From positions 589,855 through 653,854 of the forward strand of contig CAVOIB010000002.1 in NCBI GenBank assembly GCA_963695975.1: a stretch of DNA of 64,000 nucleotides, read 5' to 3'. The position numbers and the translations under genes were made by a program. Below the pieces are notes generated by a model, which saw nothing but the letters and a program-made list of their open reading frames with translations, did not search any database and had not been told where the DNA came from. This DNA is from an uncultured Actinomycetes bacterium (GTDB lineage: Bacteria > Actinomycetota > UBA4738 > HRBIN12). Positions within the stretch are counted from its first letter, which is position 1; each line of letters starts with the position of its first letter. This document shows, one piece after another, positions 1-64,000 of the stretch.

Positions 1-355
1 CGAACTCCGTGCCGTCGTCCATGCGGATCGCAAGCCGTCCACTCACGTGGTACTGGAAATGCGGAGCCTCGCAGCTGGCCGTCTTCGCGATGGGCTTCAC
101 GTCGTTCGACCAACGCCATCCGGGCTCGAAGACGAGTCGTCCCACTTCGTCGCCGCCGAGCACGAGGATCTCCGCGTGCCCGTTGGGGAATCCACGGGTC
201 TCATCGGGTGCCTGGTGGAGGGGGCCATGCTCGTCTCGCTCCCTTACGGCGATTCCTCGAGATTCGAGGTCGCGGCCGACCACCTGTTGGCGAGTTTCGT
301 CGAATCGGCGCCCTCCGCGGCCATCCGTCCTTGACAGCCGTCGAGCCACAGGCAT
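1..355 (-). CDS. Partial hypothetical protein (N-terminal part; cupin-like segment FPNGHAEILVLGGDEVGRLVFEPG...HFQYHVSGRLAIRMDDG). The gene runs off the left edge.
   Basis: Read from the ATG (reverse complement of 353-355) towards position 1. GC3 rises to >80% after the first ~30 codons, whereas the competing + frame (2..334) has GC3 ~60% and an odd composition. Start codon is uncertain. This ORF is absent from the supplied track, which omits edge-truncated ORFs. Confidence 0.3.
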   Translation of the reverse strand, partial: MPVARRLSRTDGRGGRRFDETRQQVVGRDLESRGIAVRERDEHGPLHQAPDETRGFPNGHAEILVLGGDEVGRLVFEPGWRWSNDVKPIAKTASCEAPHFQYHVSGRLAIRMDDGTEF

Positions 356-394
356 ACGGTCCGCCCGGTTGCTCTGGGTGGAAGGTGTTGCGAC

Positions 395-1183
395 ATGCGA
401 GACGCCGGGGGGCCGAGCCTTCAGTCCGTAACGCGGGCGATACGCGCGCTCGAGCTGATCGCCGAGGCCGGCGAGTTGGGCGTGACCGAGCTCGGCCGCC
501 GGTTGGAGGTCCATAAGGCCACCGCCTCCCGGCTCGTGGCGACGCTTGCGGAACGAGGCCTCGTCGAACGCGACGCGGTCTCGGAGAAGTACCGGCTGGG
601 GTTCGGGCTGATCCGTCTGGCCGGCGCCGCCATGGCCGGCCTCGACCTGGTGCGGACCGCCCACCCGATCCTGGAGGAACTGGCCGACCGCACTCGAGAG
701 ACCGTCAACCTCGGTGTGCTCTCCGGCGGTGCGGTGGTCTACGTGGATCAGGTCTCCGGCACTCACGCCATCGTGAGTGTGAGCTGGGTCGGACGTCGGA
801 CGCCGCTGCACTGCACGTCGAACGGCAAGGTGCTGCTCGCCTACCTGTCGGACGCCGAGCGGGACCGGCTGCTCGCCGGCCCCCTCAAGCGCGAGACCCC
901 GGCGACGATCGTCGACGTGAAGGTCCTACACGCGCAGCTCCGCGACATCCTCGTGCGCGGCTACGCACAGACGCTGGAAGAGCTGGAGGAGGGTCTCAAC
1001 GCGGTGGCCGCACCGATCCGCCAGGCAGACGGGGAGGCGCTCGCCGCGGTGTCCGTATCCGGGCCGGCGTTCCGGATGCGGCCCGTTGACCTTCCGCGGA
1101 TCGCTCGGTTGACCGTGGATGCGGCGAACGCGATCTCGCGGCGCCTCGGCTACGTCGAGCGTGGACGGACGGCCGCCGGCTGA
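395..1183 (+). CDS. IclR-family transcriptional regulator
   Basis: 262 aa with an N-terminal wHTH (GVTELGRRLEVHKATASRLVATLAERGLVERD) and a C-terminal IclR effector domain. Standard length for the family. Confidence 0.85.
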   Translation: MRDAGGPSLQSVTRAIRALELIAEAGELGVTELGRRLEVHKATASRLVATLAERGLVERDAVSEKYRLGFGLIRLAGAAMAGLDLVRTAHPILEELADRTRETVNLGVLSGGAVVYVDQVSGTHAIVSVSWVGRRTPLHCTSNGKVLLAYLSDAERDRLLAGPLKRETPATIVDVKVLHAQLRDILVRGYAQTLEELEEGLNAVAAPIRQADGEALAAVSVSGPAFRMRPVDLPRIARLTVDAANAISRRLGYVERGRTAAG

Positions 1184-1201
1184 GCCGGGAGGAGAGCGAG
1201 G

Positions 1202-2236
1202 ATGGAATGGGATGCCCACCGACGTGCGGTGCCATCGCTCCTGGACGCGATCGGCCGAACGCCGCTCGTCCGGCTCGCCCGAGTCGCGCCCGAAGGCTTG
1301 CAGCTCTCGGCCAAGGTCGAGTGGTACGGCCCCACGGGCTCGGTGAAGGATCGGATCTACGCGCACATGCTGGAGCGGGCCGAGGCGCGCGGCGACCTCC
1401 GCCCCGGCATGACGATCATCGAATGTACGACCGGCAACGCCGGGATCGCGTGCAGCGCCGTTGCCGCGGTGAAGGGCTACGACTGCATGATCGTGATGCC
1501 CGAGGGGATGAGCGTCGAGCGCAAACGGATGATCGCTGCGTACGGTGCGGAGCTCGTCCTCACCCCGGGCGCGGGCACCGACATCGATCTGGCGCTTGCG
1601 AAGATGCGCGAGATCGTGGGGTCCGACCCGGAGCGCTACTTCTTCCCCGGGGAGTTCGAAAACCCGGACAACCCCGACGCACAACTCGTCTCCGGCGAGG
1701 AGATCTGGGAGCAGACCGGCGGCGCGGTCGATGCGATCGTGGCGGCGCAGGGCACCGGCGGCTGGATCACGGGTGTCGCGCGAGCGCTGAAGGCGCATGA
1801 TCCCGGCATCCGTGCGTACGTCGTCGAGCCCTTGGAGTGTCCGTTGATCTCGGCAGAGCGGTGGGGGACGCACGGCGTCCCCGGCATCGGCGACGGCATC
1901 ATCCCGCGCAACCTAGACCTGGCGCTGATGGACGGGATCGTGACGGCGTCCACCGATGAGGCGCTCGTCATGGCGCGCCGGCTCGCTCGCGAAGAGGCGC
2001 TCCTGTGCGGTCCTTCGTCGGGGATCAACGTGGCGGCCGCCGTGAAGGTGGCGGCCGCGCACCCCGAGATCAGACGGATCGTCACGGTCATCGCCGATAC
2101 GGGCCAGCGATATCTGAGCGGCGAACTGTTCGGCGAACGCATCGAGGTCGTGGAGCCCGACCGGGTCCATCAGATCGACGCCGGCACGCTCGATCAGCTG
2201 CGCGCGAACCGCGACCGCCTCGAGTTCATCGCCTAG
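1202..2236 (+). CDS. PLP-dependent cysteine synthase / CBS-family (tryptophan-synthase-beta fold) enzyme
   Basis: PLP lysine motif GSVKDRI, glycine-rich loop TTGNAGIA, 344 aa. Family call only; substrate unknown. Confidence 0.8.
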   Translation: MEWDAHRRAVPSLLDAIGRTPLVRLARVAPEGLQLSAKVEWYGPTGSVKDRIYAHMLERAEARGDLRPGMTIIECTTGNAGIACSAVAAVKGYDCMIVMPEGMSVERKRMIAAYGAELVLTPGAGTDIDLALAKMREIVGSDPERYFFPGEFENPDNPDAQLVSGEEIWEQTGGAVDAIVAAQGTGGWITGVARALKAHDPGIRAYVVEPLECPLISAERWGTHGVPGIGDGIIPRNLDLALMDGIVTASTDEALVMARRLAREEALLCGPSSGINVAAAVKVAAAHPEIRRIVTVIADTGQRYLSGELFGERIEVVEPDRVHQIDAGTLDQLRANRDRLEFIA

Positions 2237-2285
2237 GCCCAGCTACGCCGGACGGACCATTGAACGACCGTTCAATCCGCACGCT

Positions 2286-3476
2286 ATGCTGCCGATCGTG
2301 AGCACCTCCAGGATGACCGGTGAGGACCGCGAGATCCAAAGACGTGCTCGGCGCTTCGTCGATGACGAGCTGATCCCGTGGGAGCTCCACGCCGAGGAGC
2401 ACAACGGTGAGATCCCTCCCGAGATCACGCAGCGCCATCACGACCTCGCGATCGAGCTCGGGCTGTTCGCGATGAACATGCCGAAGGAGCTGGGCGGTAC
2501 CGGCATGACGATGTTCCAGCAGGCCCTGGTATCGGAGCAGATCGGCCGAGTGACGAACGCCCTCGGATGGTGCGTGCACACGCCGCCGGCTTGGGCCCCC
2601 GCCGTCTGTACCCCGTACCAGATCGACACCTGGATCAGGCCGACCGTGGCCGGCGAGATGAGCGAGTGCTACGCGATCACCGAGGCGGGGGCCGGATCGG
2701 ACGTGGATTCGATCGCCGCCACCGCGCGGCGAGATGCGGACGACTACGTCGTGCGTGGCGAGAAGATCCACGTGACGTCGTTCAACAGGGCCGCGTACTG
2801 CTTCTTCCAGGCGAAGATCGTCGGCGGTCCGAACGAGGGTGCGCACGCGATGTTCTTCGTGGACAAGGACACGCCTGGCGTCCGCCTCGTCCGCGAGCCC
2901 CGGTATTCCCACACCTACCCTGACTCGCATGCGGTCGTAGCGTTCGAGGACGTTCGCGTGCCGGCTGCGAACCTGATCGGCGCCGAGGGCGACGGCATGG
3001 CGTTCACCTACGAGTGGTTCCGGTACGAGCGGCTGATGATCGCCGCCCGGTGCTGCGGCGCGGCCGAGCGGCTCATCGACGAGGCTACCGCGTTCTCCAA
3101 AGAGCGGGTGCAGTTCGGCGGGGCGATCTTCTCGTTCCAGGCGATCCAGCACATGCTCGCGGATTCGCTCACCGAGCTCTGGGCGGCGAGGCTCATGACG
3201 TACGGGCTCGCGCGGAGCATCGATGAGGGGATGGACGTGAAGCTCCAGCACGCGCAGTGCTCGATGACCAAGCTCTACGCGAGTGAGATGGCCGGTCGGG
3301 TCGCCGACCGCGCCGTCCAGATCTTCGGGGGGCGCGGCTATATGCGCGAGAACGTCGCGGAACGCTTCTGGCGTGAGGTCCGCGTCGACCGGATCTGGGA
3401 AGGTACCTCAGAGATCCAGCGCAACATCATCGCCGACCAGCTCGGCAAGCGAGGCGTCCGGGGTCTGATCGGCTAG
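2286..3476 (+). CDS. Acyl-CoA dehydrogenase
   Basis: ACAD N-terminal, middle and C-terminal signatures (IFGGRGYMRENVAERFWREVRVDRIWEGTSEIQR). The start could instead be M at 2310. Confidence 0.85.
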   Translation: MLPIVSTSRMTGEDREIQRRARRFVDDELIPWELHAEEHNGEIPPEITQRHHDLAIELGLFAMNMPKELGGTGMTMFQQALVSEQIGRVTNALGWCVHTPPAWAPAVCTPYQIDTWIRPTVAGEMSECYAITEAGAGSDVDSIAATARRDADDYVVRGEKIHVTSFNRAAYCFFQAKIVGGPNEGAHAMFFVDKDTPGVRLVREPRYSHTYPDSHAVVAFEDVRVPAANLIGAEGDGMAFTYEWFRYERLMIAARCCGAAERLIDEATAFSKERVQFGGAIFSFQAIQHMLADSLTELWAARLMTYGLARSIDEGMDVKLQHAQCSMTKLYASEMAGRVADRAVQIFGGRGYMRENVAERFWREVRVDRIWEGTSEIQRNIIADQLGKRGVRGLIG

Positions 3477-3543
3477 CTCGCCGCGGCACGCACGCGGCCC
3501 CTCCGCTACGCTTCATCGGACGCGCGCGACGAAGGGGAGTCCC

Positions 3544-5034
3544 ATGGAGCGGATCAGCCACTGGATCGGCGGCAAGACGGTGATCGGCGAGTCGGGACGG
3601 GTCGGACCGGTCTTCGATCCCGCAACGGGCCTCCAGACCCACGAGGTGGATCTGGCGAGCGTCGGAGAGGTCGATCGGGCCGTGGCGGCCGCTGCCGAGG
3701 CGTTCCCTGCCTGGCGGGCGACCTCCCTGGCGAAGCGTTCGGAGATCATGTTCAGGCTGCGCGAGCTGATCGACACGCATCGAGCGGACATCGCGAAGAT
3801 CCTCACGGCGCAGCACGGCAAGGTGCTTTCGGACGCGATGGGCGAGGTCGCCCGAGGCCTGGAGAACATCGAGTACGCGTGTGGCGTGCCGAACCTGCTG
3901 AAGGGCGGGTTCAGCGAACAAGTCTCGACCGGCGTGGACGTGTACTCGATCCGCCAGCCGCTCGGGGTCGTCGCCGGCATCACGCCGTTCAACTTCCCGG
4001 CGATGGTTCCTATGTGGATGTTCGCGAACGCGATCGCCTGCGGGAACACGTTCGTGTTGAAGCCCTCCGAGAAGGACCCCGGCGCCTCGATGGTCGTGGC
4101 GGAGCTCCTGTCGGAAGCGGGGGTGCCCGACGGTGTGTTCAACGTGGTCCACGGCGACAAGGTGGCGGTCGACGCGATCCTCGAGCACCCGACGATCGCG
4201 GCCGTGAGCTTCGTCGGCTCCACCCCGATCGCGAGATACATCTACGAGACCGGCACGAAGAACGGCAAGCGCGTGCAGGCACTCGGAGGCGCAAAGAACC
4301 ACATGATCGTGCTGCCGGACGCGGACGTGGAGATGGCAGCCGACGCCGCGGTCTCCGCGGGCTTCGGCTCCGCGGGTGAGCGCTGCATGGCGGTCTCGGT
4401 CCTGGTCGCGGTCGGAGACGTCGCCCAGCCGCTGGTCGACGCGATCGTCGAGCGTCTGTCGAAGATCAAGGTGGGTCCCGGGCACGACCCCGAATCGGAG
4501 ATGGGCCCGCTCGTCACAAGGGAGCATCGCGACAGGGTGGCGGGCTACCTCGACTCCGCGCGCGAGCAAGGCGCCAGGGTGATCGCCGACGGGCGCGAGC
4601 ACGAGTTGCACGGCGGCGTCGGCTTCTTCCTCGGCCTCTCGCTCATCGACCACGTTCGGCCAGAGATGGACTGCTACAAGGACGAGATCTTCGGCCCAGT
4701 GCTGTCGGTGGTCCGCGCTTCCTCCTACGACGAGGCGCTCGGCCTGGTGAACGACAACCCATACGGCAACGGCGTCGCGATCTTCACGCGCGACGGCGGC
4801 GCGGCGCGACAGTTCCAATTCGACGTACACGTGGGGATGGTCGGCGTGAACGTACCGATCCCCGTCCCGGTCGCGTACTACTCGTTCGGCGGGTGGAAGG
4901 CCTCGCTCTTCGGGGATCAGCACATGTACGGCCCGGACGGGATCGACTTCTACACGCGCGCCAAGGTGGTGACCGCGCGATGGCCCGATCCCGGGACCAG
5001 CCGCGTCGACCTCGGCTTCCCGAGGACTCGCTGA
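3544..5034 (+). CDS. mmsA: CoA-acylating methylmalonate-semialdehyde dehydrogenase
   Basis: Aldehyde dehydrogenase family, 496 aa. Motifs FNFPAMVPMWM, VLKPSEKDP, and catalytic GERCMA as in MmsA/IolA. Confidence 0.85.
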   Translation: MERISHWIGGKTVIGESGRVGPVFDPATGLQTHEVDLASVGEVDRAVAAAAEAFPAWRATSLAKRSEIMFRLRELIDTHRADIAKILTAQHGKVLSDAMGEVARGLENIEYACGVPNLLKGGFSEQVSTGVDVYSIRQPLGVVAGITPFNFPAMVPMWMFANAIACGNTFVLKPSEKDPGASMVVAELLSEAGVPDGVFNVVHGDKVAVDAILEHPTIAAVSFVGSTPIARYIYETGTKNGKRVQALGGAKNHMIVLPDADVEMAADAAVSAGFGSAGERCMAVSVLVAVGDVAQPLVDAIVERLSKIKVGPGHDPESEMGPLVTREHRDRVAGYLDSAREQGARVIADGREHELHGGVGFFLGLSLIDHVRPEMDCYKDEIFGPVLSVVRASSYDEALGLVNDNPYGNGVAIFTRDGGAARQFQFDVHVGMVGVNVPIPVPVAYYSFGGWKASLFGDQHMYGPDGIDFYTRAKVVTARWPDPGTSRVDLGFPRTR

Positions 5035-5489
5035 TGGCTGCCCTCGAGGAGCTTCTGGCGCGCGAAGAGCGGGCGTGGGCGTCGATGTGGGCACAGGTCG
5101 AGCGGGTTCCGGCCGATGACCGGACGCACGAGGGCGTGGTCGGGGATTGGTCGACCAAGGACGTCGTTTGGCACTGCGCCTACTGGGCTGGGTTCTGCGC
5201 CGAGCACCTGGACATCAAGCGCACCGGATCGTGGAGCGATCCGTTCGCGGGCGAATCCGACGAACACTGGGATCGCGTGAACCAGGAGATCGCCGACGCA
5301 TCGAAGGCGATGACGTGGGTCGAGGTGGAGGCCGGAGCGAAGACCGCACGCGACCGAGCCCGTGCGGCGCTCGCCGCGTTCGACGAGGTGGACGATGTCG
5401 CCGAGGGCTGGTTCGCGGATGAAACGTTCATCCACTACGACGAGCACGCGAAGCACCTCGGGGCGTTCGCCGACTCGCTCTCGGGTTGA
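5032..5489 (+). CDS. DinB / maleylpyruvate-isomerase-N-domain-like hypothetical protein
   Basis: ATG overlaps the mmsA stop (TGATG). WHCAYWAGFCAEHLD segment. The longer ORF 4893.. lies inside mmsA and was trimmed. Confidence 0.5.
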
Positions 5490-5494
5490 CGCCC

Positions 5495-6079
5495 CTAGGG
5501 ATCGAACCGCATGAACCAGATGTGCGGCCCGCCGAGCGGCGCGTCGTCGTGCAGCGTCAAACGGAACCCGAACCGCTCGTAGTACGCGACGTTCCCCGCG
5601 ACCCCCGTTTCGAGGAACGCGGGCAGACCGTCGTTCCGAGCGCGTTCCAGCCCGAGTTCCATCAGGCTCGCGCCGATCCCTTCACCCTGCCGCGCTGGCT
5701 CGACCCCGATCTGGTCCAGGTACCAGATCGGCTCGTCGGGGATCTCCGACTCGACCCAGTCCCAGAGCGCGTCGTGGATCAGACCGCCATCAGCTGAGAG
5801 CGCATGGAACGCCTCCTTGAGCCCTGCGTTCTGGTCGGCGAGGGCCGTCGCATCGTCCGGCCCCAGCCATGCTGCAGCTCCGGCCGCGTCACCCGCTTCC
5901 CACAGGACCCCGAGTCTCGCCCACTGATCGTCGATCAGTTCGAAGAACCGCCGGGTCCCGTCGCGATCCTCCGGTGCGATCGAGGCCGAGATCATCGGGT
6001 CGTCCGCGAACGCCCGGGCCATCATCGCCGCAATAGCGGGTGCCCGTTCATTCCGTACCTGCCGGATCTCGATCGTCAT
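5495..6079 (-). CDS. GNAT family N-acetyltransferase
   Basis: 194 aa. Acetyl-CoA-binding motif QIGVEPARQGEGIGASLME and C-terminal YERFGF. Confidence 0.75.
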   Translation of the reverse strand: MTIEIRQVRNERAPAIAAMMARAFADDPMISASIAPEDRDGTRRFFELIDDQWARLGVLWEAGDAAGAAAWLGPDDATALADQNAGLKEAFHALSADGGLIHDALWDWVESEIPDEPIWYLDQIGVEPARQGEGIGASLMELGLERARNDGLPAFLETGVAGNVAYYERFGFRLTLHDDAPLGGPHIWFMRFDP

Positions 6080-6161
6080 CCGGTCAGCCTAACTTCGGCG
6101 CTACCGGCTCGGGACCGGCGCGCCGTATCCTTGGCGCACCCGTCTTGAGGAGCACGCACAC

Positions 6162-7322
6162 ATGCAGACCGACCGAAGCCCGCTCGACCGCCTCCGTGAG
6201 GATCACGGTCCTTGGCACCCGCGCCCCACGCTCGAGGGCAGCGACTACACCAGCTGGGAGGTGTACGACCGCGAACGCGAACGGATCTGGTGGGGGGATT
6301 GGGTCTGTGCAGGCAGGACCGAGGAGGTCCCGAACCCCGGCGACTACATCGTTCGCGATATCGCCGGCGAGTCGATCTTCGTCGTCCGGACCGAGTCGAA
6401 TGAGCTTCGCGGCTTCTACAACGTGTGCAGCCACCGTGGCACGAAGTTCGTGGACGACATCGAGGGAACCGGCCACGTCCGTAAGGCGTTCGTGTGCCCG
6501 TACCACGGATGGACGTACGACCCGAACGGACAGCTGGTCGGCACGCCGAACGTGAAGGAGGACGAGCTCTTCGAGCGGTCGGCCTACCCGCTGCACGGCG
6601 TCACGGTCGAAAGCTACGCGGGTTTCCTGTTCGTGAACCTGTCGGGCGAGCCCCGGCCGTTGAGGGAGGCGCTCACCGACGGTGCCGAGTCGATCACGGT
6701 CTTCGAGCGCTTCAAGATGGACGAGCTCCGGATCGGTGTCCGTCTCGTGTACGAGGTCGAGGCCAACTGGAAGATCGTCGTGGAGAACTACAACGAGTGC
6801 CTGCACTGCCCGCAGATCCATCCGGAGCTCGTCCAGGTCGTGCCCCTGTTCCGCTTCGGCGAGGTCTGGGACGAAGAGCTCCGTGACGACGGCAACCGCA
6901 TGGTGGAGGGCGCCACGAGCTTCACGAAGACCGGCCGGTCGGAACTGCCGAAGCTCCCGGACCTCGCGCCCGAGGACTACGACATGTACTACGGGAGCTA
7001 CGAGTTCCCGAACCTGATGTTGAACCTCCACCCGGATTGCGGGATGTACTACATCGGCTATCCGAAGGCGCCGAACCACACGACGGTCGTGTCCGAATTC
7101 CTGTTCCGACCGGAGACGATCGCTGGGGCGGACTTCAACCCGGACCCTGTGGTCGAGCTGTGGGACCTGATCTCGAGGCAAGACTGGGATGTATGTGTCC
7201 GTGCGCAGACCGGGGTCGGGTCACGCGCGTTCAAGACGGGCGTCTTCCCGCGGCAGGATCGGTTCCTCTACTGGTTCAACGAAGAGTACCGGCTCGCGAT
7301 GGGCCGCGAGCCCCAGGGCTGA
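6162..7322 (+). CDS. Rieske [2Fe-2S] non-heme-iron oxygenase, alpha (catalytic) subunit
   Basis: Rieske ligands CSHRG...CPYHGW, then a mononuclear-iron catalytic domain, 386 aa. RBS GAGGAG. No beta-subunit or reductase gene is adjacent. Confidence 0.85.
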   Translation: MQTDRSPLDRLREDHGPWHPRPTLEGSDYTSWEVYDRERERIWWGDWVCAGRTEEVPNPGDYIVRDIAGESIFVVRTESNELRGFYNVCSHRGTKFVDDIEGTGHVRKAFVCPYHGWTYDPNGQLVGTPNVKEDELFERSAYPLHGVTVESYAGFLFVNLSGEPRPLREALTDGAESITVFERFKMDELRIGVRLVYEVEANWKIVVENYNECLHCPQIHPELVQVVPLFRFGEVWDEELRDDGNRMVEGATSFTKTGRSELPKLPDLAPEDYDMYYGSYEFPNLMLNLHPDCGMYYIGYPKAPNHTTVVSEFLFRPETIAGADFNPDPVVELWDLISRQDWDVCVRAQTGVGSRAFKTGVFPRQDRFLYWFNEEYRLAMGREPQG

Positions 7323-7323
7323 T

Positions 7324-8205
7324 GTGACCGGACGCTTCACCCTCATCGGTGTGCCCATCGACTCGGTCGGCCGGTCGGGTGGAACCGAGCACGGACCGGC
7401 GACCCTCCGCGACCTCGGCCTCGCGGAAGTGTGTGGCACCGATGCCGGGGATCTCGACGTCCGGATCCGAGGCGAGGAGCGTGACCCGGCGACCGGCATC
7501 GTCGGGAGCGCTGGTGTGTTGCGCACGACCGCGGCGATCCGGGATGCGGTCGCGGCCTCGCTCGCAGACGGTGCGAGTCCGTTCCTCGCGGGCGGGTGCT
7601 GCGCCGAGCTCCCGGGAGCCCTCGCGGGCGCGCGAGACGTCGTCGGTCGCGTCGGTGTCGCGTACCTCGACGGGCATCTGGATCTCTATGACGGGGTGAC
7701 CTCACCTACCGGGGAGGGGGCGGACATGCCGCTGTCCGTCGCGCTCGGGTTCGGCCCGGCCGCATGGGTGGACATGTGCGGCGGCGCCTCTGCTCGCCCC
7801 GAGGACGTGGTGCCGATCGGGTATCGCGACGCCGACGAGCTGCCGACGTTCGCGTCGCTCGCGCCGACGCTCGGTCCCGGGTTCGGGCCGATCTCGAAGG
7901 ACGAAGTTCAGGCGCAGGGTCCAGCCGCCGTGGGCGAACGCGTTGCCGTCTCCTTGGCCGCGTCGGCCGGCAACTACTGGCTGCACCTGGACGTCGACAT
8001 CCTCGGGGAAGACGTGTTCCCAGCGACGGACTACCTGATGCCCGATGGCCTGGACATGAGCGAGCTGGTGTCGCTGATGCGGCCGCTCGCGAGGTCGACT
8101 TCGCTGGTAGGCGTGTCGCTCGGGTGCTTCAATCCGGAGAAGGATTCCGGCGGCGCGTGCGGCCGCGCGCTCGTCAGCGCGTTCACCGAGGTATTCGGCG
8201 CCTAG
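7324..8205 (+). CDS. Arginase/agmatinase/formiminoglutamase-family ureohydrolase
   Basis: GTG start immediately after the Rieske stop. Mn-binding-like DGHLDLYD and LHLDVDIL segments. The longer track ORF 7189.. overlaps the Rieske gene and was trimmed. Confidence 0.7.
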   Translation: MTGRFTLIGVPIDSVGRSGGTEHGPATLRDLGLAEVCGTDAGDLDVRIRGEERDPATGIVGSAGVLRTTAAIRDAVAASLADGASPFLAGGCCAELPGALAGARDVVGRVGVAYLDGHLDLYDGVTSPTGEGADMPLSVALGFGPAAWVDMCGGASARPEDVVPIGYRDADELPTFASLAPTLGPGFGPISKDEVQAQGPAAVGERVAVSLAASAGNYWLHLDVDILGEDVFPATDYLMPDGLDMSELVSLMRPLARSTSLVGVSLGCFNPEKDSGGACGRALVSAFTEVFGA

Positions 8206-9077
8206 TTCGCGAGCGCGTCATGAAGCTGATCGAGCGTCGGCATGCCCTCTCGTGCGCCCGGCACGCGGACCGACAGCGCGGCGGCCACGACGGCCTGGAA
8301 TACGGCGGTCCTTAAGGGGAGCGACCGCGCGAGGCCCGCCGCCAGGACCCCGTTGAAGCAGTCGCCGGCGCCCGTCGTGTCGACGGCTTCCACGGTGACG
8401 CCGGGGACGTCCTCGACGCCGGCTCTGGTGTGGACCCGCGCACCCTGGGCGCCGCGCGTCTCGATCACGGTGAGGCCGGCTGGGAGCGCTCCGAGCGCCG
8501 CGAGCTCGCCCGCGTTGGGGGTGAGGTACGTCGCCAACGGCAGGAGTTCGATGACCCACGGCTGGAACGGCGCCGGATTCACGATGATCGGGACGTCGTG
8601 ATCGTGACTCCAGGCGACGGTGGCACGAGCGGCAGGTTCTACGATCTCGAGGCTCACGAGCACCAGGTGCGGGCGGAGCGTCTCGATCGCGTCGATCGCG
8701 TGCTCGGCGCTGAGCAGGGCGTTAGCGCCAGACGCGACCGTGATCTGATTCTCACCTCGCGGATCGACCACGATCAACGCGGTGCCGGTCGGCGCGTCCG
8801 GCGTCACGAGGACGTTATCGGTTCGCACGCCCTCTCCCCGCAGAGCGTCGATCGCGGCGGTCCCAAACTGATCGTCGCCCACGGCGCCGATCATCGACGT
8901 CTTCATCTCGACGCGCGCCGCCGCCACGGCCTGGTTCCCACCCTTGCCTCCATGATGCTGCGAGTAAGTCGCCCCGGTCACGGTCTGGCCCGGTCCGGGT
9001 AGCGGGGCCCCTGTGGCGACCAGGTCGACGTTGATGGCGCCGACCACCGCCAGGATCGGCTCGCCCTCCGCCCTCAT
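8202..9077 (-). CDS. rbsK: Ribokinase / PfkB-family sugar kinase
   Basis: GG motif SQHHGGKGGNQAVAAAR and C-terminal anion hole DTTGAGDCFNG. Real start is MRAEGEPILAVVGA; the 411-aa track ORF is an N-terminal over-extension. Confidence 0.85.
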   Translation of the reverse strand: MRAEGEPILAVVGAINVDLVATGAPLPGPGQTVTGATYSQHHGGKGGNQAVAAARVEMKTSMIGAVGDDQFGTAAIDALRGEGVRTDNVLVTPDAPTGTALIVVDPRGENQITVASGANALLSAEHAIDAIETLRPHLVLVSLEIVEPAARATVAWSHDHDVPIIVNPAPFQPWVIELLPLATYLTPNAGELAALGALPAGLTVIETRGAQGARVHTRAGVEDVPGVTVEAVDTTGAGDCFNGVLAAGLARSLPLRTAVFQAVVAAALSVRVPGAREGMPTLDQLHDALAN

Positions 9078-10075
9078 GTCCCGAGGCGCTCCACGAGTGA
9101 AGCCAGTCGTGCGGTGAACCGCCCCATGAATCCGGGCACATCGACGTCGAGCGCAACGCGAGCGTTGTCCTCGGGCAGCCAGCCGGTAGGCCACGGACTC
9201 CGTCGGATCCCGCGCAGGTCGGTGACCGTCTCGCCTCGCGTCCAGGTCCCGTCCGTCTCGACCTCCACCCGCGTCGTCTGCAGGCGCGCGAGCGAAGGGT
9301 CGATCGCGATTGCGAGCGCGAGGGGGTCGTGCATCGAGGCGCCGTCCGTCGAGCCGTAGCGCTCGTAGAACTCGATGTAGAACAAGGCCGCTCCTTGCAG
9401 GAACCGCGCAACCGCAGAGCCCGGCGCGGGCGCACACATCGCATCGACGCCGTCGCGTCCGAGCTTCACGCGTTCCGTCACGTCGAGCCCGACGCCGACG
9501 GGAAGCTTCTCCTCGGGCGCGCCCGCGAACCCGCGGAGGACCGCCTGGGCTGCCTCCGGATCGACCCAGATGTTCGCCTCGGCCGACGGCGTGACGTTCC
9601 CTTGCTGAGCGAACGCGCCACCCATGATCGTGAACCCTCGCAGCAGCGTGGGGAGCGACGGCTCCTCCGCGAGCGCGAGCGCGACGTTCGTGAGCGGTCC
9701 GGTGGCGACCAAGAGGATCTCGCCGGGCCGTCCACGGACGGAATCGACCAACAGGCGGACGGCATCTCGATCTGAGATCGGCCGTGAGGCGGGCGGCAAC
9801 TCCGCCCTACCGAGGCCGCGATCACCGTGCACGACCGGGAACGCAAGGTGTTCCCGCACCAACGGCCGAGCGGCTCCACGCGCAACCTCCACGTCGGCGC
9901 GGCCGCACAACTCGAGCACGGCGAGCGTATTCTCCGTCGTCTGGTCGACGTCTACGTTGCCCATCAGCGTCGTCGCCGCGATCAGGTCCACCTCGGGGGA
10001 CGCGCACGCGTACATGAGGGCGAGGGCGTCGTCCACGCCGGTGTCGACGTCCAGGATCAGCGGGATCCCGGTCAC
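9074..10075 (-). CDS. Inosine-uridine-preferring nucleoside hydrolase
   Basis: N-terminal DVDTGVDDA aspartate cluster, 333 aa. Stop overlaps the rbsK start (ATGA). Confidence 0.85.
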   Translation of the reverse strand: MTGIPLILDVDTGVDDALALMYACASPEVDLIAATTLMGNVDVDQTTENTLAVLELCGRADVEVARGAARPLVREHLAFPVVHGDRGLGRAELPPASRPISDRDAVRLLVDSVRGRPGEILLVATGPLTNVALALAEEPSLPTLLRGFTIMGGAFAQQGNVTPSAEANIWVDPEAAQAVLRGFAGAPEEKLPVGVGLDVTERVKLGRDGVDAMCAPAPGSAVARFLQGAALFYIEFYERYGSTDGASMHDPLALAIAIDPSLARLQTTRVEVETDGTWTRGETVTDLRGIRRSPWPTGWLPEDNARVALDVDVPGFMGRFTARLASLVERLGT

Positions 10076-10076
10076 G

Positions 10077-10709
10077 CTAGGCGGTGACCGGCTCCAGGGC
10101 GAAGCCGATCAGCTTCGCGGCGACATCCATGCACATCCGTTTCATCGTCTCGGGATCGAGTTGCGGATCGTTCATCAAGACCTGGATCGCCATCCCATCG
10201 ATCAACGATCCGAGCTGCACGCCGAGCTCCTCGGCATCGGGGCCCTCCGGGAATTCGCCCGTTTCGCGGCCGCTCTTGATGATGTCGGCGATGGATTGCC
10301 GCCAGCGTCGGTCGAGCACCTCCGCCTCTTTGGCGAGAGCGGGATCGCGGAGGGCCCGCACCCAGATCTCGATCCACAGCGCCCACTCTTCCAGCCGCTC
10401 GAAATCGGGCAAGAGACCGGGAACGGATAGATCGATGAGCCGCTCGAAGCGCTCACGGGCGGTTGTGAGCCGACGGAGATCCCGGGACTGCGCCAGGTAG
10501 TACTTGTCGTTCGCGTAGGTGAGCGCCTCTACCAACAGCCGGTCTTTCGACTCGAAGTAGTAGAGGATCAGGCCGGGCGAGACGCCGCAGCGCTCCGCGA
10601 TGTCGGAGATCCGCGTGTCGCTGAGGCCGCGATCGGTGATGACGCGGGCGGCAGCTTCCAAGATCTCCTGGTGGCGGTCCTTCGACTGCTTCTGGCGGGT
10701 GCGGTTCAT
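10077..10709 (-). CDS. TetR/AcrR-family transcriptional regulator
   Basis: N-terminal HTH ISDIAERCGVSPGLILYYFESKDRLL, 210 aa. Confidence 0.85.
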   Translation of the reverse strand: MNRTRQKQSKDRHQEILEAAARVITDRGLSDTRISDIAERCGVSPGLILYYFESKDRLLVEALTYANDKYYLAQSRDLRRLTTARERFERLIDLSVPGLLPDFERLEEWALWIEIWVRALRDPALAKEAEVLDRRWRQSIADIIKSGRETGEFPEGPDAEELGVQLGSLIDGMAIQVLMNDPQLDPETMKRMCMDVAAKLIGFALEPVTA

Positions 10710-10772
10710 CGGATCCCCTGGCTTGAACGCCGTACAGGCTCGGGCGGCGACTCCGGTGGTTCCTGGCTCACC

Positions 10773-10798
10773 GTTCAGGCAACTCTACCCCTCTGAAC
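10773..10798. promoter_or_regulatory. Inverted repeat GTTCAG-N14-CTGAAC, candidate TetR operator
   Basis: Perfect 6-bp arms in the TetR / oxidoreductase divergent intergenic region. Confidence 0.3.
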
Positions 10799-10832
10799 AG
10801 CGATGTCAAAGCCGCAGGTCGATGCGTCGGAG

Positions 10833-10862
10833 TTGACTCATGATTCAAACTCAGGGCATAAT
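10833..10862 (+). promoter_or_regulatory. Sigma-70/SigA-like promoter TTGACT-N18-CATAAT
   Basis: AT-rich island in a 70% GC background. A GGAGGGA RBS sits 6 nt before the ATG at 10918. Confidence 0.4.
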
Positions 10863-10917
10863 CCTGGCGTTCGCGGCCGGGCGGCCGGTCGCGACGGAGG
10901 GGGAGGGATCGACCGGC

Positions 10918-12534
10918 ATGGCGAACGTCTACGACGCGATCATCATCGGTGGAGGCCATAACGGACTCACGAGCGGGGCCTACTTCGCGCGCGCGGGCGC
11001 CCGCACCGTCGTGCTCGAGGCGCGGGGGAAGACGGGCGGCGCCGCCGACACGAGCGCCCCGTTCCCGGACCACCCGGAGATAAACGTCACGACGTACTCC
11101 TATGTCATGTCGCTGATGCCGCCGACGATCATCCGTGAACTCAACCTCAAGCGGCACGGTTATGACGTCACGCCGTTCGGACCGTACTACCAGGCCTTTC
11201 CCGACGGCCGTGCGATCACCGTCTACGCCGACGACGCCAAGAAGAGCTACGAGTCGATCGCGCAGTTCTCCAAGAAGGACGCGGACATCCTGCCGAAGTG
11301 GGAGGCGTGGCTGAAGGGGGTGGCCGACGTGCTCGGTCCGCTTCTCCTGCATGTGCCGCCGAAGCTCGGCTCGCTCGCCTTCGGCGACCTCATCGCGAGC
11401 GCGCAGTCCGCGTGGAAGATGCGCAAGCTCGGCACGCGCGGCGTCGCCGACGTCACGAGGTTGTTCACGATGAGCGTGAGCGACCTGCTCGACGACTGGT
11501 TCGAGTCGGACGAGATCAAGGGCATGCTCGCGGTGAACGGCGTGATCGGGACGTGGGCCGGACCGGACGAGCCGGGAACCGCCTACGTGATGCTCCACCA
11601 TTCGATCGGCGACGTCGGCGACGGTCACCTCGGTTCGTGGGGGTTCCAGCAGGGTGGGATGGGTGCCGTCTCCGATTCGATCCGCCGGTCGGCCGAGTCG
11701 TTCGGCGCGGAGATCAGGACGGACGCGCGGGTGAAGAAGATCTTGGTGCGCGGCGGCCGGGCCGTGGGCGTGGCCCTCGAGAACGGCGACGAGCTCCGCG
11801 CGCCGGTCGTGGTCACGACCGTCCATCCGCAGATCGCGTTCTTGAAGCTGATCGACCGGCAGGAGCTTCCGGCGGACTTCGTCTGGGACATCGAGCGCTG
11901 GAAGACACGCTCCGGTGTGGTCAAAGTGAATGTGGCGATGTCGGAGCTGCCCGACTTCATCGCGAACCCCGGCAAGGAGCAGCAGGACCACCACACGGGC
12001 TCGGTCGAGCTGTGCTTCTCTCCCCGATACGCGGAGCGTGCGTTCCAGGACGCGCACATCGAACGCAAGGCAGCGGTGGCGCCGTTCGTAGACGGGACGA
12101 TCCCCACCACCCTCGATAAGAAGCTGGCGCCCGAGGGCGTGCACGTCTTCTCGATGTTCAGCCAATGGGTCCCGGACGATTGGAACACCGAGCCGCATCG
12201 CGACGAACTGGAGCAGTACGCCGACCGGATCATCGACAAGTACACGGAGCTCGCGCCCAACTTCAAGTCGGCCGTGATCGATCGTCAGGTGATCGGCCCC
12301 TACGAGATGGAGCAGGAGCTGGGCCTACTGGGTGGCAACATCTTCCACGGCGAGCTGAGCGTGGATCAGCTCTTCCATATGCGGCCCGCGCCGGGCTACG
12401 CGGACTACCGGACGCCGATCAAGGGCCTGTACCACGGATCCTGCGCCACCCACGGCGGAGGCGGCGTCAACGGCATCCCCGGCTGGCAGGCCTTCAACAT
12501 GGCGAAGAAGGACAAGGCCGTCGGCAAGAAGTAG
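10918..12534 (+). CDS. FAD/NAD(P)-binding oxidoreductase, phytoene-desaturase (CrtI/COG1233) family
   Basis: Rossmann motif IIIGGGHNGL. The start was moved to 10918 because the ATG at 10840 sits inside the predicted promoter. Confidence 0.8.
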   Translation: MANVYDAIIIGGGHNGLTSGAYFARAGARTVVLEARGKTGGAADTSAPFPDHPEINVTTYSYVMSLMPPTIIRELNLKRHGYDVTPFGPYYQAFPDGRAITVYADDAKKSYESIAQFSKKDADILPKWEAWLKGVADVLGPLLLHVPPKLGSLAFGDLIASAQSAWKMRKLGTRGVADVTRLFTMSVSDLLDDWFESDEIKGMLAVNGVIGTWAGPDEPGTAYVMLHHSIGDVGDGHLGSWGFQQGGMGAVSDSIRRSAESFGAEIRTDARVKKILVRGGRAVGVALENGDELRAPVVVTTVHPQIAFLKLIDRQELPADFVWDIERWKTRSGVVKVNVAMSELPDFIANPGKEQQDHHTGSVELCFSPRYAERAFQDAHIERKAAVAPFVDGTIPTTLDKKLAPEGVHVFSMFSQWVPDDWNTEPHRDELEQYADRIIDKYTELAPNFKSAVIDRQVIGPYEMEQELGLLGGNIFHGELSVDQLFHMRPAPGYADYRTPIKGLYHGSCATHGGGGVNGIPGWQAFNMAKKDKAVGKK

Positions 12535-12537
12535 CGG

Positions 12538-14688
12538 GTGACGGAGGCGAGAGGCGAACCCGGGGTACCGACCACGCTCGAGCGGATGCTCGGGGCGCGA
12601 TCGGTAGCCGTCGTGGGCGCCAGCGTCAAGGAGGGGTCGCTCGGCCGCCAGATGATGGTCGAGCTTCAGCGGGGTGGCTTCGACGGAGGCGTGTATCCCG
12701 TGAACCCCGGCTACGACGAGGTCCTGGGCATCCGATGCTACGCCTCGATCGCCGACGTGCCCGAGCCCGTCGACCTCGCGATCCTCGGCGTCGCCGATCA
12801 TCGTGTCGAGCAGGCACTCAGCGACGCGGTGGCGGCCGGGGCGGGGTCGGCCGTGACCTTCTCCTTACTCCATGAAGACGCGCTGCCTTCCCCCGACGCG
12901 CTCCCGCTGGCGGATCGTGTTGCCGCGATCGCGCGCGAGGCGAAGATCCCACTTTGCGGCGGCAACGGCATGGGGTTCCTCAACCTCGAGGCCAACCTCC
13001 GCGCGACCGGGTTCGCGACGCCCGATCACCTCCGTCGCGGCCCGGTGGCGTTCATCAGTCACTCGGGGTCGGCGTTCGCCGCGCTCGCGTTCAACGATCG
13101 TGGGATCGGGTTCAACCTGCTCATCTCGTCCGGGCAGGAGATCGTCACCGACCTCGCTGAGTACATCGAACACGCGCTCGCACTGCCCTCGACGCGCGTG
13201 ATCGCGCTCCTGATCGAGACCGTGCGACGCCCGGAGCGATTCCGAGCCGCACTCGCGCACGCTGCTGACCTCGACATCCCCGTGATCGCGTTGAAGGTCG
13301 GACGCACGGAGGGGTCGAAGCCTCTGGTCGCCGCGCACTCAGGCGCGCTGGCGGGCGAGGATGGGGCGTACGAGGCGTTGTTCGACGCATTCGGTGTTCT
13401 GCGGGTGGCCACGCTCGACGAGATGGCCGACGTGATGGAGCTCTTCTCCTGTCCTCGTCGCGTGACGTCCGGCATGGGGATCGCGTCGATCCACGACTCC
13501 GGCGGGGAGCGTGCGATGTTCGTCGACGTCGCCGCCGACCTCGGTGTTCCGTTCGCCTCGATATCGGAGGCGACGACGGCGAGGATCCAGGCGACGCTCG
13601 ATCCCGGCCTGACCGCGGCGAACCCACTCGACGCATGGGGGACCGGCATCGACGCTGATCGGATCTTCACCGAGTGCTTCCACGCGCTGCACGACGACCC
13701 GGAGACGGCCGTGGTCGCGTTCGTGGTGGACATGACGCGCCAGGGCGAGCCGCACGAGGAGGGCTATGTGCACATCGCGCGCCAGGTGTTCGCGTCCACG
13801 ACCAAGCCGTTCTGCGTCCTGTCCAACCTTGCGAGCGCTGTGGCCAACGAGGAGGCGGCGCTCCTGCGGGACGACGGCATCCCGGTGCTCGAAGGGACGG
13901 CGTCGGGTCTGGTCGCGCTGCGGCACCTGCTGGAGTGGAGCACCACGCGCGGTCGGCCGTCCCACGGTGCGCCGCAGCCCGTTCCGCGAGACGTCCGCGA
14001 ACGCTGGCGTACACGGCTGAGCGCCGGTGGCGAGCTGGGCGAGGCGGAAGGTTTGGCGTTGCTTACCGAATACGGGATCGCCACGACACGTAGCGTGAAC
14101 GCTTCATCGATCGAAGAGGTGCTCGCCGGAGCCCGCGACGTCGGCTGGCCGGTCGTGCTGAAGACGGCGGCGCCCGGCATCCAACACAAGTCAGACGTAG
14201 GCGGGGTAGCGCTCGCTCTTGGCGACGATGTCGAGCTCCGCGCCGCCTACGCGGACATCACCTCTCGCTTGGGCCCCGAGGTCGTGGTGGGCGCCATGAT
14301 CTCCGGGGGGGTGGAGTTGGCCCTGGGCGTCGTCCGCGATCCGCAGTTCGGGCCCCTCGTATTGGCCGCCGCGGGGGGCGTGCTCGTGGAGGTGCTCCAC
14401 GATCGCCGCCTCGCGTTGCCACCACTCGATGAGCAGCGGGCCAGGGAGTTGGTCGATCGACTAGCGATCCGTCCGCTACTCGACGGCGTCCGAGGTGCTC
14501 CGGCTGCCGACATCGCGGCGCTCGTGCGCGCGGTATCTCGGATCTCGGTGCTCGCGGCCGATCTCGGAGACCTCGTCGAGGCGATCGACGTCAATCCCGT
14601 CATCGTCACGGCGGACGGATGCACCGCGGTCGACATCTTGGTGATCCCGCGGGATGTTCAGGCTGGAGGGAGCGGTCGCCGAGTGTGA
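12538..14688 (+). CDS. ADP-forming acyl-CoA synthetase (fused CoA-binding/ligase and ATP-grasp domains)
   Basis: N-terminal CoA-binding SVAVVGAS...YPVNPG, ligase-CoA domain, C-terminal ATP-grasp, 716 aa. The start could instead be M at 12586. Confidence 0.8.
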   Translation: MTEARGEPGVPTTLERMLGARSVAVVGASVKEGSLGRQMMVELQRGGFDGGVYPVNPGYDEVLGIRCYASIADVPEPVDLAILGVADHRVEQALSDAVAAGAGSAVTFSLLHEDALPSPDALPLADRVAAIAREAKIPLCGGNGMGFLNLEANLRATGFATPDHLRRGPVAFISHSGSAFAALAFNDRGIGFNLLISSGQEIVTDLAEYIEHALALPSTRVIALLIETVRRPERFRAALAHAADLDIPVIALKVGRTEGSKPLVAAHSGALAGEDGAYEALFDAFGVLRVATLDEMADVMELFSCPRRVTSGMGIASIHDSGGERAMFVDVAADLGVPFASISEATTARIQATLDPGLTAANPLDAWGTGIDADRIFTECFHALHDDPETAVVAFVVDMTRQGEPHEEGYVHIARQVFASTTKPFCVLSNLASAVANEEAALLRDDGIPVLEGTASGLVALRHLLEWSTTRGRPSHGAPQPVPRDVRERWRTRLSAGGELGEAEGLALLTEYGIATTRSVNASSIEEVLAGARDVGWPVVLKTAAPGIQHKSDVGGVALALGDDVELRAAYADITSRLGPEVVVGAMISGGVELALGVVRDPQFGPLVLAAAGGVLVEVLHDRRLALPPLDEQRARELVDRLAIRPLLDGVRGAPAADIAALVRAVSRISVLAADLGDLVEAIDVNPVIVTADGCTAVDILVIPRDVQAGGSGRRV

Positions 14689-14698
14689 GGGGGGTTCG

Positions 14699-15004
14699 AT
14701 GATCGCGAGGGTCTGGCGGGGGGCGATGAGCGCCGAAGATGCTGGAGCCTACGCCCGCTACATGGGGTCGACAGGCGTCGAGGAGCTGCGGGCGACGCCG
14801 GGCAACGAAGGGGTGTTCATGCTCCGGCGCGTGGATGGCGACCGGGCCGAGTTCATCGTGATGAGCCTCTGGGGTTCGGAAGCGGCTGTCCACGCGTTCG
14901 CCGGTGATGACATCTCTGCGGCGGTGTTCTACCCGGAGGACGACCGGTACCTGATCGAGCGCGAGCTCACGGCCACGCACTACGAGGTGGTGGACCGAGA
15001 CTAG
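14699..15004 (+). CDS. ABM (antibiotic biosynthesis monooxygenase) domain protein
   Basis: ~100 aa with the ABM-like pattern VFMLRRVDGDRAEFIVMSLWGSEAAVHAF. RBS GAGGGGGG. Confidence 0.5.
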   Translation: MIARVWRGAMSAEDAGAYARYMGSTGVEELRATPGNEGVFMLRRVDGDRAEFIVMSLWGSEAAVHAFAGDDISAAVFYPEDDRYLIERELTATHYEVVDRD

Positions 15005-15019
15005 TCTGGGACAGACTAG
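15001..15019. repeat. Palindrome CTAGTCTG-GGA-CAGACTAG (copy 1 of 3)
   Basis: Perfect 8-bp arms that include the TAG stop of the ABM gene. The same motif recurs at 37432 and 54054. Confidence 0.6.
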
Positions 15020-15058
15020 GATCGCTCGCATCTGTGGGTCCGCCCCGGGCCGGCATGC

Positions 15059-16486
15059 TCAGGGGATGAAGTCCGATGGCTGGGTGCCGGGCGGCCACCC
15101 GGGGTAGTCCTCGGGCACGTAATTGAAGGGGTGCCCGTAGGTGTTCGCCCTGGTCGTCGTGGTTGCGGGAGGTCGTGCCGGCTTCGTGAAGTCGAAGATG
15201 TGCTCCATGTTGTGCGTGTCGGCGATCCGAGACGTGAGCGGTGCGAGTCCCCAGTTGTCGGAGATGAACCGTAGCGGCGTGGAGAACTCGCCGAGCTGAT
15301 CGTCGATCAACCCTCGACGCGTGTACGGGGAGATCGTGAGCAGCGGCACGCGGAAGCCGAGGCCGACATCGTCGATGCTGGGTGGCATCACGTGGTCGTA
15401 GAAGCCGCCCCACTCGTCCCACGTGATGAAGATGGCCGTGTGCGCCCACATGTCGCTCACCATGATCGCGTTCACGATGTCGGTGACCCAGTTGTGGGAG
15501 AACGACGTGCTGTAGGGCGGGTGATCCGAGAGCTCGAAGCGAGGGGTGATCCAGGTCACCGCGGGAAGACGGCTCGCTCGCAGGTCCTCGAGGAGCCCGT
15601 CCACGGGCCGGATGTGGGCGTTCCAATACGCCTCGTCGTGGAAGATGCCTTCGATACCGTTGTACGCGTTCCAGAAGTAGCCGGGCTGTCCCCAATCGGC
15701 TGCGTAATAGGCCCAGTCGACCCCGGCCTCGCTGAGCTGTTCTCCCACGGTCTTGAACGTGAAGCACGTGTCGTGCTTGCCGAGGTTGCCGGCCTCATCC
15801 TTGGCGAACACGAAGACCTCGTCGCCGATCGCGTCACAGCCCCAGCTCTTGTAGATCTTGTCGCCCTCCTGACGCGAGGCGATGTTCTCGGGGTTGTCGA
15901 TCACGCCGCCCGACTGGCCGGCGATGAAGTAGTAGTGGTTCGGGTACGACGGCCCGAGCGCCGACGCGTAGAAGTTGTCGGAGAGCGCGTACTCACGGGC
16001 CCAGTGGTAGTAGTTGGGCACCTGCTGCTCGTGGAACTGCGAGTAGCCGTACACGGCGCCCCAGGCGCCGCCTCCGAAGCCGTCGAGGTTCCCACCGTTG
16101 ATGCAATTGTAGGCGGCCGCACGATCGTGCTGGAGATCGCCCGGCAGCCAGTCGGGACACACGATGAGCGGTTGTTCCTTGCCGTTCGCCACGCCGACCG
16201 TGGCGCCGTTCACGCCCGGGAACCGACCGAAGAGGTTGTCGAAGCTCCGGTTCTCGAGCATGAGGTACACGACGCGCTTGATCGGCCATCGGGTCTCGAT
16301 CGCCGGCGTACGGTCGCTCACGTGTGTGATGGTGCGTCCGCCGGTGCAGGAGAAGAGCACCCCCCCAGCGACAGCCATGGCGGATCGCTGCAGGAAGGTT
16401 CGACGGTCGAACGGCAAGGGGTGCGCGCCGAGTCGCGTCTGTTCGCGAGTGGTGAATCGATCGGGCATGCCCATCAGTTCTACCAA
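15059..16486 (-). CDS. Phosphoesterase / phospholipase C (PlcC/AcpA) family protein, Tat-secreted
   Basis: Twin-arginine motif RRTFLQRSAMAVAGG, then the phosphoesterase motifs ENRSFDNLFG and DEWGGFYDHV. Confidence 0.8.
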   Translation of the reverse strand: MVELMGMPDRFTTREQTRLGAHPLPFDRRTFLQRSAMAVAGGVLFSCTGGRTITHVSDRTPAIETRWPIKRVVYLMLENRSFDNLFGRFPGVNGATVGVANGKEQPLIVCPDWLPGDLQHDRAAAYNCINGGNLDGFGGGAWGAVYGYSQFHEQQVPNYYHWAREYALSDNFYASALGPSYPNHYYFIAGQSGGVIDNPENIASRQEGDKIYKSWGCDAIGDEVFVFAKDEAGNLGKHDTCFTFKTVGEQLSEAGVDWAYYAADWGQPGYFWNAYNGIEGIFHDEAYWNAHIRPVDGLLEDLRASRLPAVTWITPRFELSDHPPYSTSFSHNWVTDIVNAIMVSDMWAHTAIFITWDEWGGFYDHVMPPSIDDVGLGFRVPLLTISPYTRRGLIDDQLGEFSTPLRFISDNWGLAPLTSRIADTHNMEHIFDFTKPARPPATTTTRANTYGHPFNYVPEDYPGWPPGTQPSDFIP

Positions 16487-16552
16487 GGAAGTTCGCTATC
16501 GGTATCCTCGGTGGGTCCCCACGTCCCGGTTGGAGAGCCATCTGCGTAGGTT

Positions 16553-17204
16553 CATGCCGTCGTTGATCACCTGGTCGTTCGTCGTTGCCGCTCTCGCGGC
16601 GTGCGACGGAAGCACTCCTACCGGGCCGTCGTCCACCCCGGCTCCAACGCCGATCGCGTCGGGTTCCCCCGTGGCATCTCCGACCCCTCCCGCGACCCCA
16701 GCCGTTCCCCCGCCCACCAACGGTCCCACGACGAATACCTGTGTGAATGGGTGGACCATGCCTGAGGCCGGCACCCCGCTGTTCACGGATCCGTTGGGGA
16801 TCGTGCGGCGGACCACAGGCGTGAAGGGCCCGCTCGTCGTGGTGAACATGCGGTATTTCGTCGGCCCCGAATCGCCGAGCACGGATCAGGGCTACCTGCT
16901 CGAGGTCGATCGCTGGTACATCCAGCTCTACGCGCAGAACGACATCGCGTTCCAGGGGCGCTTCCTGGTGGAAGGTCGGCGGTTCGGCCGTGGGGTCTCC
17001 GCCGTCGCCCCCTACGACTCCAGCGGGTTCGGCTCTCCCGACTGGGTCGGGTTCCAGTACGAGAGCGCCGATCCGGTTCGAAGGGCATATCCGGGGCTGC
17101 CGGGGCGATGGGACGGCCAGCCGTACGATTTCGTGCTGGGAGGTGCGGGGCTCAAGATTCCTGGACTGCCTGACGAAGTTAGAGGGTGCCTGGATGGCAC
17201 ATAG
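16553..17204 (+). CDS. Lipoprotein, hypothetical
   Basis: Signal peptide with lipobox VVAALAAC, then a Pro/Thr-rich linker. The longer track ORF from 16164 overlaps the phosphoesterase gene and was trimmed. Confidence 0.5.
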
Positions 17205-17577
17205 GCCGATGGGTATCTATCAGAGCTCGGGCCGGACCCGGGACCCGCTTGGCGGTGTCGCGATGCTGATCGGCATCGCGGGTGCGTTCGCGTCCGTCAT
17301 CCTGTGGGCGTATCAGCTCGATCCGCACGGGACCCTCGTTCGTTCGGTCGCGTCGAAGCTCGGACCGGGGTTGGCGTTCGGCGACGGCCTCGTGCTCACG
17401 GCTGCGATCTGCGGCGGCGTTGCGGTCATCATGGCGATCGCCGGTTCCCTTGGCGGCAGCATGCGGGGTTCGTCGGCGATCGCGATCGTCTTCGGCGTGA
17501 TCGCGCTCAGCTACCCGGTGCTCGCCTGGTTCCAGGTGATCTCACGGCCGCTGTTGCACCGCTTCTCGACCGGCTGA
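17194..17577 (+). CDS. Small integral membrane protein, hypothetical
   Basis: Three or four hydrophobic helices. Alternative start at 17209. Confidence 0.4.
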   Translation: MAHRPMGIYQSSGRTRDPLGGVAMLIGIAGAFASVILWAYQLDPHGTLVRSVASKLGPGLAFGDGLVLTAAICGGVAVIMAIAGSLGGSMRGSSAIAIVFGVIALSYPVLAWFQVISRPLLHRFSTG

Positions 17578-17579
17578 TC

Positions 17580-18761
17580 TCAGAGCTCCGACGGCCAGGC
17601 CGTGTACGCTCCGGGCCCGCGCTTGACGAGCTCGTTGCCGATCACCAGTCGCTGGATCTCGGATGTTCCCTCCCAGATCCGATCGACCCGCAGCTCTCGC
17701 CAGAGGCGCTCCACCGGCTGCTCCCGCATGTACCCGCGGCCCCCGTGGATCTGCAACGCCTTGTCGATCACGCGCCCCGCCGTCTCGCTGCACACGAGCT
17801 TCACGGCCGATGCCTGCGCGTGCAGCTCCTTGCGGGTGATCCCCCCGTGCGCCGCCATCCAGCAGACCCGATAGAGCATCGACGTCGCGGCCATGATCTC
17901 GGCGGCCATGTCGGCCAACATGAACTCGATCGCCTGGAATCGAACGATCGCCTCGCCGAACTGCCGGCGTTCCTGGGCGAACGCGAGCGAGAGCTCGAGC
18001 GCACGCGCCGACGCACCCATCGTCCGAGCACCGATCATGAGCCGTTCCTCGACGAACCAGTCCTTGGTGAGCTCATATCCCTCGCCCACCTCGCCCAGGA
18101 CCGCGTCCGCGTCGACTCGCACATCTTCGAACGCGAAGATCGGATGCTCGAACACGAACGTGTGCGTGTACTTCGGCGTGCGAACCAGCCGCACGCCGGG
18201 CAGGGCCTTGTCGACGAGGAAGATCGTGGGCTTCGCGACGTCGCCGTCGACGAGGGCGTGGACCAAGAAGAAGTCGGCGACATCGCCCGACGTCACGTGC
18301 CATTTCTCTCCGTCGAGGATCCAGCCGTCGCCGTCGCGGTGAGCCGACGTCTTAACCATCGAGGGATCCGATCCTGCGAACTCCTCGGTGATCGCATATG
18401 CGTCGCGCCGTTCGCCGCGGGCGGCAGGGCGGAGGTAGCGCTCCTTCTGTGCCTCGGTGCCGCGCGCGAGCGGGATCGAGGGCCGCCAAGGGATGTCCCA
18501 GAGCGCACCGGTCGCCCGGCCCCACTGCTCCTCCACCAGCAGCTGTTGGAAGGTGTCGAGGCCCTGACCGCCGTCCGCCGGCGCGTGGTTGATCGCGTTG
18601 AAGCCCGAATCGAGCACGGCCCGTTTGGCGGTCGTGGCACTTTGGGTCGTGAGTCCGTCGTTCGCCTCGCACTCGTCTTCGAGCGGGATCAGCACGTCGT
18701 CGGTGAACGCGCGCGCGCGCTCCTGAAGAGAGCGGTCCCGCGGGCCCAGTCGGAAGTCCAT
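17580..18761 (-). CDS. Acyl-CoA dehydrogenase
   Basis: ACAD signatures (IHGGRGYMREQPVERLWRELRVDRIWEGTSEIQR). Start placed at MDFRLG to leave a divergent promoter gap with the amidase gene. Confidence 0.85.
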   Translation of the reverse strand: MDFRLGPRDRSLQERARAFTDDVLIPLEDECEANDGLTTQSATTAKRAVLDSGFNAINHAPADGGQGLDTFQQLLVEEQWGRATGALWDIPWRPSIPLARGTEAQKERYLRPAARGERRDAYAITEEFAGSDPSMVKTSAHRDGDGWILDGEKWHVTSGDVADFFLVHALVDGDVAKPTIFLVDKALPGVRLVRTPKYTHTFVFEHPIFAFEDVRVDADAVLGEVGEGYELTKDWFVEERLMIGARTMGASARALELSLAFAQERRQFGEAIVRFQAIEFMLADMAAEIMAATSMLYRVCWMAAHGGITRKELHAQASAVKLVCSETAGRVIDKALQIHGGRGYMREQPVERLWRELRVDRIWEGTSEIQRLVIGNELVKRGPGAYTAWPSEL

Positions 18762-18859
18762 CGTCCGTTCGAGTCTAGGGCGGAGCCGCCCGAGCGCGTG
18801 AGCCGTCATCGCTCGTTCGATAGGCTCGTCGGCGATATGGGGATGAGGGATGTGCACGG

Positions 18860-20251
18860 GTGACCCTCGACGAGCTCTCGGCCGCGGTCCGCGAGCGGCG
18901 GATCTCGGCGGTCGAACTGGTCACGATGTCCCTCGAGCGGATCGAACGGCTGGATCCGCCGCTCAACGCGGTGATCCTCGTCTGCGCGGATCGCGCACTC
19001 GAGGAAGCGCGCACGCTCGACGCGCAGGTGCTGGGGGGCGAGTTCGAGGGCCCGCTCGCCGGTCTTCCGCTCCTGGTGAAGGACATGGAGGACGTCGCGG
19101 GTCTGCCGTCGACGTACGGCTCGGGCATCTTCGCCGAGGCGCCGCCGGCGACTCGCGACGCCGTGGTTCCGAAGCGGCTGCGCGGCGCGGGCGCGATCGT
19201 GGTCGGCAAGACGAATCAGCCGGAGTTCGCGTTCGCGGGGTTCACGGGGAACACCGTCTACGGGACGACCGTGAACCCGTGGGGGACGGAGTGGTCGCCG
19301 GGTGGCTCCAGCGGGGGCTCGGGGGCCGCCGTCGCCGCCGGCATGGCGCCCATCGCTACCGCCACCGACGGCGGCGGCTCGATCCGGATCCCGGCCTCGT
19401 TCTGCGGGCTGGCGGGGCTGAAGCCGACGAACGGCGTGATCGGGCGCGATCCCATCCCCGAATGGATCGATCTCTCGACCTGCGGTCCATTCGCCACATC
19501 GATCGCGGACGTCCGACGTCTCCTCTCGATCGAAGCCGGGCCGGTTCCCGGCGATCCCTCGGCGCTGCCGTTCCCGCTCCCAACCGGCGAAGGCGGCCTG
19601 CCATCCCATGTGTTCGCCGTTCCGAGGTTCGAGGACCTCGGACCGCTGCCCGAGGGGGTCGCTCGGCCGTTCGCGGAAGCGTCGGCGAGCCTCGAGCGTG
19701 ATCTCGGGCTGGAGGTGGAGCGGTTGGAGTCAGGCTCGATCTTCTCGAGCGAGGACGTCGGCGGCGTCTGGCTTACCACATGTGCGTTCGAGCATCTGCA
19801 CGCGCTTGGACCCGACTTCGTCCGCGAGCACATGGAACGCTTCTCGCCGGATTTCGGCTCCACCATGCGCCACGCGTTGACGATCAGCCCTGAGGCCTAC
19901 ATGGCGGCGCGGCGCCGGCGGTTCGAGCTGGTGCGCGACCTCGACGTGCTGCTCGGCGGATCCGGCGTGCTGGTCATGCCGACGATGGCGGTAGTCGGCC
20001 TGTTCCCCGATGGCCGAGCACCGGGCGACCCACCCTCGGATGCAGCGATCTACAACACGGACCCTCAGAACCTCACGGGACACCCGGCGCTGTCCGTTCC
20101 CGCAGGTGTCTGCGAGAACGGGATCCCGTTCGGGCTGCAGATCACGGGACCGCGGTTCCGCGACGACCTGGTGTTGAACCTCGGCGAAGCGTGGGAGGCC
20201 GCGAACCCGTGGCCGCTCGCCGCGCCCGGCTACGAGCCGTTCGCGATCTAG
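18860..20251 (+). CDS. Amidase (amidase-signature family)
   Basis: AS-family Ser-cisSer-Lys motif GGSSGGSGAAVAAG...GGSIRIPAS, 463 aa. GTG start. Confidence 0.85.
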   Translation: MTLDELSAAVRERRISAVELVTMSLERIERLDPPLNAVILVCADRALEEARTLDAQVLGGEFEGPLAGLPLLVKDMEDVAGLPSTYGSGIFAEAPPATRDAVVPKRLRGAGAIVVGKTNQPEFAFAGFTGNTVYGTTVNPWGTEWSPGGSSGGSGAAVAAGMAPIATATDGGGSIRIPASFCGLAGLKPTNGVIGRDPIPEWIDLSTCGPFATSIADVRRLLSIEAGPVPGDPSALPFPLPTGEGGLPSHVFAVPRFEDLGPLPEGVARPFAEASASLERDLGLEVERLESGSIFSSEDVGGVWLTTCAFEHLHALGPDFVREHMERFSPDFGSTMRHALTISPEAYMAARRRRFELVRDLDVLLGGSGVLVMPTMAVVGLFPDGRAPGDPPSDAAIYNTDPQNLTGHPALSVPAGVCENGIPFGLQITGPRFRDDLVLNLGEAWEAANPWPLAAPGYEPFAI

Positions 20252-21040
20252 TCACGCCGTCAGATCACGCCGTTCGAACGCGAGGAGCGCCAGCCCGAGC
20301 AGGACCGCGGCGAGGACCACGAGGACCAACGCATGGACGGGATCGAGACCGTTCTGGAGCGGGTCGTTGCCGATGTAGTAGTAGAACGGGGAGAGCTTCT
20401 GCATCGAACGGATCGCGTCCACCGACGGCGCGAGCACGTTGAACAGGTACGTGACGACGCCGACCGACGCCACCACGGCGATCGCCAGGCCGCGCTTCCC
20501 TTGCCAGGCGCCCATCGCGAGCGCGCCCGCGCCGAAGCCGATCGCGAGCAAGACGGCAGAGAGCACGGCCTCACCGAGGTTCGCGAGGCTGATGCGCAGG
20601 CCGAAGAGGGGTCCGAACAGGGCGACCGCGAGCCACATGACGACACCCACGCCGGCCGTCGCCACGACCATCGCCCAGAACTTCTCCAACAAGACGCGAC
20701 GCCGTGGGATCGGATTCGCCAGCAGCAGGTCCAGGGTTCCGCGCTCCTCCTCACCGGCGATCCCTCGAGCGCCGGCGCCGATCGCGAGGATCATGAGGAG
20801 CAGGGGACCCATGATGCTGAAGATCTCGCTCTGGAGATAACAGGTGGGCGAGGAGAAGTCGATGCAACCGATCATGTTCCGCACCGTGTCGGGCAAGCTG
20901 TCGAAGTACTGGTTCAGACTCGCGTTCCCTTTGATGCTCGGGTAGAAGGACGCGTAGAGCAGCACGAGCGCGGCCATGCCGAGTGCCCAGCCGGTCAACG
21001 CGCGCCGTTGATCCGCCAGCGTCTTCCGGAAGACGATCAC
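20252..21040 (-). CDS. ABC-2 type transporter permease
   Basis: Six TM segments. GTG start overlaps the ATPase stop (GTGA). The track ORF was over-extended into the ATPase gene. Confidence 0.75.
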   Translation of the reverse strand: MIVFRKTLADQRRALTGWALGMAALVLLYASFYPSIKGNASLNQYFDSLPDTVRNMIGCIDFSSPTCYLQSEIFSIMGPLLLMILAIGAGARGIAGEEERGTLDLLLANPIPRRRVLLEKFWAMVVATAGVGVVMWLAVALFGPLFGLRISLANLGEAVLSAVLLAIGFGAGALAMGAWQGKRGLAIAVVASVGVVTYLFNVLAPSVDAIRSMQKLSPFYYYIGNDPLQNGLDPVHALVLVVLAAVLLGLALLAFERRDLTA

Positions 21041-21945
21041 GTCGGCTCCGAGCCATCCCGGCCGTAGAACGTGAGGAAGATGTCCTCCAGGCTCGGTTCG
21101 TGGCTGGCGATGTCGATGACGTCGAACCGCGCCGCCGCCTTGATGAGCGCGTCCGCCGAGCCCGCGACCGTGCACCGGACGACGTCCCCGTGGATCTCCA
21201 GTTCACGGACATCCGGCAGGCCGGCGAACGCCTCGGCCGGAACGGGTTCGGCGAAGTGCAGCTCGATCTCGCGCACCGCACGCGTCTTCAGATCGCCGAC
21301 GTCTTCGACGGCGATCACCCGGCCCTCGCGGATGATACCGACCCGGTCGCAGACGCGCTCGACCTCGGGAAGGTCGTGCGACGAGAGGAAGATCGTCTGG
21401 CCTGCACGGCGCGCTTCCAGCACGAGCCCGTGGAACGTCTGCTGCACGATCGGGTCGAGTCCCTGGGTCGGTTCGTCCAGGATCAGCAGCGGCGGCCGGT
21501 GCATGAACGCCTGGATCAGCCCGAGCTTCTGTCGGTTGCCGTGTGAGAGTGAGGCGATCTTCGCGTCGAGATCGGCCTGCAAGCGGTCGGCGAGCGAAGC
21601 GACGATCTCGCTCTCGACACCCCCGCGGAGCGTTGCGAAGTACCTCAGGTAGTCCTTCCCGGTCATGTGCTCGTAGAGAGAGAACTCCCCGGGGAGATAA
21701 CCGACCCGACGGTGGATCTCGACCACGTCGCGTTGGGGATCGAGGCCCAGCACGGTCGCGCGGCCCGAGGTCGGTCGGATGAAGTCCAGGAGCGTGCGGA
21801 TGGTGGTCGTCTTCCCCGCGCCGTTCGGCCCCAGGAACCCGAACACCTCACCGGTGCCGATCGACATTGTGACGTCGACGATCCCCCGGCTCCGTCCGTA
21901 CGATTTCGTGAGCCCGGCAGTCGCGATGGCTGGGTCGGCGCTCAC
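21037..21945 (-). CDS. ABC transporter ATP-binding protein
   Basis: Walker A GPNGAGKTT, signature LSHGNRQKL, Walker B LLILDEPT. GTG start trimmed from the 446-aa track ORF. Confidence 0.85.
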   Translation of the reverse strand: MSADPAIATAGLTKSYGRSRGIVDVTMSIGTGEVFGFLGPNGAGKTTTIRTLLDFIRPTSGRATVLGLDPQRDVVEIHRRVGYLPGEFSLYEHMTGKDYLRYFATLRGGVESEIVASLADRLQADLDAKIASLSHGNRQKLGLIQAFMHRPPLLILDEPTQGLDPIVQQTFHGLVLEARRAGQTIFLSSHDLPEVERVCDRVGIIREGRVIAVEDVGDLKTRAVREIELHFAEPVPAEAFAGLPDVRELEIHGDVVRCTVAGSADALIKAAARFDVIDIASHEPSLEDIFLTFYGRDGSEPT

Positions 21946-22787
21946 GACTCCTGCCGGAGATAGACGAACCAGTACACGGTGCCCACGAGGAACGCGCCGC
22001 CGACGATGTTGCCGAGCGTGGCTGCGACGAGGTTCGTCACGAACCCCCCGAGGTCCAGGCTCGCGAACTGGCTCGGTGTCAGACCGGACGCCTGCGCAAG
22101 GCCCGGCTGATCCTTGATCACCATCCCGAGCGGGATGAAGTACATGTTCGCGACGCTGTGCTCGAAGCCCGCGGCGACGAACGCGCTGATCGGGAAGATG
22201 ATCGCGACGATCTTGTCGAGGACCGAGCGTCCCCCCGCCGCGAGCCAGACCGCGAGGCAGACGAGCGCGTTCGCCAGGATGCCGCGCACGAAGATCACAC
22301 CGAACGGCAAGCTCGTTTTCACGGCCGCCGTAGCGAGCGCCGTCGCACCGACCGCGCCGTCCGCTTGCTTCCACCACTGGCCCGCCCAGACCATGGCGAC
22401 GATGCTGAGCGCTCCTACCAGGTTGCCGACATACACGATCCCCCAGTTCCGGAGCAGACGGCCGACCGTGATGTGGCCGCTCACCAGGCTCATCACGATC
22501 AAGTTGTTACCGGTGAACAGCTCCGCCCCCGCGACCACGACGAGGATCAGGCCGAGGGAGAACCCGATCCCCGCGAGCCACTTGGTCGGACCGTAGCCCA
22601 GGCTCGAGCCGGTGGCGATCGTCGTCGACAGGACGGCGCCGAGCCCGATGAACGCGCCGGCCAGGACGCCCAGGACGAACAGCGGGATCGTCGGCGCGTT
22701 CGCCTTCGCCACGCCTCGGGTCTCGACGAGCTGTGCGATCTCCTTCGGGGCGAACGCATCCATCCCCGACATCGGGTGCGTGCTCAT
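21942..22787 (-). CDS. Formate/nitrite transporter (FNT) family channel
   Basis: FNT fold with six TM segments (AGAELFTGNN, FEHSVANMY). Start ambiguous: 22787, 22763 or 22823. Confidence 0.8.
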   Translation of the reverse strand: MSTHPMSGMDAFAPKEIAQLVETRGVAKANAPTIPLFVLGVLAGAFIGLGAVLSTTIATGSSLGYGPTKWLAGIGFSLGLILVVVAGAELFTGNNLIVMSLVSGHITVGRLLRNWGIVYVGNLVGALSIVAMVWAGQWWKQADGAVGATALATAAVKTSLPFGVIFVRGILANALVCLAVWLAAGGRSVLDKIVAIIFPISAFVAAGFEHSVANMYFIPLGMVIKDQPGLAQASGLTPSQFASLDLGGFVTNLVAATLGNIVGGAFLVGTVYWFVYLRQES

Positions 22788-22850
22788 GGTGGGATGAAAG
22801 CGCAATTCGTCGGATGGCGCCACCGGACGAACGACCCGGCGATCACGGGC

Positions 22851-24269
22851 CTAGGGCCCGAGGTTGTAGCCCATCCGGCGAGGCAGGCGTGCCACGAAGT
22901 CCACGATCGGGCTGGGCGCTTCGTCGCGGTCCTCCAGCTCATCCTTATGCCAGATCGCCTTGTTGGCGACGAAGGCCCCCGGAGTCCGCACCGGCTCCGG
23001 GGGGAAGCGCATCGGCTGCTCGGTGACGACGGGGAGCGAGAACAGCTCGTTGGGGCGGTCGAGCGCCATGGACGCCAGGATCCGTCCACCGAGGTGCGAG
23101 GGACCGACGCCGTTCCCCGTGTAGCCGTGGCCGTACGCGACCCGGCCGCGCTCCAGCAGGCCGAAGAAGGGGATGTGGTGACCGGCGACGTCGATCGGTC
23201 CTCCCCACGCCGCCTGGATCCCCACGTCAGCGAACGTCGGGAACATGCGATAGAGATCGTCGGCCGCCACGCGGACCGCGCGCTCGTCCCACGCGAACCG
23301 CGGTCCGATCGTACGGGCCAGTCCCGGCTGCATGCCACCGACGCCGAACGCGATCCTTCCGTCGGGCGTGGTCCGCACATAGTGCAGCGCGGCGCGGTGG
23401 TCCCACAGCCCCATCCCGTTCGTCCATCGGAGCGCCTCGAGCTTCTCGGGCGCGGGCTCGGTCAGCGCGATGTAGCTGCCGCGGACCGTGAGCGAGCGGC
23501 GGAAGCGCTTCCAGCGGGCGGCCCACGCGTTCAACGCGATCACGGCCGCGCCGGCACGAACAGCTCCGCCAGGGGTTTCGGCCACCGCCGGGGAGCCTGC
23601 TCCGAAGCGCATCACGGGCGTCTGTTCGTAGATCCGAACCCCCCGCTCGATCAGGACGCGGCGCATCCCGCGGGCCAGTCGCGCCGGCTGCACCGTGGCG
23701 CCCCTCGCCGTCACGATGCCACCGTGCAGCCTCGGGCTGTCGATCAGCTCACGCACGTCGTGCCGGTCGACGACCGTGAACAGGTCGGGCATCCCCAGTC
23801 GCTCGGCGGCCATCACGTTGCCGGCCCAGTAGCCGATCTGCGATTCGGAGCTCGCGGCCCCGAGGTCCCCGTCCGGCCGGAACCAGGCATCGATCCCGTG
23901 CTCGACGCAGAATCGTCCGATCGACTCGACGCTCACTTCGCCTGCTCGGCAGAGGGCGAGCGTGGCTGCATCGCCGAAGCGGTGGCAAAGCTCAGAGAGT
24001 GAGCTCCACCAACTGTTCACGAAGCCCCCGTTCCGCCCGCTCGGGCCGCCCCCACAGATGTCCTGTTCGAGCAGCACGACGTCGAGTTCCGGCTCCTGCT
24101 CCTTGAGGAACCACGCCGTCCACATGCCTGTGAATCCTCCGCCGAGCACGACGACGTCTGCCGTGGTGTCGCGGTCGAGGGGAGGTGCGGGCTCGCCGGG
24201 CTCGTCGGCGAGCGCTTCGCGCAGCCACCAGCTACGCCCCGCGTCTGGCGGAAGGATGGATGAGCTCAT
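22851..24269 (-). CDS. FAD-dependent oxidoreductase (DAO/glycine-oxidase-like)
   Basis: Dinucleotide-binding motif DVVVLGGGFTGMWTAW. Start ambiguous: MSSSIL at 24269 or MNRST at 24296. Confidence 0.75.
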   Translation of the reverse strand: MSSSILPPDAGRSWWLREALADEPGEPAPPLDRDTTADVVVLGGGFTGMWTAWFLKEQEPELDVVLLEQDICGGGPSGRNGGFVNSWWSSLSELCHRFGDAATLALCRAGEVSVESIGRFCVEHGIDAWFRPDGDLGAASSESQIGYWAGNVMAAERLGMPDLFTVVDRHDVRELIDSPRLHGGIVTARGATVQPARLARGMRRVLIERGVRIYEQTPVMRFGAGSPAVAETPGGAVRAGAAVIALNAWAARWKRFRRSLTVRGSYIALTEPAPEKLEALRWTNGMGLWDHRAALHYVRTTPDGRIAFGVGGMQPGLARTIGPRFAWDERAVRVAADDLYRMFPTFADVGIQAAWGGPIDVAGHHIPFFGLLERGRVAYGHGYTGNGVGPSHLGGRILASMALDRPNELFSLPVVTEQPMRFPPEPVRTPGAFVANKAIWHKDELEDRDEAPSPIVDFVARLPRRMGYNLGP

Positions 24270-24384
24270 CGGTCGGAGGATAGTCGAGCGGTTCATCCGC
24301 GAGGCCGGTCGCGACCCCGGCTCAGCGTTCGTGTCCGTTGATACGGTGTGAGGCCTCACCCCGAGCGTCCAGGAGGCAGGGCAG

Positions 24385-26061
24385 GTGGCAGGCGATCGGC
24401 CCCGTAGCTGGGAGGTCACGGAAGGACCGGAGCGCGCCCCGGCCCGCGCGATGCTCCGCGCCGTCGGCTTCTCCGAGGACGACTTCGGCAAGCCCCAAGT
24501 GGCAGTCGCCTCGTCCTGGAACGAGGTCACGCCGTGCAACTACCACCTGGACAAGCTCGCCGCCCTCGCGAAGGAGGGTGTGCGTCAGGCCGGCGCCGTG
24601 CCTGTCGAGTTCACGACGATCGCCGTCTCCGACGGCATCGCGATGGGCCATGAGGGGATGAAGGCATCGCTCATCAGCCGGGAGGTGATCGCCGACTCCG
24701 TGGAGCTCGTGATGCACGCCGAGCGGTTCGACGGTCTCGTCGGGATCGCGGGGTGCGACAAGTCCGAGCCCGCCATGCTCATGGCGATGGCCCGTCTGAA
24801 CCTCCCGTCGGTCTACCTCTACGGGGGCACGATCCTCCCCGGGACGTATCAGGGCCACGACATCACGATCCAGGACGTGTTCGAGGCGGTCGGTGCACAC
24901 GCGAAGGGGTCGATGAGTGACGGCGAGCTGCTGGAGATCGAACGCGCCGCCTGCCCGACGACGGGTTCATGCGCCGGCATGTACACCGCCAACACGATGG
25001 CCGCCGCCGCCGAGGCGCTCGGGATGTCGCTGCCCGGCGCGGCGTCGCCCCCGGCGGTCGACTACCGTCGCGAGGTCCTCGCGCGCGAGTCGGGCATCCG
25101 CGCGGCCGAGATCCTCGCGGAGGATGGTCCGCGTCCGCGCGACGTCCTGACCCGAGAGGCGTTCGAGAACGCGATCACGGTCGTGATGGCCCTGGCCGGA
25201 TCGACGAACGCCGTGCTGCACCTGTTGGCCATCGCCCGGGAAGCAGGTGTACCGCTCGAGCTCGACGACTTCGATCGCATCTCACGGGTCGTGCCGCATC
25301 TGGTCGACGTGCGACCGGCTGGTCGCTTCGTGATGTCGGATCTGGATCGCGTCGGCGGCGTTCCGGTCGTGATGCGAGAGCTGCTGGAGGCCGGACTGTT
25401 ACATGGCGACGCGCTCACCATCACCGGCAAGACGGTCGCCGAGAACCTGGCCGCGCTCGCGCCCCTGGAACCGGATGGGACCGTCGTGAGACCGATCTCG
25501 GCGCCGATCCATCCGACCGGTGGCACGGCCATCTTGCGCGGCTCGATCGCGCCCGACGGCTGCGTGATGAAGATCGCCGGCGCGGAGGGAACCGTGTTCA
25601 GCGGGACCGCGCGGCCGTTCGACTCCGAGAAGGAGGCGTTCGCCGCGTTGACGGCCGGCCACATCTCGGCAGGAGACGTGATCGTGATCCGGTACGAAGG
25701 TCCGAAGGGTTCGCCGGGCATGCCGGAGATGCTTGCGGTGACGGCCGCCGTGGCTGGCGCCGGGCTGGGCAAGGACGTCGCGCTGATCACGGACGGCCGT
25801 TTCAGCGGTGCCACGAAGGGGTTCTCCGTCGGCCACATCGCGCCGGAGGCATTCGTCGGTGGCCCGATCGCGCTGATCCATGAAGGTGACGAGATCGTGA
25901 TCGACGCCGACGCTCGACGGATCGACGTGACCGTCGACGAGGCGACGCTCGCTGAGCGGAAGGCCACTTGGACGGCGCCAGAACCTCGGTACACCAGCGG
26001 AGCGCTCGCGAAGTACGCGAAGCTCGTGGGATCCGCGGAGCATGGAGCGATCACGGGATGA
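24385..26061 (+). CDS. ilvD: Dihydroxy-acid dehydratase
   Basis: ILVD/EDD signatures (CDKSEPAM; C-terminal [16 protein letters not shown]), 558 aa. GTG start with RBS AGGAGG. Confidence 0.9.
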
Positions 26062-26068
26062 ACCCTCG

Positions 26069-27307
26069 ATGACGGCGAGGATCACGTCCCCCAGCGCGCT
26101 GCAGTGCCGCGAGTGCGGTCAGCAGTATCCGATCGAGCCGCTCACGATCTGCGAGGAGTGTTTCGGCCCGCTCGAGCCCGCGTACGACCTGCAGTCGATC
26201 GACGGCGAGGTGTTCCGCAAGCAAGCTGAGGCCGGTCCGCGGACGCTCTGGCGCTACGAGTCGCTCTTGCCCGGCGGTTTGGGGATCGAACGCGTCGACC
26301 TCGGAGCCGGGTTCACCCCGCTGCGGGAGGCCAAGAACCTGGCCGCGCGTCTGGGGCTCGAGTCGCTCTGGATCAAAGACGATTCCGTCAACCCCTCGAA
26401 CTCGTTCAAGGATCGCGTCGTCTCGATCGCCGTCACGATGGCCCGGGTGTTCGGGTTCGAGGCAGTGTCGTGCGCCTCCACCGGCAACCTCGCGAACGCT
26501 ACCGCCGCGCACGCGGCGAAAGCGGGACTCCCCGCGTACATCTTCGTTCCCGACGACCTCGAGCTTGCGAAGATCCTCGCGACCGAGGCTTACGGCGCGA
26601 AGGTCGTCGCCGTCAAGGGCAACTACGACGATGTGAACCGGCTCTGCTCCGAGGTCGCCGAGGTCCTGCCGTGGGCGTTCGTCAACGTGAACTTGCGGCC
26701 CTATTACGCGGAGGGATCGAAGACGCTGGGGTTCGAGACGGCCGAGCAGCTCGGTTGGCGGCTGCCGGATCACGTCGTGGTCCCGATCGCCTCCGGCGCT
26801 CTCCTCTGCAAGATCCATCGAGCGTTCAGCGAGCTGATCGCGGTGGGGGCGGTCGACGAGAAGCCGTACCGGGTGAGCGGCGCGCAGCCCGAGGGGTGCG
26901 CGCCCGTCGCACGAGCGTTCATCGCCGGCGCCGACGAGGTGCGTCCGGTGAAGCCGGACACGATCGCGCGTTCGCTGGCGATCGGCTCACCCGCAGACGG
27001 CTTCTACGCGCTCCAGGTGGCCCGACAGACCGGTGGCTCCATCGGCTGGTGCCCCGAGGAAGAGATCGTGGATGGGATCCGTCTGCTGGCCGAGACCGAG
27101 GGCGTGTTCACAGAAACGGCGGGTGGCGTGACCGTGGCGAACCTGAAGCGCATGGTCGAGGACGGCACGATCGCGCCGGACGAAGAGGTCGTCGCATACA
27201 TCACGGGGAACGGCTACAAGACGATCGACGCGCTCGAGGGTCGCATCGAGGCCAGCTACCATGTGGCGCCCGATCTCGACGAGTTCCTCGCGATGCTCGG
27301 AGCCTGA
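26069..27307 (+). CDS. thrC: Threonine synthase
   Basis: N-terminal Zn-ribbon-like CRECGQQYPIEPLTICEECFGPLE, PLP lysine NPSNSFKDR, ~412 aa. Confidence 0.85.
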   Translation: MTARITSPSALQCRECGQQYPIEPLTICEECFGPLEPAYDLQSIDGEVFRKQAEAGPRTLWRYESLLPGGLGIERVDLGAGFTPLREAKNLAARLGLESLWIKDDSVNPSNSFKDRVVSIAVTMARVFGFEAVSCASTGNLANATAAHAAKAGLPAYIFVPDDLELAKILATEAYGAKVVAVKGNYDDVNRLCSEVAEVLPWAFVNVNLRPYYAEGSKTLGFETAEQLGWRLPDHVVVPIASGALLCKIHRAFSELIAVGAVDEKPYRVSGAQPEGCAPVARAFIAGADEVRPVKPDTIARSLAIGSPADGFYALQVARQTGGSIGWCPEEEIVDGIRLLAETEGVFTETAGGVTVANLKRMVEDGTIAPDEEVVAYITGNGYKTIDALEGRIEASYHVAPDLDEFLAMLGA

Positions 27308-27554
27308 TCGGTCCGACCCGGCGCCTGCGCGTTCATGTGGAGATGGAGCTGTAGCCGGACAGGTCCGGAAGCTCCTTGGGAGTCTTGCGTATCTGCTCCC
27401 CTCCGGATGGGTTGCGTCCGAGTCTGACACCGTCCATGCGAGCACGCTCACGGCTTGACCGGACGGCGTATTGCATTCTCGATCGGAACGGGACAAACTC
27501 GCTCCCGTTCGGTCAGCGACCGGCCACGTGCAGGCACGATTCAAGGGGGGGTGC

Positions 27555-29198
27555 ATGTCGAGCCAGGGGAGCGATCAGGCGGCGCGCGATACCGCCGATC
27601 TGGAACGATTCGGATACAAACAGGAGCTGAACCGCGGGTTGGGCACCTTCAGCTCGTTCGCCGTGGCGTTCAGCTACATCTCACCGTCCACGGGCATCTT
27701 CACGCTGTTCTTCCTCGGTATGTCGGCTCTCGGGGCGCGGCTGTGGTGGACATGGCCGGTCGTGGCAGTGTTCCAGTTCATCGTCGCGCTGAACTTCGCC
27801 GAGGTGACGAGTCACTTCCCGCTCGCCGGATCGGTCTTCCAATGGACTAAGTACCTGGGGGGCCGCGGCTATGCCTGGATCACCGGTTGGTTCTACATCT
27901 TCGCCGGCATCCTAACGGTCGCGTCGGTGTGTGCCACCCTTCCGATCGCGCTGATCCCCGCGCTGAACAACATGTTCGGATGGCACCTGAACGACGCGCT
28001 CGGGAGCGCCGACCAGAAGGTGGTCGCGCTCATCACGCTCGTCCTGATCACGGTCCTCAACATCTTCGGCGTGAAGATCGTCGCCATCGTCAACAACACC
28101 GGCGTCATCTTCGAGATCCTCGGCATGGTCGTGTTCGCCGTGTTCCTGGCGATCGTGCACAACAACAACGGCGTCGGCGTGATCTTCAGCTCCTCCCAAT
28201 CCGGGAACTATGTGCAGTTCCCCGCGGCGACGACCCTTCCCTTCTTCCTTGTTGGGATGTTCATGTCGTTGTACGTGATCTATGGGTTCGATACCGCGTC
28301 CACCCTCGCGGAGGAGACCAGGAACCCTCGGGTCGAGGCGCCGAAGGCGGTGCTCGCATCGGTGATCGGTGCATTCATCATCGGTGCGATCTTCCTCTGG
28401 GGCGTCCTGATCGCCACTCCGAGCATCAAGGACGCTGCCGCATCGTTGGCGTCCTCCCCGGCAGTGGTCATCGGTGAGGTGATGAGCAAGGCGGGTACCA
28501 CGTTGTACCTGTTGGTCGTTTCGGCGGCGATCTTCGTGTGCTGCATGTCGATCTTGACATCCACGATCCGACTGGCGTTCGGGATGGCACGAGACGATCA
28601 GCTGCCGTTCTCACGAGCGATGTCGAAGGTCAACCCGAGTTTGCATACGCCGGTCGTGACGTGTGTCATCATCGGGGTGCTGTCCGCAGTGCCGTTCATC
28701 CAGTTCGTCGGCGCCGCCGTGATCGCGGTCGGTGCGACTGCCTCGATCTACCTGAGCTACCTACTGGGGAACTTCGCCGTGATGCGGGCCCGGATGAAAG
28801 GGTGGCCGAAGACGTCCGCGCCGTTCAAGCTCGGCGGTTGGGGCAAGGTCGTGAACGTGGTGGCGATCGTGTGGGGGCTCGCGATGATGCTGAACTTCCT
28901 CACACCGTCATCGGCGGTGTCGGCGTGGGATTCGGGGTCGGCGTCTGCCTCGAACTACCTCCGGGTCTTCTCGAACCCGAAGCCGGTGCAATCCGACTAC
29001 TACGTCCAGGGTCAGCAGTTGCTGGACTTCAAGATCGACTTCCTCAACAAGATCCCCGTGATCTGGACCGTCTTCGTCGTGATCTTCATCGCCGGGGCCC
29101 TCTACTACCTGCTCGCCCAGCGGAAGAAGCCATGGGAGCCGGTGGTGCCCCCCGATGAGGATCTGACAGGGATCGTCCCAGCGGCCGGATCCTCTTAG
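27555..29198 (+). CDS. APC-family amino acid permease
   Basis: Twelve TM segments and APC signatures. Preceded by a ~250-nt structured leader. Confidence 0.8.
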   Translation: MSSQGSDQAARDTADLERFGYKQELNRGLGTFSSFAVAFSYISPSTGIFTLFFLGMSALGARLWWTWPVVAVFQFIVALNFAEVTSHFPLAGSVFQWTKYLGGRGYAWITGWFYIFAGILTVASVCATLPIALIPALNNMFGWHLNDALGSADQKVVALITLVLITVLNIFGVKIVAIVNNTGVIFEILGMVVFAVFLAIVHNNNGVGVIFSSSQSGNYVQFPAATTLPFFLVGMFMSLYVIYGFDTASTLAEETRNPRVEAPKAVLASVIGAFIIGAIFLWGVLIATPSIKDAAASLASSPAVVIGEVMSKAGTTLYLLVVSAAIFVCCMSILTSTIRLAFGMARDDQLPFSRAMSKVNPSLHTPVVTCVIIGVLSAVPFIQFVGAAVIAVGATASIYLSYLLGNFAVMRARMKGWPKTSAPFKLGGWGKVVNVVAIVWGLAMMLNFLTPSSAVSAWDSGSASASNYLRVFSNPKPVQSDYYVQGQQLLDFKIDFLNKIPVIWTVFVVIFIAGALYYLLAQRKKPWEPVVPPDEDLTGIVPAAGSS

Positions 29199-29210
29199 GC
29201 GTCGGGTTCG

Positions 29211-29235
29211 GGGGCGGCCGCGAAGCGGCCGCCCC
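29211..29235 (+). terminator. Intrinsic terminator-like hairpin GGGGCGGCCG-cgaag-CGGCCGCCCC
   Basis: Perfect 10-bp GC stem with a 5-nt loop, 12 nt after the permease stop. No U-tract, as is usual in high-GC actinobacterial terminators. Confidence 0.6.
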
Positions 29236-29265
29236 GCGACCACGCGTCCGGTTACCCTTCCTGCG

Positions 29266-29634
29266 ATGAAGATCGTCAAGTCCCCCGCCGCCGACGCGTT
29301 CATCGCCGAACGCGGTGGCAAGGTCTGGGTTTGGCTGGACCCTCGCCGCGGGCTCGTCGGTTCCTATGTGTGGCTCGAGACACACTGCGAGCCGCCCGGG
29401 AGCAGTCGTCGGTCGAACTTCACGCGGAGCTCGAAGCGCGGTCATCGCTTCAAGGTCGAGACCGGCTCCGGTTTCGAGGTCCACTACGACTTCGGTCGAC
29501 TGGATCTCCCGGACGAGCTGCATTTCGACGTCAAAGGCCTGCGGAAGAAGACGAAGCGTCTCGAGGCGTATTGGAACGGCTGCGTCTTCGCCGGTCCCGA
29601 CGTGCCGGCACCTCCCGCCGATCGTTCGGTGTAG
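29266..29634 (+). CDS. Hypothetical protein (122 aa)
   Basis: High GC3. No recognisable motif. Confidence 0.4.
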   Translation: MKIVKSPAADAFIAERGGKVWVWLDPRRGLVGSYVWLETHCEPPGSSRRSNFTRSSKRGHRFKVETGSGFEVHYDFGRLDLPDELHFDVKGLRKKTKRLEAYWNGCVFAGPDVPAPPADRSV

Positions 29635-29664
29635 GAACCCGCGGTCCGTCGGGATACTTGAGGG

Positions 29665-32103
29665 TCAGCCTTTGATGCGCTCACCCTTAGGGTCGTGGGG
29701 CGGTCCCGGGGCGACGACCGCGCCCACGCGCTCGCCGAATACGCTCACCTCGACGCGCGTTCCTGCGGCGGAGAGATCCGCTGGCAGGTAGGTGTGGGCG
29801 ATCGATCGGCCCACGGAATACCCGATCCCTCCCGACGTGATCCGTGAAACCACTTGGCCATCCACGAACACGGGCTCGTTCCCGAGCGCCACAGCGCGCG
29901 GATCGTCCAGGAGCATCGTGACCAGCCGGCGGGGCGGGGGTCCCGTCCCGCGCAGATGTTCCAACGCGGTACGACCGACGAAGTCCACGCCCTTGTCGAA
30001 GGCCACCGCGAACCCGAGGCCAGCCTCGAAGGGGGTGTCGTCCGGCGTGACGTCAGACCCCCAAGCCCGGTACCCCTTCTCGAGGCGGAGGGAATCGATC
30101 GCCCGGTAGCCGGCCGGGACCACCCCGTGTCCCGCTCCGGCCTGCAGGAGCACGTCCCACAACGTGGCTCCGTACTCGGTGGCGGGATAGAGCTCCCAAC
30201 CGAGCTCGCCCACGTACGTGACGCGCGCGGCTAGGCAGGGAACGTCGGCGACCATGATGTCGCGGGAGGTCAGGTATGGGAACCCGGCATCTGAGAGGTC
30301 GTCGTCGCAGACGCCGGTGAGCACGTCTCGGGCCCTCGGACCCCACAGACCGATGCAGGCGAGCGACGACGTGACCTCACGGATCTCGACGCCGCCCGGC
30401 TGGTCCCGCAGGCGAGTATTCAGCCATGCGAGGTCATGCGTTCCCGATCCGGTACCGGTGACGATGCGGAACCGGTCCTCGCTCAGGCGGGTCACCGTTA
30501 CGTCGGCCTGGATCCCTCCGCGACGATTCAGCATCTGCGTGTAGACGATGGACCCGACCGACCGATCCACGTTCCCCGCGCACACGCGCTGGAGGAACGC
30601 GATCGCACGTTCCCCCGTAACTTCGATCTTGGCGAAGCTCGTCTCGTCGAACAGCCCCACACGTTCTCGGGTCGCGAGATGCTCGGTCACGATCGCGGTC
30701 GACCAGTTCTCGCCCGCCCACCCACGCGGGCGCCGATCCTCGTACGCGGCGTCCTCGTTCGACCGGAACCAGTTCGCTCGCTCCCACCCCGACTTCTCGC
30801 CGAACTCGGCCCCGAGCGATCCGAGCCGCGCGTACGTGGGAGACATCTTGAGCGGGCGACCGGCGTGGCTCTCCTCGCCCGGGTACTTCACGTCGTAGTG
30901 GGTCGAGTAGATCTCGACGGCTCGCGCCAGGCAGTATCGGCGACTGCGGTAGTGGGGGCCGAACCGGCGAACGTCCATCTTGGTCAGATCCATCGAGGGT
31001 TCGCCCTCGACGATCCACTCCGCGGTATAGCGGCCGATGCCGGCCGCTCCCGTGATGCCGTGCGCGCAGAACCCCGCCGCGACGAACAGTCCGTCGACCT
31101 TCGTCTCACCCAAGATGAAGTCGTCGTCCGGAGTGAACGCCTCGGGCCCGTTGATGAACCGGTTGATCTCCGTCTCCTTGAGGGTCGGGATCAGATCGAA
31201 GGCTCCCTCGGCGATCGGCTCGAAGCGCTCCCACTTCTCCGCGAGCAGCCGGTCGTTGAAATCGGGCGGGATCGGTGTCTCGACGTGCCAGGGATCGGGG
31301 TTGCGCTCGTATCCGCCGACCAGCAGCCCGCCAACCTCTTCCCGGGCGTACACGAGATGGTCGGGATCCCGAAGCGTGGGGAAGTCGGGACGGGTCCCGT
31401 CGATCTGCCTGGTGATCAGGTACTGATGCTCCATCGGGACCACGGGGATGTTGACACCGGCCATCCGCCCGAGCTCGTTGGCCCAGATCCCCCCGGCGAT
31501 CACCACGTACTCCGCTTCCAGCGTCCCGTCGTCGGTCGCCACGCCGGTCACCCGGCCGTCCGACACGTCGATGCCGACGACGCGGACGCCGGTCCGGATG
31601 CGGGCTCCTCGGGCCCGCGCGCCGCTCGCGAACGCGTTGGTGAGTCCCGTCGGATCGAGGTAGCCGTCCGAGGGAACGAACGCGGCCCCGAGGATCCCCG
31701 ACGGATCGATCAGGGGGAACCGCTGGTGAGCATCTGCCGCCGAAACGATCTCGAGGGGCAGGCCGAACGTCTCCGCCCAGCCGGCCAGCCGGGCGAGCGC
31801 TTCGAGACGGTACTGGGACGACGCGAGGTGGAGGGTGCCCACCTGGCGCCACCCGGGGTCGACCCCCGTCTCGTCGAAGAGCTTGGGGTAGAGATCGACG
31901 CCGTACATCATCATCCGGGTGTGGCTGACCGAGTTCCGGAGTTGGGCCACGAGCCCGGCCGAATGGAACGTCGAGCCGCTGGTGAGCTGGGCCCGTTCCA
32001 CCAGCAGGACGTCGGTCCAACCCATGGCGGTCAGGTGATACGCGATGCTCGCTCCCGCCGCTCCGCCGCCGATGACGACCACGCGGGCTCGGTCGTCGGT
32101 CAT
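29665..32103 (-). CDS. Dimethylglycine/sarcosine oxidase-dehydrogenase-like protein (FAD DAO domain fused to GcvT aminomethyltransferase folate-binding domain)
   Basis: N-terminal VVVIGGGAAGASIAYHL, C-terminal GcvT-like domain, ~812 aa. ATG overlaps the upstream kinase stop (ATGA). Confidence 0.8.
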   Translation of the reverse strand: MTDDRARVVVIGGGAAGASIAYHLTAMGWTDVLLVERAQLTSGSTFHSAGLVAQLRNSVSHTRMMMYGVDLYPKLFDETGVDPGWRQVGTLHLASSQYRLEALARLAGWAETFGLPLEIVSAADAHQRFPLIDPSGILGAAFVPSDGYLDPTGLTNAFASGARARGARIRTGVRVVGIDVSDGRVTGVATDDGTLEAEYVVIAGGIWANELGRMAGVNIPVVPMEHQYLITRQIDGTRPDFPTLRDPDHLVYAREEVGGLLVGGYERNPDPWHVETPIPPDFNDRLLAEKWERFEPIAEGAFDLIPTLKETEINRFINGPEAFTPDDDFILGETKVDGLFVAAGFCAHGITGAAGIGRYTAEWIVEGEPSMDLTKMDVRRFGPHYRSRRYCLARAVEIYSTHYDVKYPGEESHAGRPLKMSPTYARLGSLGAEFGEKSGWERANWFRSNEDAAYEDRRPRGWAGENWSTAIVTEHLATRERVGLFDETSFAKIEVTGERAIAFLQRVCAGNVDRSVGSIVYTQMLNRRGGIQADVTVTRLSEDRFRIVTGTGSGTHDLAWLNTRLRDQPGGVEIREVTSSLACIGLWGPRARDVLTGVCDDDLSDAGFPYLTSRDIMVADVPCLAARVTYVGELGWELYPATEYGATLWDVLLQAGAGHGVVPAGYRAIDSLRLEKGYRAWGSDVTPDDTPFEAGLGFAVAFDKGVDFVGRTALEHLRGTGPPPRRLVTMLLDDPRAVALGNEPVFVDGQVVSRITSGGIGYSVGRSIAHTYLPADLSAAGTRVEVSVFGERVGAVVAPGPPHDPKGERIKG

Positions 32104-33026
32104 CCGCCGATCCCCTCCGCGGCCACGGCCAGCCACCGATCCACAGGACGTTCGGCCATCGCACGAGCGAGTCGGTCGAAGTGGTTGTCGGCGTACTCGA
32201 CGTAGTCGATATCCAGCGTGGAGAGTCCCTGCTGGGCCACTCCCCACATCGCCTCACGGAAGTCCGACATGATCCTCATCAGACCAAGCCTCGCGCGGTC
32301 GACCTCCGTCACCTCGCCGAAGTAGTGCTTAAGCATCCGCTCCTGCGCGTCCTCGGAGAGACCGTTGTTGATCGACAGGTTGCCCAGGTCGAAGAAGGGA
32401 TCGCCCATGCCGGCGTACTCGTAGTCCACGAGCCACAGTCGGCCTGTGTCCCGGATGAAGTTGGGCGCCAACAGGTCGTTGTGGCAGGGCCGGTCCTCCA
32501 TGGGCGAGGCCTTGAACGCCGTCTCGATGCGCTCCGCCACCGAGTGCGCTCGCGCGTACTCGGCCGGCACGGTCACACCGCGGTCCTCCGCGATGGCCCG
32601 GTACGACTCCTCGATGCGGAACGCGGAGAACGTCCAGGGGAGCTGGGGCCCTGCGTGGATCGCTCGCACGACGGCGACGGCGTCTCCGAGCGTCGGCTCG
32701 GACTCCAGTTCGCCCTCCGCCAGCGAGTTCCCCGGGACCCACTGCGTCACCAGACATCCGAGATCCGGCATGAAGGCGACGACCTCTGGGCCCACCCCGG
32801 CGTCAGCTGCCGCGGTCGCGGCCAGACGTTCCGTCGATCGGTCGATCCCTAGGAGCTGGGTCTCCTTGTCGGAGACCCGAACGAAGAACGCTCCGGCGTC
32901 GGTCTCGACCCTGAAGTTGCGGTTCGTGCGCCCCTCGGCGATCGGGGTGATGACCCGCCCGGAGCCGGCCAGTTCGGGCACAGCGTCCAGCGCGGCTCTG
33001 AGCGCGGGATCGACCTGCCCCTCCAC
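32100..33026 (-). CDS. Choline/ethanolamine-kinase / aminoglycoside-phosphotransferase-family protein
   Basis: Brenner motif HNDLLAPN and DYEYAGMGDPFFDLGN, 308 aa. Confidence 0.7.
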   Translation of the reverse strand: MEGQVDPALRAALDAVPELAGSGRVITPIAEGRTNRNFRVETDAGAFFVRVSDKETQLLGIDRSTERLAATAAADAGVGPEVVAFMPDLGCLVTQWVPGNSLAEGELESEPTLGDAVAVVRAIHAGPQLPWTFSAFRIEESYRAIAEDRGVTVPAEYARAHSVAERIETAFKASPMEDRPCHNDLLAPNFIRDTGRLWLVDYEYAGMGDPFFDLGNLSINNGLSEDAQERMLKHYFGEVTEVDRARLGLMRIMSDFREAMWGVAQQGLSTLDIDYVEYADNHFDRLARAMAERPVDRWLAVAAEGIGG

Positions 33027-33109
33027 GCGGCGGACGCTAGCCGCGAAGTTCGTTCCCGGTCAAGGATGAACGAACCTGATCGACCCCCCGCAAGAGCGGC
33101 GCGGGCTTG

Positions 33110-34453
33110 CTACGGGGGGCCTTGGATGTCCGTGATCGGGTCGAACTGGGGCGCTCCCGGCACGACGACTTCGAGCACGGTGGGGTCGGGGCCGGATCCC
33201 GGGATCTCCCGGAGCCGACGGACCGGAGAGAGCAACGGCGGCAGGACCGCGAACGTGTTCCCGATCGCGGCGATCCACAGCGTGGGTCGAAGGCCGATGG
33301 AGTTCCCGAGCGCTCCGCCGATGAGGGCCCCGAGAGGCATCGTGCCCCAGACCACGAACCGCATCGTGGCGTTCATCCGACCCAGCATGTCCTGCGGAGT
33401 GATCGCCTGCCGCAGGCTCACCTGGTTCACGTTGTAGATCACCGTGGCCAACCCATTCACGAAGCCGACCACGATGAACACGATGGTCGCATCCGACGCG
33501 GTCACGAGGGGATAGCCGAAGGTGAAAAGGGCGAACACGGCCATCGAGCCGATGATCGTCCATCCCACGCCGATCGATCGTGCCACGCGCTGCGATAAGA
33601 ACGCGCCGACGAGCAATCCGGAGTTGCCGATTGCGAATGCGAGCCCTAGCCGCCCTGGGTTCATGTCCAAGGAGCGGACCGCGAACAGCACCAGGATCGC
33701 CATGATCATCGAGAAGAACAGGTTCGAGATCGAGGTGGCGGCAGCGATCGGCCGAAGGAGCGGATGCCGAAGGACGTAGCGCAGCCCTTCGCCGATCTGG
33801 CGGCGCATCGCTCCGCGCTCGCGATCGACGCGTTCGGGTGGTTGTTCCTTCACCCGGATCCGCCAGATGAAAAGGGCCGAGCCCAGGTATGAGATCGCGT
33901 CGATCGAGATGGCGAACGGGGCCCGCACCAGCTCGACGAGGATCCCGGCGAGCCCAGGTCCCGCGAGCTGCGCCGCAGATCGGCTGATCTCGAGTTTCGC
34001 GTTCCCCTCGGTGAGTCGCGGCCGCGCCACCAAGGATGGCAGGAACGATTGGTACGCCACGTCGAAGAAGACCGTGCACATCCCGACGATGAACGCGACG
34101 ATGACGAGTTGGACCATCGAGAGCACGTCGAACGCGGCTGCGAGCGGGATCGTTGCCAGCGCCACCGCTCTGCCGAGATCTCCGGCGATGAGGATCGGGC
34201 GGCGCGAGAGACGATCGACCCAGACCCCGGCCGGGAGCCCGATCAACAAGAACGGCGCGAACTCGACGCTCGTGAGCACACCCAGCTGGAACGGGGTCGC
34301 GTCGAGCAACAGGATCGCGGTGAGCGGTAGGGCGAGGAACGTCACCTGCGTGCCCAGCTGGCTGATGCTCTCCGCGGTCCACAGCTTCATGAAGTCGCGA
34401 TGGCGCCACAGCGACGGCGCGCTGCGATCGCTGTTCGTCAGTGCTTGACCCAA
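33110..34453 (-). CDS. MFS transporter (EntS-like)
   Basis: Twelve TM segments, 447 aa. Confidence 0.8.
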   Translation of the reverse strand: MGQALTNSDRSAPSLWRHRDFMKLWTAESISQLGTQVTFLALPLTAILLLDATPFQLGVLTSVEFAPFLLIGLPAGVWVDRLSRRPILIAGDLGRAVALATIPLAAAFDVLSMVQLVIVAFIVGMCTVFFDVAYQSFLPSLVARPRLTEGNAKLEISRSAAQLAGPGLAGILVELVRAPFAISIDAISYLGSALFIWRIRVKEQPPERVDRERGAMRRQIGEGLRYVLRHPLLRPIAAATSISNLFFSMIMAILVLFAVRSLDMNPGRLGLAFAIGNSGLLVGAFLSQRVARSIGVGWTIIGSMAVFALFTFGYPLVTASDATIVFIVVGFVNGLATVIYNVNQVSLRQAITPQDMLGRMNATMRFVVWGTMPLGALIGGALGNSIGLRPTLWIAAIGNTFAVLPPLLSPVRRLREIPGSGPDPTVLEVVVPGAPQFDPITDIQGPP

Positions 34454-34591
34454 TGGCCGTGCTCCCTCAGACGAGTGCCGTCACGCCACCGCGACGGCAC
34501 GGGCAAGCCTAGCTGGTGCGGTCGGGCCCGATCATCGTCTGCCGATCCGGATGATGGGTGCCCTACGCTCGGGGGACCCCCGTCCGGTGGG

Positions 34592-34619
34592 TTGACAGCG
34601 GCTTGCCCGTCCGTAGACT
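34592..34619 (+). promoter_or_regulatory. SigA-type promoter TTGACA-N16-TAGACT of the ilv-leu operon
   Basis: Consensus -35 at 34592-97 and -10 at 34614-19. The predicted transcription start falls 1-3 nt before the leader-peptide ATG, making it leaderless. Confidence 0.55.
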
Positions 34620-34628
34620 GACTGGACC

Positions 34629-34679
34629 ATGTCGACAAGCAGGCTGTTCGAGCGCAGCGTCCTCGTACTTATCAGGTAG
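34629..34679 (+). CDS. ilv leader peptide MSTSRLFERSVLVLIR (16 aa)
   Basis: Run of five branched-chain codons, GTC CTC GTA CTT ATC, two of them rare in this genome. Followed by stop and the terminator structure below. Confidence 0.55.
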   Translation: MSTSRLFERSVLVLIR

Positions 34680-34718
34680 GCGCGGGTGGGCCCATGTGGG
34701 CCTGCGACCGCGCCGATA

Positions 34719-34745
34719 CCCCTCGCCATGCGGGGGGTTTTTCTT
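34719..34745 (+). terminator. Attenuator terminator: CCCCTCGC-cat-GCGGGGGG + UUUUUCUU
   Basis: 8-bp GC stem (one G-U pair) followed by the only long T-run in the region. An alternative hairpin GGCCCA-tg-TGGGCC lies at 34687-34704. Confidence 0.55.
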
Positions 34746-34796
34746 ACCCCGGTGCCACATGAACGGACCGGGAACGGTCCCAGGAGAGGAGAGCAC

Positions 34797-35121
34797 GATG
34801 CGGTACGAATTCGAGCGAGACGGAACGGTCGTCGCGAGCGTGCTGTGGGAAGGACCCGGCCAGGTGTCCGTCGAGGCCGCGGAGCCATCGGTGCGCGCGG
34901 TCGTCGACCGATACCTGTCGTCCGAGGTCGTCTATCTGGGCTCCGGGTTCGACTTCGGCGACGATCAACAGGACGACGTGCTGCAGATGCGCAGGCGCGA
35001 CTGGACGCCGTGGGAGTTCGAGCGCGCGTGCCGCAACCTGTCGCACCGGTTGTCCGCGACCGTTCGCCGCGTGGAAACCGGTCCCGTTGAGGCGCGCACC
35101 GAGGAGGTGGCCGCGGGATGA
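34797..35121 (+). CDS. Hypothetical 107-aa protein, first ORF of the ilvBNC operon
   Basis: Strong RBS GGAGAGGAG. Stop overlaps the ilvB ATG (ATGA). High GC3. No recognisable family. Confidence 0.55.
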
Positions 35122-36866
35122 AGGTAACCGGCGCCCAGGCGCTGTTCAGATCCCTCGAGGGCGAGGGTGTCGACATCGTGTTCGGCATCCCCGGAGGGGC
35201 GATCCTGCCCGCCTACGACCCGCTCATCGACTCGAGCGTGCGGCACGTGCTCTGCCGCCACGAGCAGGGAGCCGGACACGCCGCTGAGGGCTACGCCTGG
35301 GCCACGGGCAAGGTCGGTGTGGCCATGGCCACCTCGGGCCCGGGAGGCTGCAACCTGGTGACCGCGCTCGCCGACGCGAAGATGGACTCGGTGCCGATGG
35401 TCGCCATCACCGGCCAGGTCCCCACGCCGGTCGTCGGGAACGACGCGTTCCAAGAGGCCGACATCACCGGCATCACGATGCCGATCACCAAGCACAACAT
35501 CCTGGTCACCGACCCTGGCGACATCGCCGAGGCGATCCGCGAGGCCTTCCATATCGCGCGCACCGGTCGTCCCGGCCCGGTCCTCGTCGACCTCCCGAAG
35601 GACGTGCTCGTCAACGAGACGAACTGGAAGTGGCCCGAGAGCGTGAGCCTCCCCGGCTACAAGCCCACGACCAAGGGCAACCTGCGCCAGGTGGCCGAGG
35701 CGGCGAAGCTGATCCTCAAGGCCAAGCGCCCGGTGCTCTACGTGGGCGGCGGCGTGATCAAAGCGGAGGCCACGAAGGAGTTGATGACGCTCGCCACCCT
35801 CGGACATCTGCCGGTCGTCACGACGCTGATGGCACGCGGCGCGTTCCCAGACTCGAACGAGCTTTGCCTCGGCATGCCGGGGATGCACGGCAACTACACC
35901 GCGGTCACGGCCATGCAGAAGGCCGACCTGCTGGTAGCGCTCGGCGCGCGGTTCGATGATCGGGTCACCGGCAAGCTGGACGCGTTCGCGCCGGATGCGA
36001 CCGTGATCCACGTGGACATCGACCCGGCGGAGATCGGGAAGAACCGCGTGGCCGAGGTCCCGATCGTGGGTGACTGCAAGGACGTGATCGCGAAGCTCAC
36101 GGCAGAGCTCGCGAAGCGTCAGGACGAGGGGGGTGGCGTGCCGGACCGGAAGGCCTGGCTCGGGCAGCTCGCCGAGTGGAGGACGACGTACCCGTACCGG
36201 TACGACCAGCAGCCGGACGGTCCGCTGTTGCCGCAGTTCTGCATCGAGCGCCTCTACGAGGCGGCCGGCAGCGACACGATCGTCGTCTCCGGCGTGGGTC
36301 AGCACCAGATGTGGGCCTCGCAGTTCTGGCACTTCGAGCAGCCGCGACACTGGATCAACTCGGGCGGCTTGGGCACGATGGGCTTCGCCGTGCCCGCGGC
36401 GCTCGGCGCAGCGGCCGGTCAGCCGAAGAAGCGCGTGATCGCGATCGACGGCGACGGGTGCTTCCAGATGACGGCGCAGGAGCTCGCCACCTCGACCACC
36501 GAGAACATCCCGTTCGTCACGGCGATCATCAACAACGCCTACCTGGGGATGGTGCGGCAGTGGCAGGAGCTGTTCTACAACGAGCGCTACAGCCAGGTCT
36601 ACCTCTCTTACGACACGCCCGACTACGTGAAGCTGGCCGAGGCGTATGGCTGCGTCGGCCTGCGGGCCGAGCATCCTGACGAGGTCGACGCCGTGATCGA
36701 GAAGGCGCTGTCGGTCTCCGACCGCAGCGTGGTGATCGACTTCCGGGTTGACTCGAACGAGATGTGCTTCCCGATGGTGCCGGCAGGCGCGTCGAACGAC
36801 GACATCATCGTCGGCCCGGAGGGCCTGAAGCCGGCCAAGGACCCGGCGGAGGCACCCATCGCATGA
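35118..36866 (+). CDS. ilvB: Acetolactate synthase large subunit
   Basis: ThDP-enzyme signatures (GIPGGAILP; [16 protein letters not shown]...IDGDG), 582 aa. Confidence 0.9.
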
Positions 36867-37423
36867 GCCTCCACACGCTGTCCGTCCTCGTCGAAGACCG
36901 GCCGGGAGTCCTGACGCGGGTGGCGGGGTTGTTCGCGGCGCGTGGGTTCAACATCGACTCGCTCGCCGTGGGGGCGACTGAGAACCCGGGCATGTCGCGC
37001 ATGACGATCGTCGTGAACGTGGACAAGAAGCCCTTGGAGCAGGTCACCAAGCAGCTCAACAAGTTGATCCACGTGATCAAGATCCTGGAGCATGAGCCCT
37101 CCGAGACGGTTGAGCGCGAGCTGATGCTGGTCAAGGTCCGTGCGGAGGGCGAGACTCGGGCGCGGGTCCTGGAGTTCTGTCAGGTGTTCAGGGTTCGTGT
37201 CTCGGATGCGACGCACCAGACGCTCACGATCGAGGCGACGGGTTCTCCCGACAAGCTCTCCGCGCTGCTCGACCTCTTGGACGACTTCGGGATCGTTGAG
37301 TTAGCGCGCACGGGGCGCATCGCGCTCACGCGCGGCGACCGCGGGATCCGCGAGCGCGCGCTGAAGTCCACCCGGGCGGCGGGTGCCGAGGATCAACCGG
37401 ATTGGGACGGCGGCGGGGTGTGA
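36863..37423 (+). CDS. ilvN: Acetolactate synthase small (regulatory) subunit
   Basis: ACT domain [33 protein letters not shown]. Start overlaps the ilvB stop (ATGA). Confidence 0.85.
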
Positions 37424-37431
37424 AGCGGGTT

Positions 37432-37450
37432 CTAGTCTGAGATGGACTAG
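37432..37450. repeat. Palindrome CTAGTCTG-AGA-TGGACTAG (copy 2 of 3)
   Basis: In the 64-nt ilvN-ilvC intergenic spacer, 9 nt after the ilvN stop. Confidence 0.55.
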
Positions 37451-37487
37451 CACGACGGGCGAACGACCCAGGAGGGACGACGGAGCG

Positions 37488-38504
37488 ATGGCAACGATCT
37501 ACTACGAGAAGGACACCGATCCCAGCGCGTTGAAGGATCAGAAGATCGCGATCCTCGGGTTCGGCAGTCAGGGGCACGCCCACGCGCTGAACCTGCGCGA
37601 CTCGGGCCACGACGTGCGCGTCGGGCTCCGCGCGGGCTCGTCGTCCCGCCCGAAGACCGAGGAGACGGGGCTGCGTGTCCTGGATACCGCCGACGCCGTC
37701 CGCGAGGCCGACGTCATCATGGTCGTGGTCCCCGATACCTCGCAGGCGAAGGTCTACCGTGAGGACATCGAGCCGAACCTGGAGCCCGGCAACATGCTGA
37801 TGTTCGCGCACGGGTTCAACATCCGGTTCGAGACGATCGCGCCGCCCGAGGGCATCGACGTCACCATGATCGCCCCGAAGGGTCCCGGCCACTTGGTGCG
37901 GCGGACCTACGAGCAGGGGATCGGAACGCCGGCGTTGATCGCCGTCCACCAGGATGCGACGGGCAACGCAAAGGCGCGCGCGCTCGCGTACGCGCACGGG
38001 ATCGGCGCCGCCCGTGCCGGCGTCCTCGAGACCACGTTCAAAGAGGAGACCGAGACCGACCTGTTCGGTGAGCAAGCCGTGCTCTGTGGCGGAGCGTCCG
38101 CGCTCGTCCAAGCGGGGTTCGAGACGCTCGTCGCGGCCGGGTACCAGCCGGAGATCGCCTATTTCGAATGCCTGCACGAGCTGAAGTTGATCGTCGACCT
38201 GATCTACGAGGGCGGCCTTTCGTGGATGCGCTACTCGATCTCCGATACGGCTGAATACGGTGACTACACGCGTGGGCCGCGCGTGGTGAGCGACGAGACG
38301 CGCGCCGAGATGCGCCGGATCCTGGACGAGATCCAGGACGGCCGGTTCGCGAAGGAATGGATCGGCGAGGCCGAGGGCGGGTTCGACACCTTCCTCCGAC
38401 TTAGGAGCGAGGCGCGGACGTCCCAGCTCGAGGATGTGGGACGGGGACTGCGCCAGATGATGCCCTGGTTGGAGTCCGAGACGAAGGTGGTTCCCGATGA
38501 CTGA
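37488..38504 (+). CDS. ilvC: Ketol-acid reductoisomerase
   Basis: NADPH-binding [15 protein letters not shown], class I KARI, 338 aa. RBS GGAGGGA. Confidence 0.9.
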
Positions 38505-40059
38505 CGGCAACGTAGGCGATATAGACCCAGGCAACGACATCAGGATCTTCGACACGACCCTGCGGGACGGGGAGCAGGCTCCCGGGATCGCGCTCACGCG
38601 GGCGGAGAAGGTCGAGATCGCCGAGCAGCTCGCCCGGTTGAACGTCGACATCCTGGAGGCCGGGTTCCCGGTCTCTTCCGACGGGGAGTTCGATGCGGTC
38701 TCCGAGATCGCGTCCAGCGTGAAGGGCCCGGTGATCGCGGCGCTCGCGCGGACGACCGAGGGAGATATCCGCCGCGCGGCGGAAGCATTGAAGGGCGCCG
38801 AACGGTGGCGGATCCATACGTTCATCTCGACGAGCCAGATCCACATGCAGGACATGCTCCGCATGTCGCACCAACAGGTGCTGGACGCGATCCGGGACAA
38901 CGTCAAGCTCGCGGTCGGCTACACGGAGGACGTGGAGTTCAGCGCGCAGGACGCGACGCGGACCGAGCTCGACTTCCTGCTGGAGTGCTTCAGGGTCGCG
39001 GTCGATTGCGGCGCAACGACGATCAACGTTCCGGACACGGTGGGGTACGCAACGCCGACCGAGTTCGGGGAGTTGGTGCGGATCGTTCGCGAGGCTGCGC
39101 CCGACCACGTCGTGATATCGACGCACTGCCACAACGACCTCGGCTTGGCCGTGGCGAACTCGCTCGCGGGGATCGAGAACGGCGCGCGTCAGGTGGAGGT
39201 CGCGGTGAACGGGATCGGCGAGCGCGCGGGGAACTGCTCGCTCGAGGAGATCGCGATGATCGTACGCACGCGCGGACAGGCGCTCGGGGTGCGACACGAC
39301 CTGAACATCAAGGAGATCGTGCGCACCTCGCGCCTCGTGTCTATGACTACCGGCTACGGCGTCCAGCCGAACAAGGCGGTGGTCGGCGCCAGCGCGTTCG
39401 CGCACGAGAGCGGCATCCATCAGCACGGGGTGCTGAGCAACGCCGCCACCTACGAGATCATGGATCCGCTCGAGATCGGCTTGGAAGGCAACCGCCTGGT
39501 CCTCGGCAAACATAGCGGGAGGCACGCGTTCGTCGACGCGCTGGACAAGCTGGGGCTCGCTGTTGACCCCGAACACGTGGACCGTGCGTTCGCACGGTTC
39601 AAGGACCTGGCCGACCGCAAGATCCAGATCACCGATCAGGACCTGGAGGCCATCGTTGGCGAGGAGCGCGGCGCCACAGAGGAGGGCCTTCTCGTGCTCG
39701 AATCGCTCCAGGTGGGCGGGGGAACTCATCTCTCGCCGAGCGCGACGGTCCGGCTCCGCCGGGGCGAGGAACTGATCGAGGAGTCGGCGTTCGGCGACGG
39801 CATGATCGACGCCGCGTGCGGGGCGATCCAGCGCGCCGCCGGTGTGGACGCTCGGCTCATCATGTTCAACGTCTCGTCGGTGACCGGCGGCTCCGACGCG
39901 CTCGGCGATGTGGTCGTCCAGCTCGACGTCGACGGCCGGCGCGTGACGGGTCGCGGTGTGTCGGTCGACGTGGTGGAGGCGAGCGCGCGCGCGTACCTCG
40001 CCGCGATCAACCGAGCTCTGCAGGTCTCGTCCGGCCGTGACGACGAGGTCCGTCCGTGA
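38497..40059 (+). CDS. leuA: 2-isopropylmalate synthase
   Basis: HMGL-like TIM barrel ([10 protein letters not shown]; [13 protein letters not shown]) plus a C-terminal LeuA dimerisation/regulatory domain, 520 aa. Start overlaps the ilvC stop. Confidence 0.85.
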
Positions 40060-41111
40060 CATACAGGATCGGGGTCATCCCCGGCGACGGGACCGGCCCC
40101 GAGGTCGTTCGCGAAGGGCTGAAGGTGCTCGACGCCGTCAAGGGCGTGGAGGGCTTCGACGTCGAGCTGGTCGAGTTCGACCTGGGCGGCGAGCGCTACC
40201 TGCGGACGGGGGACACGCTCCCCGACGACGAGCTCGCCCGGCTCCGTGAGATGCACGCCCTATTGCTGGGCGCCGTGGGGCATCCGGACGTCAGGCCGGG
40301 GATCCTGGAGCGGGAGCTGTTGCTGCGCGCACGGTTCGAGCTTGACCAGTACGTGAACCTCCGGCCGGTGATCCGCTACCCGGGCGTCGAGACGCTCGTG
40401 CCGTCACACACGGAGGACGACGTGAACATGGTGGTCGTCCGCGAGAACAGTGAGGGCCTCTACAGCGGGGCGGGCGGGTTCCACCGCAAGGGCACTCCCC
40501 ATGAGGTCGCCGTGCAGGAGTCGATCAACACCCGCCACGGCGTGGAGCGGATCGTCCGCTACGCGTTCGAACTCGCGATGCGCCCGGAGCGCCGCCGGAA
40601 GCTCACGCTCGTTCACAAGACGAACGTACTGACGTTCGCCGGCGATCTGTACCAGCGCGTGGTGGACGAGGTCGCCGCTGAATATCCGGAGGTGACGGCC
40701 GACTATGCGCACGTCGACGCCGCGTGCATCTACTTCCTGGATCAGCCGAGCCGGTTCGACGTGATCGTCACCGATAACATCTTCGGGGACATCATCACGG
40801 ACCTCGGAGCGATGATCCAGGGCGGCATGGGGGTCGCGGCCGGCGGCAACATCAACCCCGACGGCGTGAGCATGTTCGAGCCGATCGGCGGAACGGCGCC
40901 CGACCACGCCGGGAAGGCCACGATCAACCCGCTCGCGGCGATCGGCGCTGTTCGGCTGCTGCTGCTGCAGCTCGGCGAGGCGAATGCCGCCGGGCGCATC
41001 GACACGGGCATCCGGTTCGCGGCGTCGAAGATGTCGTCGATGCGGGCCGGTGAGATGGGGTACTCGACCCCGGAGGTCGGCGATCTCGTGGTGGAGGGAG
41101 CGACGGGATGA
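40056..41111 (+). CDS. leuB: 3-isopropylmalate dehydrogenase
   Basis: Isocitrate/IPM dehydrogenase signature NLFGDIITDLGA. GTG start overlaps the leuA stop. Confidence 0.9.
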   Translation: MTYRIGVIPGDGTGPEVVREGLKVLDAVKGVEGFDVELVEFDLGGERYLRTGDTLPDDELARLREMHALLLGAVGHPDVRPGILERELLLRARFELDQYVNLRPVIRYPGVETLVPSHTEDDVNMVVVRENSEGLYSGAGGFHRKGTPHEVAVQESINTRHGVERIVRYAFELAMRPERRRKLTLVHKTNVLTFAGDLYQRVVDEVAAEYPEVTADYAHVDAACIYFLDQPSRFDVIVTDNIFGDIITDLGAMIQGGMGVAAGGNINPDGVSMFEPIGGTAPDHAGKATINPLAAIGAVRLLLLQLGEANAAGRIDTGIRFAASKMSSMRAGEMGYSTPEVGDLVVEGATG

Positions 41112-42682
41112 AGGTCGAGCTCTACGACACCACGCTCCGCGACGGCGCCCAGGGCACGGGCCTGTCGTACTCGATCGAGGACCGCCTGCGGATCCTCCAC
41201 AAGATCGACCAGCTCGGTGTGCCGTACATCGAGGGCGGCTGGCCGGGCGCGAACCCGCGCGATACCGAGTTCTTCAAGCTCGCCACGAAGGAGACCCTGC
41301 AACACGCGGCGCTGACCTCGTTCGGGATGACGCGCAAGGCAGGTGAGCGCGCCGAGGACAGCGCGGTGCTCCGCGAGCTGCTCGACACCGGGACGGAGGT
41401 CGTCTGCCTGGTCGGCAAGTCCTGGGACCTGCACGTGACCGAGGCCCTCCGCACGGATCTCGACGAGGGCGTCGCCATGGTGCGGGACTCGATCGCGTTC
41501 CTCCGTGCGCAGGGCAGGCGGGTGTTCTTCGACGCGGAGCACTTCTTCGACGGCTACCGGAGCGATCCGGCGTTCGCGATGCGAGTGATCGAGGCGGCAC
41601 AGGAAGCCGGTGCCGAGCGGCTGGTCCTGTGCGACACGAACGGCGGCATGCTGCCGTTCGACGTGGCGCGGATCGTGGACGAGGTCGGCACGAGCGTCGA
41701 GACCCCACTCGGGATCCACGTGCACAACGATGCGGGGTGCGCGGTGGCCAACTCGCTCATCGCGGTGGAACACGGGGCCTTCCAGGTCCAAGGCGTGGTG
41801 AACGGCTACGGGGAGCGGACCGGCAACGCCGACCTGATCCCGGTCGCGGCGAACCTCGTGCTCAAGATGGGCGCGGACTGCCTTCCCGAGGGCGCTGTCG
41901 AGAGACTCACGGAGGTCGCGCACTACGTCGCCGAGGTGGCGAACGTGGCGCCCGACTCACACCAGCCCTACGCCGGGCGCTACGCGTTCACGCACAAGGC
42001 CGGGCTCCACGCCAGCGGCCTGGCGCGCCTGGAGGAGGCCTACGAACACGTGCCGCCGTCATCGGTCGGGAATCGCCGCGGCGTGGTGGCGAGCGACCTG
42101 GGCGGGGCGGCCACCCTCCAGATGAAGGCCGACGAGTTCGGCATCGAGGTGGCAGTTACCACGATCCCGGCGATCCTCACGGAGCTGAAGGAGCGCGAGT
42201 CCCGCGGCTACACGTTCGAGGTGGCCGACGCGTCGCTCGAGCTCCTGATGCGTCACGCGAGCGGGTGGCGGCAGCCGTTCTTCCGGATCGAGAGCTTCCG
42301 CGTGCATGTCGAGCAGCGTATGGACGATCAGGAAGAGGCGCTCGCCGAGGCCACCGTGAAGGTCATCACGAAGGGCACCCGTCACGTGGAGAGCGCCGAG
42401 GGTCACGGACCGGTGGGCGCGTTGGACAACGCTCTCCGCAAGGCGCTTTCGAACGAGTACCCAGCGCTCGACGACATGACGCTCGAGGACTACCGCGTCC
42501 GCGTGCTCGACGAGACCGTCGGCACGGGCGCGACGGTACGCGTGCTGATCGACACCTCGAACGGCGAGCGCGAATGGACCACCGTCGGGGTGTCGGAGAA
42601 CATCATCGAGGCGTCCTGGGAGGCGCTGGTCGACGCGTACCTCTACGGTCTCCTCCATCCTCGGGAGGACATCGAGGCGTGA
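41108..42682 (+). CDS. cimA: Second LeuA-family synthase, citramalate-synthase (CimA)-like
   Basis: 524 aa with the same HMGL barrel (YDTTLRDGAQ; HVHNDAGCAVANS) and a C-terminal LeuA_dimer-type domain. The architecture is typical of CimA-clade paralogs. Start overlaps the leuB stop. Confidence 0.7.
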   Translation: MKVELYDTTLRDGAQGTGLSYSIEDRLRILHKIDQLGVPYIEGGWPGANPRDTEFFKLATKETLQHAALTSFGMTRKAGERAEDSAVLRELLDTGTEVVCLVGKSWDLHVTEALRTDLDEGVAMVRDSIAFLRAQGRRVFFDAEHFFDGYRSDPAFAMRVIEAAQEAGAERLVLCDTNGGMLPFDVARIVDEVGTSVETPLGIHVHNDAGCAVANSLIAVEHGAFQVQGVVNGYGERTGNADLIPVAANLVLKMGADCLPEGAVERLTEVAHYVAEVANVAPDSHQPYAGRYAFTHKAGLHASGLARLEEAYEHVPPSSVGNRRGVVASDLGGAATLQMKADEFGIEVAVTTIPAILTELKERESRGYTFEVADASLELLMRHASGWRQPFFRIESFRVHVEQRMDDQEEALAEATVKVITKGTRHVESAEGHGPVGALDNALRKALSNEYPALDDMTLEDYRVRVLDETVGTGATVRVLIDTSNGEREWTTVGVSENIIEASWEALVDAYLYGLLHPREDIEA

Positions 42683-42699
42683 GTTTCGCGACTCGCCGC

Positions 42700-43923
42700 T
42701 CAGACGGGCGGGGAGGCTCGGCGGCTCGCCCACCGGACGATCGCATCCTCGATCTGGACCGCCTCGTCCTTGGTCATCCCCCGTGAGACGATCGAGAACT
42801 CGACCCAGTCGCCGATCTTGGCGGACCACACCCAGCCAGACAGGGCCGAGATCGCGTTCAACGTGCCCGTCTTCGCGCGCACGCGCAGATGGCCGAGCCG
42901 TTCCTCCAAGGTTCCCTGACCACCGGTTGGGAGCGCCCGCCGCAGATCCTTGGCCCACGGCTGTTCGTCGGCCACCCAGAGGAGCCGCACCATCCCCTGC
43001 GCGGTGATGCGATCCGCGTAGGAGAGCCCCGACGAATCGTGGTGCTCGAACTCCGGGGCTCCGTTCGCGGCGGTGTACGCGTCGATCGCCTCGGCGGCTT
43101 GGGCGATCGACCCGGTGCCTGAGGTCTCGGCGCCCAGGAGCTTCCCCAGCACTTCCGCATCGAAGTTGTTCGAGTCCACGTCCATGCGACGGACGATGTC
43201 GATCACTGGAGCGGAATCGACCGTCGCGATCCTCACGAGTTCCGAACCTGGCGAGCCCATCGCGGGATCGCCGTCGACGGCGACCCCCCGGCGACGGAGG
43301 CTCTTCGTCAGATACGCGGCGGCGCGCGCCTCCGGGTCGTCGATGTGCCGACCCTCCGGACCGACGTTGCCGCGGAACGTCAGCGCCGTCGGGAACGGAA
43401 CCTCGTCGGCGGTGAAGTAGTCCCTCCATCCCTTCGCCCACCAGTCGCGTTCGAACGGACCCGTATCGCCGATCACCGAGCCGGTGATCTGGGTGATCCC
43501 TGCGTCGACGATGGCCGAGGCGAGCGTGTCCAGGGTCGTGGGCAGAACCTCCGGGTCGCCGTGACCCTCGATCCACAGGTCACCCTCGAGCACGCCGCCG
43601 ACCGGCGGAGCGGCGGCCTTCGCGCGCGTGGCGATCACGTGATCCGGACCAACCGTCGAGAGCAGAGCCATCGACAGGAGCAGCTTCTCGTTCGATGCGG
43701 GGATCCGCCTCACCCAGCCCAGGTGGCGATACCAGAACGCACCGTCGTCGCCGATCGCGACGGACATCTGCCGGTCGCCGACGAGTGCATCGATCCGTTG
43801 CTGCCAGTCGGTCGCGGACGTCCGTCGCGCTGGGGGCGCTGCCGGGGACGCATGCGCGGTCGCGGCCGTAACGGTCAACATCGAACCGACGAGGAGGACG
43901 GCGGCGACGAGGCGGGTACGCAT
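42700..43923 (-). CDS. dacB: D-alanyl-D-alanine carboxypeptidase/endopeptidase (PBP4, peptidase S13)
   Basis: Signal peptide and an SxxK-like ASNEKLL motif, 407 aa. Confidence 0.75.
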   Translation of the reverse strand: MRTRLVAAVLLVGSMLTVTAATAHASPAAPPARRTSATDWQQRIDALVGDRQMSVAIGDDGAFWYRHLGWVRRIPASNEKLLLSMALLSTVGPDHVIATRAKAAAPPVGGVLEGDLWIEGHGDPEVLPTTLDTLASAIVDAGITQITGSVIGDTGPFERDWWAKGWRDYFTADEVPFPTALTFRGNVGPEGRHIDDPEARAAAYLTKSLRRRGVAVDGDPAMGSPGSELVRIATVDSAPVIDIVRRMDVDSNNFDAEVLGKLLGAETSGTGSIAQAAEAIDAYTAANGAPEFEHHDSSGLSYADRITAQGMVRLLWVADEQPWAKDLRRALPTGGQGTLEERLGHLRVRAKTGTLNAISALSGWVWSAKIGDWVEFSIVSRGMTKDEAVQIEDAIVRWASRRASPPV

Positions 43924-43972
43924 GATCGCTCGATGGTACGAGGTGGATCGACGGTCGCCCGGGAGCCGCCCG

Positions 43973-46900
43973 CTAGCGATCGTGAGCGAGCGCCTCAGCC
44001 TCGCGCTGCATCTCGGCCCGCTCCTCGAGCAGCGTGTTCAACGCGTGTGGTTCGAGCGGCCGGGCGAAGAGGAAGCCCTGTCCCAGGTCGCACTTCAGCT
44101 CCATCAGGCGTTCGAGCTGATCGGGGCGCTCGATCCCCTCGGCCACCGGTGTCAGATTGAGGATGCCCGCGAGCTCGATCACGGCTGCCGTGAGCGCCGA
44201 GGACTCCCCGCCCTCGCTCACCTCGTCGATGAAGGACTTGTCGACCTTCAAGATGTCTACGGGGAACCGTCGCACGTAGTTGAGCGAGGAATACCCGGTT
44301 CCGAAGTCATCGATCGCCAGCAGCACACCGAGCTGCTTCAGCTGCTTCAGCCGCTCGATCGCGAGCTCCATGTCCTGCATGACCATGCTCTCGGTGATCT
44401 CCAGGACCAGTGCTGATGGCTGCAACCTTGTCTCGTCGAGGAGATCCCGGACCTCGTCCACGATCTCCGGTCGCGCCAGCTGACGGGCCGACAGGTTGAC
44501 GGCCATGTGGAACGGCGGGTCCATCGGGAACCGGTCCTGCAGCTCGACCGCGTACCGTGCGGCCTGTTCGAGCACCCACCGGCCGATCGGCACGATCAGC
44601 CCCGTCTCCTCGGCGAGCGGGATGAACTCGAGCGGCTGGACCAACCCGCGCTCCGGATGGACCCAGCGGATCAGCGCCTCGACGCCGTTGATGCGCCCGG
44701 TTTCGAGCTCGATCACCGGTTGGTAGTGCAAGACGAACTCCTCGTGCTCGAGGGCGCGCTGCAGGTCCGCCTTCAACTCGAGGCGGCGGAGCGCCGTGTC
44801 GTGCATCTCGGGCTCGAACACCTGGTACCTGCCCTTGCCGCGCTCCTTGGCCATGTACATCGCCACGTCCGCGTTGCGGAGCAGTTCCTCCGCAGCGTCC
44901 TCGCCGGTCCCCGCCGTGCCGTCCGCGACCGCGATGCCGACGCTGGCTCGGACGAACACCTCCTTGCCCTCGAGCAGGAACGGCTCCTGGAGCATCTGCA
45001 TGATGCGTTCGGCGACGTCGGCGGCCTGGACTCCGTCGCCGCCATCCTCGAGCAGGATCGCGAACTCGTCGCCGCCCAAACGCGCGGCGGTATCGGCGGC
45101 GCGGAGCGTACCTTTCAAGCGTTCGCCGACCTCCGCTAGCAATCCGTCGCCCGCGGCGTGGCCGAGCGAGTCGTTGATCGTCTTGAAGTCGTCTAGGTCC
45201 ATGAACAGCACCGAGATCGGGCGTCGATCACGCTCCTGGCGTTCGATCGCGTGCAGGACACGGTCCCGGAAGAGCGCGCGGTTCGCGAGGTTCGTGATCG
45301 AATCGTGGAAGGCCTGGCGTTCGAGCTCCGCTTCGAACTGCTTGCGCTCGGTGATGTCTCGCGTGTTGAGGACGATGCCGCGCACGTTGGGGTCGTGGAG
45401 CAGGCTCGTGCGGAGCGTCTCGGTGAACAGGTACGACCCGCTCCGGTGGCGCAGGCGGAACTCTAGGAGGCTCGTGCTGCCCTCGCCCTCGATCGCAGAG
45501 GAGAGGAACGACAGGGCGCGTGTCTTGTCGTCGGGGTGGATCAGATCGATGAAGCGGCTCCCCTCCAACTCCTCGGGTTCGAACCCGAGGACGCGAGAGG
45601 CCGACGGACTGGCGTAGCGGACCACCGTGTCCGGCTCGATCACCGTCACGATATCGGAGGAGTTCTTCACCAGCGACGCGAACCGCGCCTCGCTCTGGCG
45701 GATCAGCAGGTCCTCGGTGAGCGCAGCGCTCTCCAAGGCGAGCGCGACCTGCGACGAGAGGGCCCGGAGGCTGTCGGTGACCGAGAGGCTCATCTCGAGC
45801 GGGGTCGCGACCACCATCAGGCCGCGGAACGCATCCCGCATGAAGATCGGGGCGACGAGCACCGACCCCTGGTCCTCGGGGGGGAGCGCCAGCGGATCAC
45901 GCAGGGTGCTCTCGTAGGACCTGACGACGTATGCGTCGCGCTCCATAAGCCGTTGTCGCTTCCATTCTTGCAGGACCGAGAACGACAGGTGCAGGCCAAG
46001 GACGTCGGCGGTTCCACCTTCGGCCGCCACCACGACCAGTTCGTCGGGTGCGTCGCCGACGACCTCGCAGAACCGTACCGCCGCATCCGCGCCGGCGAGC
46101 GTCCGTGCAGCCTCGATCGCCGCCTGGTGGATCGCATCGCGGTTCGTCGCCGTGACGAGGGCGAGCCCCGCCTCACGGAGCGCTCGCTCGCGCGCGGCCG
46201 ACTGCTCCTGTGTCCGAACCAGGCCGGCCATCCTCGCGATCACCAAGAGGAACAGCACCACGGAGGCGGCGATCACCACGAGCTCGTCGGTGCGTGCGAT
46301 AGCGGAGGCAGGCGTGTCCGCCAGGCGCGAGAGCAGCATCGCGCCGGTGATCGGGGCGATCAGCGACACGATCGCCAACACGACAAGCCGGAAACGAGAC
46401 AGCGCCCGGCGGACCTCGGTCGAGCGTTCGGAGAAGAGCTTCGATGCAGGATGCAGCGCCGCCGCGCCCAACAACAGGTAGAACGCGGCCCAGCCTCCCT
46501 CTAGGTAGCCCGTCTGGTTGTCGTATCCACCGTGCAGTCCGTACCAGCCGTAGATCGCGTCGGTCACGAACAGCGCCAACACCGCCGCGAGCACCAGATA
46601 GAAGGCGCCGCTGCGACGGCCGCCGCCGACCGCCAGACGGATCGCTCCCGTGATCAGCATCAGGTCGAACAGCGGGTAGCCCATCGATACCAGCTTCTGC
46701 AGCGAGGTGAGGGAGGAGTCGTGCGAGTAAGGCGCGATGAGGAACACCCACGAGAGGACCCCGACGCCGACCGCGACGATCAGCGAATCGATCATGCTGT
46801 CGCGGTCGCGGCCCGGGTTGCGGCGCCGCATCAGAAGGAGCATGCCCGCGAGCAGGCATGGGTAGACCGAGAGGTAGAACACGTCGCCGATCGACGGGTA

Positions 46901-47161
46901 GGGAAGCTCCGTGCCGAAGAACCGCTCGTAGTTGTACGTGATCACGTCGCCGGCCACGAAGAGGGCCTGGCCGAGCGCGATCAAGATCCACGGCAGCTTG
47001 TACTCCACGTGGTTCATGCGAAGCGCGATCAGGATCACGATCGGGGATGAGATCGCGATGAGGTTCAGTAGGGCGCCGATGCGCAGTCCCGGCACGGTGA
47101 GGAAGGCCACGGTCGTGATCGACCCCAGCAACAGGTACACGAGCCACGCTCGTGACTTCAT
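43973..47161 (-). CDS. Membrane sensor, GAF, PAS, GGDEF and EAL cyclic-di-GMP turnover protein
   Basis: N-terminal polytopic domain of ~290 aa. Intact GGDEF (RLGGDEF) and EAL (EALIRW...DDFGTGYSSL) motifs. 1062 aa. Confidence 0.85.
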   Translation of the reverse strand: MKSRAWLVYLLLGSITTVAFLTVPGLRIGALLNLIAISSPIVILIALRMNHVEYKLPWILIALGQALFVAGDVITYNYERFFGTELPYPSIGDVFYLSVYPCLLAGMLLLMRRRNPGRDRDSMIDSLIVAVGVGVLSWVFLIAPYSHDSSLTSLQKLVSMGYPLFDLMLITGAIRLAVGGGRRSGAFYLVLAAVLALFVTDAIYGWYGLHGGYDNQTGYLEGGWAAFYLLLGAAALHPASKLFSERSTEVRRALSRFRLVVLAIVSLIAPITGAMLLSRLADTPASAIARTDELVVIAASVVLFLLVIARMAGLVRTQEQSAARERALREAGLALVTATNRDAIHQAAIEAARTLAGADAAVRFCEVVGDAPDELVVVAAEGGTADVLGLHLSFSVLQEWKRQRLMERDAYVVRSYESTLRDPLALPPEDQGSVLVAPIFMRDAFRGLMVVATPLEMSLSVTDSLRALSSQVALALESAALTEDLLIRQSEARFASLVKNSSDIVTVIEPDTVVRYASPSASRVLGFEPEELEGSRFIDLIHPDDKTRALSFLSSAIEGEGSTSLLEFRLRHRSGSYLFTETLRTSLLHDPNVRGIVLNTRDITERKQFEAELERQAFHDSITNLANRALFRDRVLHAIERQERDRRPISVLFMDLDDFKTINDSLGHAAGDGLLAEVGERLKGTLRAADTAARLGGDEFAILLEDGGDGVQAADVAERIMQMLQEPFLLEGKEVFVRASVGIAVADGTAGTGEDAAEELLRNADVAMYMAKERGKGRYQVFEPEMHDTALRRLELKADLQRALEHEEFVLHYQPVIELETGRINGVEALIRWVHPERGLVQPLEFIPLAEETGLIVPIGRWVLEQAARYAVELQDRFPMDPPFHMAVNLSARQLARPEIVDEVRDLLDETRLQPSALVLEITESMVMQDMELAIERLKQLKQLGVLLAIDDFGTGYSSLNYVRRFPVDILKVDKSFIDEVSEGGESSALTAAVIELAGILNLTPVAEGIERPDQLERLMELKCDLGQGFLFARPLEPHALNTLLEERAEMQREAEALAHDR

Positions 47162-47215
47162 GGAGGTTGTATCGTCCCGCTCCCGGCCGACCCTTAGTAC
47201 GCAGGGAGCCGCGCG

Positions 47216-48514
47216 TTAGACGTCGGCCGTATGGGGGACGTGGGCGAGGTCCTCGGACCGTTCGACCGAACGCATCCCGGGCAGGAACAAGAACGAGAAC
47301 GTCACGATGGCCCCCAGGATCCCCGCACCGACGAGCGTGGCTCGCGCGCCGATGGCACTGGCCACGGGGCCGGTGAGCGCGTATGAGACGGGCAGGAGGC
47401 CGATCGACACGAACCAGTCGAGGCTCGATACCCGGCCAAGGAGCTGACGCGGGACCAGGCGCTGCTTCGTCGTCGCCCACACGATCGTGCCCGCCGTCTC
47501 GAGCGCGTTGAACAGGAAGCACGCGAGCATGGCCTGCCACGGCAGGTGCGCCAATCCGTAGCCGGCGACCGCGAGCGTGGACAGTGTCCAGGCGACGTAC
47601 ATGAACGTGATGAACTTCCGAGGTGCTCCGCGGTGCCCCATGATCAAGGCTGCGCCGATCGCGCCGACCCCGCCCATCGCCAGGATGATCCCGAGCGTGA
47701 GTGGGTTGCCTCCCCAGTCGGTCTTGACCAACAACGGCAACAGGACCTCCTGGGGACCGATGAACAAGAGATAGGCGAACGTCGCCGCGAGAAGGGTGCC
47801 CCACAGCCACACACGCGCGCGCACGAAGCGGAACCCTTCACGCACGTCTTCGAATGCGGTCCCGCTGCCGTCGAGGGGTGCATCGAGCGGGTGCGGACTC
47901 ATCATCAGCAGCGCGACGATCGAGGCACCGAACGTCGCGGCATCCATCAGGAACGCGCCACCGACGCTCCACCCCACGAGGGCCCCGCCGAGGGCGGGGC
48001 CGAGCAGGCGCCAGGCGGCCGGCCTGACGAACTGGTCGACCGAGTTCGCCTGGGTGAGCAGGTCGGATGCGACCAGATCGGGGACGATCGCGTCGAACGC
48101 CGGACCGAAGAACGCGGTCCCGCCTCCGTAGATCGCGGCGAGGACCATGAGGTGCCAGAGCTCGATGTGCCCCGTCAGCGAGAGCCATCCCATCGCGGCG
48201 ACCGACAGCCCGCGAACCAGGTCGGCGAGCAGCAGCACCCGGCGTCGGTCGAAGCGATCGCTCACGACGCCACCAGCCAGCAGGAAGATCACGTGGGGGA
48301 TGGTCATCGCCAGACCGACGAGCGAAAGGGCGGTCGGCGTGTCCGAGAGCTCGTACACCTGCCAGGCGAGGGCCACCAGGAAGATGCCGTCGCCGATCAG
48401 CGAGATGGTCATGCCCGACCAGAGCAGTCGGAAGTCGCGGTGTCGAAGCGGTTCGAGGATGACCGGGAGTCGCCGGCGCGACCTGCTCGGCTTCCCCTCT
48501 GGATCGGACCTCAT
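47216..48514 (-). CDS. MFS transporter
   Basis: Twelve TM segments. Start trimmed to MRSDPEG because the 490-aa track ORF overlaps the histidine-kinase gene. Confidence 0.75.
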   Translation of the reverse strand: MRSDPEGKPSRSRRRLPVILEPLRHRDFRLLWSGMTISLIGDGIFLVALAWQVYELSDTPTALSLVGLAMTIPHVIFLLAGGVVSDRFDRRRVLLLADLVRGLSVAAMGWLSLTGHIELWHLMVLAAIYGGGTAFFGPAFDAIVPDLVASDLLTQANSVDQFVRPAAWRLLGPALGGALVGWSVGGAFLMDAATFGASIVALLMMSPHPLDAPLDGSGTAFEDVREGFRFVRARVWLWGTLLAATFAYLLFIGPQEVLLPLLVKTDWGGNPLTLGIILAMGGVGAIGAALIMGHRGAPRKFITFMYVAWTLSTLAVAGYGLAHLPWQAMLACFLFNALETAGTIVWATTKQRLVPRQLLGRVSSLDWFVSIGLLPVSYALTGPVASAIGARATLVGAGILGAIVTFSFLFLPGMRSVERSEDLAHVPHTADV

Positions 48515-48581
48515 CGACCCCATCGACCTCTCTGTGTCGGCCGGCGTCCAGACCGGGCCCTTTCCGACTTCCCCCGAACGA

Positions 48582-50741
48582 CTACGCGGGTCCGAAGGTG
48601 TCGACGGCGGCCGGGACGAGTCCACGTTGCGGTTCGCCGTCGTCCCCTGTCCCCGCGTCGCCCTCTCCCGCGGAGGGGAGATAGACACGGAACGAGGCCC
48701 CGCCGCCTTCCCGCTCCTCGACCCACGCCCGCCCGCCGTGGAGCTCGGCGAACCGAGTCACGAGCGAGAGGCCGATGCCGACGCCCGGGTTGTGACGGAC
48801 GACCTCGTTCCCCTGGCGGAACGGTTCGAAGATCGAGTTGCGGATGTCTTCAGGGACGCCAGGCCCAGCGTCCTCCACCAGGATGAGCACGCCGCTCGCG
48901 TCCTCGCTCGCACCGACCCAGATCGGCGTACCGGGGGGTGTGTAGCGGATCGCGTTCGCGACGAGGTTCTCGACGATCCGTTCGACCTGTGCCGCATCGA
49001 CGTTCGCGGGAACGGGATCGGTCACGGTGAGCTCGATCGGATGGCTATCTGAGGCCGTTTCCTGGAGGACCCGAGCGAGGATCTGTGTCATGTCCACGTG
49101 GGCGCGGTTGGGTGCCACGATGCCGCGGGACATGCGGTCGAGGTCGAGCAGGTTCGTCAGCAGGCGGTGGAGCTTGCGGGCGTTGGCTGCGATACGCCCG
49201 ACCAGGTCGTGCTCGTCCTCCCGGGAGATCTGCTCGCGGCCGAGGCTCCCCTCCAGCGTCAGGGCGCAGCCGAGGATGCTGGTGAGCGGCGTCCGAAGGT
49301 CGTGAGACACGGCCTGCAGGAACGAGTTCTGCATCTCGTGGAGCGCTCGAAGACGCGTGGCGGCCTCCTTCTCGGCGTCGAGCGCCTTGACCAGCTGGGC
49401 TTCGGCCTGCTTCTGCTCAGTGACGTCGTACATCACGCCCTGCAGGCTGACCGGCCGTCCGGTCTCGTCCTCGAGCGCCTCTGCCTCCTCGTGGATCCAG
49501 ATCACCTGGCCGTCCTTGCCGACGATCCGATACTCACAGGCCATCCGGGGCTCGCCGTTCAGCAGCCGGAGTTCGGCGTCCAACGCGCGCTCGCGATCCT
49601 CGGGGAGGATGCGCTCACGCCACAGTTCCGCCTGTCCTGTCCATTCATCCTGACTGAAGCCGAGGATCGATTCGATCTTCGGGCTGATGTAGCGCCACGC
49701 CGCATCCTTGCCGAACTCGGCGATGTAGACGACGGCCGGAAGGCCTTCGACGAGCGACCGGTACTTCGCCTCGGCTTCGCGCAGCTGCCGCTCCGCCCTG
49801 CGGTACTTCCCGATGTCGACCATCAGGCCGTTCAGCCGTACCAAGACCAGGACGAACAGCACGGCGGAGGCGCCGGCGAGGACGGCGACGTCGACGTTGT
49901 CGCCTCGGAGTGCCTGGATCACGAGGACCGTCGGCGCGATCAGTGACGCCCCGGCCAGCAACGCGAGGCGCCGGCGAGGGTGCGCCAGGTCGCCCTCGGG
50001 CGTGGGTTCGTCGAGGTTCGCCATCGAGGGGTGCAGGGCCGCTGCCCCCCACAACAGGTAGAAGAAGCCCCAGCCCAACTCGAGGAGCCCGGTCGAGTTG
50101 TCGTACGACCCGTGCAGCAGGATCCACGTGTAGATCGTGTCGGTGGTGAAGAGCACCGTGATCGAGGCGATCATCAGGTAGAACGCGGGGGGCCGGCGTC
50201 CGCGGCCGACCGCGAGGCGTACCGCTACGCCGAACAACAGCATGTCCATGATGGGGTAGGCCATCGAGGTCAGCTTCTGGATCAGCGGGATCGATTGGTC
50301 GTGCGCGTAGGGGGCCAGCAGGAAGACCCAAGAGAGCGTCCCGACCCCGATGGCGATGATCAGCGAGTCGATGAGACTGGCGCGGTCGCGGCCGGGGCTG
50401 CGCCGACGAACCAGCAGCAACACTCCGGCGATCAGCGGGGGATAGACGCTCAGGTAGAGCAGGTCGCCGATCGACGGGAACGGCGGCGCGGTCCCGAAGA
50501 AGCGCTCGTAGTTGTACGTGATCACATCGCCGGCGACGAAGAGCGTCTGCCCGATCGCGAAGAGGTACCAGGGCAGACGCTGGCGAGGTTCGTGCAGCCT
50601 CGCCGCGATGACGATGGCGATCGGTGCTGAGAGTCCGATCAGGTTGAACAGTGGGCCGACGCGGATCGGGTGGACGAACACGAACGCGGTAAGCACCGCG
50701 CCGCCGATGGTCAGGTAGAGGGCCCACGCCCGAGCTTTCAT
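48582..50741 (-). CDS. Membrane sensor, PAS and histidine kinase (orphan)
   Basis: Same N-terminal polytopic domain as the 43973..47161 protein. HisKA H-box SHDLRTPL; HATPase N, G1 and G2 boxes. No response regulator is adjacent. Confidence 0.85.
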   Translation of the reverse strand: MKARAWALYLTIGGAVLTAFVFVHPIRVGPLFNLIGLSAPIAIVIAARLHEPRQRLPWYLFAIGQTLFVAGDVITYNYERFFGTAPPFPSIGDLLYLSVYPPLIAGVLLLVRRRSPGRDRASLIDSLIIAIGVGTLSWVFLLAPYAHDQSIPLIQKLTSMAYPIMDMLLFGVAVRLAVGRGRRPPAFYLMIASITVLFTTDTIYTWILLHGSYDNSTGLLELGWGFFYLLWGAAALHPSMANLDEPTPEGDLAHPRRRLALLAGASLIAPTVLVIQALRGDNVDVAVLAGASAVLFVLVLVRLNGLMVDIGKYRRAERQLREAEAKYRSLVEGLPAVVYIAEFGKDAAWRYISPKIESILGFSQDEWTGQAELWRERILPEDRERALDAELRLLNGEPRMACEYRIVGKDGQVIWIHEEAEALEDETGRPVSLQGVMYDVTEQKQAEAQLVKALDAEKEAATRLRALHEMQNSFLQAVSHDLRTPLTSILGCALTLEGSLGREQISREDEHDLVGRIAANARKLHRLLTNLLDLDRMSRGIVAPNRAHVDMTQILARVLQETASDSHPIELTVTDPVPANVDAAQVERIVENLVANAIRYTPPGTPIWVGASEDASGVLILVEDAGPGVPEDIRNSIFEPFRQGNEVVRHNPGVGIGLSLVTRFAELHGGRAWVEEREGGGASFRVYLPSAGEGDAGTGDDGEPQRGLVPAAVDTFGPA

Positions 50742-50807
50742 CGCACTCTCGATATCGGGATGCTGGGACGGAGACCTTAGGGTGTAGCAGGCTGCGATCG
50801 AGCGCGA

Positions 50808-52109
50808 TCAGGGGGTGGTGCCGATGGTCTGGCGGAGCTGGAACCGATCGCGGAGCGTTCCCAGGACCGAGATCAGATGGTCGATCTCCTCGGGGGTGTT
50901 GGCCGCGGTCACCTGGATCCGGAACCCGACCTCGTCCTTCGGGACGAGCGGATACGCCGCCATCGTCACGTAGATCCCTTGGTCGTAGAGGTATCGACCG
51001 ACCTCGTCGATCTCGTCGTGGTCGGCGAGCGACACCTCGATGATCGGGAACCCGCTCTCGTTCGGCGTGCGGATCCCCAAGCGATCGAGCGCGTCCAGCA
51101 CGCGGTGGGTCATCTCCCACATCGTGAACCGCGCGAGGTCGCCGCGCCTGCGGTTCACCTCGAGGCCGGCGATCGTCGTGGCGAGCGAGGCGACGGGCGA
51201 TGGCCCCGAGTAGAGGTACGGCGGCGCGAGTACCTTCAGCGCGTCCTTCAACCTCGTCGGGAGCGCCATGAAGGCCAGGAGCGAGGAGTACGACTTCGAG
51301 AATCCGGCCACCATCACGACGTGTTCATAGCCGACGCCTTGGTGACGGAAGACGCTGTTCCCCTTGGTGCCGTAGTCGCAAAGCTCGTCCGGCGAGCGCT
51401 CGCCGATGACGCCGAACCCATGGGCATCGTCCAGGTAGAGCAGCGCGTCGTGCGCGCAGGCGATGCGGGCGAACTCCCCGACGTCGGGCGCGTTGCCGGT
51501 CATCGAGTTGACCCCGTCCATGGCGATCACGCGGGGCAGGCCTGGGTCGCTCGCGGTGATGAGCTCCTCCAGGTGCGCCGCGTCGTTGTGTCGGAATCGG
51601 ACGACCTGTGCTCCGTGACCTGCGGCGACCATGGCGCCGTCGTAGATCGTCTTGTGGGCGCGCCCGTCCAGGAATACCGTGCCGTCGCCGACCAGCACGG
51701 GGATCGTCGACATGTGGATGTGGGTGATCGTCGGGAGCAGGAGCACGTCCTCGCAGACGAGGAGGTCGGTCATCTCCTCCTCGATCTCCTCGTAGAGCCG
51801 TGGGCTGCCGAGGAGTCGCGACCAGCTGGGGTGGGTTCCCCACTTCGCCAGATAGTCGGGGACCGCGGCGATGATCTCCTCGTCCAGGTCGAACCCCAGG
51901 TAGTTGCACGAGGCGAAGTCGGTGAGCCAATGATCGCCGATCCTGATCTTCCGGCCGACCTGTTCGTCGATCACGGCATCCACCATCGGGTGCTCGTGCT
52001 TCAGACGGGTGAGATCGGAGGTCGTGGCGACCCAGCGGTCAAGCCAGCCGTCACCCTGCCGCCTGCGCGGCTTGCCGTTCGGGGACGGCTCCACCTGGGC
52101 ATCCGACAT
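50808..52109 (-). CDS. Alpha-oxoamine synthase family PLP enzyme (BioF/serine-palmitoyltransferase-like)
   Basis: Fold-type I with PLP lysine context VMVAGFSKSY and DDAHGFGVIG. Start taken as MSDAQ; the ORF begins at 52220. Confidence 0.75.
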   Translation of the reverse strand: MSDAQVEPSPNGKPRRRQGDGWLDRWVATTSDLTRLKHEHPMVDAVIDEQVGRKIRIGDHWLTDFASCNYLGFDLDEEIIAAVPDYLAKWGTHPSWSRLLGSPRLYEEIEEEMTDLLVCEDVLLLPTITHIHMSTIPVLVGDGTVFLDGRAHKTIYDGAMVAAGHGAQVVRFRHNDAAHLEELITASDPGLPRVIAMDGVNSMTGNAPDVGEFARIACAHDALLYLDDAHGFGVIGERSPDELCDYGTKGNSVFRHQGVGYEHVVMVAGFSKSYSSLLAFMALPTRLKDALKVLAPPYLYSGPSPVASLATTIAGLEVNRRRGDLARFTMWEMTHRVLDALDRLGIRTPNESGFPIIEVSLADHDEIDEVGRYLYDQGIYVTMAAYPLVPKDEVGFRIQVTAANTPEEIDHLISVLGTLRDRFQLRQTIGTTP

Positions 52110-52327
52110 CCGGCGTCGGATCTGCCCTCGGGGTCTGCCGTTCGACGCTCCGTTATCGGTCGACGGGAGTTCCATGGAATACCCACATCGGCGCATCCCC
52201 ACGCCGACTTGAAGGGGCACGGGGGGTGACTCCGCCCCCGTCCATCTGGGGGAGTCCGTCTGGTGGTGCGCCCGGCCTCGCCGTAGACTCGGCCCTTCCG
52301 CGAGGCCGAAGACGATGGGGGAGCGCG

Positions 52328-53686
52328 GTGCGCGCGATCGACCGGTCGAGGATCCACGACCTGATGGAGCGTGAGCGGCAGACGTTCCGTGAACGGCATC
52401 CTCGATGCGGTGCGCTGGCGGAGGAGGCCAAGGCCTCGCTCCTCTACGGCGTGCCGATGAACTGGATGGTCCGCTGGCCGGGCGACTGGCCGGTGTTCGT
52501 CGATCGGGCGGAGGGCGCGCGCTTCACGGACGTCGACGGGAACACCTACGTCGATCTCTGCCTCGGTGACACCGGCGGCATGGCCGGACACGCGCCGAAG
52601 GCCGCGGTCGAGGCGATCGCCGAGCAGGCCGCCCGTGGGATCACGCTGATGCTCCCGACCGAGGACGCGGCGTGGGTGGGCTCGGAGATGGCTCGGCGCT
52701 TCGGTCTCCCGTACTGGCAATTCTGCCTGACGGCGACCGACGCGAACCGCTTCGTGATCCGTTGGGCGCGGGAGGTCACCGGCCGTCCGAAGATCGTCGT
52801 GCATAACTGGAACTACCACGGCTCGGTCGACGAGACGTTCGCGCGGTTGGACGACGGCGGAAACGTCCGGGCCCGCGAGGGCTTGGTTGGGCCGCCGGTC
52901 CCGTTGGACGTGACGACCAAGGTGGTTGAGATCAACGACCTCGATGGTCTGGAGGCCGTCTTGAGGGCGGGCGACGTGGCATGTTGCCTCTTCGAGCCCG
53001 CGCTCACGAACATCGGGATCGTCCTGCCCGATCCGGGCTACCACGACGGCGTCCGCGACCTGTGCTCGAGGAACGGGACGCTCCTCGTGATCGACGAGAC
53101 CCACACGATCTGCGCCGGCCCTGGCGGATGCACGAAAGCGTGGGGTCTCCGCCCGGACATCGTGACGATCGGTAAGACGCTCGGCGCGGGGATCCCGAGC
53201 GCCGCCTACGGCATGACCGAAGACGTGGCGCGCCGGATCGTGGAGCACACCGACTTCCAGCACATCGACGTCGGCGGCACGGGCGGGACGCTCGCCGGGA
53301 ACGCCCTATCGTTCGCCGCGATGCGGGCGACGCTCGGTCAGGTCCTCACCGACGAGGCGTTCGTGCAGATGATCGCGCTCGGCGAACGGTTCGAGCGCGG
53401 TGTGGCGGATGTCATCGCGTCGCGCGAGCTGCCGTGGCATGTGACGCGTCTTGGGTGCCGAGTGGAGTACCTGTTCCGGCCGGATGCGGCCAGGAGCGGC
53501 GCTCAAGCGGCGGCCGGGCAAGACGAAGAGCTCGATCCCCTGATCCATCTCTACCTGTTGAACCGAGGGATCTTGATCACCCCGTTCCACAACATGGCGC
53601 TGATGTCCCCGGCGACGACCGCCCAGGATGTGGACGCGCACACCGAGACGTACGCGCAAGCTGTCGACGAGCTGGTGGGAGGTTGA
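52328..53686 (+). CDS. Class-III (GSA/BioA-like) aminotransferase
   Basis: PLP lysine TIGKTLGAG, VIDETHT and HNWNYHGS motifs. Start uncertain: GTG at 52328 or ATG at 52364. Confidence 0.75.
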   Translation: MRAIDRSRIHDLMERERQTFRERHPRCGALAEEAKASLLYGVPMNWMVRWPGDWPVFVDRAEGARFTDVDGNTYVDLCLGDTGGMAGHAPKAAVEAIAEQAARGITLMLPTEDAAWVGSEMARRFGLPYWQFCLTATDANRFVIRWAREVTGRPKIVVHNWNYHGSVDETFARLDDGGNVRAREGLVGPPVPLDVTTKVVEINDLDGLEAVLRAGDVACCLFEPALTNIGIVLPDPGYHDGVRDLCSRNGTLLVIDETHTICAGPGGCTKAWGLRPDIVTIGKTLGAGIPSAAYGMTEDVARRIVEHTDFQHIDVGGTGGTLAGNALSFAAMRATLGQVLTDEAFVQMIALGERFERGVADVIASRELPWHVTRLGCRVEYLFRPDAARSGAQAAAGQDEELDPLIHLYLLNRGILITPFHNMALMSPATTAQDVDAHTETYAQAVDELVGG

Positions 53687-53688
53687 CC

Positions 53689-54057
53689 GTGACCGACGCG
53701 AGGATCGCGTACGTGCTGCTGGATTCCACCGACCCTGCCGCACTCGTCCCGTTCTGGACCGAGCTGCTTGGAGTGGGGGTCGCGGCGACCGTGGACGAGG
53801 GGGCCTTCGTGGTGTTGGATGCCGCGGCCGACGGCCCCCCCGCGCTCGCGTTCCAGCGCGTCCCTGAGTCGAAGTCGGGGAAGAATCGCATGCACCTCGA
53901 CCTGGTCGTGGACGACCTGGAAGCTGCGACCCAGCGGATCACCGAGATGGGCGGCGTCTGGCTCGACGGCGAGACGCGCGAGATCGGCGGCTACCGCTGG
54001 CGGTGCATGGCCGACCCCGAGGGTAACGAGTTCGACATCGTTCCGGACGACAACTAG
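53689..54057 (+). CDS. VOC/glyoxalase-family protein
   Basis: 122 aa. Metal-ligand pattern MHLDLVVDD and C-terminal PEGNEFDIV. GTG start 2 nt after the aminotransferase stop. Confidence 0.65.
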   Translation: MTDARIAYVLLDSTDPAALVPFWTELLGVGVAATVDEGAFVVLDAAADGPPALAFQRVPESKSGKNRMHLDLVVDDLEAATQRITEMGGVWLDGETREIGGYRWRCMADPEGNEFDIVPDDN

Positions 54058-54072
54058 TCTGGGATAGACTAG
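54054..54072. repeat. Palindrome CTAGTCT-GGGAT-AGACTAG (copy 3 of 3)
   Basis: Contains the TAG stop of the VOC gene on the + strand and the TAG stop of serC on the - strand. Confidence 0.6.
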
Positions 54073-55172
54073 CCTGCGGTCGCAGCGAAATCCCACATGA
54101 AGTCGGCGAGCGCTCGCGCCCCCTCGATGGGCATGGCGTTGTAGATGGAGGCACGGATCCCGCCGACGCTCCGGTGCCCCTTCAGTTCGGCCATGCCGCG
54201 GGCGGCCGACTCCGCCACGAAGCGACGTTCGTGCGCCTCGTCGGGCAGCCGGAACGTGACGTTCATGAGGGAGCGCGATCCCGCCCGCGCATGGCCTCGA
54301 TAGAAGCCCTCGCTCCCATCGATCGCGTCGTAGATCAAGCCCGCCTTCTCACGGTTGATGGCGAGCTGCGCCTCGAGGCCGCCAACATCGTCCTTCAGCC
54401 AGCGCGTGACGAGCGTCAGCACGTAGATCGCGAACACCGGTGGCGTGTTGTGCATGGATGCCGATGTGGCGTAGGTGCGGTAGTCGAGCATCGTCGGCAG
54501 CCCGTCGGGCACACGATCGAGCATATCTTCGCGAACGACCGCCACGGTGACGCCGGCCGGTCCGGCGTTCTTCTGCGCGCCCGCGTAGAGCACGCCGTAC
54601 GGCTTCAGGTCCACGGGCCGCGAGAGGAAGTCGGATGATGCGTCGCAGACCAGTGGCACGCCATCGGGAACTGCGGGTGTGTCGGGGAACTCGACGCCCT
54701 GGATGGTCTCGTTCGACGTGACGTGGACGTAAGCGGCCGCGTCGTCGAGGACAGCGCCGAGCTCCTCGTCACCGGGCACGCGGACGAACCCCTCGGCCTT
54801 CCCGGACCACACCCGGCGGACCGGACCCTCGCGTTCGGCTTCGACGACGGCCTTCTCGCTCCAGGTCCCGGTCACGACGTGATCGGCGGACCGCGGGCGG
54901 CCTCGGAGCAGGTTCATCGCGACCATCGAGAACTGCAGCGTGGCGCCGCCTTGACAGAACAGGACGTGATGGCTGTCGGGGATCGACAGCAGCGCCCGGA
55001 GGTTCGCCTCGGCCTCCCCGATCACGCCCTCGAACCACGGGCTGCGATGCGAGACCTCGAGGGGTGAGGCGCCGAGCCCAGGGAGCGAGATCAGGTCGCG
55101 CTGCACCTCCTCGAGAACCTTGAGCGGAAGGATCGCCGGTCCGGCAGAGAAGCTGTAGACGCGGTCGCTCAT
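54069..55172 (-). CDS. serC: Phosphoserine aminotransferase
   Basis: Class-V aminotransferase, 368 aa. FSAGPA N-terminus and PLP lysine context GAQKNAGPAG. The 461-aa track ORF was trimmed. Confidence 0.85.
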   Translation of the reverse strand: MSDRVYSFSAGPAILPLKVLEEVQRDLISLPGLGASPLEVSHRSPWFEGVIGEAEANLRALLSIPDSHHVLFCQGGATLQFSMVAMNLLRGRPRSADHVVTGTWSEKAVVEAEREGPVRRVWSGKAEGFVRVPGDEELGAVLDDAAAYVHVTSNETIQGVEFPDTPAVPDGVPLVCDASSDFLSRPVDLKPYGVLYAGAQKNAGPAGVTVAVVREDMLDRVPDGLPTMLDYRTYATSASMHNTPPVFAIYVLTLVTRWLKDDVGGLEAQLAINREKAGLIYDAIDGSEGFYRGHARAGSRSLMNVTFRLPDEAHERRFVAESAARGMAELKGHRSVGGIRASIYNAMPIEGARALADFMWDFAATAG

Positions 55173-55214
55173 CCAGGACCAGGGTATCGTGACTCCCCGT
55201 TCGAAAGGCTCGAC

Positions 55215-56219
55215 ATGGCGTACAAGCGGATCTTGTTCGGCACCGATGGTTCGGCGTCCGCCCGGGCCGCTGGCGCGGTCGCCGCAGCTCTTGCGAAGGC
55301 AGGCAAGGCGCAACTGATCGTTGCGTGCGCGTTCGCCAAACCGACCGACGCGGAACGCGTGGTCGCCGCCGGCGTCGAGGAGGCGGAGGCGGCCGGTGTC
55401 CGCCGGGTCGAGGGGGAGAGCCGCGCCGGCCTCCCGGCCGACGCGTTGATCCAACTTTCGGACGAGCGCGATGTCGGATTGCTGGTCGTCTCGGGCGGCA
55501 GCGGCGGCAAGGGGCTCGGATCGGTGGCGAATCGGCTCGCCTTGCGTTCTCCTCGAGACGTCCTTCTGGTGATCGGCTCGGCGTCGACGGACGCGGATGC
55601 GCCGGTCTATCGACGGGTGGTGATCGCGACCGACGGTTCATCCACGGCGGATCGCGCCGCGCGCAAGGGATACGAGCTCGCCGAGACGCTAGGCGTGCCG
55701 GTCACGATCGTCTTCGTCGGGCACCCGAAGACGGGCGAGCTCGTGACGCAGGACACGATCGCGACGTATGCGGGTGAGGTGCCGACCGACGTGATGCTCC
55801 GAGAGGGACAGCCTGCGGCGCAGATCCTGGCGGCCGCCGACGAGGCGGACGCGGGCGTGGTGGTCGTCGGGAACAAGGGGATGACGGGCGCCAAGGGATT
55901 CCTGCTCGGATCCGTGCCGCAAGAGGTGGCCGAGGGATCCACCCGAGACGTGCTGATCGCCCGCACGGTCACGCAGATCGTCTCCGATCTCTCGCGGGGT
56001 GAGGGTGGGATCGTCGAGCGCGCAGGCGAGAAGATGGCCGTCTTCGTCGACGATGCTGGTGAACTCCACGTGATGAGCGCGCGCTGCACGCACATGGGAT
56101 GCACGGTCGCATGGAACCCGGGGGAAGGGACGTTCGATTGTCCCTGTCACGGGTCGCGGTTCGGCCCGATTGGCGATGTCGTGAACGGCCCGGCGGCGCG
56201 TCAGCTTCCGCCCGCCTGA
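55215..56219 (+). CDS. Tandem universal-stress-protein (UspA) domains fused to a C-terminal Rieske [2Fe-2S] domain
   Basis: Two Usp ATP-binding folds (VVVGNKGMTGAKGFLLGSV). C-terminal box I CTHMGC and box II CPCHGS. Confidence 0.7.
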   Translation: MAYKRILFGTDGSASARAAGAVAAALAKAGKAQLIVACAFAKPTDAERVVAAGVEEAEAAGVRRVEGESRAGLPADALIQLSDERDVGLLVVSGGSGGKGLGSVANRLALRSPRDVLLVIGSASTDADAPVYRRVVIATDGSSTADRAARKGYELAETLGVPVTIVFVGHPKTGELVTQDTIATYAGEVPTDVMLREGQPAAQILAAADEADAGVVVVGNKGMTGAKGFLLGSVPQEVAEGSTRDVLIARTVTQIVSDLSRGEGGIVERAGEKMAVFVDDAGELHVMSARCTHMGCTVAWNPGEGTFDCPCHGSRFGPIGDVVNGPAARQLPPA

Positions 56220-56232
56220 CGGAGCTGATCGC

Positions 56233-56703
56233 TCAGAACGGCTGGAACATCATCAGGTAGAGGATCGCGAGCAATCCGATCACGCCGATCGTCGTGATCA
56301 GGTGCGCCTCGTTCGATCTAAGGAGTTGCTGGAGCTCCTCATCGGAGACCCGAGGTACCCCCGACGGCCGGACCTCGCACGCGGCGGTGACCCGCTGGAA
56401 GTAGGGCTTAGCGAGCACGGTCATCAAGGCGATCGTGATCAGCAGGATCAGGATCGAGGTCAAGAGCCACCAAGCCGAGAGCACGTGCAGCGAGATCGCC
56501 GTACCAACGCCGCCTACCACGAGCACACCGAGGGCGATGTACATCGGCTTGGTGGTCGTTCCGCTGAACGCGATCAGCCCTGCGATCTTCTGTCGATCGC
56601 GCTCGCCGCGGATCCGGTAGAGCACGACCAAAGACACGCCGTGCGCGCCGACGAACGCCAGCACGCCGGCGACATGCAGAAAGAGCCACCATTGCCAGGC
56701 CAT
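56233..56703 (-). CDS. Integral membrane protein, hypothetical (4 TM)
   Basis: 156 aa, hydrophobic helices, high GC3. Confidence 0.5.
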   Translation of the reverse strand: MAWQWWLFLHVAGVLAFVGAHGVSLVVLYRIRGERDRQKIAGLIAFSGTTTKPMYIALGVLVVGGVGTAISLHVLSAWWLLTSILILLITIALMTVLAKPYFQRVTAACEVRPSGVPRVSDEELQQLLRSNEAHLITTIGVIGLLAILYLMMFQPF

Positions 56704-56987
56704 GGGCGGCTCACCATACCGAACAGAGACGCGTTCAACCCGCGTCTTGCCCGCGGTGATGGTGGATCCGCAGGATATGACCTCTGGACCGGATCCCTCG
56801 GCGCAGATGTACCCGGTTCGGGAGGATCCCCCATCGGCGGCTCAGCGGCTGTTTCGACTCATGAGCGCCGAGCGCCCGGATCATGTCGGAGCGTGAACGG
56901 ATCCGCATCTCGATCCCCTCCTACCCGACCGTAGCGCGCGGCCGGAAACAGTGGCGGAGCCGAAGGTCCCGGCGATGGAGGGACCGC

Positions 56988-57836
56988 TCAGCCGCGATCG
57001 AGCGGACGCGTCAGGCAGGTCGGCCCACCATCGCCCTTCAGCGAGATCTCCTCGCCGCGGTAGGTGCGCACGTCGACTCCCGCGGCCTCCATCCGCCGCC
57101 GGGTCTCGTCGTTGCCCTCCAGGGCGAGCGCTATCCGAGGTCCGAGCGCGAGGACGTTCGGCCCCATCGTGTCGAACTCGTCGTCCGGCACCTCGACCAG
57201 GCGCACGTCTCGTTCCCGCAGGAGCTCCAGCAGACGCACCGGCATCATCGGCGGGAACGCCACGGCGAGGTCGACGTCGAGCGGCGAGATGAACGACAGC
57301 AGATGCAGGCATGCGTCCGGTCCTCGGTGGTGCGGCAGGTCGAAGACCACGACGTCGACGGAGGGCCCGAGCAGGGCTCGCAGCTGATCGAGCCCGTCGT
57401 CGTTGGTGCGATATCCGCGGCCGGCGAGCAGCGTGGACGGGTCGAGCCAGCAGAGGTCACCCCCCTCGACCGTGCCAGGGGGCTTAACGCTGCCGACGGT
57501 CGGGATGCCGGCGGTCGCGAGGTCGGTGGCGATCGCGTCGGGCTCGGCTCGCCTTTCGGGCTTGCCCGGCCGGAGCAGGATCGCGCCTGTGTCGGTCAAC
57601 AGGATCGGGTCGTACGTGTAGATCGCATCGGGGTCGCCCGGGACCGCGACCGCCCCGAGCAGCACCACGGCGCCCGCGCGTTCGAGCTCCGCCCGGAATG
57701 CAGCGTGTTCGTCGGAAGCTCGAGCCAGGTCGGGTTGTGCGTGCCAGCCGTAGGCACGCCACGCTTGCGAGTCGTCCGCCACGGGGTCGCGAACGTAGAC
57801 GCGATGCAGGGCGCCCGTCTGGTCCTGGATCGACAT
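56988..57836 (-). CDS. Amidinotransferase-superfamily hydrolase (dimethylarginine dimethylaminohydrolase / arginine-deiminase-like)
   Basis: 282 aa. The C-terminal catalytic Cys in GGPTCLTRPL is the hallmark of DDAH/ADI/AGAT enzymes. Confidence 0.6.
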   Translation of the reverse strand: MSIQDQTGALHRVYVRDPVADDSQAWRAYGWHAQPDLARASDEHAAFRAELERAGAVVLLGAVAVPGDPDAIYTYDPILLTDTGAILLRPGKPERRAEPDAIATDLATAGIPTVGSVKPPGTVEGGDLCWLDPSTLLAGRGYRTNDDGLDQLRALLGPSVDVVVFDLPHHRGPDACLHLLSFISPLDVDLAVAFPPMMPVRLLELLRERDVRLVEVPDDEFDTMGPNVLALGPRIALALEGNDETRRRMEAAGVDVRTYRGEEISLKGDGGPTCLTRPLDRG

Positions 57837-57859
57837 CGACCGTCGTTCCCATCGCGGGT

Positions 57860-58429
57860 CTACGGCCGCGGTTCGCGCTCCACGATGGGCGAGACGGGCA
57901 GGATGAGGATGGAGGCAGGCTCCCCGTCCACCACGACAGCCTCGTCCGATGGAAGCTCCCGCGGCACGCCGGGGCCGGGAAGCACGTCGGCCGTGCCGGT
58001 GCTTGGGTGGCTGCGTCGAGACACCCGACGGGGGATCGTGCTCACGGTCGCGGGCTCGGGTTCCTCGGCGGCGACGCCGCAGGCCCGCTCGACCGCGAAG
58101 CCGAGGTCGCGCAGTACCTGCGAGGGGTCGACGGTCGCGTCGCCGCTGATCGGGATCACGGCCGGAGGCCAGACCAGCACGATCTTGGCGTCGGGCCGCA
58201 TCTCCCGTGTCAGGGCGACCGCCGTGGCGCCGATCCCATCGTCGAGCACGACCGCGTCCGGGTGGTGCACCGAGAGCACCTGCACGAGCTCAACCGTAGT
58301 GTGCGCCTCACCGAGTACGCGGAACCCTTCACCCTCCATGACGAAGCGGAGCAAGCCTCGACGCATCGGGTGACCCTCGCCGACGACGACTCCGATACGC
58401 GGGCGCTCGGGGGTGGCGTCGCGTTCCAC
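57860..58429 (-). CDS. Pseudo-receiver (degenerate REC-fold) protein with a Pro-rich tail
   Basis: (beta/alpha)5-like pattern RIGVVVGEG...DAVVLDDGI...KIVLVWP. The N-terminal acidic pair and conserved Lys are missing. Paralog of the N-terminus of the next gene. Confidence 0.45.
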   Translation of the reverse strand: MERDATPERPRIGVVVGEGHPMRRGLLRFVMEGEGFRVLGEAHTTVELVQVLSVHHPDAVVLDDGIGATAVALTREMRPDAKIVLVWPPAVIPISGDATVDPSQVLRDLGFAVERACGVAAEEPEPATVSTIPRRVSRRSHPSTGTADVLPGPGVPRELPSDEAVVVDGEPASILILPVSPIVEREPRP

Positions 58430-58560
58430 GGTCGGAGCCTACCCCAGTTGCCGTGGTTGAGCGACGGCCCCCCCGCGGCCTCTCCGTCCGAAGACCTAGT
58501 CCCGCTACTGCCGCACCTCCAAGGGATCGCGGCGGCATTGGACTTCGTGGCGCTTCTCGC

Positions 58561-59754
58561 TCACAGGGGACGATGGCGGATCAGGAAGCGCCCGATCCCG
58601 TCGATGTGGACGGTTCCCACACCGCGGGCCACGAGCGATCCCTGGAGCCGCATCCTGAGATGACCGCCCGTGACCGTGAGGCGGACGGTGCCGTTGCCGT
58701 GCACGCGAACGTGCTCGTTAGACACGCTCTGCACCACCCCTTCGCCGTTCACCTTCACGACGCCGTCGGCCACCAGATGGACGAAGCCGTCGACGCGCAG
58801 GCGAAGGTCCCCCTCCGAGGACAGGCGGATCGTGCCGTCGGCCTGGACCTGGACCCGCCCCTCGTAGGTACCCGGCTGGTCGGTGGTGCCGCCCGTCTGG
58901 CCGCCGCCGCCGGGGGTCGGCAGCACGAGGTCGCCGACCGAGCCCACGATGCCTCGGATGGACACGGTCCGGTCGGCCAGGATGACGGCGCCGACCGCGG
59001 CACCGAGGGCAACACCCAGCAGGACGAGGGCGACCCCGAGCCACCAGCGACGCCGGCGTTCGGGTGCCGAAGTTCCCTGTTCGGGAGCCGTGAACACCCA
59101 CGACGGAGCGTCGGTCGGAGGTCTCAGCATCACACCCGAGAGTGCCTCGGGCACAACGACGATGGGCTCTTCGACCTCAGCTTCGGTTGCTGGAAACACG
59201 GTCGCGAGCGCCGCCCGTTCCGCCGCCGGGCCCGTCGCCTCGCTGGTTACCTCAGCCGGCGGTTCCTGCGGGAAGGGCAGGGTCGTCGTTTCGGCGGGGG
59301 GGAGCGGCTCGGCTTCGGGGACGACGATCACGTCCGGCACCGGCACTCGCGGCCTCTTCGGGCGGATCGATGGACCGCTGCCCATCACACGCTCGACCGC
59401 CGGCCCGAGCCCAGCCATCACCTCTGATGGCTCCAACCGGGCGTCCGCGCCGATGGCCGACACGCCTTTCGGCCAAACGAGGATCACTCGAGCCGACGGC
59501 AACACCTCGCGGATCATGCCCACGGCGCTCGCGTCTATCCCGTCGTCGAGGACAACGAGGTCGGGACGGTGCACCACGAGTTGTTGCGCGAGCTCCAACG
59601 TGGACGCTGCTTCGGAGACGACGATGTGGCCCTCGTTCTCCAAGACGAAGCGAAGCAGCCCTTTACGGGCCGACCGTCCTTCGCCGACCATCGCGCGAAC
59701 CCGCAGCTCACCCATGGTGTCTCGGCAGCCTACTTCGGGCTCCCCCGACGGCAC
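58561..59754 (-). CDS. Pseudo-receiver domain, Pro-rich linker, single TM and beta-solenoid (bactofilin-like) repeat protein
   Basis: N-terminal domain paralogous to 57860..58429. TM helix WWLGVALVLLGVALGAAVGAVIL, then G/V-rich repeats (GTVRLTVTGGHLRMRLQGSLVARGVGTVHIDG). Confidence 0.5.
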   Translation of the reverse strand: MPSGEPEVGCRDTMGELRVRAMVGEGRSARKGLLRFVLENEGHIVVSEAASTLELAQQLVVHRPDLVVLDDGIDASAVGMIREVLPSARVILVWPKGVSAIGADARLEPSEVMAGLGPAVERVMGSGPSIRPKRPRVPVPDVIVVPEAEPLPPAETTTLPFPQEPPAEVTSEATGPAAERAALATVFPATEAEVEEPIVVVPEALSGVMLRPPTDAPSWVFTAPEQGTSAPERRRRWWLGVALVLLGVALGAAVGAVILADRTVSIRGIVGSVGDLVLPTPGGGGQTGGTTDQPGTYEGRVQVQADGTIRLSSEGDLRLRVDGFVHLVADGVVKVNGEGVVQSVSNEHVRVHGNGTVRLTVTGGHLRMRLQGSLVARGVGTVHIDGIGRFLIRHRPL

Positions 59755-59897
59755 GACGGACGAAAGTCGCGACCACCGAGCCGAACGGTCCCGACCGTTC
59801 GACTCGCTGTCCGATCATGTCCCGACCTCGGTCGCTACCACGACTCGAGCCAGTGGTTCATCACATGCGTTCCCACGACGTCCGCTCCGTCTGACAG

Positions 59898-62800
59898 AAT
59901 GGCGAGCCGAGGCCCAACACCGCACCGAGAGGCGACGTGTCGGACACGGCAGAACAACAACGGAACGCCCAGCAGCCGCAAGTCGGCGAGCCACCCGCCA
60001 CCCCTTCCTCGGATCCTCGTCGATCGATCGCTCCCCTCCTCTCACTCATCGATGAGCAGACTCCGATCGAACGTCGCGACGCGGTCGCCGCGTTCGCCAG
60101 GGCCTACCTCCGCAGGCTCTCGGACGAGGAGATCGGAGGCGTGGCGCCCCAAACCTTGTACGGGATGGTCCGGTCCACGTTCGACTTCGTCGACGGACGC
60201 AGCATCCATCCATCGGCGGTACGCGCGTTCAACCCTGGGGCGGCGACCGACGGCTACGACACGCCCGGCACGGTGCTTGAGACCAACGTGGACGATTCGC
60301 CGTTCCTCGTCGACTCCGTCACCGAAGAGCTCGGAGCGCGCAACCTTGGGATGCGCCACATCATGCACCCCGTGATCGGCACGTCGCGCGACGAGGCCGG
60401 GCACCTCGAGCGGGTCTCGTCGGCGCGCGAGGCGTCACACCGCGAGTCCGTGATGCATTTCGAGCTGGACAAGCGCCTGTCGGACGAGGAATGCGCGTCG
60501 CTCGTCGAGCGTGTCACGGTGATCCTCCGTGACGTGCGGCTCACGGTGCGCGACTTCGAGCCGATGCAGAGCCGCGTCGTCCATATGACCGAGATGGCAC
60601 GCCGGGCCGCGATCCGTTACAGCCCACAGGAGGTAAGCGAGACCGTCGACTTCCTCAACTGGCTCCTGCAGTTGAACTTCGTGATGCTGGGTTACCGAGA
60701 GTACGAGCTCTTCGATGCGCCGAGCGGCCGCGCGATCCGCGCGGTTCCGGGGAGCGGTCTCGGCATCCTCTCGGACGTTTCCGGCTCGACGTTCTCCGAG
60801 GCGACGCCGCTCGACTCGCTCGATCCGGATCTGCGCCGGCGGATCGAGGACGGCGACCTCCTGGTCTTCAGTAAGACGAACGCGTACTCCACCGTGCACC
60901 GTCGCGCGCGGATGGACTACATCGGCGTCCGCCAGGTCAACGGTGATGGCGAGATCGTGGGCGAGTCGCGCCTCATCGGCTTGTTCACATCGAAGGCCTA
61001 CATGGAGCCCGCCCTCAAGACGCCGCTCCTTCATCACAAACTCGAACAGATCCTTACGGCCGAGGACATGATCCCCGGCTCGCACGACTACAAGGCCGCT
61101 ACCGCGCTGTTCGAGTCCTTCCCGAAGGACGAGTTGTTCCAGGCCTCTACATCAGAGCTGCGCGGGTTGATCACCGGCCTGCTCGAAACCGAGCGTCACG
61201 GCGGGATCCGCGTGCTCGTGCGCCGCGATCTCTACGGCCGAAGCGTCTCGATCGTGGTTGCGCTGCCGCGCGACCGGTTCAACGCCGACCTCCGCAAGAG
61301 CTTGCAGCGCCTCTTCGTGGAACGATTCCGTGGTTCGACCGTCGACTACCACCTCTCGCTCGGCGAGACGGAGAGCGCCCGGATCTTCTTCACGGTCCAC
61401 GTCGATCAGGGCGTGCAGATCCCCGAGGTCCGCTACGAGGAGCTCGAGAACGAGGTCGAGCACCTCGCGCGGACCTGGGACGACGATCTCCTCGACGCCT
61501 TGGTCGACCGTGTCGGGCTGGCTCGCGGAACGGCGCTCGCCGAACGCTATGCCGCGCGGTTCCCGGAGTACTACCGCGCGAACGACAACTGGCCTCTGAT
61601 CGTCGACGACGTCCTCCGCCTCGAGGAGCTCGAGTCGAGCGAAGAGGGCTTCGTCGTCGGTCTGGGGAACGAGGAGACCGGTGAGCGACTCACCCGCGTC
61701 AAGCTCTACAAGACCGGCGGCAAGGTGGATCTGTCCGCCTTCATGCCCGCCCTCGAGGCGCTCGGACTGCGCGTCGTCGAGGAGGTGCCGACGGGTCTGC
61801 TCGGCGAGGGCAGGATCTACATCCACGACTTCGGCGTGCTCGACTCGCGCGGTGCCGTACTCGATCTGGAACAGAGCGCGGCCAACGTAGAGGACTGCAT
61901 CCGAGCGGTATGGCGCGGACAGGCCGAGTCCGACTCACTGAACCGGTTGATCGTCACGAGCACGCTCTCATGGAGCCAGGTCGGTCTCCTGCGCGCCTAT
62001 CGCAAGTATCGGCAGCGCATCTCGACCCGGTTCACCGAGGAGTACCGCAACGACGCCCTCGCCGAGAACCCGTCGATCGCCACGAAGCTCGTCGCGTACT
62101 TCGAGGCGCGGTTCGATCCGGGCTCGACCGCCGCCGACGAGCAGATCGAGGCGATCCGGCGCGATGTGCTGAGCGATCTGCGACAGGTCGCGTCGCTCGA
62201 CCAGGATCAGATCCTCCGTCACATGCTGGGCACGATCCAGGCCACGGTCCGGACGAACGCCTACCTTCCGTTCCGCTCCTCGTTGTCGCTCAAGCTCCGC
62301 TCGGCGGACGTGCCCGACATGCCGAAGCCATTCCCCCTGTACGAGATCTTCGTGTACTCACCGGAGATGGAGGCGATCCACCTGCGCGGTGGGATGGTCG
62401 CGCGTGGCGGCATCCGGTGGTCGGATCGACGGGAGGATTACCGCACCGAGGTGCTCGGCCTGATGAAGGCACAGAAGGTGAAGAACGCGATCATCGTCCC
62501 GGATGGCTCGAAGGGAGGGTTCGTCCTGCGACGGAGCCCGCCGACGCCCGAGCTGCTCAAAGCGGAGGTCACGAAGCAGTACGTGACATTCATGCGCGGC
62601 CTGCTCGACATCACCGACAACCTCGACCAGGGAACGGTGGTCCATCCCGAGCACGTGCGGGTGCTCGACGGAAACGACCCGTATCTCGTGGTCGCCGCCG
62701 ACAAGGGGACGGCGACCTTCTCCGACACCGCCAACAGCGTCTCCGCGGAATACGGCTTCTGGCTGGGCGACGCGTTCGCCTCCGGCGGGAGCGCCGGGTT

Positions 62801-64000
62801 CGATCATAAGGAACTCGGGATCACCGCGCGCGGCGCATGGGAGTCGGTCAAGCGACACTTCCGCGAGTTGGGCATCGATGTCATGGCCACGCCGTTCTCC
62901 GTGGTCGGCGTCGGCGACATGTCGGGCGATGTCTTCGGCAACGGGATGCTGCTCTCTCCGTTCATCAAGCTCGTGGCGGCGTTCGACCATCGGCACGTCT
63001 TCGTGGACCCCGACCCGGACCCCGCGGCGAGCTTCGCGGAGCGCTCCCGCTTGTTCTCGCTCCCCGGGTCATCGTGGGGGGACTACGACCGCGCGAAGCT
63101 CTCGCCCACGGGCGACGTGTTCGACCGGAAGGCGAAGAGCGTCACCCCGTCGCCGCAGGTCCGAGCGGTCCTCGGCATCGCCGACGATGCCTCGGACGAG
63201 ATGACGCCGAACGACCTGATCAAGGCGATCCTGAAGGCCCCGGTCGACCTCCTGTGGAACGGGGGTATCGGCACGTACGTGAAGTCGTCGAAGGAGACGA
63301 ACGCAGACGTGGGCGACCGCGCGAACGATCAGGTCCGGGTCAACGGCGCCGATCTTCGAGCTCGGGTCGTCGGGGAGGGAGGGAACCTCGGATGCACACA
63401 GCTCGGCCGGATCGAGTATGCCTTGTCCGGAGGTCGGATCAACACCGACTTCATCGACAACTCGGCCGGCGTCGACACCTCGGACCACGAGGTGAACTGG
63501 AAGATCCTCCTCGGACTAGCAGTGAGTCGCGGAGAGTTGACGTTCGACCAGCGCAACGAGCTGCTCGAGACGTGCGCGGACGACGTGGTCGAGCACGTGC
63601 TCTACGACAACTACCTACAGGCCCAGATCCTGTCGCAGGAGGTGGAGGCCTCCGTCGGTCGGGTCGAGGCCTACGAGGATCTGATGCAACAGCTCGGGGC
63701 GGACGGCGAGCTCGACCGCGATGTGGAGTTCCTTCCGACCAGCGAAGAGATGCTGGAGCGCCGCGCGAACGGACTGGGTCTGGTCCGGCCGGAGCTCGCC
63801 GTCCTCCTGGCGTACGCGAAGCGTTCGATCGCGAGCGCGCTCCTGGAGTCCGACCTTCCCGACTCCGATTACCTGCAGCAGGACGATCTCGTCAGGTACT
63901 TCCCTCCTTCGATCGTGACGCGGTTCGGTCACCTGATCCCCGAGCATCCGCTGAAACGAGAATTGATCGCAACGATCGTGGCGAACGACGTTGTGAACTC
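59898..64000 (+). CDS. gdhB: NAD-specific glutamate dehydrogenase, large (~1600 aa) GdhB type; 3'-truncated by the window edge
   Basis: Continuous open frame of >1360 codons (frame 3) from the ATG at 59898 to the end of the window, at high GC3. Translation gives hallmark Bac_GDH segments (LIDEQTPIERRDAVAAF...; catalytic core KGGFVL...GGSAGFDHKELGITARGAWESV). The supplied ORF track omits it because it has no stop in the window. Confidence 0.85.

Follow-up and report, generated by a model that had tools for sequence, protein, structure and literature searches.

A Rieske oxygenase alpha-subunit gene and a gene for an arginase-fold protein of a cysteine-variant subfamily, which we call ArgL, form a real pair that is conserved within one lineage of Actinomycetota, as found by following up a 64,000-nt stretch of DNA from an uncultured actinomycete (hereafter the window; Table 1). 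To judge from its residues, ArgL is not a canonical ureohydrolase, as the arginase positions His101, His141 and Glu277 are occupied by Cys, Ala and Cys, respectively. We tentatively interpret the oxygenase, ArgL and a DMGO-like demethylase found in sister genomes as modular entry steps of one catabolic module for N-methyl and amidino compounds.

Table 1. Genes, junction and active-site motifs of the Rieske–ArgL region and its surroundings (positions in the window).
Feature	Position	Strand	Remarks
CoA-acylating methylmalonate/malonate-semialdehyde dehydrogenase	3544..5034	+	NCBIfam TIGR01722, 730 bits vs cutoff 448
DinB/DUF1706-like protein	5034..5489	+	Start overlaps dehydrogenase stop (TGATG)
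GNAT acetyltransferase	5495..6079	-	Pfam; divergent from Rieske gene; recurrent neighbour of this Rieske family
Rieske oxygenase alpha-subunit gene	6162..7322	+	ATG start, 386 aa; Pfam Rieske 2.1e-18, Ring_hydroxyl_A 1.7e-39
Rieske [2Fe-2S] ligands C89-x-H91 ... C112-x-x-H115 (CSHRG...CPYH, aa 89-115)	6426..6506	+	Read from sequence
Catalytic-iron motif N209-Y210-N211-E212-C213-L214-H215-C216-P-Q-I-H220 (aa 209-220)	6786..6821	+	Alignment to CntA
Gene junction	7315..7326	+	AGGG, TGA stop 7320-7322, 1 nt, GTG start 7324-7326
ArgL (arginase-fold protein, Cys-variant subfamily)	7324..8205	+	GTG start, 293 aa; Pfam Arginase 3.7e-21
G90-G91-C92-C93-A94, replacing arginase GGDHS	7591..7605	+	Cys93 at MnA ligand His101; HMMER alignments to three arginases
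D116-G-H118-L-D120 = arginase DAHxD	7669..7683	+	Three metal ligands kept, invariant
T-S-P-T-G-E131-G-A133-D134-M-P loop	7699..7731	+	Ala133 at arginase general acid/base His141
L-D223-V-D225-I-L = arginase DxDxxDP	7987..8004	+	Two metal ligands kept
G-C268-F-N-P-E-K-D	8122..8145	+	Cys268 at guanidinium-binding Glu277
DMGO-like gene (DAO-FAO_M-GCV_T-GCV_T_C)	29665..32103	-	Behind choline-kinase-like gene

A coupled gene pair and its neighbourhood

The oxygenase stop codon ends at 7322 and the in-frame GTG of ArgL begins at 7324, so the two genes are separated by 1 nt, as the initial annotation had read them, with a GGG sitting 6-8 nt 5' of the GTG. A 1-nt gap occurs in six other loci, with the junction GGGCTGAnGTG found in L005, L007 and L009-L011, and because the spacing is found again in sister loci, where the coupling is thus conserved, we do not attribute the adjacency to chance. 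Elsewhere the gap is 2 nt (L008), 10 nt (L001/L013) or 16 nt (L054/L056).

In all 33 loci from genomes of the clade, ArgL shares an operon with a Rieske gene and/or a DMGO-like gene, and the order of Rieske (R), ArgL (A) and DMGO-like (D) genes is shuffled among R-A, R-D-A, R-A-D and D-A, with D and A overlapping by 4 nt in seven loci. In some sister lineages the DMGO-like gene thus separates the Rieske gene from ArgL, follows the two or substitutes for the Rieske gene, and ArgL stays coupled. Other loci have lost one member, with R-D lacking ArgL in L102, L111, L120 and L152 and D-A lacking the Rieske gene in L002 and L029, and this independent loss of the Rieske and ArgL genes fits parallel entry steps.

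Beyond the clade the association thins out. Close Rieske homologues (64-91% identity) with room downstream were available at 65 metagenomic loci, of which only about nine carry ArgL and 45 show unrelated neighbours. No demethylase lies near ArgL in 47 of 80 ArgL loci (54-63% identity, Thermoleophilia and others); the link between Rieske/DMGO-like genes and ArgL is therefore confined to a lineage and could in part reflect inherited synteny. The Thermoleophilia ArgL loci showed no consistent partner, their neighbours being SDRs, a glyoxalase, a GST, a metallo-beta-lactamase-fold protein and a Zn-ADH. A role for ArgL in thiol or formaldehyde detoxification, raised by this context, was dropped as unsupported.

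Two further genes had been tied to the pair at the outset, a GNAT gene directly upstream and a DMGO-like gene 22 kb away, and Pfam bears out both. The DMGO link is real in sister genomes, where the gene belongs to the same operon, but the copy in the window is a paralogue that shares just 42% identity with the operonic form; as it also belongs to another operon and another context, we rejected it as the missing member. The GNAT gene keeps its place upstream of the Rieske gene in L008, L024, L027, L030 and L087, and it is also present where ArgL is absent (L103, L113, L141, L143, L147, L148). The commonest neighbour of this Rieske family is a malonate-semialdehyde-type dehydrogenase, which stands upstream in most A-C type loci and adjoins the Rieske gene directly in L161-L163 and L166, and homologues of the DinB/DUF1706-like protein occupy the same position in L001 and L002. 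The surrounding island also carries many unrelated catabolic genes.

Searches for regulatory or substrate-naming elements were negative. No riboswitch or other RNA reached Rfam gathering thresholds anywhere in the window, with only noise at 5900-6400 and no guanidine riboswitch, while promoter and terminator consensus scans and an inverted-repeat search of the GNAT/Rieske intergenic region gave nothing useful. The window holds no transporter, urease, reductase or riboswitch that names the substrate.

The Rieske oxygenase

Group V Rieske oxygenases govern how betaines, carnitine and choline are broken down, and to our knowledge only a handful have been characterised, none of them from Actinomycetota. 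The assignment of this oxygenase as a stand-alone, beta-less Group V enzyme of the GbcA/CntA/Stc2 type, the single-component pattern proposed in the initial annotation, is supported by HMM and PDB matches, signature residues and a tree. Its Rieske ligands (C89, H91, C112, H115) are unchanged in 12 homologues. The catalytic-iron motif contains the bridging Glu, the Group V Cys pair, two Fe-His ligands and a Tyr at the CntA-Y203 position, such that E212-C213-L-H215-C216 aligns with CntA E205-C206-Y-H208-C209 and H215/H220 correspond by alignment to CntA H208/H213; the probable third ligand, D341 (in RQDWD, invariant), falls beyond the aligned stretch. These signature residues follow published definitions of Group V (PMC7948474, PMC10952381).

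The CntA-203 position separates clade Va (CntA, choline monooxygenase, OxyBAC), where it is aromatic, from clade Vb (GbcA, BmoA, Stc2), where it is Asn (Quareshy et al. 2020/2023). It is Tyr in YeaW, Asn in Stc2 and Tyr in 119 of 120 homologues of this oxygenase (Phe in the other one), and because Tyr210 occupies the position here, the oxygenase carries the clade Va signature.

Within the PDB, CntA was the best match (1.7e-42), followed by Stc2 (7.7e-34), with the top aromatic enzyme at 3e-28, and the top NCBIfam model was GbcA (NF058607; 179.3 bits, 8.5e-53, partial coverage, far below its cutoff of 670). In a neighbour-joining tree of eight taxa, built without bootstrap and leaving out GbcA, CMO and OxyBAC sequences, the oxygenase grouped with YeaW/CntA, its sister, and Stc2 rather than with NdoB/AndAc; the clustering with classical aromatic dioxygenases that had been named as grounds for refutation did not occur. 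E. coli YeaW served as the CntA-type reference instead of an Acinetobacter plasmid match (H2), which we rejected as CntA for want of the E-C-x-H-C motif.

Pfam and NCBIfam scans of nearly all long, high-GC3 ORFs in the 64-kb window found no beta subunit, ferredoxin or FNR-type reductase, in agreement with the earlier description of the locus. Some 110 related loci likewise lack an adjacent beta-subunit gene, and no reductase or ferredoxin partner was found in the window or beside these loci. The sole other Rieske domain in the window belongs to a PetC-like Usp-Rieske fusion (55215..56219), 48 kb off. This Rieske lineage is plentiful in soil metagenomes, again without a linked reductase.

ArgL, an arginase-fold protein with a variant active site

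ArgL scored 76.2 bits against Pfam Arginase (PF00491; gathering score 22), and its AlphaFold2 model (pLDDT 90) matched Bacillus arginases in Foldseek with TM 0.85-0.88. The family profile matched B. caldovelox arginase at 3.7e-55 vs 2e-23 for DcsB, and ArgL reached 59.5 bits against the RocF equivalog model (TIGR01229), under the cutoff of 227.6. Of the earlier designation as an agmatinase/arginase-family hydrolase, membership in the arginase family stands by Pfam and fold, but ArgL resembles true arginases more closely than agmatinases and its site is non-canonical.

Five of the six binuclear-Mn ligands are kept (D124, H126, D128, D232 and D234 in rat numbering), and the sixth, H101, is Cys93. 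Loss of the Mn-binding residues had been put forward as grounds for refuting the proposal, and it is seen in part: one ligand is exchanged, the other five remain, and the catalytic positions His141 and Glu277 are replaced as well. Residues that bind the arginine alpha-carboxylate have also changed (Asn130 to Tyr, Asn139 to Glu). Cys93 is invariant among 18 and among 30 family members, and of about 100 sequences representing 50%-identity clusters, nearly all carry the motif GG(D/C)C. The ArgL family is large and uncharacterised: clustering at 50% identity gives at least 126 groups, species-representative genomes contribute 525 relatives, and soil Actinomycetota are the main source. The His101-to-Cys change is held across the family; the Glu277-equivalent position varies (C/D/I/L) across the wider family.

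Hundreds of sequences show no change in the five ligands, in Cys93 or in the TSPTGE and DxD motifs, and this speaks for conservation of the active site. ArgL is probably active as an enzyme, given its fold, the invariant ligands and Cys93, the arginine, proline and polyamine genes around distant family members, and the precedent of DcsB, a proven amidinohydrolase, which shows that a site of this type can still have that activity. DcsB, a biosynthetic enzyme, is the only one known to us that shares a thiolate in place of a canonical Mn ligand, and its Cys reportedly ligates MnA. Once its metal and substrate are defined, the ArgL family would broaden the range of reactions ascribed to the ureohydrolase fold.

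A possible catabolic module, its alternatives and its known counterparts

In the modular reading that we tentatively prefer, the two genes would make up a single transcription unit with translational coupling, where a catabolic island for nitrogen compounds ends in the genome of an uncultured soil actinomycete. The oxygenase would act as a beta-less Group V monooxygenase, probably an alpha3 trimer, supplied with electrons by a reductase or ferredoxin presumably encoded elsewhere, and these would pass from the Rieske cluster through bridging Glu212 to a mononuclear iron held by H215, H220 and probably D341. Its substrate may be a small cationic nitrogen compound of the trimethylammonium or betaine type in cation-pi contact with Tyr210, and hydroxylation of a C-H beside nitrogen would release either a methyl group as formaldehyde or the amine, leaving an aldehyde. 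ArgL would be an arginase-fold, binuclear-metal amidinohydrolase with a DcsB-like site (Cys93 for the MnA His, no general-acid His) that splits off an amidino (guanidino) group in the form of urea or a substituted urea.

The oxygenase, ArgL and the DMGO-like FAD/folate N-demethylase would then be interchangeable entries whose flux leads to one common small amino acid. In the model case glycine betaine would go via dimethylglycine and sarcosine to glycine, and the conversion of creatine or guanidinoacetate to sarcosine or glycine plus urea could feed in. A beta-alanine version of this funnel is equally possible, an alternative, not established skeleton for which the malonate-semialdehyde dehydrogenase, an aminotransferase/AlaDH pair and a nucleoside hydrolase are the basis. 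Some features count against the scheme or parts of it, among them the thin association of the genes beyond the clade and the lack in the window of any gene or riboswitch that names a substrate. Tyr210 marks the C-N-cleaving/choline clade Va and not the demethylase clade Vb, the commonest neighbour, a malonate-semialdehyde-type dehydrogenase, points to an aldehyde product rather than to demethylation, and against the funnel ArgL has a Cys at the guanidinium-binding Glu277. Should its function be worked out, the ArgL family could show how methylated or guanidino nitrogen compounds (betaines, creatine and methylguanidines, for example) are mineralised by soil bacteria.

It is also conceivable, if doubtful, that ArgL is simply the arginase or agmatinase of this phylum, acting on arginine-like substrates and adjoining the Rieske and DMGO-like genes through nitrogen-scavenging co-regulation with no shared pathway. 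Bacterial arginases are closest to the family profile, ArgL stands alone in Thermoleophilia, the island around the pair holds many unrelated catabolic genes, and distant relatives lie near arginine, proline and polyamine genes (an arginine-biosynthesis cluster in L171; between obg and proB/proA in L174; with an aminotransferase, a DAO, an amine oxidase and a PotABCD-like transporter in L169 and L173). Such an explanation has to contend, however, with tight translational coupling that persists through four gene orders, with the exchange of Asn130, Asn139 and Glu277 for Tyr, Glu and Cys, and with the shortfall against the RocF equivalog model (59.5 vs 227.6). Were the pair an ordinary betaine oxygenase beside an ordinary arginase, the gain would be better annotation only.

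That the oxygenase and ArgL carry out consecutive steps on one molecule is less likely. In this rather unlikely scheme, close to the oxidation and de-amidination suggested in the initial annotation, the Rieske enzyme or the DMGO-like oxidase would hydroxylate a guanidino N-H or N-methyl group, by analogy with DcsA/DcsB. ArgL, its site suited to a guanidine that bears oxygen, would then hydrolyse this N-hydroxy or N-hydroxymethyl product, yielding a (substituted) urea and an amine. DcsB works behind an oxygenase in the D-cycloserine pathway, its substrate being the product of that partner, and both ArgL and DcsB have a Cys within the stretch equivalent to GGDHS and lack His141. Within the clade, moreover, ArgL is coupled to an oxidising enzyme without exception, and a planar guanidinium cation could stack on Tyr210. 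Hydroxylated methylguanidine is a stable hemiaminal for which a second enzyme is required (PMC12508155), which also speaks for such a sequence. Against it, quaternary amines are the known Group V substrates, a flavin amine oxidase is unlikely to oxidise a guanidine N-methyl, ArgL is missing beside most Rieske homologues and lost from some R-D loci, its profile is far nearer to arginases (3.7e-55) than to DcsB (2e-23), DcsB keeps the Glu277 equivalent that ArgL lacks, and the window has no guanidine riboswitch.

A broader version, which we consider unlikely, is that the Cys-for-His family is specialised for N-modified guanidines (N-methyl, N-hydroxymethyl, N-hydroxy) and is wired here to a Group V Rieske and/or DMGO-like oxidase, forming an undescribed oxidise/de-amidinate route for methylated guanidino compounds (such as creatine, methylarginines or methylguanidine); if so, Group V Rieske chemistry would extend from quaternary amines to guanidinium substrates. 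We found nothing relevant in the literature on a pairing of Rieske enzymes with arginase, creatine or guanidinoacetase.

More improbable still is that ArgL is not a ureohydrolase, the thiolate at its metal site serving another metal and another hydrolysis, or ArgL accompanying the oxidising enzymes in a non-catalytic or regulatory role. Three arginase catalytic positions are altered and Mn(II) seldom has Cys ligands, and metformin hydrolase, whose structure is among the fold matches of ArgL, contains non-catalytic subunits of the ureohydrolase fold, yet the invariance of the five ligands, Cys93, TSPTGE and DxD over hundreds of sequences and the activity of DcsB with a comparable site argue for catalysis. 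An ordinary aromatic ring-hydroxylating dioxygenase alpha subunit with beta subunit and electron carriers elsewhere, as suggested by source names of homologues ('aromatic ring-hydroxylating dioxygenase subunit alpha') and weak HMM matches to BenA, AndAc and HcaE, is already contradicted and hardly credible given the much stronger matches to CntA, GbcA and Stc2, a bridging Glu in place of Asp plus the Group V Cys pair, a place inside Group V in the tree and no adjoining beta-subunit gene in about 110 related loci.

Returning to the modular reading, each component has a known counterpart from which it departs in some respects. The oxygenase resembles CntA/YeaW (Group Va) in having no beta subunit, a bridging Glu, the E-C-x-H-C pair and a Tyr at the Y203 cation-pi position, but is 27% identical to YeaW and has no adjoining CntB/YeaX-type reductase or BCCT transporter in the window. 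The CntA pocket matches in part, with Y225 replaced by Phe232 and the remaining pocket residues not alignable. An aldehyde dehydrogenase adjoins CntA in the Acinetobacter operon, and the two systems have that kind of neighbour in common. With GbcA/BmoA and Stc2 (Vb) it shares architecture and ligands, and its relatives sit with a DMGO-like next-step enzyme, whereas the Vb Asn is Tyr here, the GbcA score is 179 vs a cutoff of 670, and no GbcB/Stc4-type reductase is adjacent. The nearest annotated homologue, which is 36% identical and has Phe at position 203, lies in a Priestia megaterium plasmid cluster (NZ_CP071467) of DMGO-like, solA, Rieske, BCCT, FAD reductase and gcvP genes, a betaine-to-glycine layout. 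This cluster shares the partnership of Rieske and DMGO-like genes, with GNAT genes near; unlike the window it has a transporter and a candidate reductase, it lacks an arginase-family gene, and it is itself uncharacterised.

For ArgL, the nearest system by profile and fold is RocF of B. caldovelox and Thermus, from which it keeps five of six ligands and the GxRxxD/E motif and differs at the five positions given above (101, 130, 139, 141 and 277). DcsB, the N-omega-hydroxy-L-arginine amidinohydrolase of D-cycloserine biosynthesis (PDB 6LUG), shares the arginase fold, a Cys in NNTCS and the lack of a His141 counterpart; NNTCS aligns with GGCCA (register uncertain by one residue) and TTDTGYLGGM with TSPTGEGADM. 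At 43 bits (1.9e-10) DcsB ranks below six arginases, too low for orthology, and unlike ArgL it keeps the Glu277 equivalent and has as its partner a haem enzyme in a biosynthetic cluster, vs a Rieske enzyme in a catabolic one. The dimethylglycine oxidase/sarcosine dehydrogenase family, finally, is not represented in the operon of this window, but a gene of the same DAO-FAO_M-GCV_T-GCV_T_C architecture stands in the sister-genome operon, where it overlaps ArgL by 4 nt.

The Rieske-ArgL unit and its neighbourhood

The genes for the Rieske oxygenase and for the arginase-like protein ArgL lie in DNA of 67% G+C across the window (GC3 > 0.8 in coding frames), with the oxygenase TGA at 7320-7322, the ArgL GTG opening at 7324, and the ArgL stop codon overlapping that of a convergent ribokinase-like gene. 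Across nearly all long coding ORFs of the 64 kb, scans turned up neither an oxygenase beta subunit nor a ferredoxin or FNR-type reductase; consensus searches for a terminator and for sigma-70 gave nothing, and a riboswitch search of the window, guanidine-responsive or other, returned none. Given this ORF, junction, neighbour and scan, the initial annotation was therefore correct in all particulars in describing a Rieske ORF without those partner genes, an arginase-family second gene after 1 nt, and an upstream GNAT gene. Further upstream on the plus strand lie genes for an IclR regulator, a CysK-like enzyme, an acyl-CoA dehydrogenase and a CoA-acylating methylmalonate/malonate-semialdehyde dehydrogenase; the latter and its DinB/DUF1706-like neighbour accompany the Rieske gene in many genomes. 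Downstream of ArgL are ribokinase-like, nucleoside hydrolase, BetI-type TetR regulator, CrtO-like flavoprotein and ADP-forming acyl-CoA synthetase genes.

The dimethylglycine-oxidase-like (DMGO-like) gene that had also been pointed out is present; its protein shares only 42% identity with the counterpart in sister ArgL operons, and it belongs to an unusual kinase and N-demethylase operon (29665-34453, -).

Features of the window and of selected related loci (L numbers)
Feature	Position	Strand	Remarks
Semialdehyde dehydrogenase and DinB-like pair	3544-5489	+	TGATG (5032-5036) overlaps stop and start; dehydrogenase TIGR01722, 730 bits vs cutoff 448
DinB/DUF1706-like	5034..5489	+	
GNAT	5495..6079	-	divergent from Rieske gene
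Rieske oxygenase alpha subunit	6162..7322	+	386 aa; Pfam Rieske 2.1e-18, Ring_hydroxyl_A 1.7e-39
ArgL	7324..8205	+	293 aa; Pfam Arginase 3.7e-21
DMGO-like	29665..32103	-	
APH/choline-kinase-like	32100..33026	-	precedes DMGO-like gene, 4-nt overlap
MFS transporter	33110..34453	-	precedes kinase-like gene
ilvB-ilvN-ilvC, then two LeuA-like synthases flanking isopropylmalate dehydrogenase	35118-42682	+	
PAS-GGDEF-EAL protein	43973-47161	-	
Usp domains fused to C-terminal PetC-like Rieske [2Fe-2S] domain	55215-56219	+	sole other Rieske domain in window
ADI/amidinotransferase-superfamily protein	56988-57836	-	282 aa; sub-threshold matches to dimethylargininase (DDAH) models; candidate second guanidino-modifying enzyme
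NAD-specific glutamate dehydrogenase, large	59937-63998	+	runs past window end
Beta-lactamase-fold serine hydrolase	L020 3825-5467; L022 4225-5454		between Rieske and DMGO-like genes; in L020 with a YidB-like gene
Conserved ~412-aa gene (example)	L135 3103-4341	Rieske strand	no Pfam match
Candidate operon around DAO-family and GGDC-type arginase-like genes	L169, L173 (4595-12087)		overlapping

Identity of the oxygenase and of ArgL

Among solved structures, the oxygenase best matched carnitine monooxygenase CntA (1.7e-42) and stachydrine demethylase Stc2 (7.7e-34), with aromatic dioxygenase alpha subunits matching from 3e-28 on. Its top NCBIfam model was GbcA (8.5e-53), but with 179 bits (cutoff 670) it is not a GbcA orthologue. 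Alignment of its N209-Y-N-E212-C213-L-H215-C216-P-Q-I-H220 with CntA N-Y203-M-E205-C206-Y-H208-C209-G-P-A-H213 revealed the bridging glutamate, two iron histidines and Cys-x-x-Cys pair described for Group V by Quareshy et al. (PMC7948474, PMC10952381), who divide the group by residue 203 into clade Va (Tyr/Phe; CntA, choline monooxygenases, OxyBAC; C-N cleavage or choline oxidation) and clade Vb (Asn; GbcA, BmoA, Stc2; N-demethylation). Tyr occupies this position in the window protein and 119 of 120 close homologues, as it does in YeaW, whereas Stc2 has Asn. In a small neighbour-joining tree the window protein paired with the nearest relative that is annotated, a Priestia megaterium plasmid protein (36% identity), as sister to YeaW/CntA, with Stc2 next and NdoB and AndAc outside; the tree therefore speaks against clustering with classical aromatic dioxygenases and, together with the profile, structure and motif matches, supports the GbcA/CntA/Stc2-type assignment first proposed. 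The oxygenase constitutes a deep lineage new to Group V.

An AlphaFold2 model of ArgL (pLDDT 90) superposed on Bacillus arginases with TM 0.85-0.88, and its active site was assigned from HMMER alignments to three arginases, all agreeing. ArgL has G-G-C92-C93-A in place of GGDHS, replacing the MnA ligand His101 (rat arginase numbering) with Cys93, and retains DAHxD and DxD (D116, H118, D120, D223, D225); the expected Mn site thus stands for five of six ligands and fails for one. SGNxHGMP becomes T-G-E131-G-A133-D134-M-P, with Ala for the general acid/base His141, and guanidinium-binding Glu277 becomes Cys268. Cys93 is invariant in two family alignments (18 and 30 members). A library of 50%-identity representatives held 126 matching clusters (E < 1e-30); almost every full-length member carries GGDC[ST] or GGCC[AST] and Ala at the His141 position, with the Glu277 position variable. 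Within the arginase family ArgL stands for a large Cys-variant branch that has no name, and both it and the oxygenase are outside characterised orthologous groups.

Conservation of the pairing and its wider contexts

Scanning the ArgL alignment against 185,579 species genomes returned 525 relatives, the best 80 of which were almost all from uncultured soil Actinomycetota (Actinomycetes, Thermoleophilia; exceptions, one Rhodospirillaceae and one Chloroflexia). In the closer clade, whose ArgL proteins are 57-76% identical, BLAST typing of neighbours revealed four arrangements: the Rieske-ArgL order of the window (L001, L004-L013), Rieske-DMGO-like-ArgL (L016, L020, L022, L024, L027, L030, L032, L033, L052), Rieske-ArgL-DMGO-like (L054, L056), and DMGO-like-ArgL lacking any Rieske gene within 8 kb (L002/L017, L029). 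The gap from Rieske to ArgL is 1-16 nt, and in seven loci the DMGO-like gene and ArgL share 4 nt. The other 47 of the best 80 (54-63% identity) have unrelated neighbours (SDRs, glyoxalase, GST, metallo-beta-lactamase-fold protein, Zn-ADH). A reciprocal Rieske-alignment scan of metagenomes gave 80 loci, 65 with room downstream, among which ArgL was in the operon in about 9, a DMGO-like gene without ArgL in 5 and other neighbours in 45; no reductase was found among these loci. The most frequent Rieske partners were a malonate-semialdehyde-type dehydrogenase (immediately next to the Rieske gene in L161-L163 and L166), a DinB-like gene and a divergent GNAT. Within one lineage, then, these genome and metagenome scans show a pairing that is real and selected; it is not a general trait of either family.

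The divergent GNAT adjoins the Rieske gene also without ArgL (L103, L113, L141, L143, L147, L148). In five metagenomic loci (L134, L135, L142, L145, L151) a conserved gene of ~412 aa overlaps the Rieske 3' end on the same strand and may be an alternative Rieske partner.

Around the Priestia homologue lie genes for a DMGO-like FAD oxidoreductase (33% identity with its window counterpart), solA, a BCCT transporter, a FAD reductase and gcvP, a betaine-to-glycine layout; two GNAT genes flank this cluster. Sister actinobacterial loci also hold a class-III aminotransferase, alanine dehydrogenase, flavin amine oxidases, a PotF-like binding protein and a beta-lactamase-fold hydrolase. Distant GGDC-type members of the ArgL family occur within an arginine-biosynthesis cluster (L171), between obg and proB/proA (L174), and, in L169 and L173, under an overlapping DAO-family gene, with genes for a class-III aminotransferase, for a flavin amine oxidase and for a PotABCD-like polyamine-type ABC transporter alongside, a candidate guanidino-amine catabolic operon of another actinobacterial lineage. 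Such contexts argue for arginine-like or amine-bearing guanidino compounds as the substrates of the Cys-variant family.

A modular reading, its alternatives and known systems

We tentatively propose a modular catabolic unit in which the Group V oxygenase, ArgL and, where it occurs, the DMGO-like oxidase would act as parallel points of entry that converge on one small amino acid. In the model case, betaine would pass through dimethylglycine and sarcosine to glycine, and ArgL would convert creatine or guanidinoacetate to sarcosine or glycine plus urea; a beta-alanine version would account also for the semialdehyde dehydrogenase and aminotransferase. The four gene orders, and the way in which each gene has come and gone independently, fit this reading, which accounts neither for the Va (C-N cleavage) signature of the oxygenase nor for the loss of Glu277, and for which we infer substrates, metal, reductase and direction of flux.

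It is rather doubtful that ArgL is a housekeeping arginase or agmatinase merely co-regulated with the oxygenase. In favour of this, its family profile matches bacterial arginases (3.7e-55) far better than agmatinases and guanidino-acid hydrolases (1e-14 to 1e-20); against it, ArgL itself reached 59.5 bits where the RocF equivalog requires 227.6. A DcsA/DcsB-like sequential route, with oxidation and then de-amidination as suggested in the initial annotation, appears unlikely; a useful precedent for it is that N-(hydroxymethyl)guanidine is stable (PMC12508155). That ArgL is a non-ureohydrolase or non-catalytic is improbable. An aromatic dioxygenase identity for the oxygenase is essentially refuted by the position of NdoB and AndAc in the tree and the better CntA/Stc2 matches.

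A literature search for operonic Rieske-arginase coupling, or for its alternation with a DMGO-like gene, found nothing; all of the chemistry is precedented, and the Rieske-ArgL linkage is lineage-restricted. ArgL may be compared with DcsB, the N-omega-hydroxy-L-arginine amidinohydrolase, whose NNTCS aligns against GGCCA of a trimmed ArgL query in a register uncertain by one residue and which has TTDTGYLGGM at the position of the arginase His141 loop. Its Cys reportedly ligates MnA in place of His, and the general-acid His is said to be absent. DcsB retains the Glu277 equivalent, whereas ArgL has Cys268; judged by this analogy, a site of the ArgL kind occurs in a functioning amidinohydrolase.

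Follow-up and report, generated by a model that had tools for sequence, protein, structure and literature searches.

The window, a stretch of 64,000 nucleotides from an uncultured Actinomycetes bacterium, contains three copies of a 19-bp palindrome (n=3), each situated at the 3′ end of a gene (Table 1). Positions and gene contexts agree with the original prediction, which had placed two copies at convergent junctions and the third in the ilvN-ilvC spacer, with the exception of the label 'ABM' given to the 116-aa ORF beside copy 1, for which a Pfam search returned no match. An AGGAGGG ribosome-binding site lies between copy 2 and the ilvC start codon. There are no other matches to the motif with three or fewer mismatches in the window, where 0.09 ± 0.32 are expected by chance, and none of 100 shuffled sequences reaches three.

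Table 1. The three palindromes and adjoining genes in the window
Feature	Position	Strand	Remarks
116-aa ORF	14654-15004	+	TAG stop (15002-15004) within left CTAG of copy 1
Copy 1	15001-15019		CTAGTCTGGGACAGACTAG; CTAGTCTG-GGA-CAGACTAG, perfect 8-bp arms; between the 116-aa ORF and the phosphoesterase gene
Phosphoesterase-family gene (phospholipase C / acid phosphatase type)	15059-16486	-	Stop 39 nt from copy 1; Pfam; upper coordinate that of the longest ORF (homologues about 470 aa)
ilvN (acetolactate synthase small subunit)	36863-37423	+	Stop 8 nt upstream of copy 2; Pfam
Copy 2	37432-37450		CTAGTCTGAGATGGACTAG; CTAGTCTG-AGA-TGGACTAG; ilvN-ilvC intercistronic spacer of an ilvBNC-leuA-leuB operon
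ilvC (ketol-acid reductoisomerase)	37488-38504	+	ATG 37 nt downstream of copy 2; Pfam
VOC/glyoxalase-family gene	53683-54057	+	TAG stop (54055-54057) within left CTAG of copy 3; Pfam
Copy 3	54054-54072		CTAGTCTGGGATAGACTAG; CTAGTCTG-GGA-TAGACTAG; forms the whole convergent junction and holds both stop codons
serC (phosphoserine aminotransferase)	54069-55172	-	Stop (CTA on the + strand, 54069-54071) within right CTAG of copy 3; Pfam

The tetramer CTAG is rarer in the window than expected (29 vs 65 ± 8), in keeping with the counter-selection that had been proposed, and the motif is indeed AT-richer than its surroundings, at 47-53% GC against a window value of 66-69% rather than the 70% originally given. 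A bare CTAG at 8202-8205 is also common to two convergent stop codons.

A palindrome family confined to one actinobacterial clade

When 185,579 species genomes are searched with the consensus first proposed, CTAGTCTGrGAyrGACTAG, 62 loci emerge, 60 of which belong to 31 metagenome-assembled genomes (MAGs) of uncultured Actinomycetota with one to seven copies apiece. If equal base frequencies are assumed, about 35 matches would be expected by chance over all of the genomes scanned and about 0.01 in the 31 MAGs; the strict pattern undercounts the copies, perhaps 2-3-fold. The palindromes constitute a lineage-specific 19-bp family, confined to one uncultured Actinomycetota clade, and its commonest form is CTAGTCTGAGACAGACTAG.

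Orthologous junctions that were retrieved without using the motif give the family consensus CTAGTCT-N5-RGACTAG, in which the outer arms of the earlier consensus are retained but its central rGA and inner yr are not fixed. At these junctions the outer arms are invariant and their spacing fixed, with centre and flanks free. CTAGTC-N7-GACTAG occurs with no other spacings, and CTAG-N11-CTAG is seen 77 times with adjacent spacings essentially absent. There are no variants with one or two mismatches in ∼0.5 Mb of related DNA, no second copy in any of the 62 8-kb loci even if the search is relaxed to the outer arms, and no copy on viral contigs. The bases flanking the 19-mer show a weak symmetric preference (caa on the left, ttg on the right), and many unrelated loci have the same inner bases together with an AGA-like centre, which is however not required.

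The window copies can be followed individually. At the 3′ end of the phosphoesterase gene, L015 has an orthologue of copy 1 with the centre AGA and L153 one with ATA; in L151 this region is deleted. The spacer holding copy 2 keeps the arms in L017 (AGA-CA), L147 (ATA-CG) and L149 (TT-ATC-CA), and the motif is absent from the ilvN-ilvC spacers of L148 and L150. Copy 3 is identical in L144 and has the centre TAT in L146; in L145 there is one arm change (CTGGTC) and the serC stop has moved to the internal TGA. At all three junctions the arms stay while the centre and spacers diverge, and none shows compensatory changes in the stem. The asymmetric centre does not keep one orientation among orthologues, which is what an element independent of direction is expected to show, and L070 has a single CTAG where its relatives have the CTAG-flanked unit. 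An identical 19-mer follows greA in eight MAGs, even though identity among their GreA proteins is only 68-96%, the next gene starting with a GTG that uses the last G of the palindrome; the identical 19-mer is also found in nine further metagenome loci. Judging from these comparisons, the arm sequence is under purifying selection.

Placement relative to genes is strongly biased. Thirty of 58 sites (52%) are convergent, 27 are tandem and a single one (2%) is divergent, against a baseline of 18% convergent, 66% tandem and 16% divergent (chi-square p about 4e-11). The TAG of the palindrome is the stop codon of 41 of the 92 abutting genes and the internal TGA that of four more, and at five sites the stops of both neighbours fall within the palindrome. 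One copy is intragenic, in hisC, whose reading frame uses two rare CTA codons to accommodate it. The genome-wide search bore out exactly what had been predicted, a dispersed family with enrichment at the 3′ ends of genes and where convergent genes meet. The neighbours (greA, rsmI/metG, ddl/parB, mutM/pncA, ilvN/ilvC, serC, sufU, GNATs and a histidine kinase; names mostly read from the sequences, those in the window confirmed with Pfam) are unrelated housekeeping genes without a common functional theme. Together with the near absence of divergent sites this makes a classical global regulator, among the roles first suggested, unlikely. A MITE, also suggested, is rejected, as MITEs span ∼50-500 bp and have terminal inverted repeats, a conserved interior and a target-site duplication, whereas here conservation stops 1-3 bp beyond the 19-mer and no relationship is seen among the flanks of different loci.

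A candidate gene-end hairpin and its alternatives

As anticipated, the palindrome supplies stop codons on both strands and is capable of forming a short hairpin, the core of which folds as predicted. Copy 2 folds no better than shuffled sequences (z -0.3), and for copy 3 on the + strand an alternative fold wins. No U-tract or terminator-like site is present at any of the three window copies, and the sites carry no promoter. Rfam searches of the window gave no match at gathering thresholds and only meaningless miRNA matches at permissive ones (E 2.7 and 8.2); a conventional GC-rich end hairpin is found elsewhere in the window, at 29211-29235. Convergent sites carry extra pairing, with a flanking complementarity of 1.17 bp vs 0.57 ± 0.17 bp in shuffled controls (p=0.002); at tandem sites the values are 0.48 and 0.52. 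At the ddl/parB junction the orthologues L025 and L037 each have a stem 6 bp longer, formed from unlike sequences. The choice between G-U and A-C mismatches does not track the transcribed strand, four loci being consistent and three not, which counts against a hairpin in RNA.

The reading we favour, with a probability of roughly 0.4, is that the palindrome is a bidirectional gene-end hairpin akin to REPs and to TRIT (the 'Tuberculosis Rho-independent terminator'), with an invariant stem read by a putative lineage-specific factor. Because the sequence is palindromic, RNA polymerase coming from either side would give the message an identical 7-8-bp hairpin at its extreme 3′ end, in many cases with the stop codon included. 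This hairpin could set or protect the transcript end in both directions, whether it attenuates read-through or keeps 3′ exonucleases out. Where genes converge, the flanking pairs may lengthen it into a stronger barrier, and within operons (ilvN-ilvC, greA and the gene following it) it would be only a partial barrier, one that may fix how much upstream product is made relative to downstream product. An efficient terminator is excluded at these two conserved sites, because ilvC begins so close downstream and the GTG after greA overlaps the motif. An invariant stem with a free loop points to a lineage-specific protein that reads the stem sequence, and the site for a terminator factor that had been proposed at the outset, or for a boundary factor, is plausible. 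From these patterns we infer action at the RNA level, a role in ending or stabilising transcripts, and the existence of a dedicated factor. We also note features that run against a hairpin: an invariant stem and free loop with no compensatory pairs is the reverse of the usual functional RNA hairpin, and the AT-rich stem is weak for a 67% GC genome. A related reading, which we think unlikely, makes the palindrome the recognition site of a lineage-specific protein that marks gene ends, a sequence-specific, factor-dependent and bidirectional transcription-unit boundary in bacteria, of which TRIT would be a second instance; its logic would be comparable to that of mTERF or Reb1/TTF-I in eukaryotic systems, and the site would serve in addition as the stop codon of both neighbours.

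A serious possibility, if well short of an even bet, is that the palindrome is read in duplex DNA, as the operator of a putative lineage-specific dimeric protein recognizing CTAGTCT half-sites at fixed spacing. Such a protein would not be a promoter regulator but would take part in chromosome organisation or make read-through conditional. Its sites would persist at gene ends alone, where they harm neither promoters nor coding sequence. Inverted and invariant half-sites, strictly fixed spacing, a free centre and a weak symmetric flank preference form the classic signature of protein-DNA recognition, and the absence of compensatory changes, the all-or-none nature of the sites, and their small number with positions conserved between orthologues are all in accord with it. 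Genuine parS sites of the same genomes also lie just past gene 3′ ends, showing that this position is compatible with a DNA-level role, and the two rare CTA codons of the hisC copy suggest selection on the DNA sequence itself. The operators of a transcription-factor regulon would nevertheless lie in promoters or 5′ regions of functionally related genes, and both the scarcity of divergent sites and the lack of a common function among adjoining genes speak against one here, as does the sequence-variable extra flank pairing at convergent sites, which is unexpected for a duplex-binding protein. Nor could the bound protein be a roadblock at the gene ends whose stop codon lies within the site, since polymerase stalls more than 10 bp ahead of a bound protein and would leave transcripts without a stop codon.

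Decidedly less probable is a selfish REP-like palindrome without host function, spread or maintained by a transposase of, for instance, the RAYT/HUH type that works on DNA hairpins, with gene ends the sole places where the palindrome is tolerated. The recurrence of the same inner bases and AGA-like centre at unrelated loci suggests descent from one master copy, L070 resembles a precise empty site, the window has elsewhere the bare CTAG shared by convergent stops, and REPs likewise occupy 3′ ends and operon spacers. A neutral passenger would decay, however, and the arms are invariant across the whole range of GreA divergence while the adjacent spacer bases diverge; moreover the copies are few and each stands alone, none of the 62 loci of 8 kb has a gene with a copy on either side, the CTAG lies within the stem, viral copies were not found, and neither compensatory nor quasi-species-like variation is seen. 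The core site of a site-specific recombinase, or the target of an integrative element, with 7-bp inverted arms about a 5-7-bp crossover region, is highly improbable. Tyrosine-recombinase core sites have a similar architecture, a gene 3′-end position is typical of attB sites, and differing central regions would block recombination between copies, but every orthologous comparison shows stable synteny around the sites, the gene lists show no integrase or mobile DNA adjoining the sites examined, the motif is on no viral contig, and the host would have no reason to keep many attB-like sites. A chance or compositional artefact, for which nothing speaks beyond the low copy number in the window, is already refuted by the shuffled sequences, by the concentration of matches in one lineage and by the conservation of the motif in orthologues.

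Comparison with known gene-end elements

REPs in E. coli are stabilisers of mRNA 3′ ends. They are imperfect palindromes of 20-40 nt that are present in tens to hundreds of copies, often in clusters or doublets, bear a GTAG/GTGG head that is unpaired, and lie on both sides of their RAYT gene. Like REPs and REPINs, the palindrome is short and extragenic and occupies 3′ ends, the gaps between convergent genes and operon spacers, but it is single (one per 8-kb locus), its terminal CTAG pairs within the stem, and its positions are conserved far more deeply. The proposal that it is REP-like is thus a loose fit, holding for a short dispersed palindrome but not for copy number or head, and with no gene between two copies at the 62 loci. 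With intrinsic (Rho-independent) terminators it has in common a gene-end hairpin usable from both strands; it differs in having no U-tract, a weak AT-rich stem and a conserved stem sequence in place of compensated drift, and in that some copies lie within operons.

In the cluster A mycobacteriophages, stoperators are sites in short intergenic spaces at which the repressor stops elongation; they are asymmetric, orientation-dependent and phage-borne. There too, many copies of one protein-binding sequence (binding being putative here) are located at gene boundaries and not at promoters, whereas our palindrome is a symmetric element of the chromosome that no viral contig carries. It also resembles the parS sites of ParB in being a short, near-perfect palindrome with few copies, conserved in sequence and outside genes, although parS is 16 bp long without a spacer. 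The palindrome is not itself parS, as its sequence differs from TGTTTCACGTGAAACA and canonical parS is found elsewhere in the same lineage, which leaves ParB with a site of its own.

Canonical terminators are few in high-GC Actinobacteria, and TRIT, without a mechanism since 2011, has been the sole conserved end motif known so far. A compact sequence such as the one described here is suited to reporter, binding and phylogenetic-profiling experiments, and in MAG annotation it marks gene ends and accounts for many TAG stops. TRIT is palindromic, bidirectional, conserved in sequence and structure and located on stop codons; it was reported only in Mycobacterium, at 147 copies per genome, and an unknown sequence-reading factor was suspected (Gardner et al. 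2011, PMC3152330). It has been linked to defined mRNA 3′ ends in a gene subset, but 3′ ends mapped by Term-seq in M. tuberculosis overlap predicted terminators, TRIT included, by only 2-4%, and the terminator role of TRIT is itself doubtful. The palindrome shares with it the restriction to one actinobacterial lineage, the palindromic and hence bidirectional form and the conservation of both sequence and structure, and it too lies within a narrow window at or across stop codons, not downstream of them. It has far fewer strict copies per genome and belongs to a different, uncultured lineage, the likeness being one of described properties. The 19-bp palindrome would be a second, probably independent gene-end family, simpler than TRIT and more deeply conserved, and the odd properties that both share, an invariant stem, a stop-codon position and use from both strands, suggest a general strategy rather than a mycobacterial curiosity.

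The palindrome in the window and in related genomes

A 19 bp palindrome with CTAG at either end is present at all three positions in the window where the original prediction had placed it, and a search allowing up to three mismatches recovers just these copies, with 0.09 expected and none of 100 shuffled sequences reaching three. CTAG is indeed depleted, with 29 occurrences in the window against 65 expected, and the GC content is 66-69% rather than the 70% that had been assumed. Gene context was checked by gene calls and Pfam, which agree with the proposed placement of copy 2 in the ilvN-ilvC spacer, within an ilvB-ilvN-ilvC-leuA-leuB operon, and of copy 3, which forms the entire glyoxalase/VOC-serC junction and contains both stop codons in its two CTAGs. 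Copy 1 contains the TAG stop of a 116-residue ORF, whose 'ABM' identity finds no Pfam match. This ORF overlaps the end of a 700-residue acyl-CoA synthetase-like gene; in the closest relative, L151, the deletion takes the whole ORF together with the palindrome, and L153 has a fragmented ORF.

Positions, orthologue centres and neighbouring features (L-numbers are loci fetched from related MAGs or metagenomes; the centre is shown with its adjoining inner bases)
Feature	Position	Centre or sequence	Observation
Copy 1, phosphoesterase end	window 15001-15019	TG-TCC-CA	facing phosphoesterase gene ends 39 nt off; L153 TG-ATA-CA; L015 TG-AGA-CA; L151 region deleted
116-aa ORF	window 14654-15004
Copy 2, ilvN-ilvC	window 37432-37450	TG-AGA-TG	8 nt past ilvN, 37 nt ahead of ilvC; L017 TG-AGA-CA; L147 TG-ATA-CG; L149 TT-ATC-CA; L148 and L150 without motif
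Copy 3, serC-VOC	window 54054-54072	TA-TCC-CA	L144 TA-TCC-CA; L146 TG-TAT-CA; L145 one arm change, serC stop shifted to internal TGA
Post-greA copy and next start codon (example)	L058:3587-3608
Intragenic copy	L047:2261-2279		inside hisC of the his operon
Lone CTAG	window 8202-8205	CTAG	overlapping stops of convergent arginase-family (7351-8205, +) and PfkB kinase (8202-9077, -) genes
CTAG-N10-CTAG element	L081:1973-1990 (example)	CTAGACGCTSCTGGCTAG	conserved, non-palindromic, ~28 nt upstream of greA in palindrome-less relatives L080-L098
GC-rich hairpin	window 29211-29235	GGGGCGGCCGC-GAA-GCGGCCGCCCC	11-bp stem, 13 nt past gene end, without T run
Palindrome (7-4-7)	window 2259-2276	ATTGAAC-GACC-GTTCAAT	10 nt upstream of acyl-CoA dehydrogenase gene (2286-3476); looks like an operator, similar to the actinobacterial LexA box (TCGAAC-N4-GTTCGA)
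Canonical parS, 0-2 mismatches	L051:3175-3190	TGTTTCACGTGAAACA	just past a gene 3′ end (ddl-parB locus)
Canonical parS, 0-2 mismatches	L002:2247, L016:183, L032:7195, L046:4339	TGTTTCACGTGAAACA	~75-160 nt downstream of metG
G run then C run	L034:2381-2425		long, adjoining the motif; probably an assembly artefact

The pattern CTAGTCTGRGAYRGACTAG, scanned over 185,579 species with one genome each, matched 62 loci, 60 of them in 31 uncultured MAGs from soil and groundwater (Actinomycetota / Actinomycetes / bacterium), each of which carries one to seven strict-consensus copies scattered across contigs. The expectation of a dispersed element enriched at gene ends and convergent junctions is thereby upheld within one lineage. 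The other two matches fall on a short contig of Roseiarcus and a low-GC contig of Peptococcaceae, and seem to reflect chance or mis-binning. With equal base frequencies about 35 matches would be expected in the entire collection and about 0.01 in the 31 genomes, and we regard chance as an extremely improbable source of the family. Because the scan used the strict consensus originally proposed, copies are undercounted and the centres and inner pairs of scan-derived loci are biased; unbiased statements about these come from the orthologue sets (greA, serC-VOC, ilvN-ilvC and the phosphoesterase end).

None of the viral contigs searched has a copy, and Rfam and tRNA/tmRNA searches returned nothing, so that a phage origin and an identity as tRNA, tmRNA or Rfam RNA were rejected. 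Flanks beyond the 19-mer are unrelated from locus to locus, ruling out the suggested MITE or larger repeat; a weak symmetric preference for caa before and ttg after the motif remains after de-duplicating orthologues (39 sites).

Gene ends and orthologous junctions

Genes in the fetched loci were called with a simple GC3-based caller written for this analysis, which matched database gene calls in the ilv region. The 58 classified sites comprise 30 convergent, 27 tandem and one divergent, compared with a baseline in the same loci of 18%, 66% and 16% (chi-square p ~4e-11); orthologous sites are not independent, and the bias persists once they are collapsed. Of 92 abutting genes, 41 end at the TAG of a terminal CTAG and 4 more at an internal TGA, with both neighbours' stops inside the motif at five sites, window copy 3 among them. 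A stop-codon 'ratchet', in which genes drift onto an unmutable stop, can explain much of this usage (45 of 92 ends), and we therefore make no stronger claim from it. The sole intragenic copy, in hisC, is translated as LVRLRL and includes two rare CTA codons; relative to M. tuberculosis HisC, there is no apparent length change at the palindrome.

Neighbouring pairs include greA and a CDP-alcohol phosphatidyltransferase, rsmI-metG, ddl-parB, mutM-pncA and ilvN-ilvC, with serC, sufU, GNATs and a histidine kinase elsewhere; most names are our own reading of the sequences, those in the window being confirmed by Pfam. These are unrelated housekeeping genes and a regulon theme is absent. A regulon of amino-acid genes (ilv, ser, his, metG) was rejected: the palindromes occupy 3′ ends, and the remaining neighbours are unrelated.

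Eight MAGs carry an identical 19-mer behind greA, −4 to +4 nt from the greA stop, although their GreA proteins are just 68-96% identical. The palindrome's final base supplies the G of the GTG start codon of the phosphatidyltransferase gene that follows, which places that gene's ribosome-binding region inside the 3′ arm. Among greA orthologues fetched from metagenomes independently of the motif, nine additional loci carry it, one with centre AGG; all 17 intact copies behind greA have the TGG variant. Among close relatives the copy is disrupted in L068, where one arm reads CTGATC, in L069, which has an internal deletion, and in L124 and L109; L070, with one CTAG at the site, looks like a precise empty site, and more distant greA relatives lack the motif.

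At greA and the three window junctions alike the arms are invariant, the length fixed and the centre free, giving the consensus CTAGTCT-N5-RGACTAG. The spacing CTAG-N11-CTAG occurs 77 times in the DNA examined, with neighbouring spacings essentially absent; no copies with one or two mismatches are present in about 0.5 Mb of related DNA, so that a site is intact or has decayed, and a search for compensatory arm changes across orthologues saw none. The orientation of the asymmetric centre differs among orthologous sites, indicating that function is symmetric. These comparisons point firmly to a functional, vertically inherited cis element that is tied to gene ends and whose arm sequence is under purifying selection.

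Folding and alternative readings

The core folds as the expected 7-8 bp hairpin, which is weak; copy 2 does not fold better than its shuffles, copy 3 has a competing fold on the + strand, and U-tracts, terminator-like and promoter-like matches were sought at all three copies without success. Complementarity extends into the flanks, with extra-core pairing of 0.77 bp at de-duplicated sites versus 0.44 ± 0.12 bp in shuffled pairings (p=0.008). The excess is limited to convergent sites (1.17 versus 0.57 ± 0.17 bp, p=0.002; tandem sites 0.48 versus 0.52), with the direct convergent-versus-tandem comparison not significant (p=0.10). In the ddl-parB orthologues L025 and L037 the stem is lengthened by 6 bp each by different sequences, which is real covariation outside the core. 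An RNA wobble signal, raised by + strand G-U pairs in the window copies, was rejected: inner-pair G-U versus A-C mismatches are independent of the transcribed strand, with four tandem loci consistent and three not.

We rank first, with a probability of about 0.4, a hairpin boundary resembling REP and the mycobacterial 'Tuberculosis Rho-independent terminator' (TRIT) that would be read by a putative factor, the palindrome acting from both strands at gene ends. Such an RNA hairpin is favored by the gene-end position, the use from both strands, the stop codons that fall within the motif and the added pairing where genes converge; the missing U-tract, the weak stem and the copies inside operons count against it, and limit its predicted role to that of an attenuator or 3′-end protector at best, rather than a canonical terminator. 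The GC-rich hairpin elsewhere in the window indicates that this genome uses ordinary strong end hairpins too.

Ranked second, and possible though rather doubtful, is a duplex DNA operator for a predicted dimeric protein. A stem that does not vary, a free loop, fixed spacing and a weak preference in the flanks are the pattern expected from a dimer reading duplex DNA, and genuine parS sites in these genomes likewise lie just past gene ends; however, sites that contain the stop codon exclude a pure roadblock, and a roadblock terminator was rejected for this reason. The element is not itself parS, since canonical parS copies occur in the lineage apart from it; parS downstream of metG places the rsmI-metG palindrome in a parS-bearing region that is probably origin-proximal. 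The actinobacterial −10 pattern is TANNNT, which TAGTCT within the arms fits on both strands; a promoter was rejected because the hexamers face each other, just one site of 58 is divergent, no sigma-70-like match was obtained and a promoter would leave the fixed inverted arrangement without explanation. A selfish REP-like element is improbable: the shared AGA-like centre, L070 and the lone window CTAG, which looks as an unoccupied motif site would, hint at a repeat origin, but the deep arm invariance, the single low-copy sites and the lack, among the 62 loci, of any gene with two flanking copies weigh against one. The same two empty-site-like loci seemed to support an IS630-type TA insertion or excision footprint, rejected because a footprint evolving neutrally would have lost its invariance. 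A recombinase target is very unlikely.

Comparison with TRIT and REP

The mycobacterial TRIT is palindromic, conserved in sequence and structure and located on stop codons, and an unknown factor has been suspected for it (PMC3152330), a combination of features shared with the 19 bp palindrome. Some M. tuberculosis mRNAs terminate at TRITs, and 3′ ends mapped by later Term-seq overlap little with predicted terminators. A literature search for a comparable described element in Actinobacteria returned TRIT alone. Because TRIT is reported solely in Mycobacterium and the comparison here is of described features rather than consensus sequences, the palindrome does not qualify as TRIT under its present definition. 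Nor does it belong to REP/RAYT, whose three defining features are either lacking or not demonstrable, and it is likewise distinct from intrinsic terminators, MITEs, parS and every Rfam family. By analogy it would work most like TRIT and REP, within a putative class of sequence-conserved palindromic gene-end elements, among which it stands out by being small, deeply conserved at orthologous positions and used as a shared stop codon.

Follow-up and report, generated by a model that had tools for sequence, protein, structure and literature searches.

A window of 64,000 nucleotides (the whole stretch of DNA analysed here) from an uncultured Actinomycetes bacterium (GCA_963695975.1, CAVOIB010000002.1:589855-653854) carries an operon for the synthesis of branched-chain amino acids, and the short stretch ahead of it had been read in an earlier note as a complete ilv attenuator. 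The question raised by this locus is whether ribosome stalling on a leader peptide decides the entry of RNA polymerase into the operon and, if so, which RNA structures convey that decision. By comparison of related loci and RNA folding, the control element can be regarded as genuine and strongly conserved, and every comparative test run backed the core of the earlier reading, namely a promoter, a leader peptide, Val/Leu/Ile sensing codons and a terminator ahead of the ilv genes. We estimate a probability of about 0.85 that ORF107-ilvB-ilvN-ilvC-leuA-leuB-cimA is controlled here by a ribosome-mediated transcription attenuator of the ilvL/ilvB type found in Actinobacteria (Table 1).

Table 1. 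Features of the leader region and of the operon behind it, in coordinates of the window.
Feature	Position	Strand	Evidence or remark
-35 hexamer TTGACA	34592..34597	+	promoter scan; TTGAC(A/G) equally placed in 45 of 48 related genome loci
-10 hexamer TAGACT	34614..34619	+	16-nt spacer from the -35 hexamer
Predicted transcription start region ACCA	34626..34629	+	fixed 9-nt gap and conserved GACC before the ATG (28 of 45 loci)
Leader peptide ORF (ilvL-like), MSTSRLFERSVLVLIR + TAG	34629..34679	+	sequence; comparison
Sensing codons CUC GUA CUU AUC (Leu-Val-Leu-Ile)	34662..34673	+	invariant in 48 genome sequences except the final C/T
Hairpin A	34679..34714	+	-28.9 kcal/mol; first base is the G of the stop codon
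Hairpin A extension, window-specific	34675..34720	+	GGUA 34675-78 pairs with UACC 34717-20
Linker GAU, hairpin A to terminator	34715..34717	+	GA at least 90% conserved
Terminator stem-loop T, ACCCCUCGC-CAU-GCGGGGGGU	34718..34738	+	-15.6 kcal/mol
U tract UUUUUCUU	34738..34745	+	predicted end of attenuated transcript, about 114-120 nt
Conserved post-terminator element CUUACCCC	34743..34750	+	family consensus YUACCCC
Shine-Dalgarno region AGGAGAGGAGAG of the first structural gene	34782..34793	+	GGAG-rich stretch before the ATG in all relatives
ORF107, first gene of the operon	34798..35121	+	conserved 107-aa protein; stop overlaps the ilvB start (ATGA)
ilvB, acetolactate synthase large subunit	35118-36866	+	Pfam TPP_enzyme_N/M/C
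ilvN, acetolactate synthase small subunit	36863-37423	+	ALS_ss_C + ACT
ilvC, ketol-acid reductoisomerase	37489..38504	+	Pfam KARI_N, KARI_C
leuA, 2-isopropylmalate synthase	38497-40059	+	NCBIfam 705 bits, above cut-off
leuB, 3-isopropylmalate dehydrogenase	40056-41111	+	NCBIfam 495 bits, above cut-off
cimA, citramalate synthase	41108-42682	+	NCBIfam 664 bits, above cut-off

One leader in front of a seven-gene operon

The seven genes behind the element are translationally coupled, with stops and starts that overlap up to position 42682 (the start of ilvC was taken as the ATG that follows AGGAGGG), and together they cover all three branched-chain amino acids; that one leader serves them all is in keeping with a peptide sensing Val, Leu and Ile alike. 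The gene directly behind the leader, earlier taken to be ilvB, is ORF107, whose ATG lies at 34798 behind a strong Shine-Dalgarno sequence, with ilvB starting at 35118. Upstream of the element, an MFS transporter gene lies on the opposite strand.

To place the element in its lineage, relatives were collected by a scan for IlvB using one genome per species, giving 80 loci from uncultured Actinomycetota metagenome-assembled genomes. An ORF107 homologue lies directly before ilvB in 46 of these loci, and in all 46, as well as at one further locus (L034), the upstream ORF ends in xLVLI-x-stop. Metagenome elements were gathered by exact match to a 20-base motif (CTCGTACTTATYNNNTAGGCGCG; one occurrence in the window, with 0 expected), which was present on at least 120 contigs, apparently mostly from soil judged by contig sources, and gave 88 further distinct elements among the matches listed; ORF107 lies downstream in 74 of 77 such elements (among the matches listed). 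The resulting comparative set held 136 sequences of the window's lineage (127 distinct) and 18 Acidimicrobiia-type loci, which share the same plan without ORF107.

A conserved promoter and a probably leaderless peptide gene

The promoter proposed earlier, TTGACA-N16-TAGACT directly before the leader ORF, has all of its elements in place, and within positions 33000-39000 it is the sole promoter-like match, agreeing at 10 of 12 positions (shuffle mean 0.4). Relatives were searched with the pattern TTGAC(A/G)-N15-19-NANNNT-N8-10-ATG, in which the reading frame was not imposed, and 45 of the 48 genome loci contained it. The -10 hexamer was TACACT or TAGACT in 33 of these 45, the spacer between the hexamers was 16 nt in 35, and the gap from the -10 hexamer to the ATG was 9 nt in 43, as it is in the window. 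By this pattern the promoter ahead of the leader ATG is conserved and sigma-70-like. From the fixed 9-nt gap and the GACC conserved ahead of the ATG, transcription is predicted to start so close to the leader that the 5' UTR would measure 0-3 nt, without space for a Shine-Dalgarno sequence; the suggestion that the peptide would be translated from a leaderless mRNA fits the spacing across the family. In the Acidimicrobiia-type loci the -10 hexamer also lies about 9 nt before the ATG.

The leader ORF itself was found as previously described: it begins with the ATG at 34629, runs for 16 codons and ends with the TAG at 34677-79, and its branched-chain codons GTC CTC GTA CTT ATC occupy positions 34659-34673. 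The claimed rarity of two of these codons holds in the 38 ORFs of the window, where GTA accounts for 3.5% of the codons for Val and CTT for 4.5% of those for Leu; CTC (47%) and ATC (98.5%) are common codons in the same ORFs. Across relatives the peptide is 15-30 aa long with an N-terminal part free in both length and sequence, and the conserved portion of the ORF is confined to CUC GUA CUU AUY, one more codon and UAG. This portion is conserved at the level of nucleotides: CTCGTACTTAT(C/T)NNNTAGGCGCG is identical across 48 sequences and CUCGUACUUAY NNN UAGGCGCG displays no base variation, synonymous sites included in both cases. A single sense codon separates the LVLI run from the stop in 48 of 48 loci, and the peptide end LVLI-x-UAG is shared by the 48 genome loci and the 88 distinct metagenome elements (among the matches listed). 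In 45 of 45 genome loci, the ATG spaced 9-10 nt from the -10 hexamer opens a frame that runs into LVLI without meeting a stop, and the promoter-spaced ATG is likewise in frame in 71 of 72 metagenome loci (among the matches listed). In the Acidimicrobiia-type loci the branched-chain codon run nearly always contains CUC GUA and is usually followed by one more codon, and the stop is UAG in 17 of 18.

The invariant UAG of the leader stands in contrast to stop codon usage among the window's genes, which end in TGA 24 times and in TAG 14 times.

Two hairpins between the leader peptide and the first gene

Two hairpins follow the sensing codons. The outer stem of hairpin A is GGCGCGG/CCGCGCC, of which the six stop-proximal pairs (GGCGCG/CGCGCC) are essentially invariant, with a G-U pair in one sequence; the seventh pair and the pairs of the variable inner stem show compensatory changes. 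In 66 of 66 loci, drawn from two clades, hairpin A starts at stop+0 to +3 and 0-6 nt of linker separate it from the terminator. The terminator T was earlier described as an 8-bp GC hairpin followed by a T-run; both hairpin and run are present, and the stem comprises 9 bp (7 G-C, 1 G-U and 1 A-U) at 34718-34738, continued by TTTTTCTT to 34745. Compensatory changes were found at 4 of 8 pairs of the T stem, for example U-A to C-G in 11 sequences, and the terminator pairs are the top covarying pairs among 127 sequences. The run of T behind the stem is, as claimed, the only long one nearby, no other run of at least four T occurring within the 330 nt upstream of the next gene. A T-run after the stop is present in all 48 genome loci, about 57 nt downstream, and a run of 4-8 T lies 54-64 nt past the stop in 83 of 88 metagenome elements (among the matches listed). 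In the Acidimicrobiia-type loci, too, a strong hairpin begins at the stop codon, and 0-6 nt of linker part it from a distinct GC hairpin; a U run comes next, and a C run about 4 nt past the U run. Beyond the U tract, the region up to the Shine-Dalgarno sequence varies in sequence and in length (33 to 148 nt), and the hairpin of -13.9 kcal/mol that the window forms there (34748-34773) is not conserved.

In an alignment of 48 sequences, hairpins A and T together were 95.6% paired with 9 pairs showing compensatory changes; none of 500 shuffles reached so high a value, and slid controls reached at most 55%. A blind scan of all column pairs in the 127 distinct sequences placed the pairs of A and T on top and revealed no further helix, with one isolated off-structure pair scoring high. 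The G-U pairs assign the structure to the RNA of the + strand. The upstream hairpin had been offered as an alternative antiterminator: the hairpin is real, but it shares no bases with the terminator, and the two are not mutually exclusive.

Other classes of leader RNA were also considered. No Rfam family matched at gathering score anywhere in the window, and around the element no relevant family appeared at E-values up to 10. A leader of the enterobacterial type was rejected on the lack of a match to the Rfam Leu, Thr, His and Trp leaders and of space for a Shine-Dalgarno sequence, and a T-box or metabolite riboswitch on the lack of an Rfam match and the conservation of only two simple hairpins. 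A tRNA scan of the window found none.

Relation to known attenuators

In the enterobacterial ilvBN, ilvGMEDA, leu and trp attenuators, stalling on codons for the end-product amino acid controls an intrinsic terminator, the same principle as proposed for the window; their leaders possess a Shine-Dalgarno sequence, many more regulatory codons and overlapping 1:2, 2:3 and 3:4 pairings. The window element differs from them in having no space for a Shine-Dalgarno sequence and no match to an Rfam leader.

Actinobacterial systems offer further points of comparison. In Corynebacterium glutamicum, the AUG of the ilvB leader lies 1 nt from the transcription start, and conservation of the control codons CUU and GUA has been reported (PMC11857589). 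The ilvBNC leader of that species (IlvL MTIIRLVVVTARRLP) resembles the window element in its transcription start at or next to the leader AUG (predicted for the window), its short leader with a branched-chain codon run containing rare CUU and GUA, and its GC hairpin before the operon; in the window a U run follows this hairpin, and the 113-nt C. glutamicum sequence compared ends at the 3' arm of its hairpin. Its antiterminator and terminator overlap by about 3 nt, as do the window-specific extension of hairpin A and T. The two elements differ in that C. glutamicum has six more codons after the Val run and places the 5' arm of the antiterminator inside the ORF; they show no sequence homology beyond the codons, and in C. 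glutamicum ilvB follows directly with no ORF107.

The M. tuberculosis ilvB1NC leader presents the same proposed logic as the window element. Its LVVI upstream ORF has been validated experimentally, with GUA as a marked regulatory codon; induction is lost when LVVI is replaced by AAAA, and the attenuated transcript observed there measures about 120 nt (PMC13236596), compared with the approximately 115-120 nt predicted here. Both leaders have four consecutive branched-chain codons including GUA, and in both the proposed anti-terminator lies right after the stop codon, where a ribosome at the stop would mask it and a stalled one would let it form. Compared by description, the M. tuberculosis leader differs in its proposed mutually exclusive hairpins and its UGA stop; one study lists its upstream ORF as 'isolated', not leaderless (bioRxiv 10.1101/2022.06.01.494293). 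In Streptomyces lividans ilvL is leaderless (PMC8079986), and the S. lividans and S. coelicolor ilvL (MRTRILVLGKRVG; PMC8079986, PMC1262725) share with the window a leaderless start (predicted for the window), an ILVL run, hairpins and a U-rich stretch, there upstream of ilvBHC, with the difference that five codons follow the run.

Given these precedents in C. glutamicum, S. lividans and M. tuberculosis, the element is of a known type. The leaderless start, earlier described as an unusual variant of attenuation, is typical of Actinobacteria, in which leaderless ilvB leader peptides with conserved GUA and CUU are already known, and the window adds a further case. With this case, attenuators of the leaderless ilvL type that sense through conserved rare GUA and CUU extend to an abundant lineage of uncultured soil Actinomycetota, where the element would govern a seven-gene operon for all three branched-chain amino acids. 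The element also bears on a question left by a 2005 survey, which noted 'leader peptides with terminators' ahead of ilvB in Actinobacteria without a clear view of how they act, namely by what means leaders that seemingly have no attenuator components work (PMC1262725). Across the comparative set the architecture is minimal and unusually clean, the sensing codons being followed by one codon, UAG, hairpin A, 0-6 nt of linker and the terminator, with no conserved competing pairing, and it makes a compact system for testing that question. A passage of the same survey cites a report that codon mutation of the S. coelicolor ilvB leader had no effect (PMC1262725), so the presence of these elements is no guarantee of classical behaviour.

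A model of attenuation by stalling short of hairpin A

Stalling on the gene of the Leu-Val-Leu-Ile peptide probably decides whether transcription continues into the seven-gene operon. In the model that we propose, the mRNA would begin at the AUG or no more than 3 nt from it and would be translated without a Shine-Dalgarno sequence. A shortage of charged Leu-, Val- or Ile-tRNA would stall the ribosome on the rare GUA or CUU codons (or on CUC or AUY) with its leading edge short of hairpin A; A would remain folded, and polymerase would pass T and enter the operon. With an ample supply of these tRNAs, the ribosome would get as far as UAG, and 6-11 of the 15 nt in the 5' strand of A would be drawn into its mRNA channel; A would be destroyed, T would act, and a transcript of about 115-120 nt with its end near 34742-45 would result.

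Structured mRNA lies outside the ribosome from about 7-12 nt past the first base of the A-site codon. By this measure hairpin A would stay intact with CUC, GUA or CUU in the A site, and a stall at AUC would touch its first few pairs at most. Because A starts at the stop codon, only a terminating ribosome would be expected to melt it. The assignment of A as the equivalent of an antiterminator follows from the identical geometry of the M. tuberculosis ilvB1 model, in which a ribosome at the stop codon masks the anti-terminator (PMC13236596). The least certain step of the model is how intact A blocks T.

Possible actions of hairpin A on the terminator

To follow the effect of the ribosome on folding, the RNA behind it was masked at each codon in turn and folded at equilibrium, in 47 sequences and then in 126 of the window's clade and 18 of the distant clade (126 + 18). 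The bottom three pairs of T kept a mean probability of 0.93-0.98 at every ribosome position in the 126 + 18 sequences. Applied to the C. glutamicum leader (PMC11857589 supplement), the test displayed no switch there either; given this blindness to a validated element, thermodynamic silence is weak evidence, and a kinetic test was therefore added in which the RNA was truncated ahead of the 3' arm of the terminator and then folded. In C. glutamicum, the kinetic test found the terminator base sequestered (0.75-0.97) for stalls at CUU or the first two GUA and freed (0.13-0.25) later in the ORF. In the window's family, by contrast, the 5' arm of T was mostly free when the ribosome was stalled (mean 0.25-0.34 paired), and at most 10% of the 126 sequences had a terminator base paired at P≥0.7 in stalled states. 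Set against C. glutamicum, this low pairing means that the usual logic of competing hairpins is not visible in the family.

Such competition, in which A or an extension of it shares bases with T and the two are mutually exclusive as in trp or C. glutamicum ilvBNC, is nonetheless possible, if doubtful, and the window itself is among the exceptional sequences that speak for it. There, the 4-bp extension stacks on A, adds -4.5 kcal/mol and occupies the bottom 3 nt of the terminator stem, and extended A with a 6-bp terminator lies only 4.3 kcal/mol above A with the full terminator. In the window only stalls at CUC or GUA gave this pairing of the terminator base a P of about 0.72, against about 0.09 at the stop, which is the correct logic. 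The 3 nt so taken resemble the 'boundary trinucleotide' of C. glutamicum, which also works with an overlap of only 3 nt (PMC11857589). The antiterminator proposed in the earlier note has a counterpart in this 3-nt overlap, but the terminator is predicted at every ribosome position. Moreover, the extension rests on the variable last sense codon and in the family is 65% pairable without covariation, which makes it a weak antiterminator here and not a family-wide mechanism; the kinetic test pairs the terminator base in few stalled sequences, and the blind scan contains no extra helix. Three other pairings were tried and rejected: the 5' strand of A with the 5' arm of T was 80% pairable compared with 73% for the slid control and showed no compensatory changes, the 3' strand of A with the 3' arm of T competed in only about 4 of 47 loci, and the invariant codon block or UAG with the post-terminator YUACCC gave, on inspection, only 3-6 bp and inconsistently.

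With no bases of A and T shared across the family, the close adjacency of the two hairpins is more likely to be the common factor. The conserved linker of 0-6 nt, the G-C outer stem and the abutment of stop codon and hairpin suggest that intact A may hinder the completion of T by proximity. A tentative reading built on this holds that A, immediately next to T, blocks the bottom pairs of T in the exit channel or acts on the polymerase, that A is held at the entry of the stalled ribosome, and that its melting by a ribosome at UAG lifts the block. The short linker at all 66 loci in two clades, the invariantly G-C outer stem and the start of A at the stop codon, which by geometry and established footprint sizes leaves its melting to the terminating ribosome, are consistent with this adjacency reading, as is the result that no competing pairing is conserved in the family although the same tests detect that of C. 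glutamicum. Against it, the argument is purely inferential, hairpins upstream of ordinary terminators are common, and the equilibrium test shows no switch in the validated C. glutamicum element either. We know of no precedent for antitermination by hairpin adjacency, and a literature search on upstream hairpins affecting terminators returned nothing useful. The broader proposal that the window's lineage and its Acidimicrobiia-type relatives use a non-competitive antiterminator, a ribosome-sensed hairpin that would suppress T through the 0-6 nt adjacency without competition for bases, is speculative and on present evidence rather unlikely to be right.

Two further explanations do without antitermination by A. 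Hairpins that pause RNA polymerase follow the consensus G(-10)Y(-1)G(+1), and A might serve solely as a pausing or synchronising hairpin, with T a constitutive partial terminator; the response to branched-chain amino acids would then come from elsewhere, such as a protein recognising the conserved blocks in RNA or DNA, for which ORF107 is a possible candidate. In its favour, the pause consensus is matched by G34715 and C34724/G34725, which puts the 3' end of A at -11; base pairing does not account for the invariance of the outer stem or the conservation of YUACCCC; and the form of the element seen in the window's lineage always comes with ORF107. We consider this improbable: it leaves unexplained both the invariant rare branched-chain codons one codon before the stop and the fixed abutment of stop codon and hairpin A, the architecture is shared by Acidimicrobiia-type loci, which lack ORF107, and ORF107 shows no known RNA-binding fold. 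Far less credible still is translational attenuation, in which stalling would unmask the Shine-Dalgarno sequence of ORF107; the window does offer the hairpin at 34748-34773 between T and that sequence, but this hairpin is not conserved, the region between U tract and Shine-Dalgarno sequence is variable, and a U tract behind the conserved hairpin is the hallmark of an intrinsic terminator.

Apart from these readings, the conservation of G34715 in the linker may be recorded as an observation in its own right; this base fits the hairpin-pause consensus.

ORF107, a conserved protein at the head of the operon

ORF107 has 532 homologues, all annotated as hypothetical. Searches of the protein against Pfam and NCBIfam gave no family match, and its AlphaFold model, of moderate confidence (mean pLDDT 70), gave no significant fold match and no known RNA-binding fold. 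ORF107 may be a new protein with a link to the branched-chain amino acid pathway, and the element flags this widespread 107-aa protein as one predicted to be co-regulated with ilvB.

Attenuator plan shared with a distant lineage and gene string downstream

The attenuator plan was found to be shared by Acidimicrobiia-type genomes (L046–L080, for example L063, L069, L071 and L074), where it lies directly 5′ of ilvB; at least two lineages, deeply separated from one another, thus have this design in common. The leaders of these genomes end, for example, in LLVVVT, ILVLT or VLVVP, with the codons CUC GUA nearly invariant among them, and the ATG is again positioned approximately 9 nt past the −10 element. 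In the window, the genes behind the attenuator form an apparent super-operon for the synthesis of valine, leucine and, via citramalate, isoleucine.

Features downstream of the terminator (window positions)
Feature	Position	Strand	Remark
YUACCC(C) block	34743–34750	+	Conserved, immediately 3′ of the U tract; matching position in L001–L045 (ilvB loci of related genomes)
Extra hairpins	34748–34773 and 34766–34781		Between terminator and ORF107 Shine-Dalgarno site; conserved in closest relatives only (L001, L002, L042)
ilvB-ilvN-ilvC-leuA-leuB-cimA	35118–42682	+	Stops and starts overlap along the string; one attenuator ahead of all

Invariance of the leader stop codon

The leader terminates at UAG (34677–34679 in the window) in all 48 related loci and in 17 of the 18 Acidimicrobiia-type loci analysed, unlike the ORFs called in the window, among which TGA is the commoner stop (24 TGA versus 14 TAG). 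The pairing of hairpin A, which separates the leader from the terminator, begins at the G of this UAG; alternatively, the codon may be invariant because RF1, or a context in which termination is slow, is required.

Additional sequence features around the terminator

Position 34673, where the Ile codon ends in C or T, and position 34718, where the terminator stem opens with G or A, make a standard pair in 86% of the 127 distinct copies of the element; the association is weak and the pair single and isolated, and this pairing is probably phylogenetic noise.

The conserved linker G (34715) and C/G at 34724–34725 in the 5′ arm of the terminator match the consensus for transcriptional pausing, G(−10)Y(−1)G(+1), in a register that puts hairpin A's 3′ end at −11. 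Judged from this match, the predicted hairpin-stabilised pause would fall ahead of the synthesis of the terminator 3′ arm. Conservation of the linker G is absent in the Acidimicrobiia-type clade.

The region from the terminator to the Shine-Dalgarno site of ORF107, the 107-aa first structural gene, is variable in length within the family (33–148 nt). As for the block that follows the U tract, the Acidimicrobiia-type loci carry a C run too, approximately 4 nt past the U run.

Follow-up and report, generated by a model that had tools for sequence, protein, structure and literature searches.

N-terminal membrane domains followed by varied outputs are the pattern by which the MASE domains were defined (bioRxiv 10.1101/2021.11.05.467447), and one of them, MASE5, has been reported in the GGDEF proteins of enterobacteria (PMC7232144). 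CdgF of Streptomyces is a membrane protein of the arrangement 10TM-PAS-PAC-GGDEF-EAL with conserved GGDEF and EAL residues (PMC6205966). In the CqsA/CqsS and LqsA/LqsS systems, the enzymes CqsA and LqsA depend on PLP, and the receptor CqsS is a membrane-bound kinase (PMC3376566; PMC3285556).

The cluster analysed here, located in a 64-kb stretch of DNA (the window), comprises co-directional genes for an alpha-oxoamine synthase (AOS), a sensor-PAS-histidine kinase, an MFS exporter, a sensor-GAF-PAS-GGDEF-EAL protein (DGC/PDE) and PBP4, in this order and with intergenic gaps of 49-66 nt (Table 1). It resembles CqsA/CqsS and LqsA/LqsS in that the gene of a PLP-dependent synthase of the AOS family lies beside that of a membrane-embedded kinase without a periplasmic domain. 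However, the window sensor has ten TM helices, and comparison of its TM part with curated kinase models detects no similarity; a c-di-GMP enzyme would be the second protein to receive the putative signal; the cluster includes an MFS exporter; and the host is a Gram-positive-type member of the Actinomycetota. As with the MASE-type domains, the sensor family combines with many different output domains, and like MASE1-MASE12 it is polytopic, loop-poor and N-terminal to both histidine kinases and GGDEF/EAL proteins. The window DGC/PDE is possibly similar to Streptomyces CdgF, as judged by the published description of the latter, and it is co-linear with Kitasatospora WP_331731062.1 over 1050 residues, TM domain included, at 38% identity.

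Table 1. Features of the cluster and its flank, with positions in the window
Feature	Position	Strand	Basis or remark
PBP4-type D-Ala-D-Ala carboxypeptidase/endopeptidase, last co-directional gene	42700..43923	-	Pfam Peptidase_S13
GAF-PAS-GGDEF-EAL protein (DGC/PDE), 1062 aa	43973-47161	-	ORF with the N-terminus quoted in the preliminary description
DGC/PDE, cytoplasmic part	43973..46216	-	Pfam
DGC/PDE, EAL, residues 798-1035	44057-44770	-	Pfam
DGC/PDE, GGDEF, residues 617-777	44831-45313	-	Pfam
DGC/PDE, PAS, residues 493-608	45338-45685	-	Pfam
DGC/PDE, GAF-like (GAF_3), residues 342-477	45731-46138	-	Pfam, weak: 22 bits, cut-off 27
DGC/PDE, 10-TM sensor domain, residues 1-315	46217..47161	-	AlphaFold model, ten long helices
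MFS_3 / DHA3-like exporter, 435 aa from ATG at 48523	47216..48523	-	Pfam MFS_3 144.7 bits, MFS_1 92.6 bits
PAS-HisKA-HATPase kinase, 719 aa	48582-50741	-	ORF with the N-terminus quoted in the preliminary description
Kinase, cytoplasmic part	48582..49796	-	Pfam
Kinase, HATPase_c, residues 582-690	48672-48998	-	Pfam
Kinase, HisKA, residues 471-539	49125-49331	-	Pfam
Kinase, PAS_3, residues 351-437	49431-49691	-	Pfam
Kinase, 10-TM sensor domain, residues 1-315	49797..50741	-	60% identity to DGC/PDE sensor
Alpha-oxoamine synthase (AOS), PLP enzyme, first gene of the cluster	50808..52220	-	Pfam Aminotran_1_2, E 8e-25
Class-III aminotransferase (PRK07046 subfamily)	52226..53686	+	NCBIfam NF005453 653.5 bits, cut-off 425

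Paralogous sensors with different outputs

A preliminary description of this locus had proposed a domain-shuffling pair, in which paralogous polytopic N-termini, co-linear over about eight TM helices at roughly 55% identity by eye, are fused to different outputs on either side of an MFS transporter. Both reading frames are present, and their N-termini are true paralogues of one sensor family. The co-linearity holds, but the identity is higher than estimated, as BLASTP aligns residues 1-270 of the two proteins without gaps (163/270 identities, or 60%; 74% positives; E 9e-106), and the number of helices is ten by both hydropathy and the AlphaFold model of the GGDEF-EAL protein's sensor domain (pLDDT 88.5, pTM 0.87). 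Generic TM hydrophobicity is far exceeded, since 31 diverse members of the family share 23 invariant columns. The PAS domains of the two proteins align as well (31% identity, E 4e-11, BLASTP). The duplication is old, because each window paralogue is closer to its own orthologue in five related loci, L001-L005 (74-85% identity), than to its co-resident partner (51-68%). All family-invariant residues are common to both window sensors, and their TM3-TM4 loops are 79% identical, so that sensing of the same signal by the GGDEF-EAL protein and the kinase, as had been suggested, is plausible.

Pfam agrees with the two output architectures assigned earlier, the GAF_3 match being weak. The catalytic motifs of the kinase, GGDEF and EAL domains are all intact: the kinase has an H-box (HDLRTP at 480), N-box (NAIRY), G1 (DAGPG), F-box (FEPF) and G2 (GVGIGL), and the DGC/PDE has the I-site RAAD and, five residues further on, GGDEF at 696, as well as EALIR, DDFGTG, KVD, EGIE and QGFLF. 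The kinase had been described as lacking a cognate response regulator, and indeed tblastn searches with CheY, PhoB, NarL and OmpR found no receiver domain in the window (best E 0.19). The same queries did detect receivers elsewhere, with E 1e-10 to 1e-29 in related loci; of the nine related loci that have the full cluster, eight show no receiver partner within +/-8 kb.

A ten-helix domain family and its conserved residues

The predicted topology of the sensor domain is N-in/C-in, with 17 Lys and Arg residues in cytoplasmic versus 2 in extracytoplasmic segments of the GGDEF-EAL protein's sensor, and 16 versus 2 in that of the kinase. The extracytoplasmic loops do not exceed 14 residues and are therefore too short for a periplasmic ligand-binding domain. 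The conserved core spans TM3-TM8, and the family-invariant acidic and aromatic residues are W58, D93, Y96, Y100, D125, Y162-P163, D166, D201, W224 and H237. Among the two motifs put forward as family-defining, the YLSVYP-type motif (D93, Y96, Y100, P101) is family-wide, as are five further acidic or aromatic positions, whereas YNYERFFG, a loop motif, is found in one clade only, that of the AOS-linked sensors, where D72, Y76, Y78, F82 and G83 are 91-100% conserved. The Kitasatospora-type clade differs in having no D72/YNY/FFG signature, as it mostly carries Q, L, L, L and H at these five positions, and it has no AOS or MFS_3 neighbour in 6/6 contexts examined.

A search with the family profile finds 14,622 representatives of clusters defined at 50% identity (E<=1e-3), 2,347 of them at E<=1e-30. 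The members belong mostly to Actinomycetota, with Kitasatospora, Streptomyces and Actinoplanes among the genera, and occur also in Deinococcus and the archaeon Haladaptatus. Their outputs include HisKA, HisKA_3 and hybrid kinases, GGDEF and GGDEF-EAL proteins; in 61 full-length representatives we counted HATPase_c 26, HisKA 22, HisKA_3 4, GGDEF 25, EAL 17, Response_reg 8 and Hpt 2. The window sensor domains have no Pfam match even at E<=10 and no NCBIfam match, and the MASE-type assignment envisaged earlier was not obtained. Relatives give weak matches to MASE5 (PF17178) in 6/31 members, at 11-14 bits versus a cut-off of 25.2; these are co-linear, align residues about 59-232 to profile positions 2-150 of 192, and cover the TM3-TM6 core, once through TM8. 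In contrast to the 192-position MASE5 profile, the window domain has ten helices in about 310 residues, and its family is mainly actinobacterial, not enterobacterial. The ten-helix domain is thus a very large family outside every Pfam and NCBIfam model, paired with many different outputs.

Comparison with 7TM receptor-like folds (GPCR class C, microbial rhodopsins, 7TMR-DISM) gave identities of 6-12% and TM-scores of at most 0.43, and these candidates were rejected; a Foldseek search with the sensor model returned nothing at E<=1e-3. In the predicted structure, the likeness to 7TM receptors appears as a topological resemblance of helical bundles and not as evidence of homology.

Linkage of sensor, synthase and exporter genes

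The most informative neighbour, absent from the preliminary description, is the AOS gene, which directly precedes the kinase gene: 66 nt separate its stop codon from the kinase start. The true AOS start is likely at about 52106 (MSDAQVE...). By similarity the product is assigned to the BioF/Kbl/serine-palmitoyltransferase family of PLP enzymes: the best PDB matches are AONS/KBL-type enzymes (8s1y/7poa, E 1e-39), then bacterial serine palmitoyltransferases (E 1e-32), with CqsA at only E 1.7e-10. It falls under every NCBIfam equivalog cut-off. Orthology with CqsA/LqsA was rejected, given 82.8 bits with NF005526 (cut-off 428); the score against PDB 2wk7 is 43.6 bits, versus 139.5 for an AONS/KBL-type enzyme.

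The MFS protein is predicted to be an exporter of the DHA3/EntS/Tet(V)-like type, with NCBIfam scores of 261 bits for Tet(V) and 225 bits for TIGR00900, both under cut-off. The longest ORF (47216-48688) runs into the 3' end of the kinase gene, and homology with locus L003 supports the start given in Table 1. Its location between the two sensor genes, noted previously, proved to be a conserved feature: in most loci it is kept, with the AOS or kinase gene on one side and the DGC/PDE gene on the other.

For nearly all of 89 sensor genes from 79 genome loci, AOS is upstream on the same strand, at 51-182 nt if directly adjacent and farther away if MFS or kinase plus MFS intervene. Across 11 divergent loci (L044, L047, L064, L065, L069, L071, L077, L079, L023, L045 and L051) the strong co-located homologues are AOS, the sensor protein and MFS, other matches to window ORFs being distant paralogues of 28-36% identity. 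Gene order varies (sensor-AOS-MFS in L114/L115), and two chimeric gene calls show the same adjacency on other contigs, P0019 fusing the tail of MFS to a sensor and P0132 that of AOS. In the reverse test, starting from AOS orthologues, a sensor-domain ORF was found in 29 of 37 informative loci and was absent from 8; the AOS gene is absent from several sensor loci (L055, L070, L074, L076, L060, L049 and L040). Within one clade of uncultured Actinomycetota, linkage between the sensor and AOS genes is thus tight and usually extends to MFS, while most of the wider family is evidently not linked to AOS. This is guilt by association, confounded by phylogeny, since all linked loci sit in one broad clade.

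Candidate cue and competing explanations

A conserved sensor together with a synthesis enzyme and an export pump across many uncultured Actinomycetota hints at a self-made chemical signal. We tentatively propose, with a probability of about 0.4, an intramembrane sensor module driving two outputs, whose cue is possibly an amine or lipid made by AOS and exported by MFS. AOS would use an acyl-thioester together with an amino acid to form it, the most likely cue being an amphipathic alpha-amino-ketone or a derived amine or lipid; MFS would export the product; and the sensor domains would detect it inside the membrane or at the outer leaflet, passing the signal via TM10 and the cytoplasmic helix to GAF/PAS. 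As the membrane sensor is shared, one cue would drive two outputs in parallel, namely phosphotransfer to an unlinked response regulator and synthesis or breakdown of c-di-GMP. The logic of such a loop would be that of CqsA/CqsS, with components that are not orthologous. A point against an AOS product as the cue is that the true input might be received in the cytoplasm, by the GAF and PAS domains.

Less probably, the ten-helix domain monitors the state of the membrane or envelope (lipid composition, packing, cell-wall or lipid-linked intermediates), and the adjacency of AOS reflects co-regulated envelope enzymes (an SPT-like AOS, an MFS or LplT-like flippase, PBP4) instead of a signal-receptor pair. 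Consistent with this, most of the family, including Kitasatospora/Streptomyces-type members, has the same invariant residues without an AOS neighbour, AOS is nearer to serine palmitoyltransferases than to CqsA, MFS weakly matches LplT (E 2e-7), and the short loops leave no soluble-ligand pocket. The PBP4 gene (NCBIfam TIGR00666, 141.8 bits, over the cut-off of 107.8), which begins 49 nt past the DGC/PDE stop, also agrees with this reading; yet it follows DGC/PDE only in closer relatives, and more distant loci lose it while retaining AOS. Moreover, the substitutions at the end of TM3 and in loop 3 that set the clade apart go together with the AOS link, which fits ligand specificity better than a generic sensor of membrane state.

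Transporter/sensor pairs are known in DcuB-DcuS, BceAB-BceS and UhpC-UhpB, and the sensor domains could likewise contact MFS within the membrane and sense its transport cycle. The position of MFS between the two window sensor genes and beside a sensor gene in most related loci, as well as its presence in 17 of 37 AOS-side loci, agrees with such flux sensing. However, many AOS-sensor pairs lack it: in the first eight divergent loci listed above AOS is directly paired with a sensor-DGC/PDE and no MFS occurs within +/-8 kb. The sensor therefore works without this transporter, making flux sensing improbable; by the same token, export by this pump cannot be essential. Equally doubtful is a domain that serves mainly as membrane anchor or dimerisation scaffold, with perception by GAF and PAS and no need for a shared cue: both proteins do have a cytoplasmic PAS, with a GAF in DGC/PDE, and cytoplasmic inputs may differ since the PAS domains are only 31% identical, but a mere anchor would not retain about 12 invariant polar and aromatic residues in its TM helices over more than 14,000 clusters, and in some members (for example P0119, P0370 and P0327) the TM domain leads straight into GGDEF or HisKA_3, with no PAS/GAF between.

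The class-III aminotransferase, whose gene is divergent from that of AOS, is a possible tailoring enzyme that might modify the AOS product. The same divergent arrangement is found in L001, L014, L054, L059, L066 and L067 and, among the AOS-side loci, in L084-L086, L089-L093, L095, L096, L099, L101-L103, L106 and L107.

A membrane domain shared by two outputs

Positions 43973-50741 of the window are occupied by three minus-strand genes, encoding a DGC/PDE protein, an MFS transporter and a sensor histidine kinase (see table), and the transporter gene lies between the two sensor genes, as the preliminary description had stated. The same description had matched the N-termini of the two signaling proteins by eye, at about 55% identity over some eight transmembrane helices. 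Pairwise alignment by BLASTP bears out the similarity at a slightly higher level, with 163 of 270 residues (60%) identical in an ungapped match of residues 1-270 (E 9e-106); the PAS domains of the two proteins are 31% identical. The two kinds of wiring, GAF-PAS-GGDEF-EAL in one protein and PAS-HisKA-HATPase in the other, were also recovered by Pfam, and together with the BLASTP match this makes the paralogy real and far beyond chance. That membrane sensors are shuffled between kinases and c-di-GMP enzymes is well known, and the paralogue pair as originally described is therefore just moderately surprising.

Positions of the genes, neighboring features and sensor-domain helices (nucleotides of the window unless residues are stated)
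Feature	Position	Strand	Assignment or remark
DGC/PDE, 1062 aa	43973-47161	-	Pfam GAF_3 (weak), PAS, GGDEF, EAL
MFS	47216-48688 (longest ORF); probable start ATG 48523	-	Pfam MFS_3/MFS_1
Kinase, 719 aa	48582-50741	-	Pfam PAS_3, HisKA, HATPase_c
AOS	50808-52220	-	Pfam Aminotran_1_2; directly upstream of kinase gene
Class-III transaminase	52226-53686	+	NCBIfam PRK07046 subfamily, 653 bits; divergent from AOS gene
Shadow ORF	48147-49052	+	
DAO-FAO_M-GCV_T oxidase	29665-32247		
APH/choline-kinase-like gene	32100-33026		
Second MFS_3	33110-34453	-	
Branched-chain amino acid cluster	35118-42682	+	converges on sensor operon
serC-like gene	54069-55454	-	
Universal stress protein-Rieske ORF	55215-56219	+	
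Sensor helices 1-5 (AlphaFold2 model)	residues 2-22, 29-49, 56-76, 91-114, 120-147		
Sensor helices 6-10 (AlphaFold2 model)	residues 153-178, 185-209, 219-236, 256-280, 287-311		

The number of helices, by contrast with the eight described, is ten, both in the Kyte-Doolittle hydropathy profiles of the two proteins and in an AlphaFold2 model of the sensor domain (pLDDT 88.5, pTM 0.87; 31-sequence alignment as input), which has two additional short helices within the loops. The positive-inside rule is clear (17 versus 2 Lys and Arg residues in predicted cytoplasmic and extracytoplasmic segments, respectively, of the DGC/PDE, 16 versus 2 in the kinase), which places both termini of the domain in the cytoplasm and thus lets TM10 run directly into the cytoplasmic GAF/PAS modules. 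Since the longest extracytoplasmic loop has 14 residues, a periplasmic ligand-binding domain cannot fit. The most conserved part is TM3-TM8 with the TM3-TM4 loop (52-81% identity between the paralogues, family column conservation of 0.55-0.75), and TM1, TM2, TM9, and TM10 are more variable. Fourteen residues (W58, P89, D93, Y96, Y100, P101, D125, P144, Y162, P163, D166, D201, W224, and H237) reach a conservation of at least 0.83 in each of the three sequence sets. This density of acidic and aromatic residues in or at the ends of membrane helices is unusual, and that such a domain is a mere anchor is quite improbable.

Both outputs look intact. The DGC/PDE (GGDEF 155 bits, EAL 257 bits) retains GGDEF at residue 696 with the RxxD I-site RAAD at 687, as well as the EAL-domain motifs EALIR (828), DDFGTG (951), KVD (972), EGIE (1008), and QGFLF (1028), and the protein is predicted to be able to make as well as hydrolyze c-di-GMP. 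The kinase (HisKA 44.4 bits, HATPase_c 92.9 bits) has the complete set of class I (HisKA) boxes: H (HDLRTP, 480), N (NAIRY, 596), G1 (DAGPG, 624), F (FEPF, 638), and G2 (GVGIGL, 653). Its reported lack of a cognate response regulator holds: a search of the 64-kb window detected no receiver domain, nor was one detected within 8 kb on either side in eight of nine related loci that have an orthologous kinase and the full cluster, the exception being a locus (L014) with a NarL-type gene several kb downstream. The receiver queries can be trusted, since they recovered receivers in some related loci. Judged from gene content, the window kinase is a conserved orphan.

The sensor family and the origin of the pair

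Identification of the N-termini by a search against MASE-type models, as had been proposed, gave no assignment. With both window sensor domains, Pfam-A at E ≤ 10 returned noise only (DUF4231, E 7.8), as did NCBIfam at E ≤ 1 with the N-terminal 300 residues, and Foldseek produced no match at E ≤ 1e-3. In the wider family just one Pfam model, MASE5 (PF17178), gives a recurrent though weak signal, matching 6 of 31 domain sequences of relatives at E ≤ 10 (best E 0.011) and one of 61 full-length representatives at E 1.4e-4. Three inspected matches scored 11-14 bits against a cut-off of 25.2; by gathering score the domain thus falls outside MASE5, and it belongs to no other Pfam MASE family either. 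These three matches are co-linear with the profile (residues 59-181, 66-181, and 70-232 on positions 4-120, 10-118, and 2-150 of 192), so that the TM3-TM8 core may be distantly related to MASE5, with four helices in addition. The domain as such is a MASE-type sensor in the sense of Galperin and colleagues, who defined MASE1-12 as common membrane domains on differing outputs (bioRxiv 10.1101/2021.11.05.467447); like these, it is one membrane domain carried by different outputs.

When 1.84 billion cluster representatives (clusters at 50% identity) were searched with a profile of the family, 14,622 proteins matched at E ≤ 1e-3; of these, 9,091 reached 1e-10 and 2,347 reached 1e-30. Outputs counted in 61 full-length representatives are HATPase_c (26), HisKA (22), HisKA_3 (4), GGDEF (25), EAL (17), receiver domains (8), and Hpt (2), with PAS domains in approximately 35; the domain is thus attached to HisKA and HisKA_3 kinases, hybrid kinases with receiver and Hpt domains, and GGDEF and GGDEF-EAL proteins. 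As an integral membrane domain with small loops, N-terminal to several unrelated outputs, it fits the functional class of MASE-like sensors. The hosts include uncultured Actinomycetota (Solirubrobacterales, Gaiellaceae, and Acidimicrobiia among them), Kitasatospora, Streptomyces, Streptosporangiaceae, Nocardiopsaceae, Pseudonocardiales, and Actinoplanes. The plasmid-encoded WP_331731062.1 from Kitasatospora can be aligned co-linearly with the window DGC/PDE along 1050 residues (38% identity). In Deinococcus and in the haloarchaeon Haladaptatus the core is matched in part; in the latter, plasmid NZ_CP119784 (locus L081, 5031-6527) encodes a HAMP-containing histidine kinase matching the TM2-TM6 core (residues 36-184, 33% identity, E 2e-8); by this match the family spans bacteria and archaea. 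What is new here is a very large sensor family with a sharp signature, outside all Pfam and NCBIfam models. In a large proportion of its database entries (among P0001-P0120, and the database proteins P0019 and P0132) the gene call is frameshifted or truncated and carries an Arg/Pro/Ser-rich tail, and such faulty calls may partly account for the absence of a curated model.

The duplication is older than the divergence of the genomes compared, since the window proteins are each 74-85% identical to their own orthologues in the related loci L001-L005, whereas the identity between the kinase-type and the DGC/PDE-type sensor of one genome is 51-68% (nine genomes). In a neighbor-joining tree, one clade lying within the DGC/PDE-linked sensors contains most of the kinase-linked ones, which suggests that a sensor of the DGC/PDE type was duplicated and then fused to a PAS-kinase module, likely in a single event. 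The split between the two types is not clean, as the sensors of L014 and L026 fall elsewhere in the tree. An alternative outcome of duplication in the same family is observed on one MAG chromosome (L074, 8001-14403), where two tandem sensor-GAF-PAS-GGDEF-EAL genes with 64% identical sensors have no AOS, MFS, or kinase gene nearby.

Linkage to a synthase gene and an exporter gene

The kinase start follows the AOS stop codon after 66 nt, and the linkage of an alpha-oxoamine synthase-family (AOS) gene to the sensor is kept when examined from the side of either partner. Among 79 genome loci encoding sensor relatives, an AOS gene is located upstream on the same strand in nearly all of those with sufficient upstream sequence. 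The arrangement AOS-kinase-MFS-DGC/PDE was found in L001, L003-L005, L008, L013-L015, and L026; other arrangements are AOS-(TPR-like ORF)-MFS-DGC/PDE, AOS-kinase-MFS, and AOS followed directly by DGC/PDE. In divergent loci, with sensors about 48-60% and AOS about 62-79% identical to those of the window, the window ORFs that have strong co-located homologues are those of the AOS and the sensor protein, at times joined by that of the MFS; the AOS-sensor pairing has thus been retained while the wider synteny was lost. From the AOS side, we considered AOS orthologues (69-94% identity) in 80 metagenome loci, of which 37 have at least 3.5 kb of downstream sequence. Within these 37, a sensor-domain ORF is present in 29 and an MFS gene in 17. 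Gene order is variable (sensor-AOS-MFS in L114 and L115, an inverted AOS in L068), and the same adjacencies are displayed on other contigs by two chimeric gene calls, P0019 (MFS tail plus sensor) and P0132 (AOS tail plus sensor). Between the MFS gene and the AOS or kinase gene, many related loci have a TPR-like ORF of about 230 aa (for instance L009 5847-6542 and L003 about 5860-6552); the window is without it, and just 58 nt separate the kinase stop from the MFS start.

The linkage is a property of one clade. No AOS or MFS_3 neighbor is present in any of six Kitasatospora/Streptomyces-type contexts examined. One protein of this branch, P0257 (Kitasatospora sp. NPDC093558, L082), is named "aminotransferase class I/II, partial" by NCBI; its sequence is purely sensor plus GAF, and its contig lacks an aminotransferase gene, the upstream gene being of the MbtH/AMP-binding kind. 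An artefact of annotation is the probable source of the name, which looks like a transfer from a chimeric AOS-sensor gene call. The second novelty is a single clade whose sensor genes are tied to those of an orphan AOS and an exporter.

This clade has a loop signature of its own. At the end of TM3 and in the next loop, AOS-linked sensors have G-D72-x3-Y76-N-Y78-x2-F-F82-G83, with 91-100% conservation at these positions; sensors of the Kitasatospora-type branch mostly have Q, L, L, L, and H there, and the family-wide invariant residues are unchanged. Of the two motifs previously put forward as family-defining, YLSVYP (D93, Y96, Y100, and P101) retains that role, whereas YNYERFFG defines the subfamily linked to the AOS and is a candidate determinant of specificity. 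The correlation between loop signature and AOS linkage is confounded by phylogeny.

The AOS itself is an orphan within its family. Its best PDB matches are of the AONS/KBL type (8s1y/7poa, E 1e-39), followed by bacterial serine palmitoyltransferases (E 1e-32) and further KBL, ALAS, and AONS structures, and it stays under all NCBIfam equivalog cut-offs (bioF, TIGR00858, 175.9 versus 426 bits; SPT, 170 versus 500 bits). Nor is it orthologous to CqsA/LqsA, given an NF005526 score of 82.8 bits against 428 and a match to the CqsA structure 2wk7 of just 43.6 bits (E 1.7e-10), far under those to AONS/KBL and SPT. The divergent pairing with the class-III transaminase gene repeats in closer relatives and looks superficially like bioF/bioA; a BioF/BioA biotin pair was rejected on the bioF score and because BioA is outside the best 25 families of the transaminase. 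The PRK07046 subfamily is little studied.

The transporter passes the MFS_3 (PF05977) gathering score (144.7 bits versus 27), as expected of an MFS_3/DHA3 exporter. It is not an equivalog of Tet(V) (261 versus 640 bits) or EntS (130 versus 324 bits), and its LplT score is also under the NCBIfam cut-off. It probably starts at the ATG listed in the table and not at the longest-ORF start, which overlaps the kinase gene. The shadow ORF of the opposite strand passed the GC3 filter, yet merely mirrors the minus-strand genes. All gaps along the AOS-kinase-MFS-DGC/PDE-PBP4 run are 49-66 nt, consistent with a single operon. No credible regulatory RNA was found by an Rfam scan of 42000-54500, and promoter and terminator matches show no excess over shuffled expectation.

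A possible signaling module and its neighborhood

Membrane-embedded sensor domains are the least understood bacterial signaling inputs, and to our knowledge almost none has a known ligand. In this respect the AOS and exporter linkage of one sub-clade offers a concrete, testable candidate source of a ligand. We propose that a cue would be perceived inside the bilayer or at its outer leaflet by the 10-TM domain, the signal passing via TM10 to the GAF/PAS modules and then to the outputs, so that the kinase and the DGC/PDE would answer one common cue. This cue may be an amphipathic amino-ketone or amine that the AOS produces, the transaminase possibly modifies, and the MFS protein exports. To the model as a whole we assign a probability of about 0.4. 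Its components differ in strength: an intramembrane sensor feeding two outputs is, taken alone, very probable, and the AOS product as its ligand is a tentative suggestion, rather doubtful at present.

The rival that survives best is a general sensor of membrane or envelope state, with AOS, MFS, and PBP4 as co-regulated envelope functions. The apparent operon, which extends to PBP4, accommodates such a role; the pairing retained in divergent loci is that of AOS and sensor. We consider this explanation unlikely. That the MFS protein, encoded between the two sensor genes and present in 17 of the 37 AOS-side loci, acts as a co-sensor is less likely still.

The proposed reading resembles the CqsA/CqsS-LqsA/LqsS systems, in which the gene of an AOS-family PLP synthase is linked to that of a membrane-embedded sensor kinase; the window module would follow CqsA/CqsS-like quorum-sensing logic with non-orthologous parts, its AOS, unlike CqsA/LqsA, being no equivalog of NF005526. 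In its most specific form, which we regard as somewhat improbable, this would be a previously unrecognized self-signaling module in a clade of uncultured Actinomycetota, with a signal from AOS and transaminase (a membrane-active amino-ketone or diamine-type compound), MFS export, a 10-TM receptor, and a D72/YNY/FFG specificity loop. Through the duplicated receptor domain, a single signal would drive a phosphorelay and the turnover of c-di-GMP alike. Should the AOS link be true, it would give a new receptor family and a new class of Actinomycetota signal joining two-component and c-di-GMP signaling, and the residue pattern could guide ligand prediction for thousands of members in Streptomyces and related genera. 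Should it fail, there is still a well-delimited new MASE-like domain that deserves a database model.

Several neighboring genes deserve mention. In the universal stress protein-Rieske ORF, universal stress protein domains are joined to a Rieske [2Fe-2S] domain at the C-terminus; the true start of this ORF is uncertain, as its 5' part overlaps the opposite-strand serC-like gene. A second MFS_3 gene, 13 kb from the cluster MFS gene and its paralogue (27-29% identity), adjoins the APH/choline-kinase-like gene and the DAO-FAO_M-GCV_T oxidase gene. Finally, the branched-chain amino acid cluster comprises ilvB, ilvN, an unscanned ORF, leuA-like and leuB-like genes, and a second leuA/cimA-like gene, and the cimA-like gene holds the same position in many related loci.
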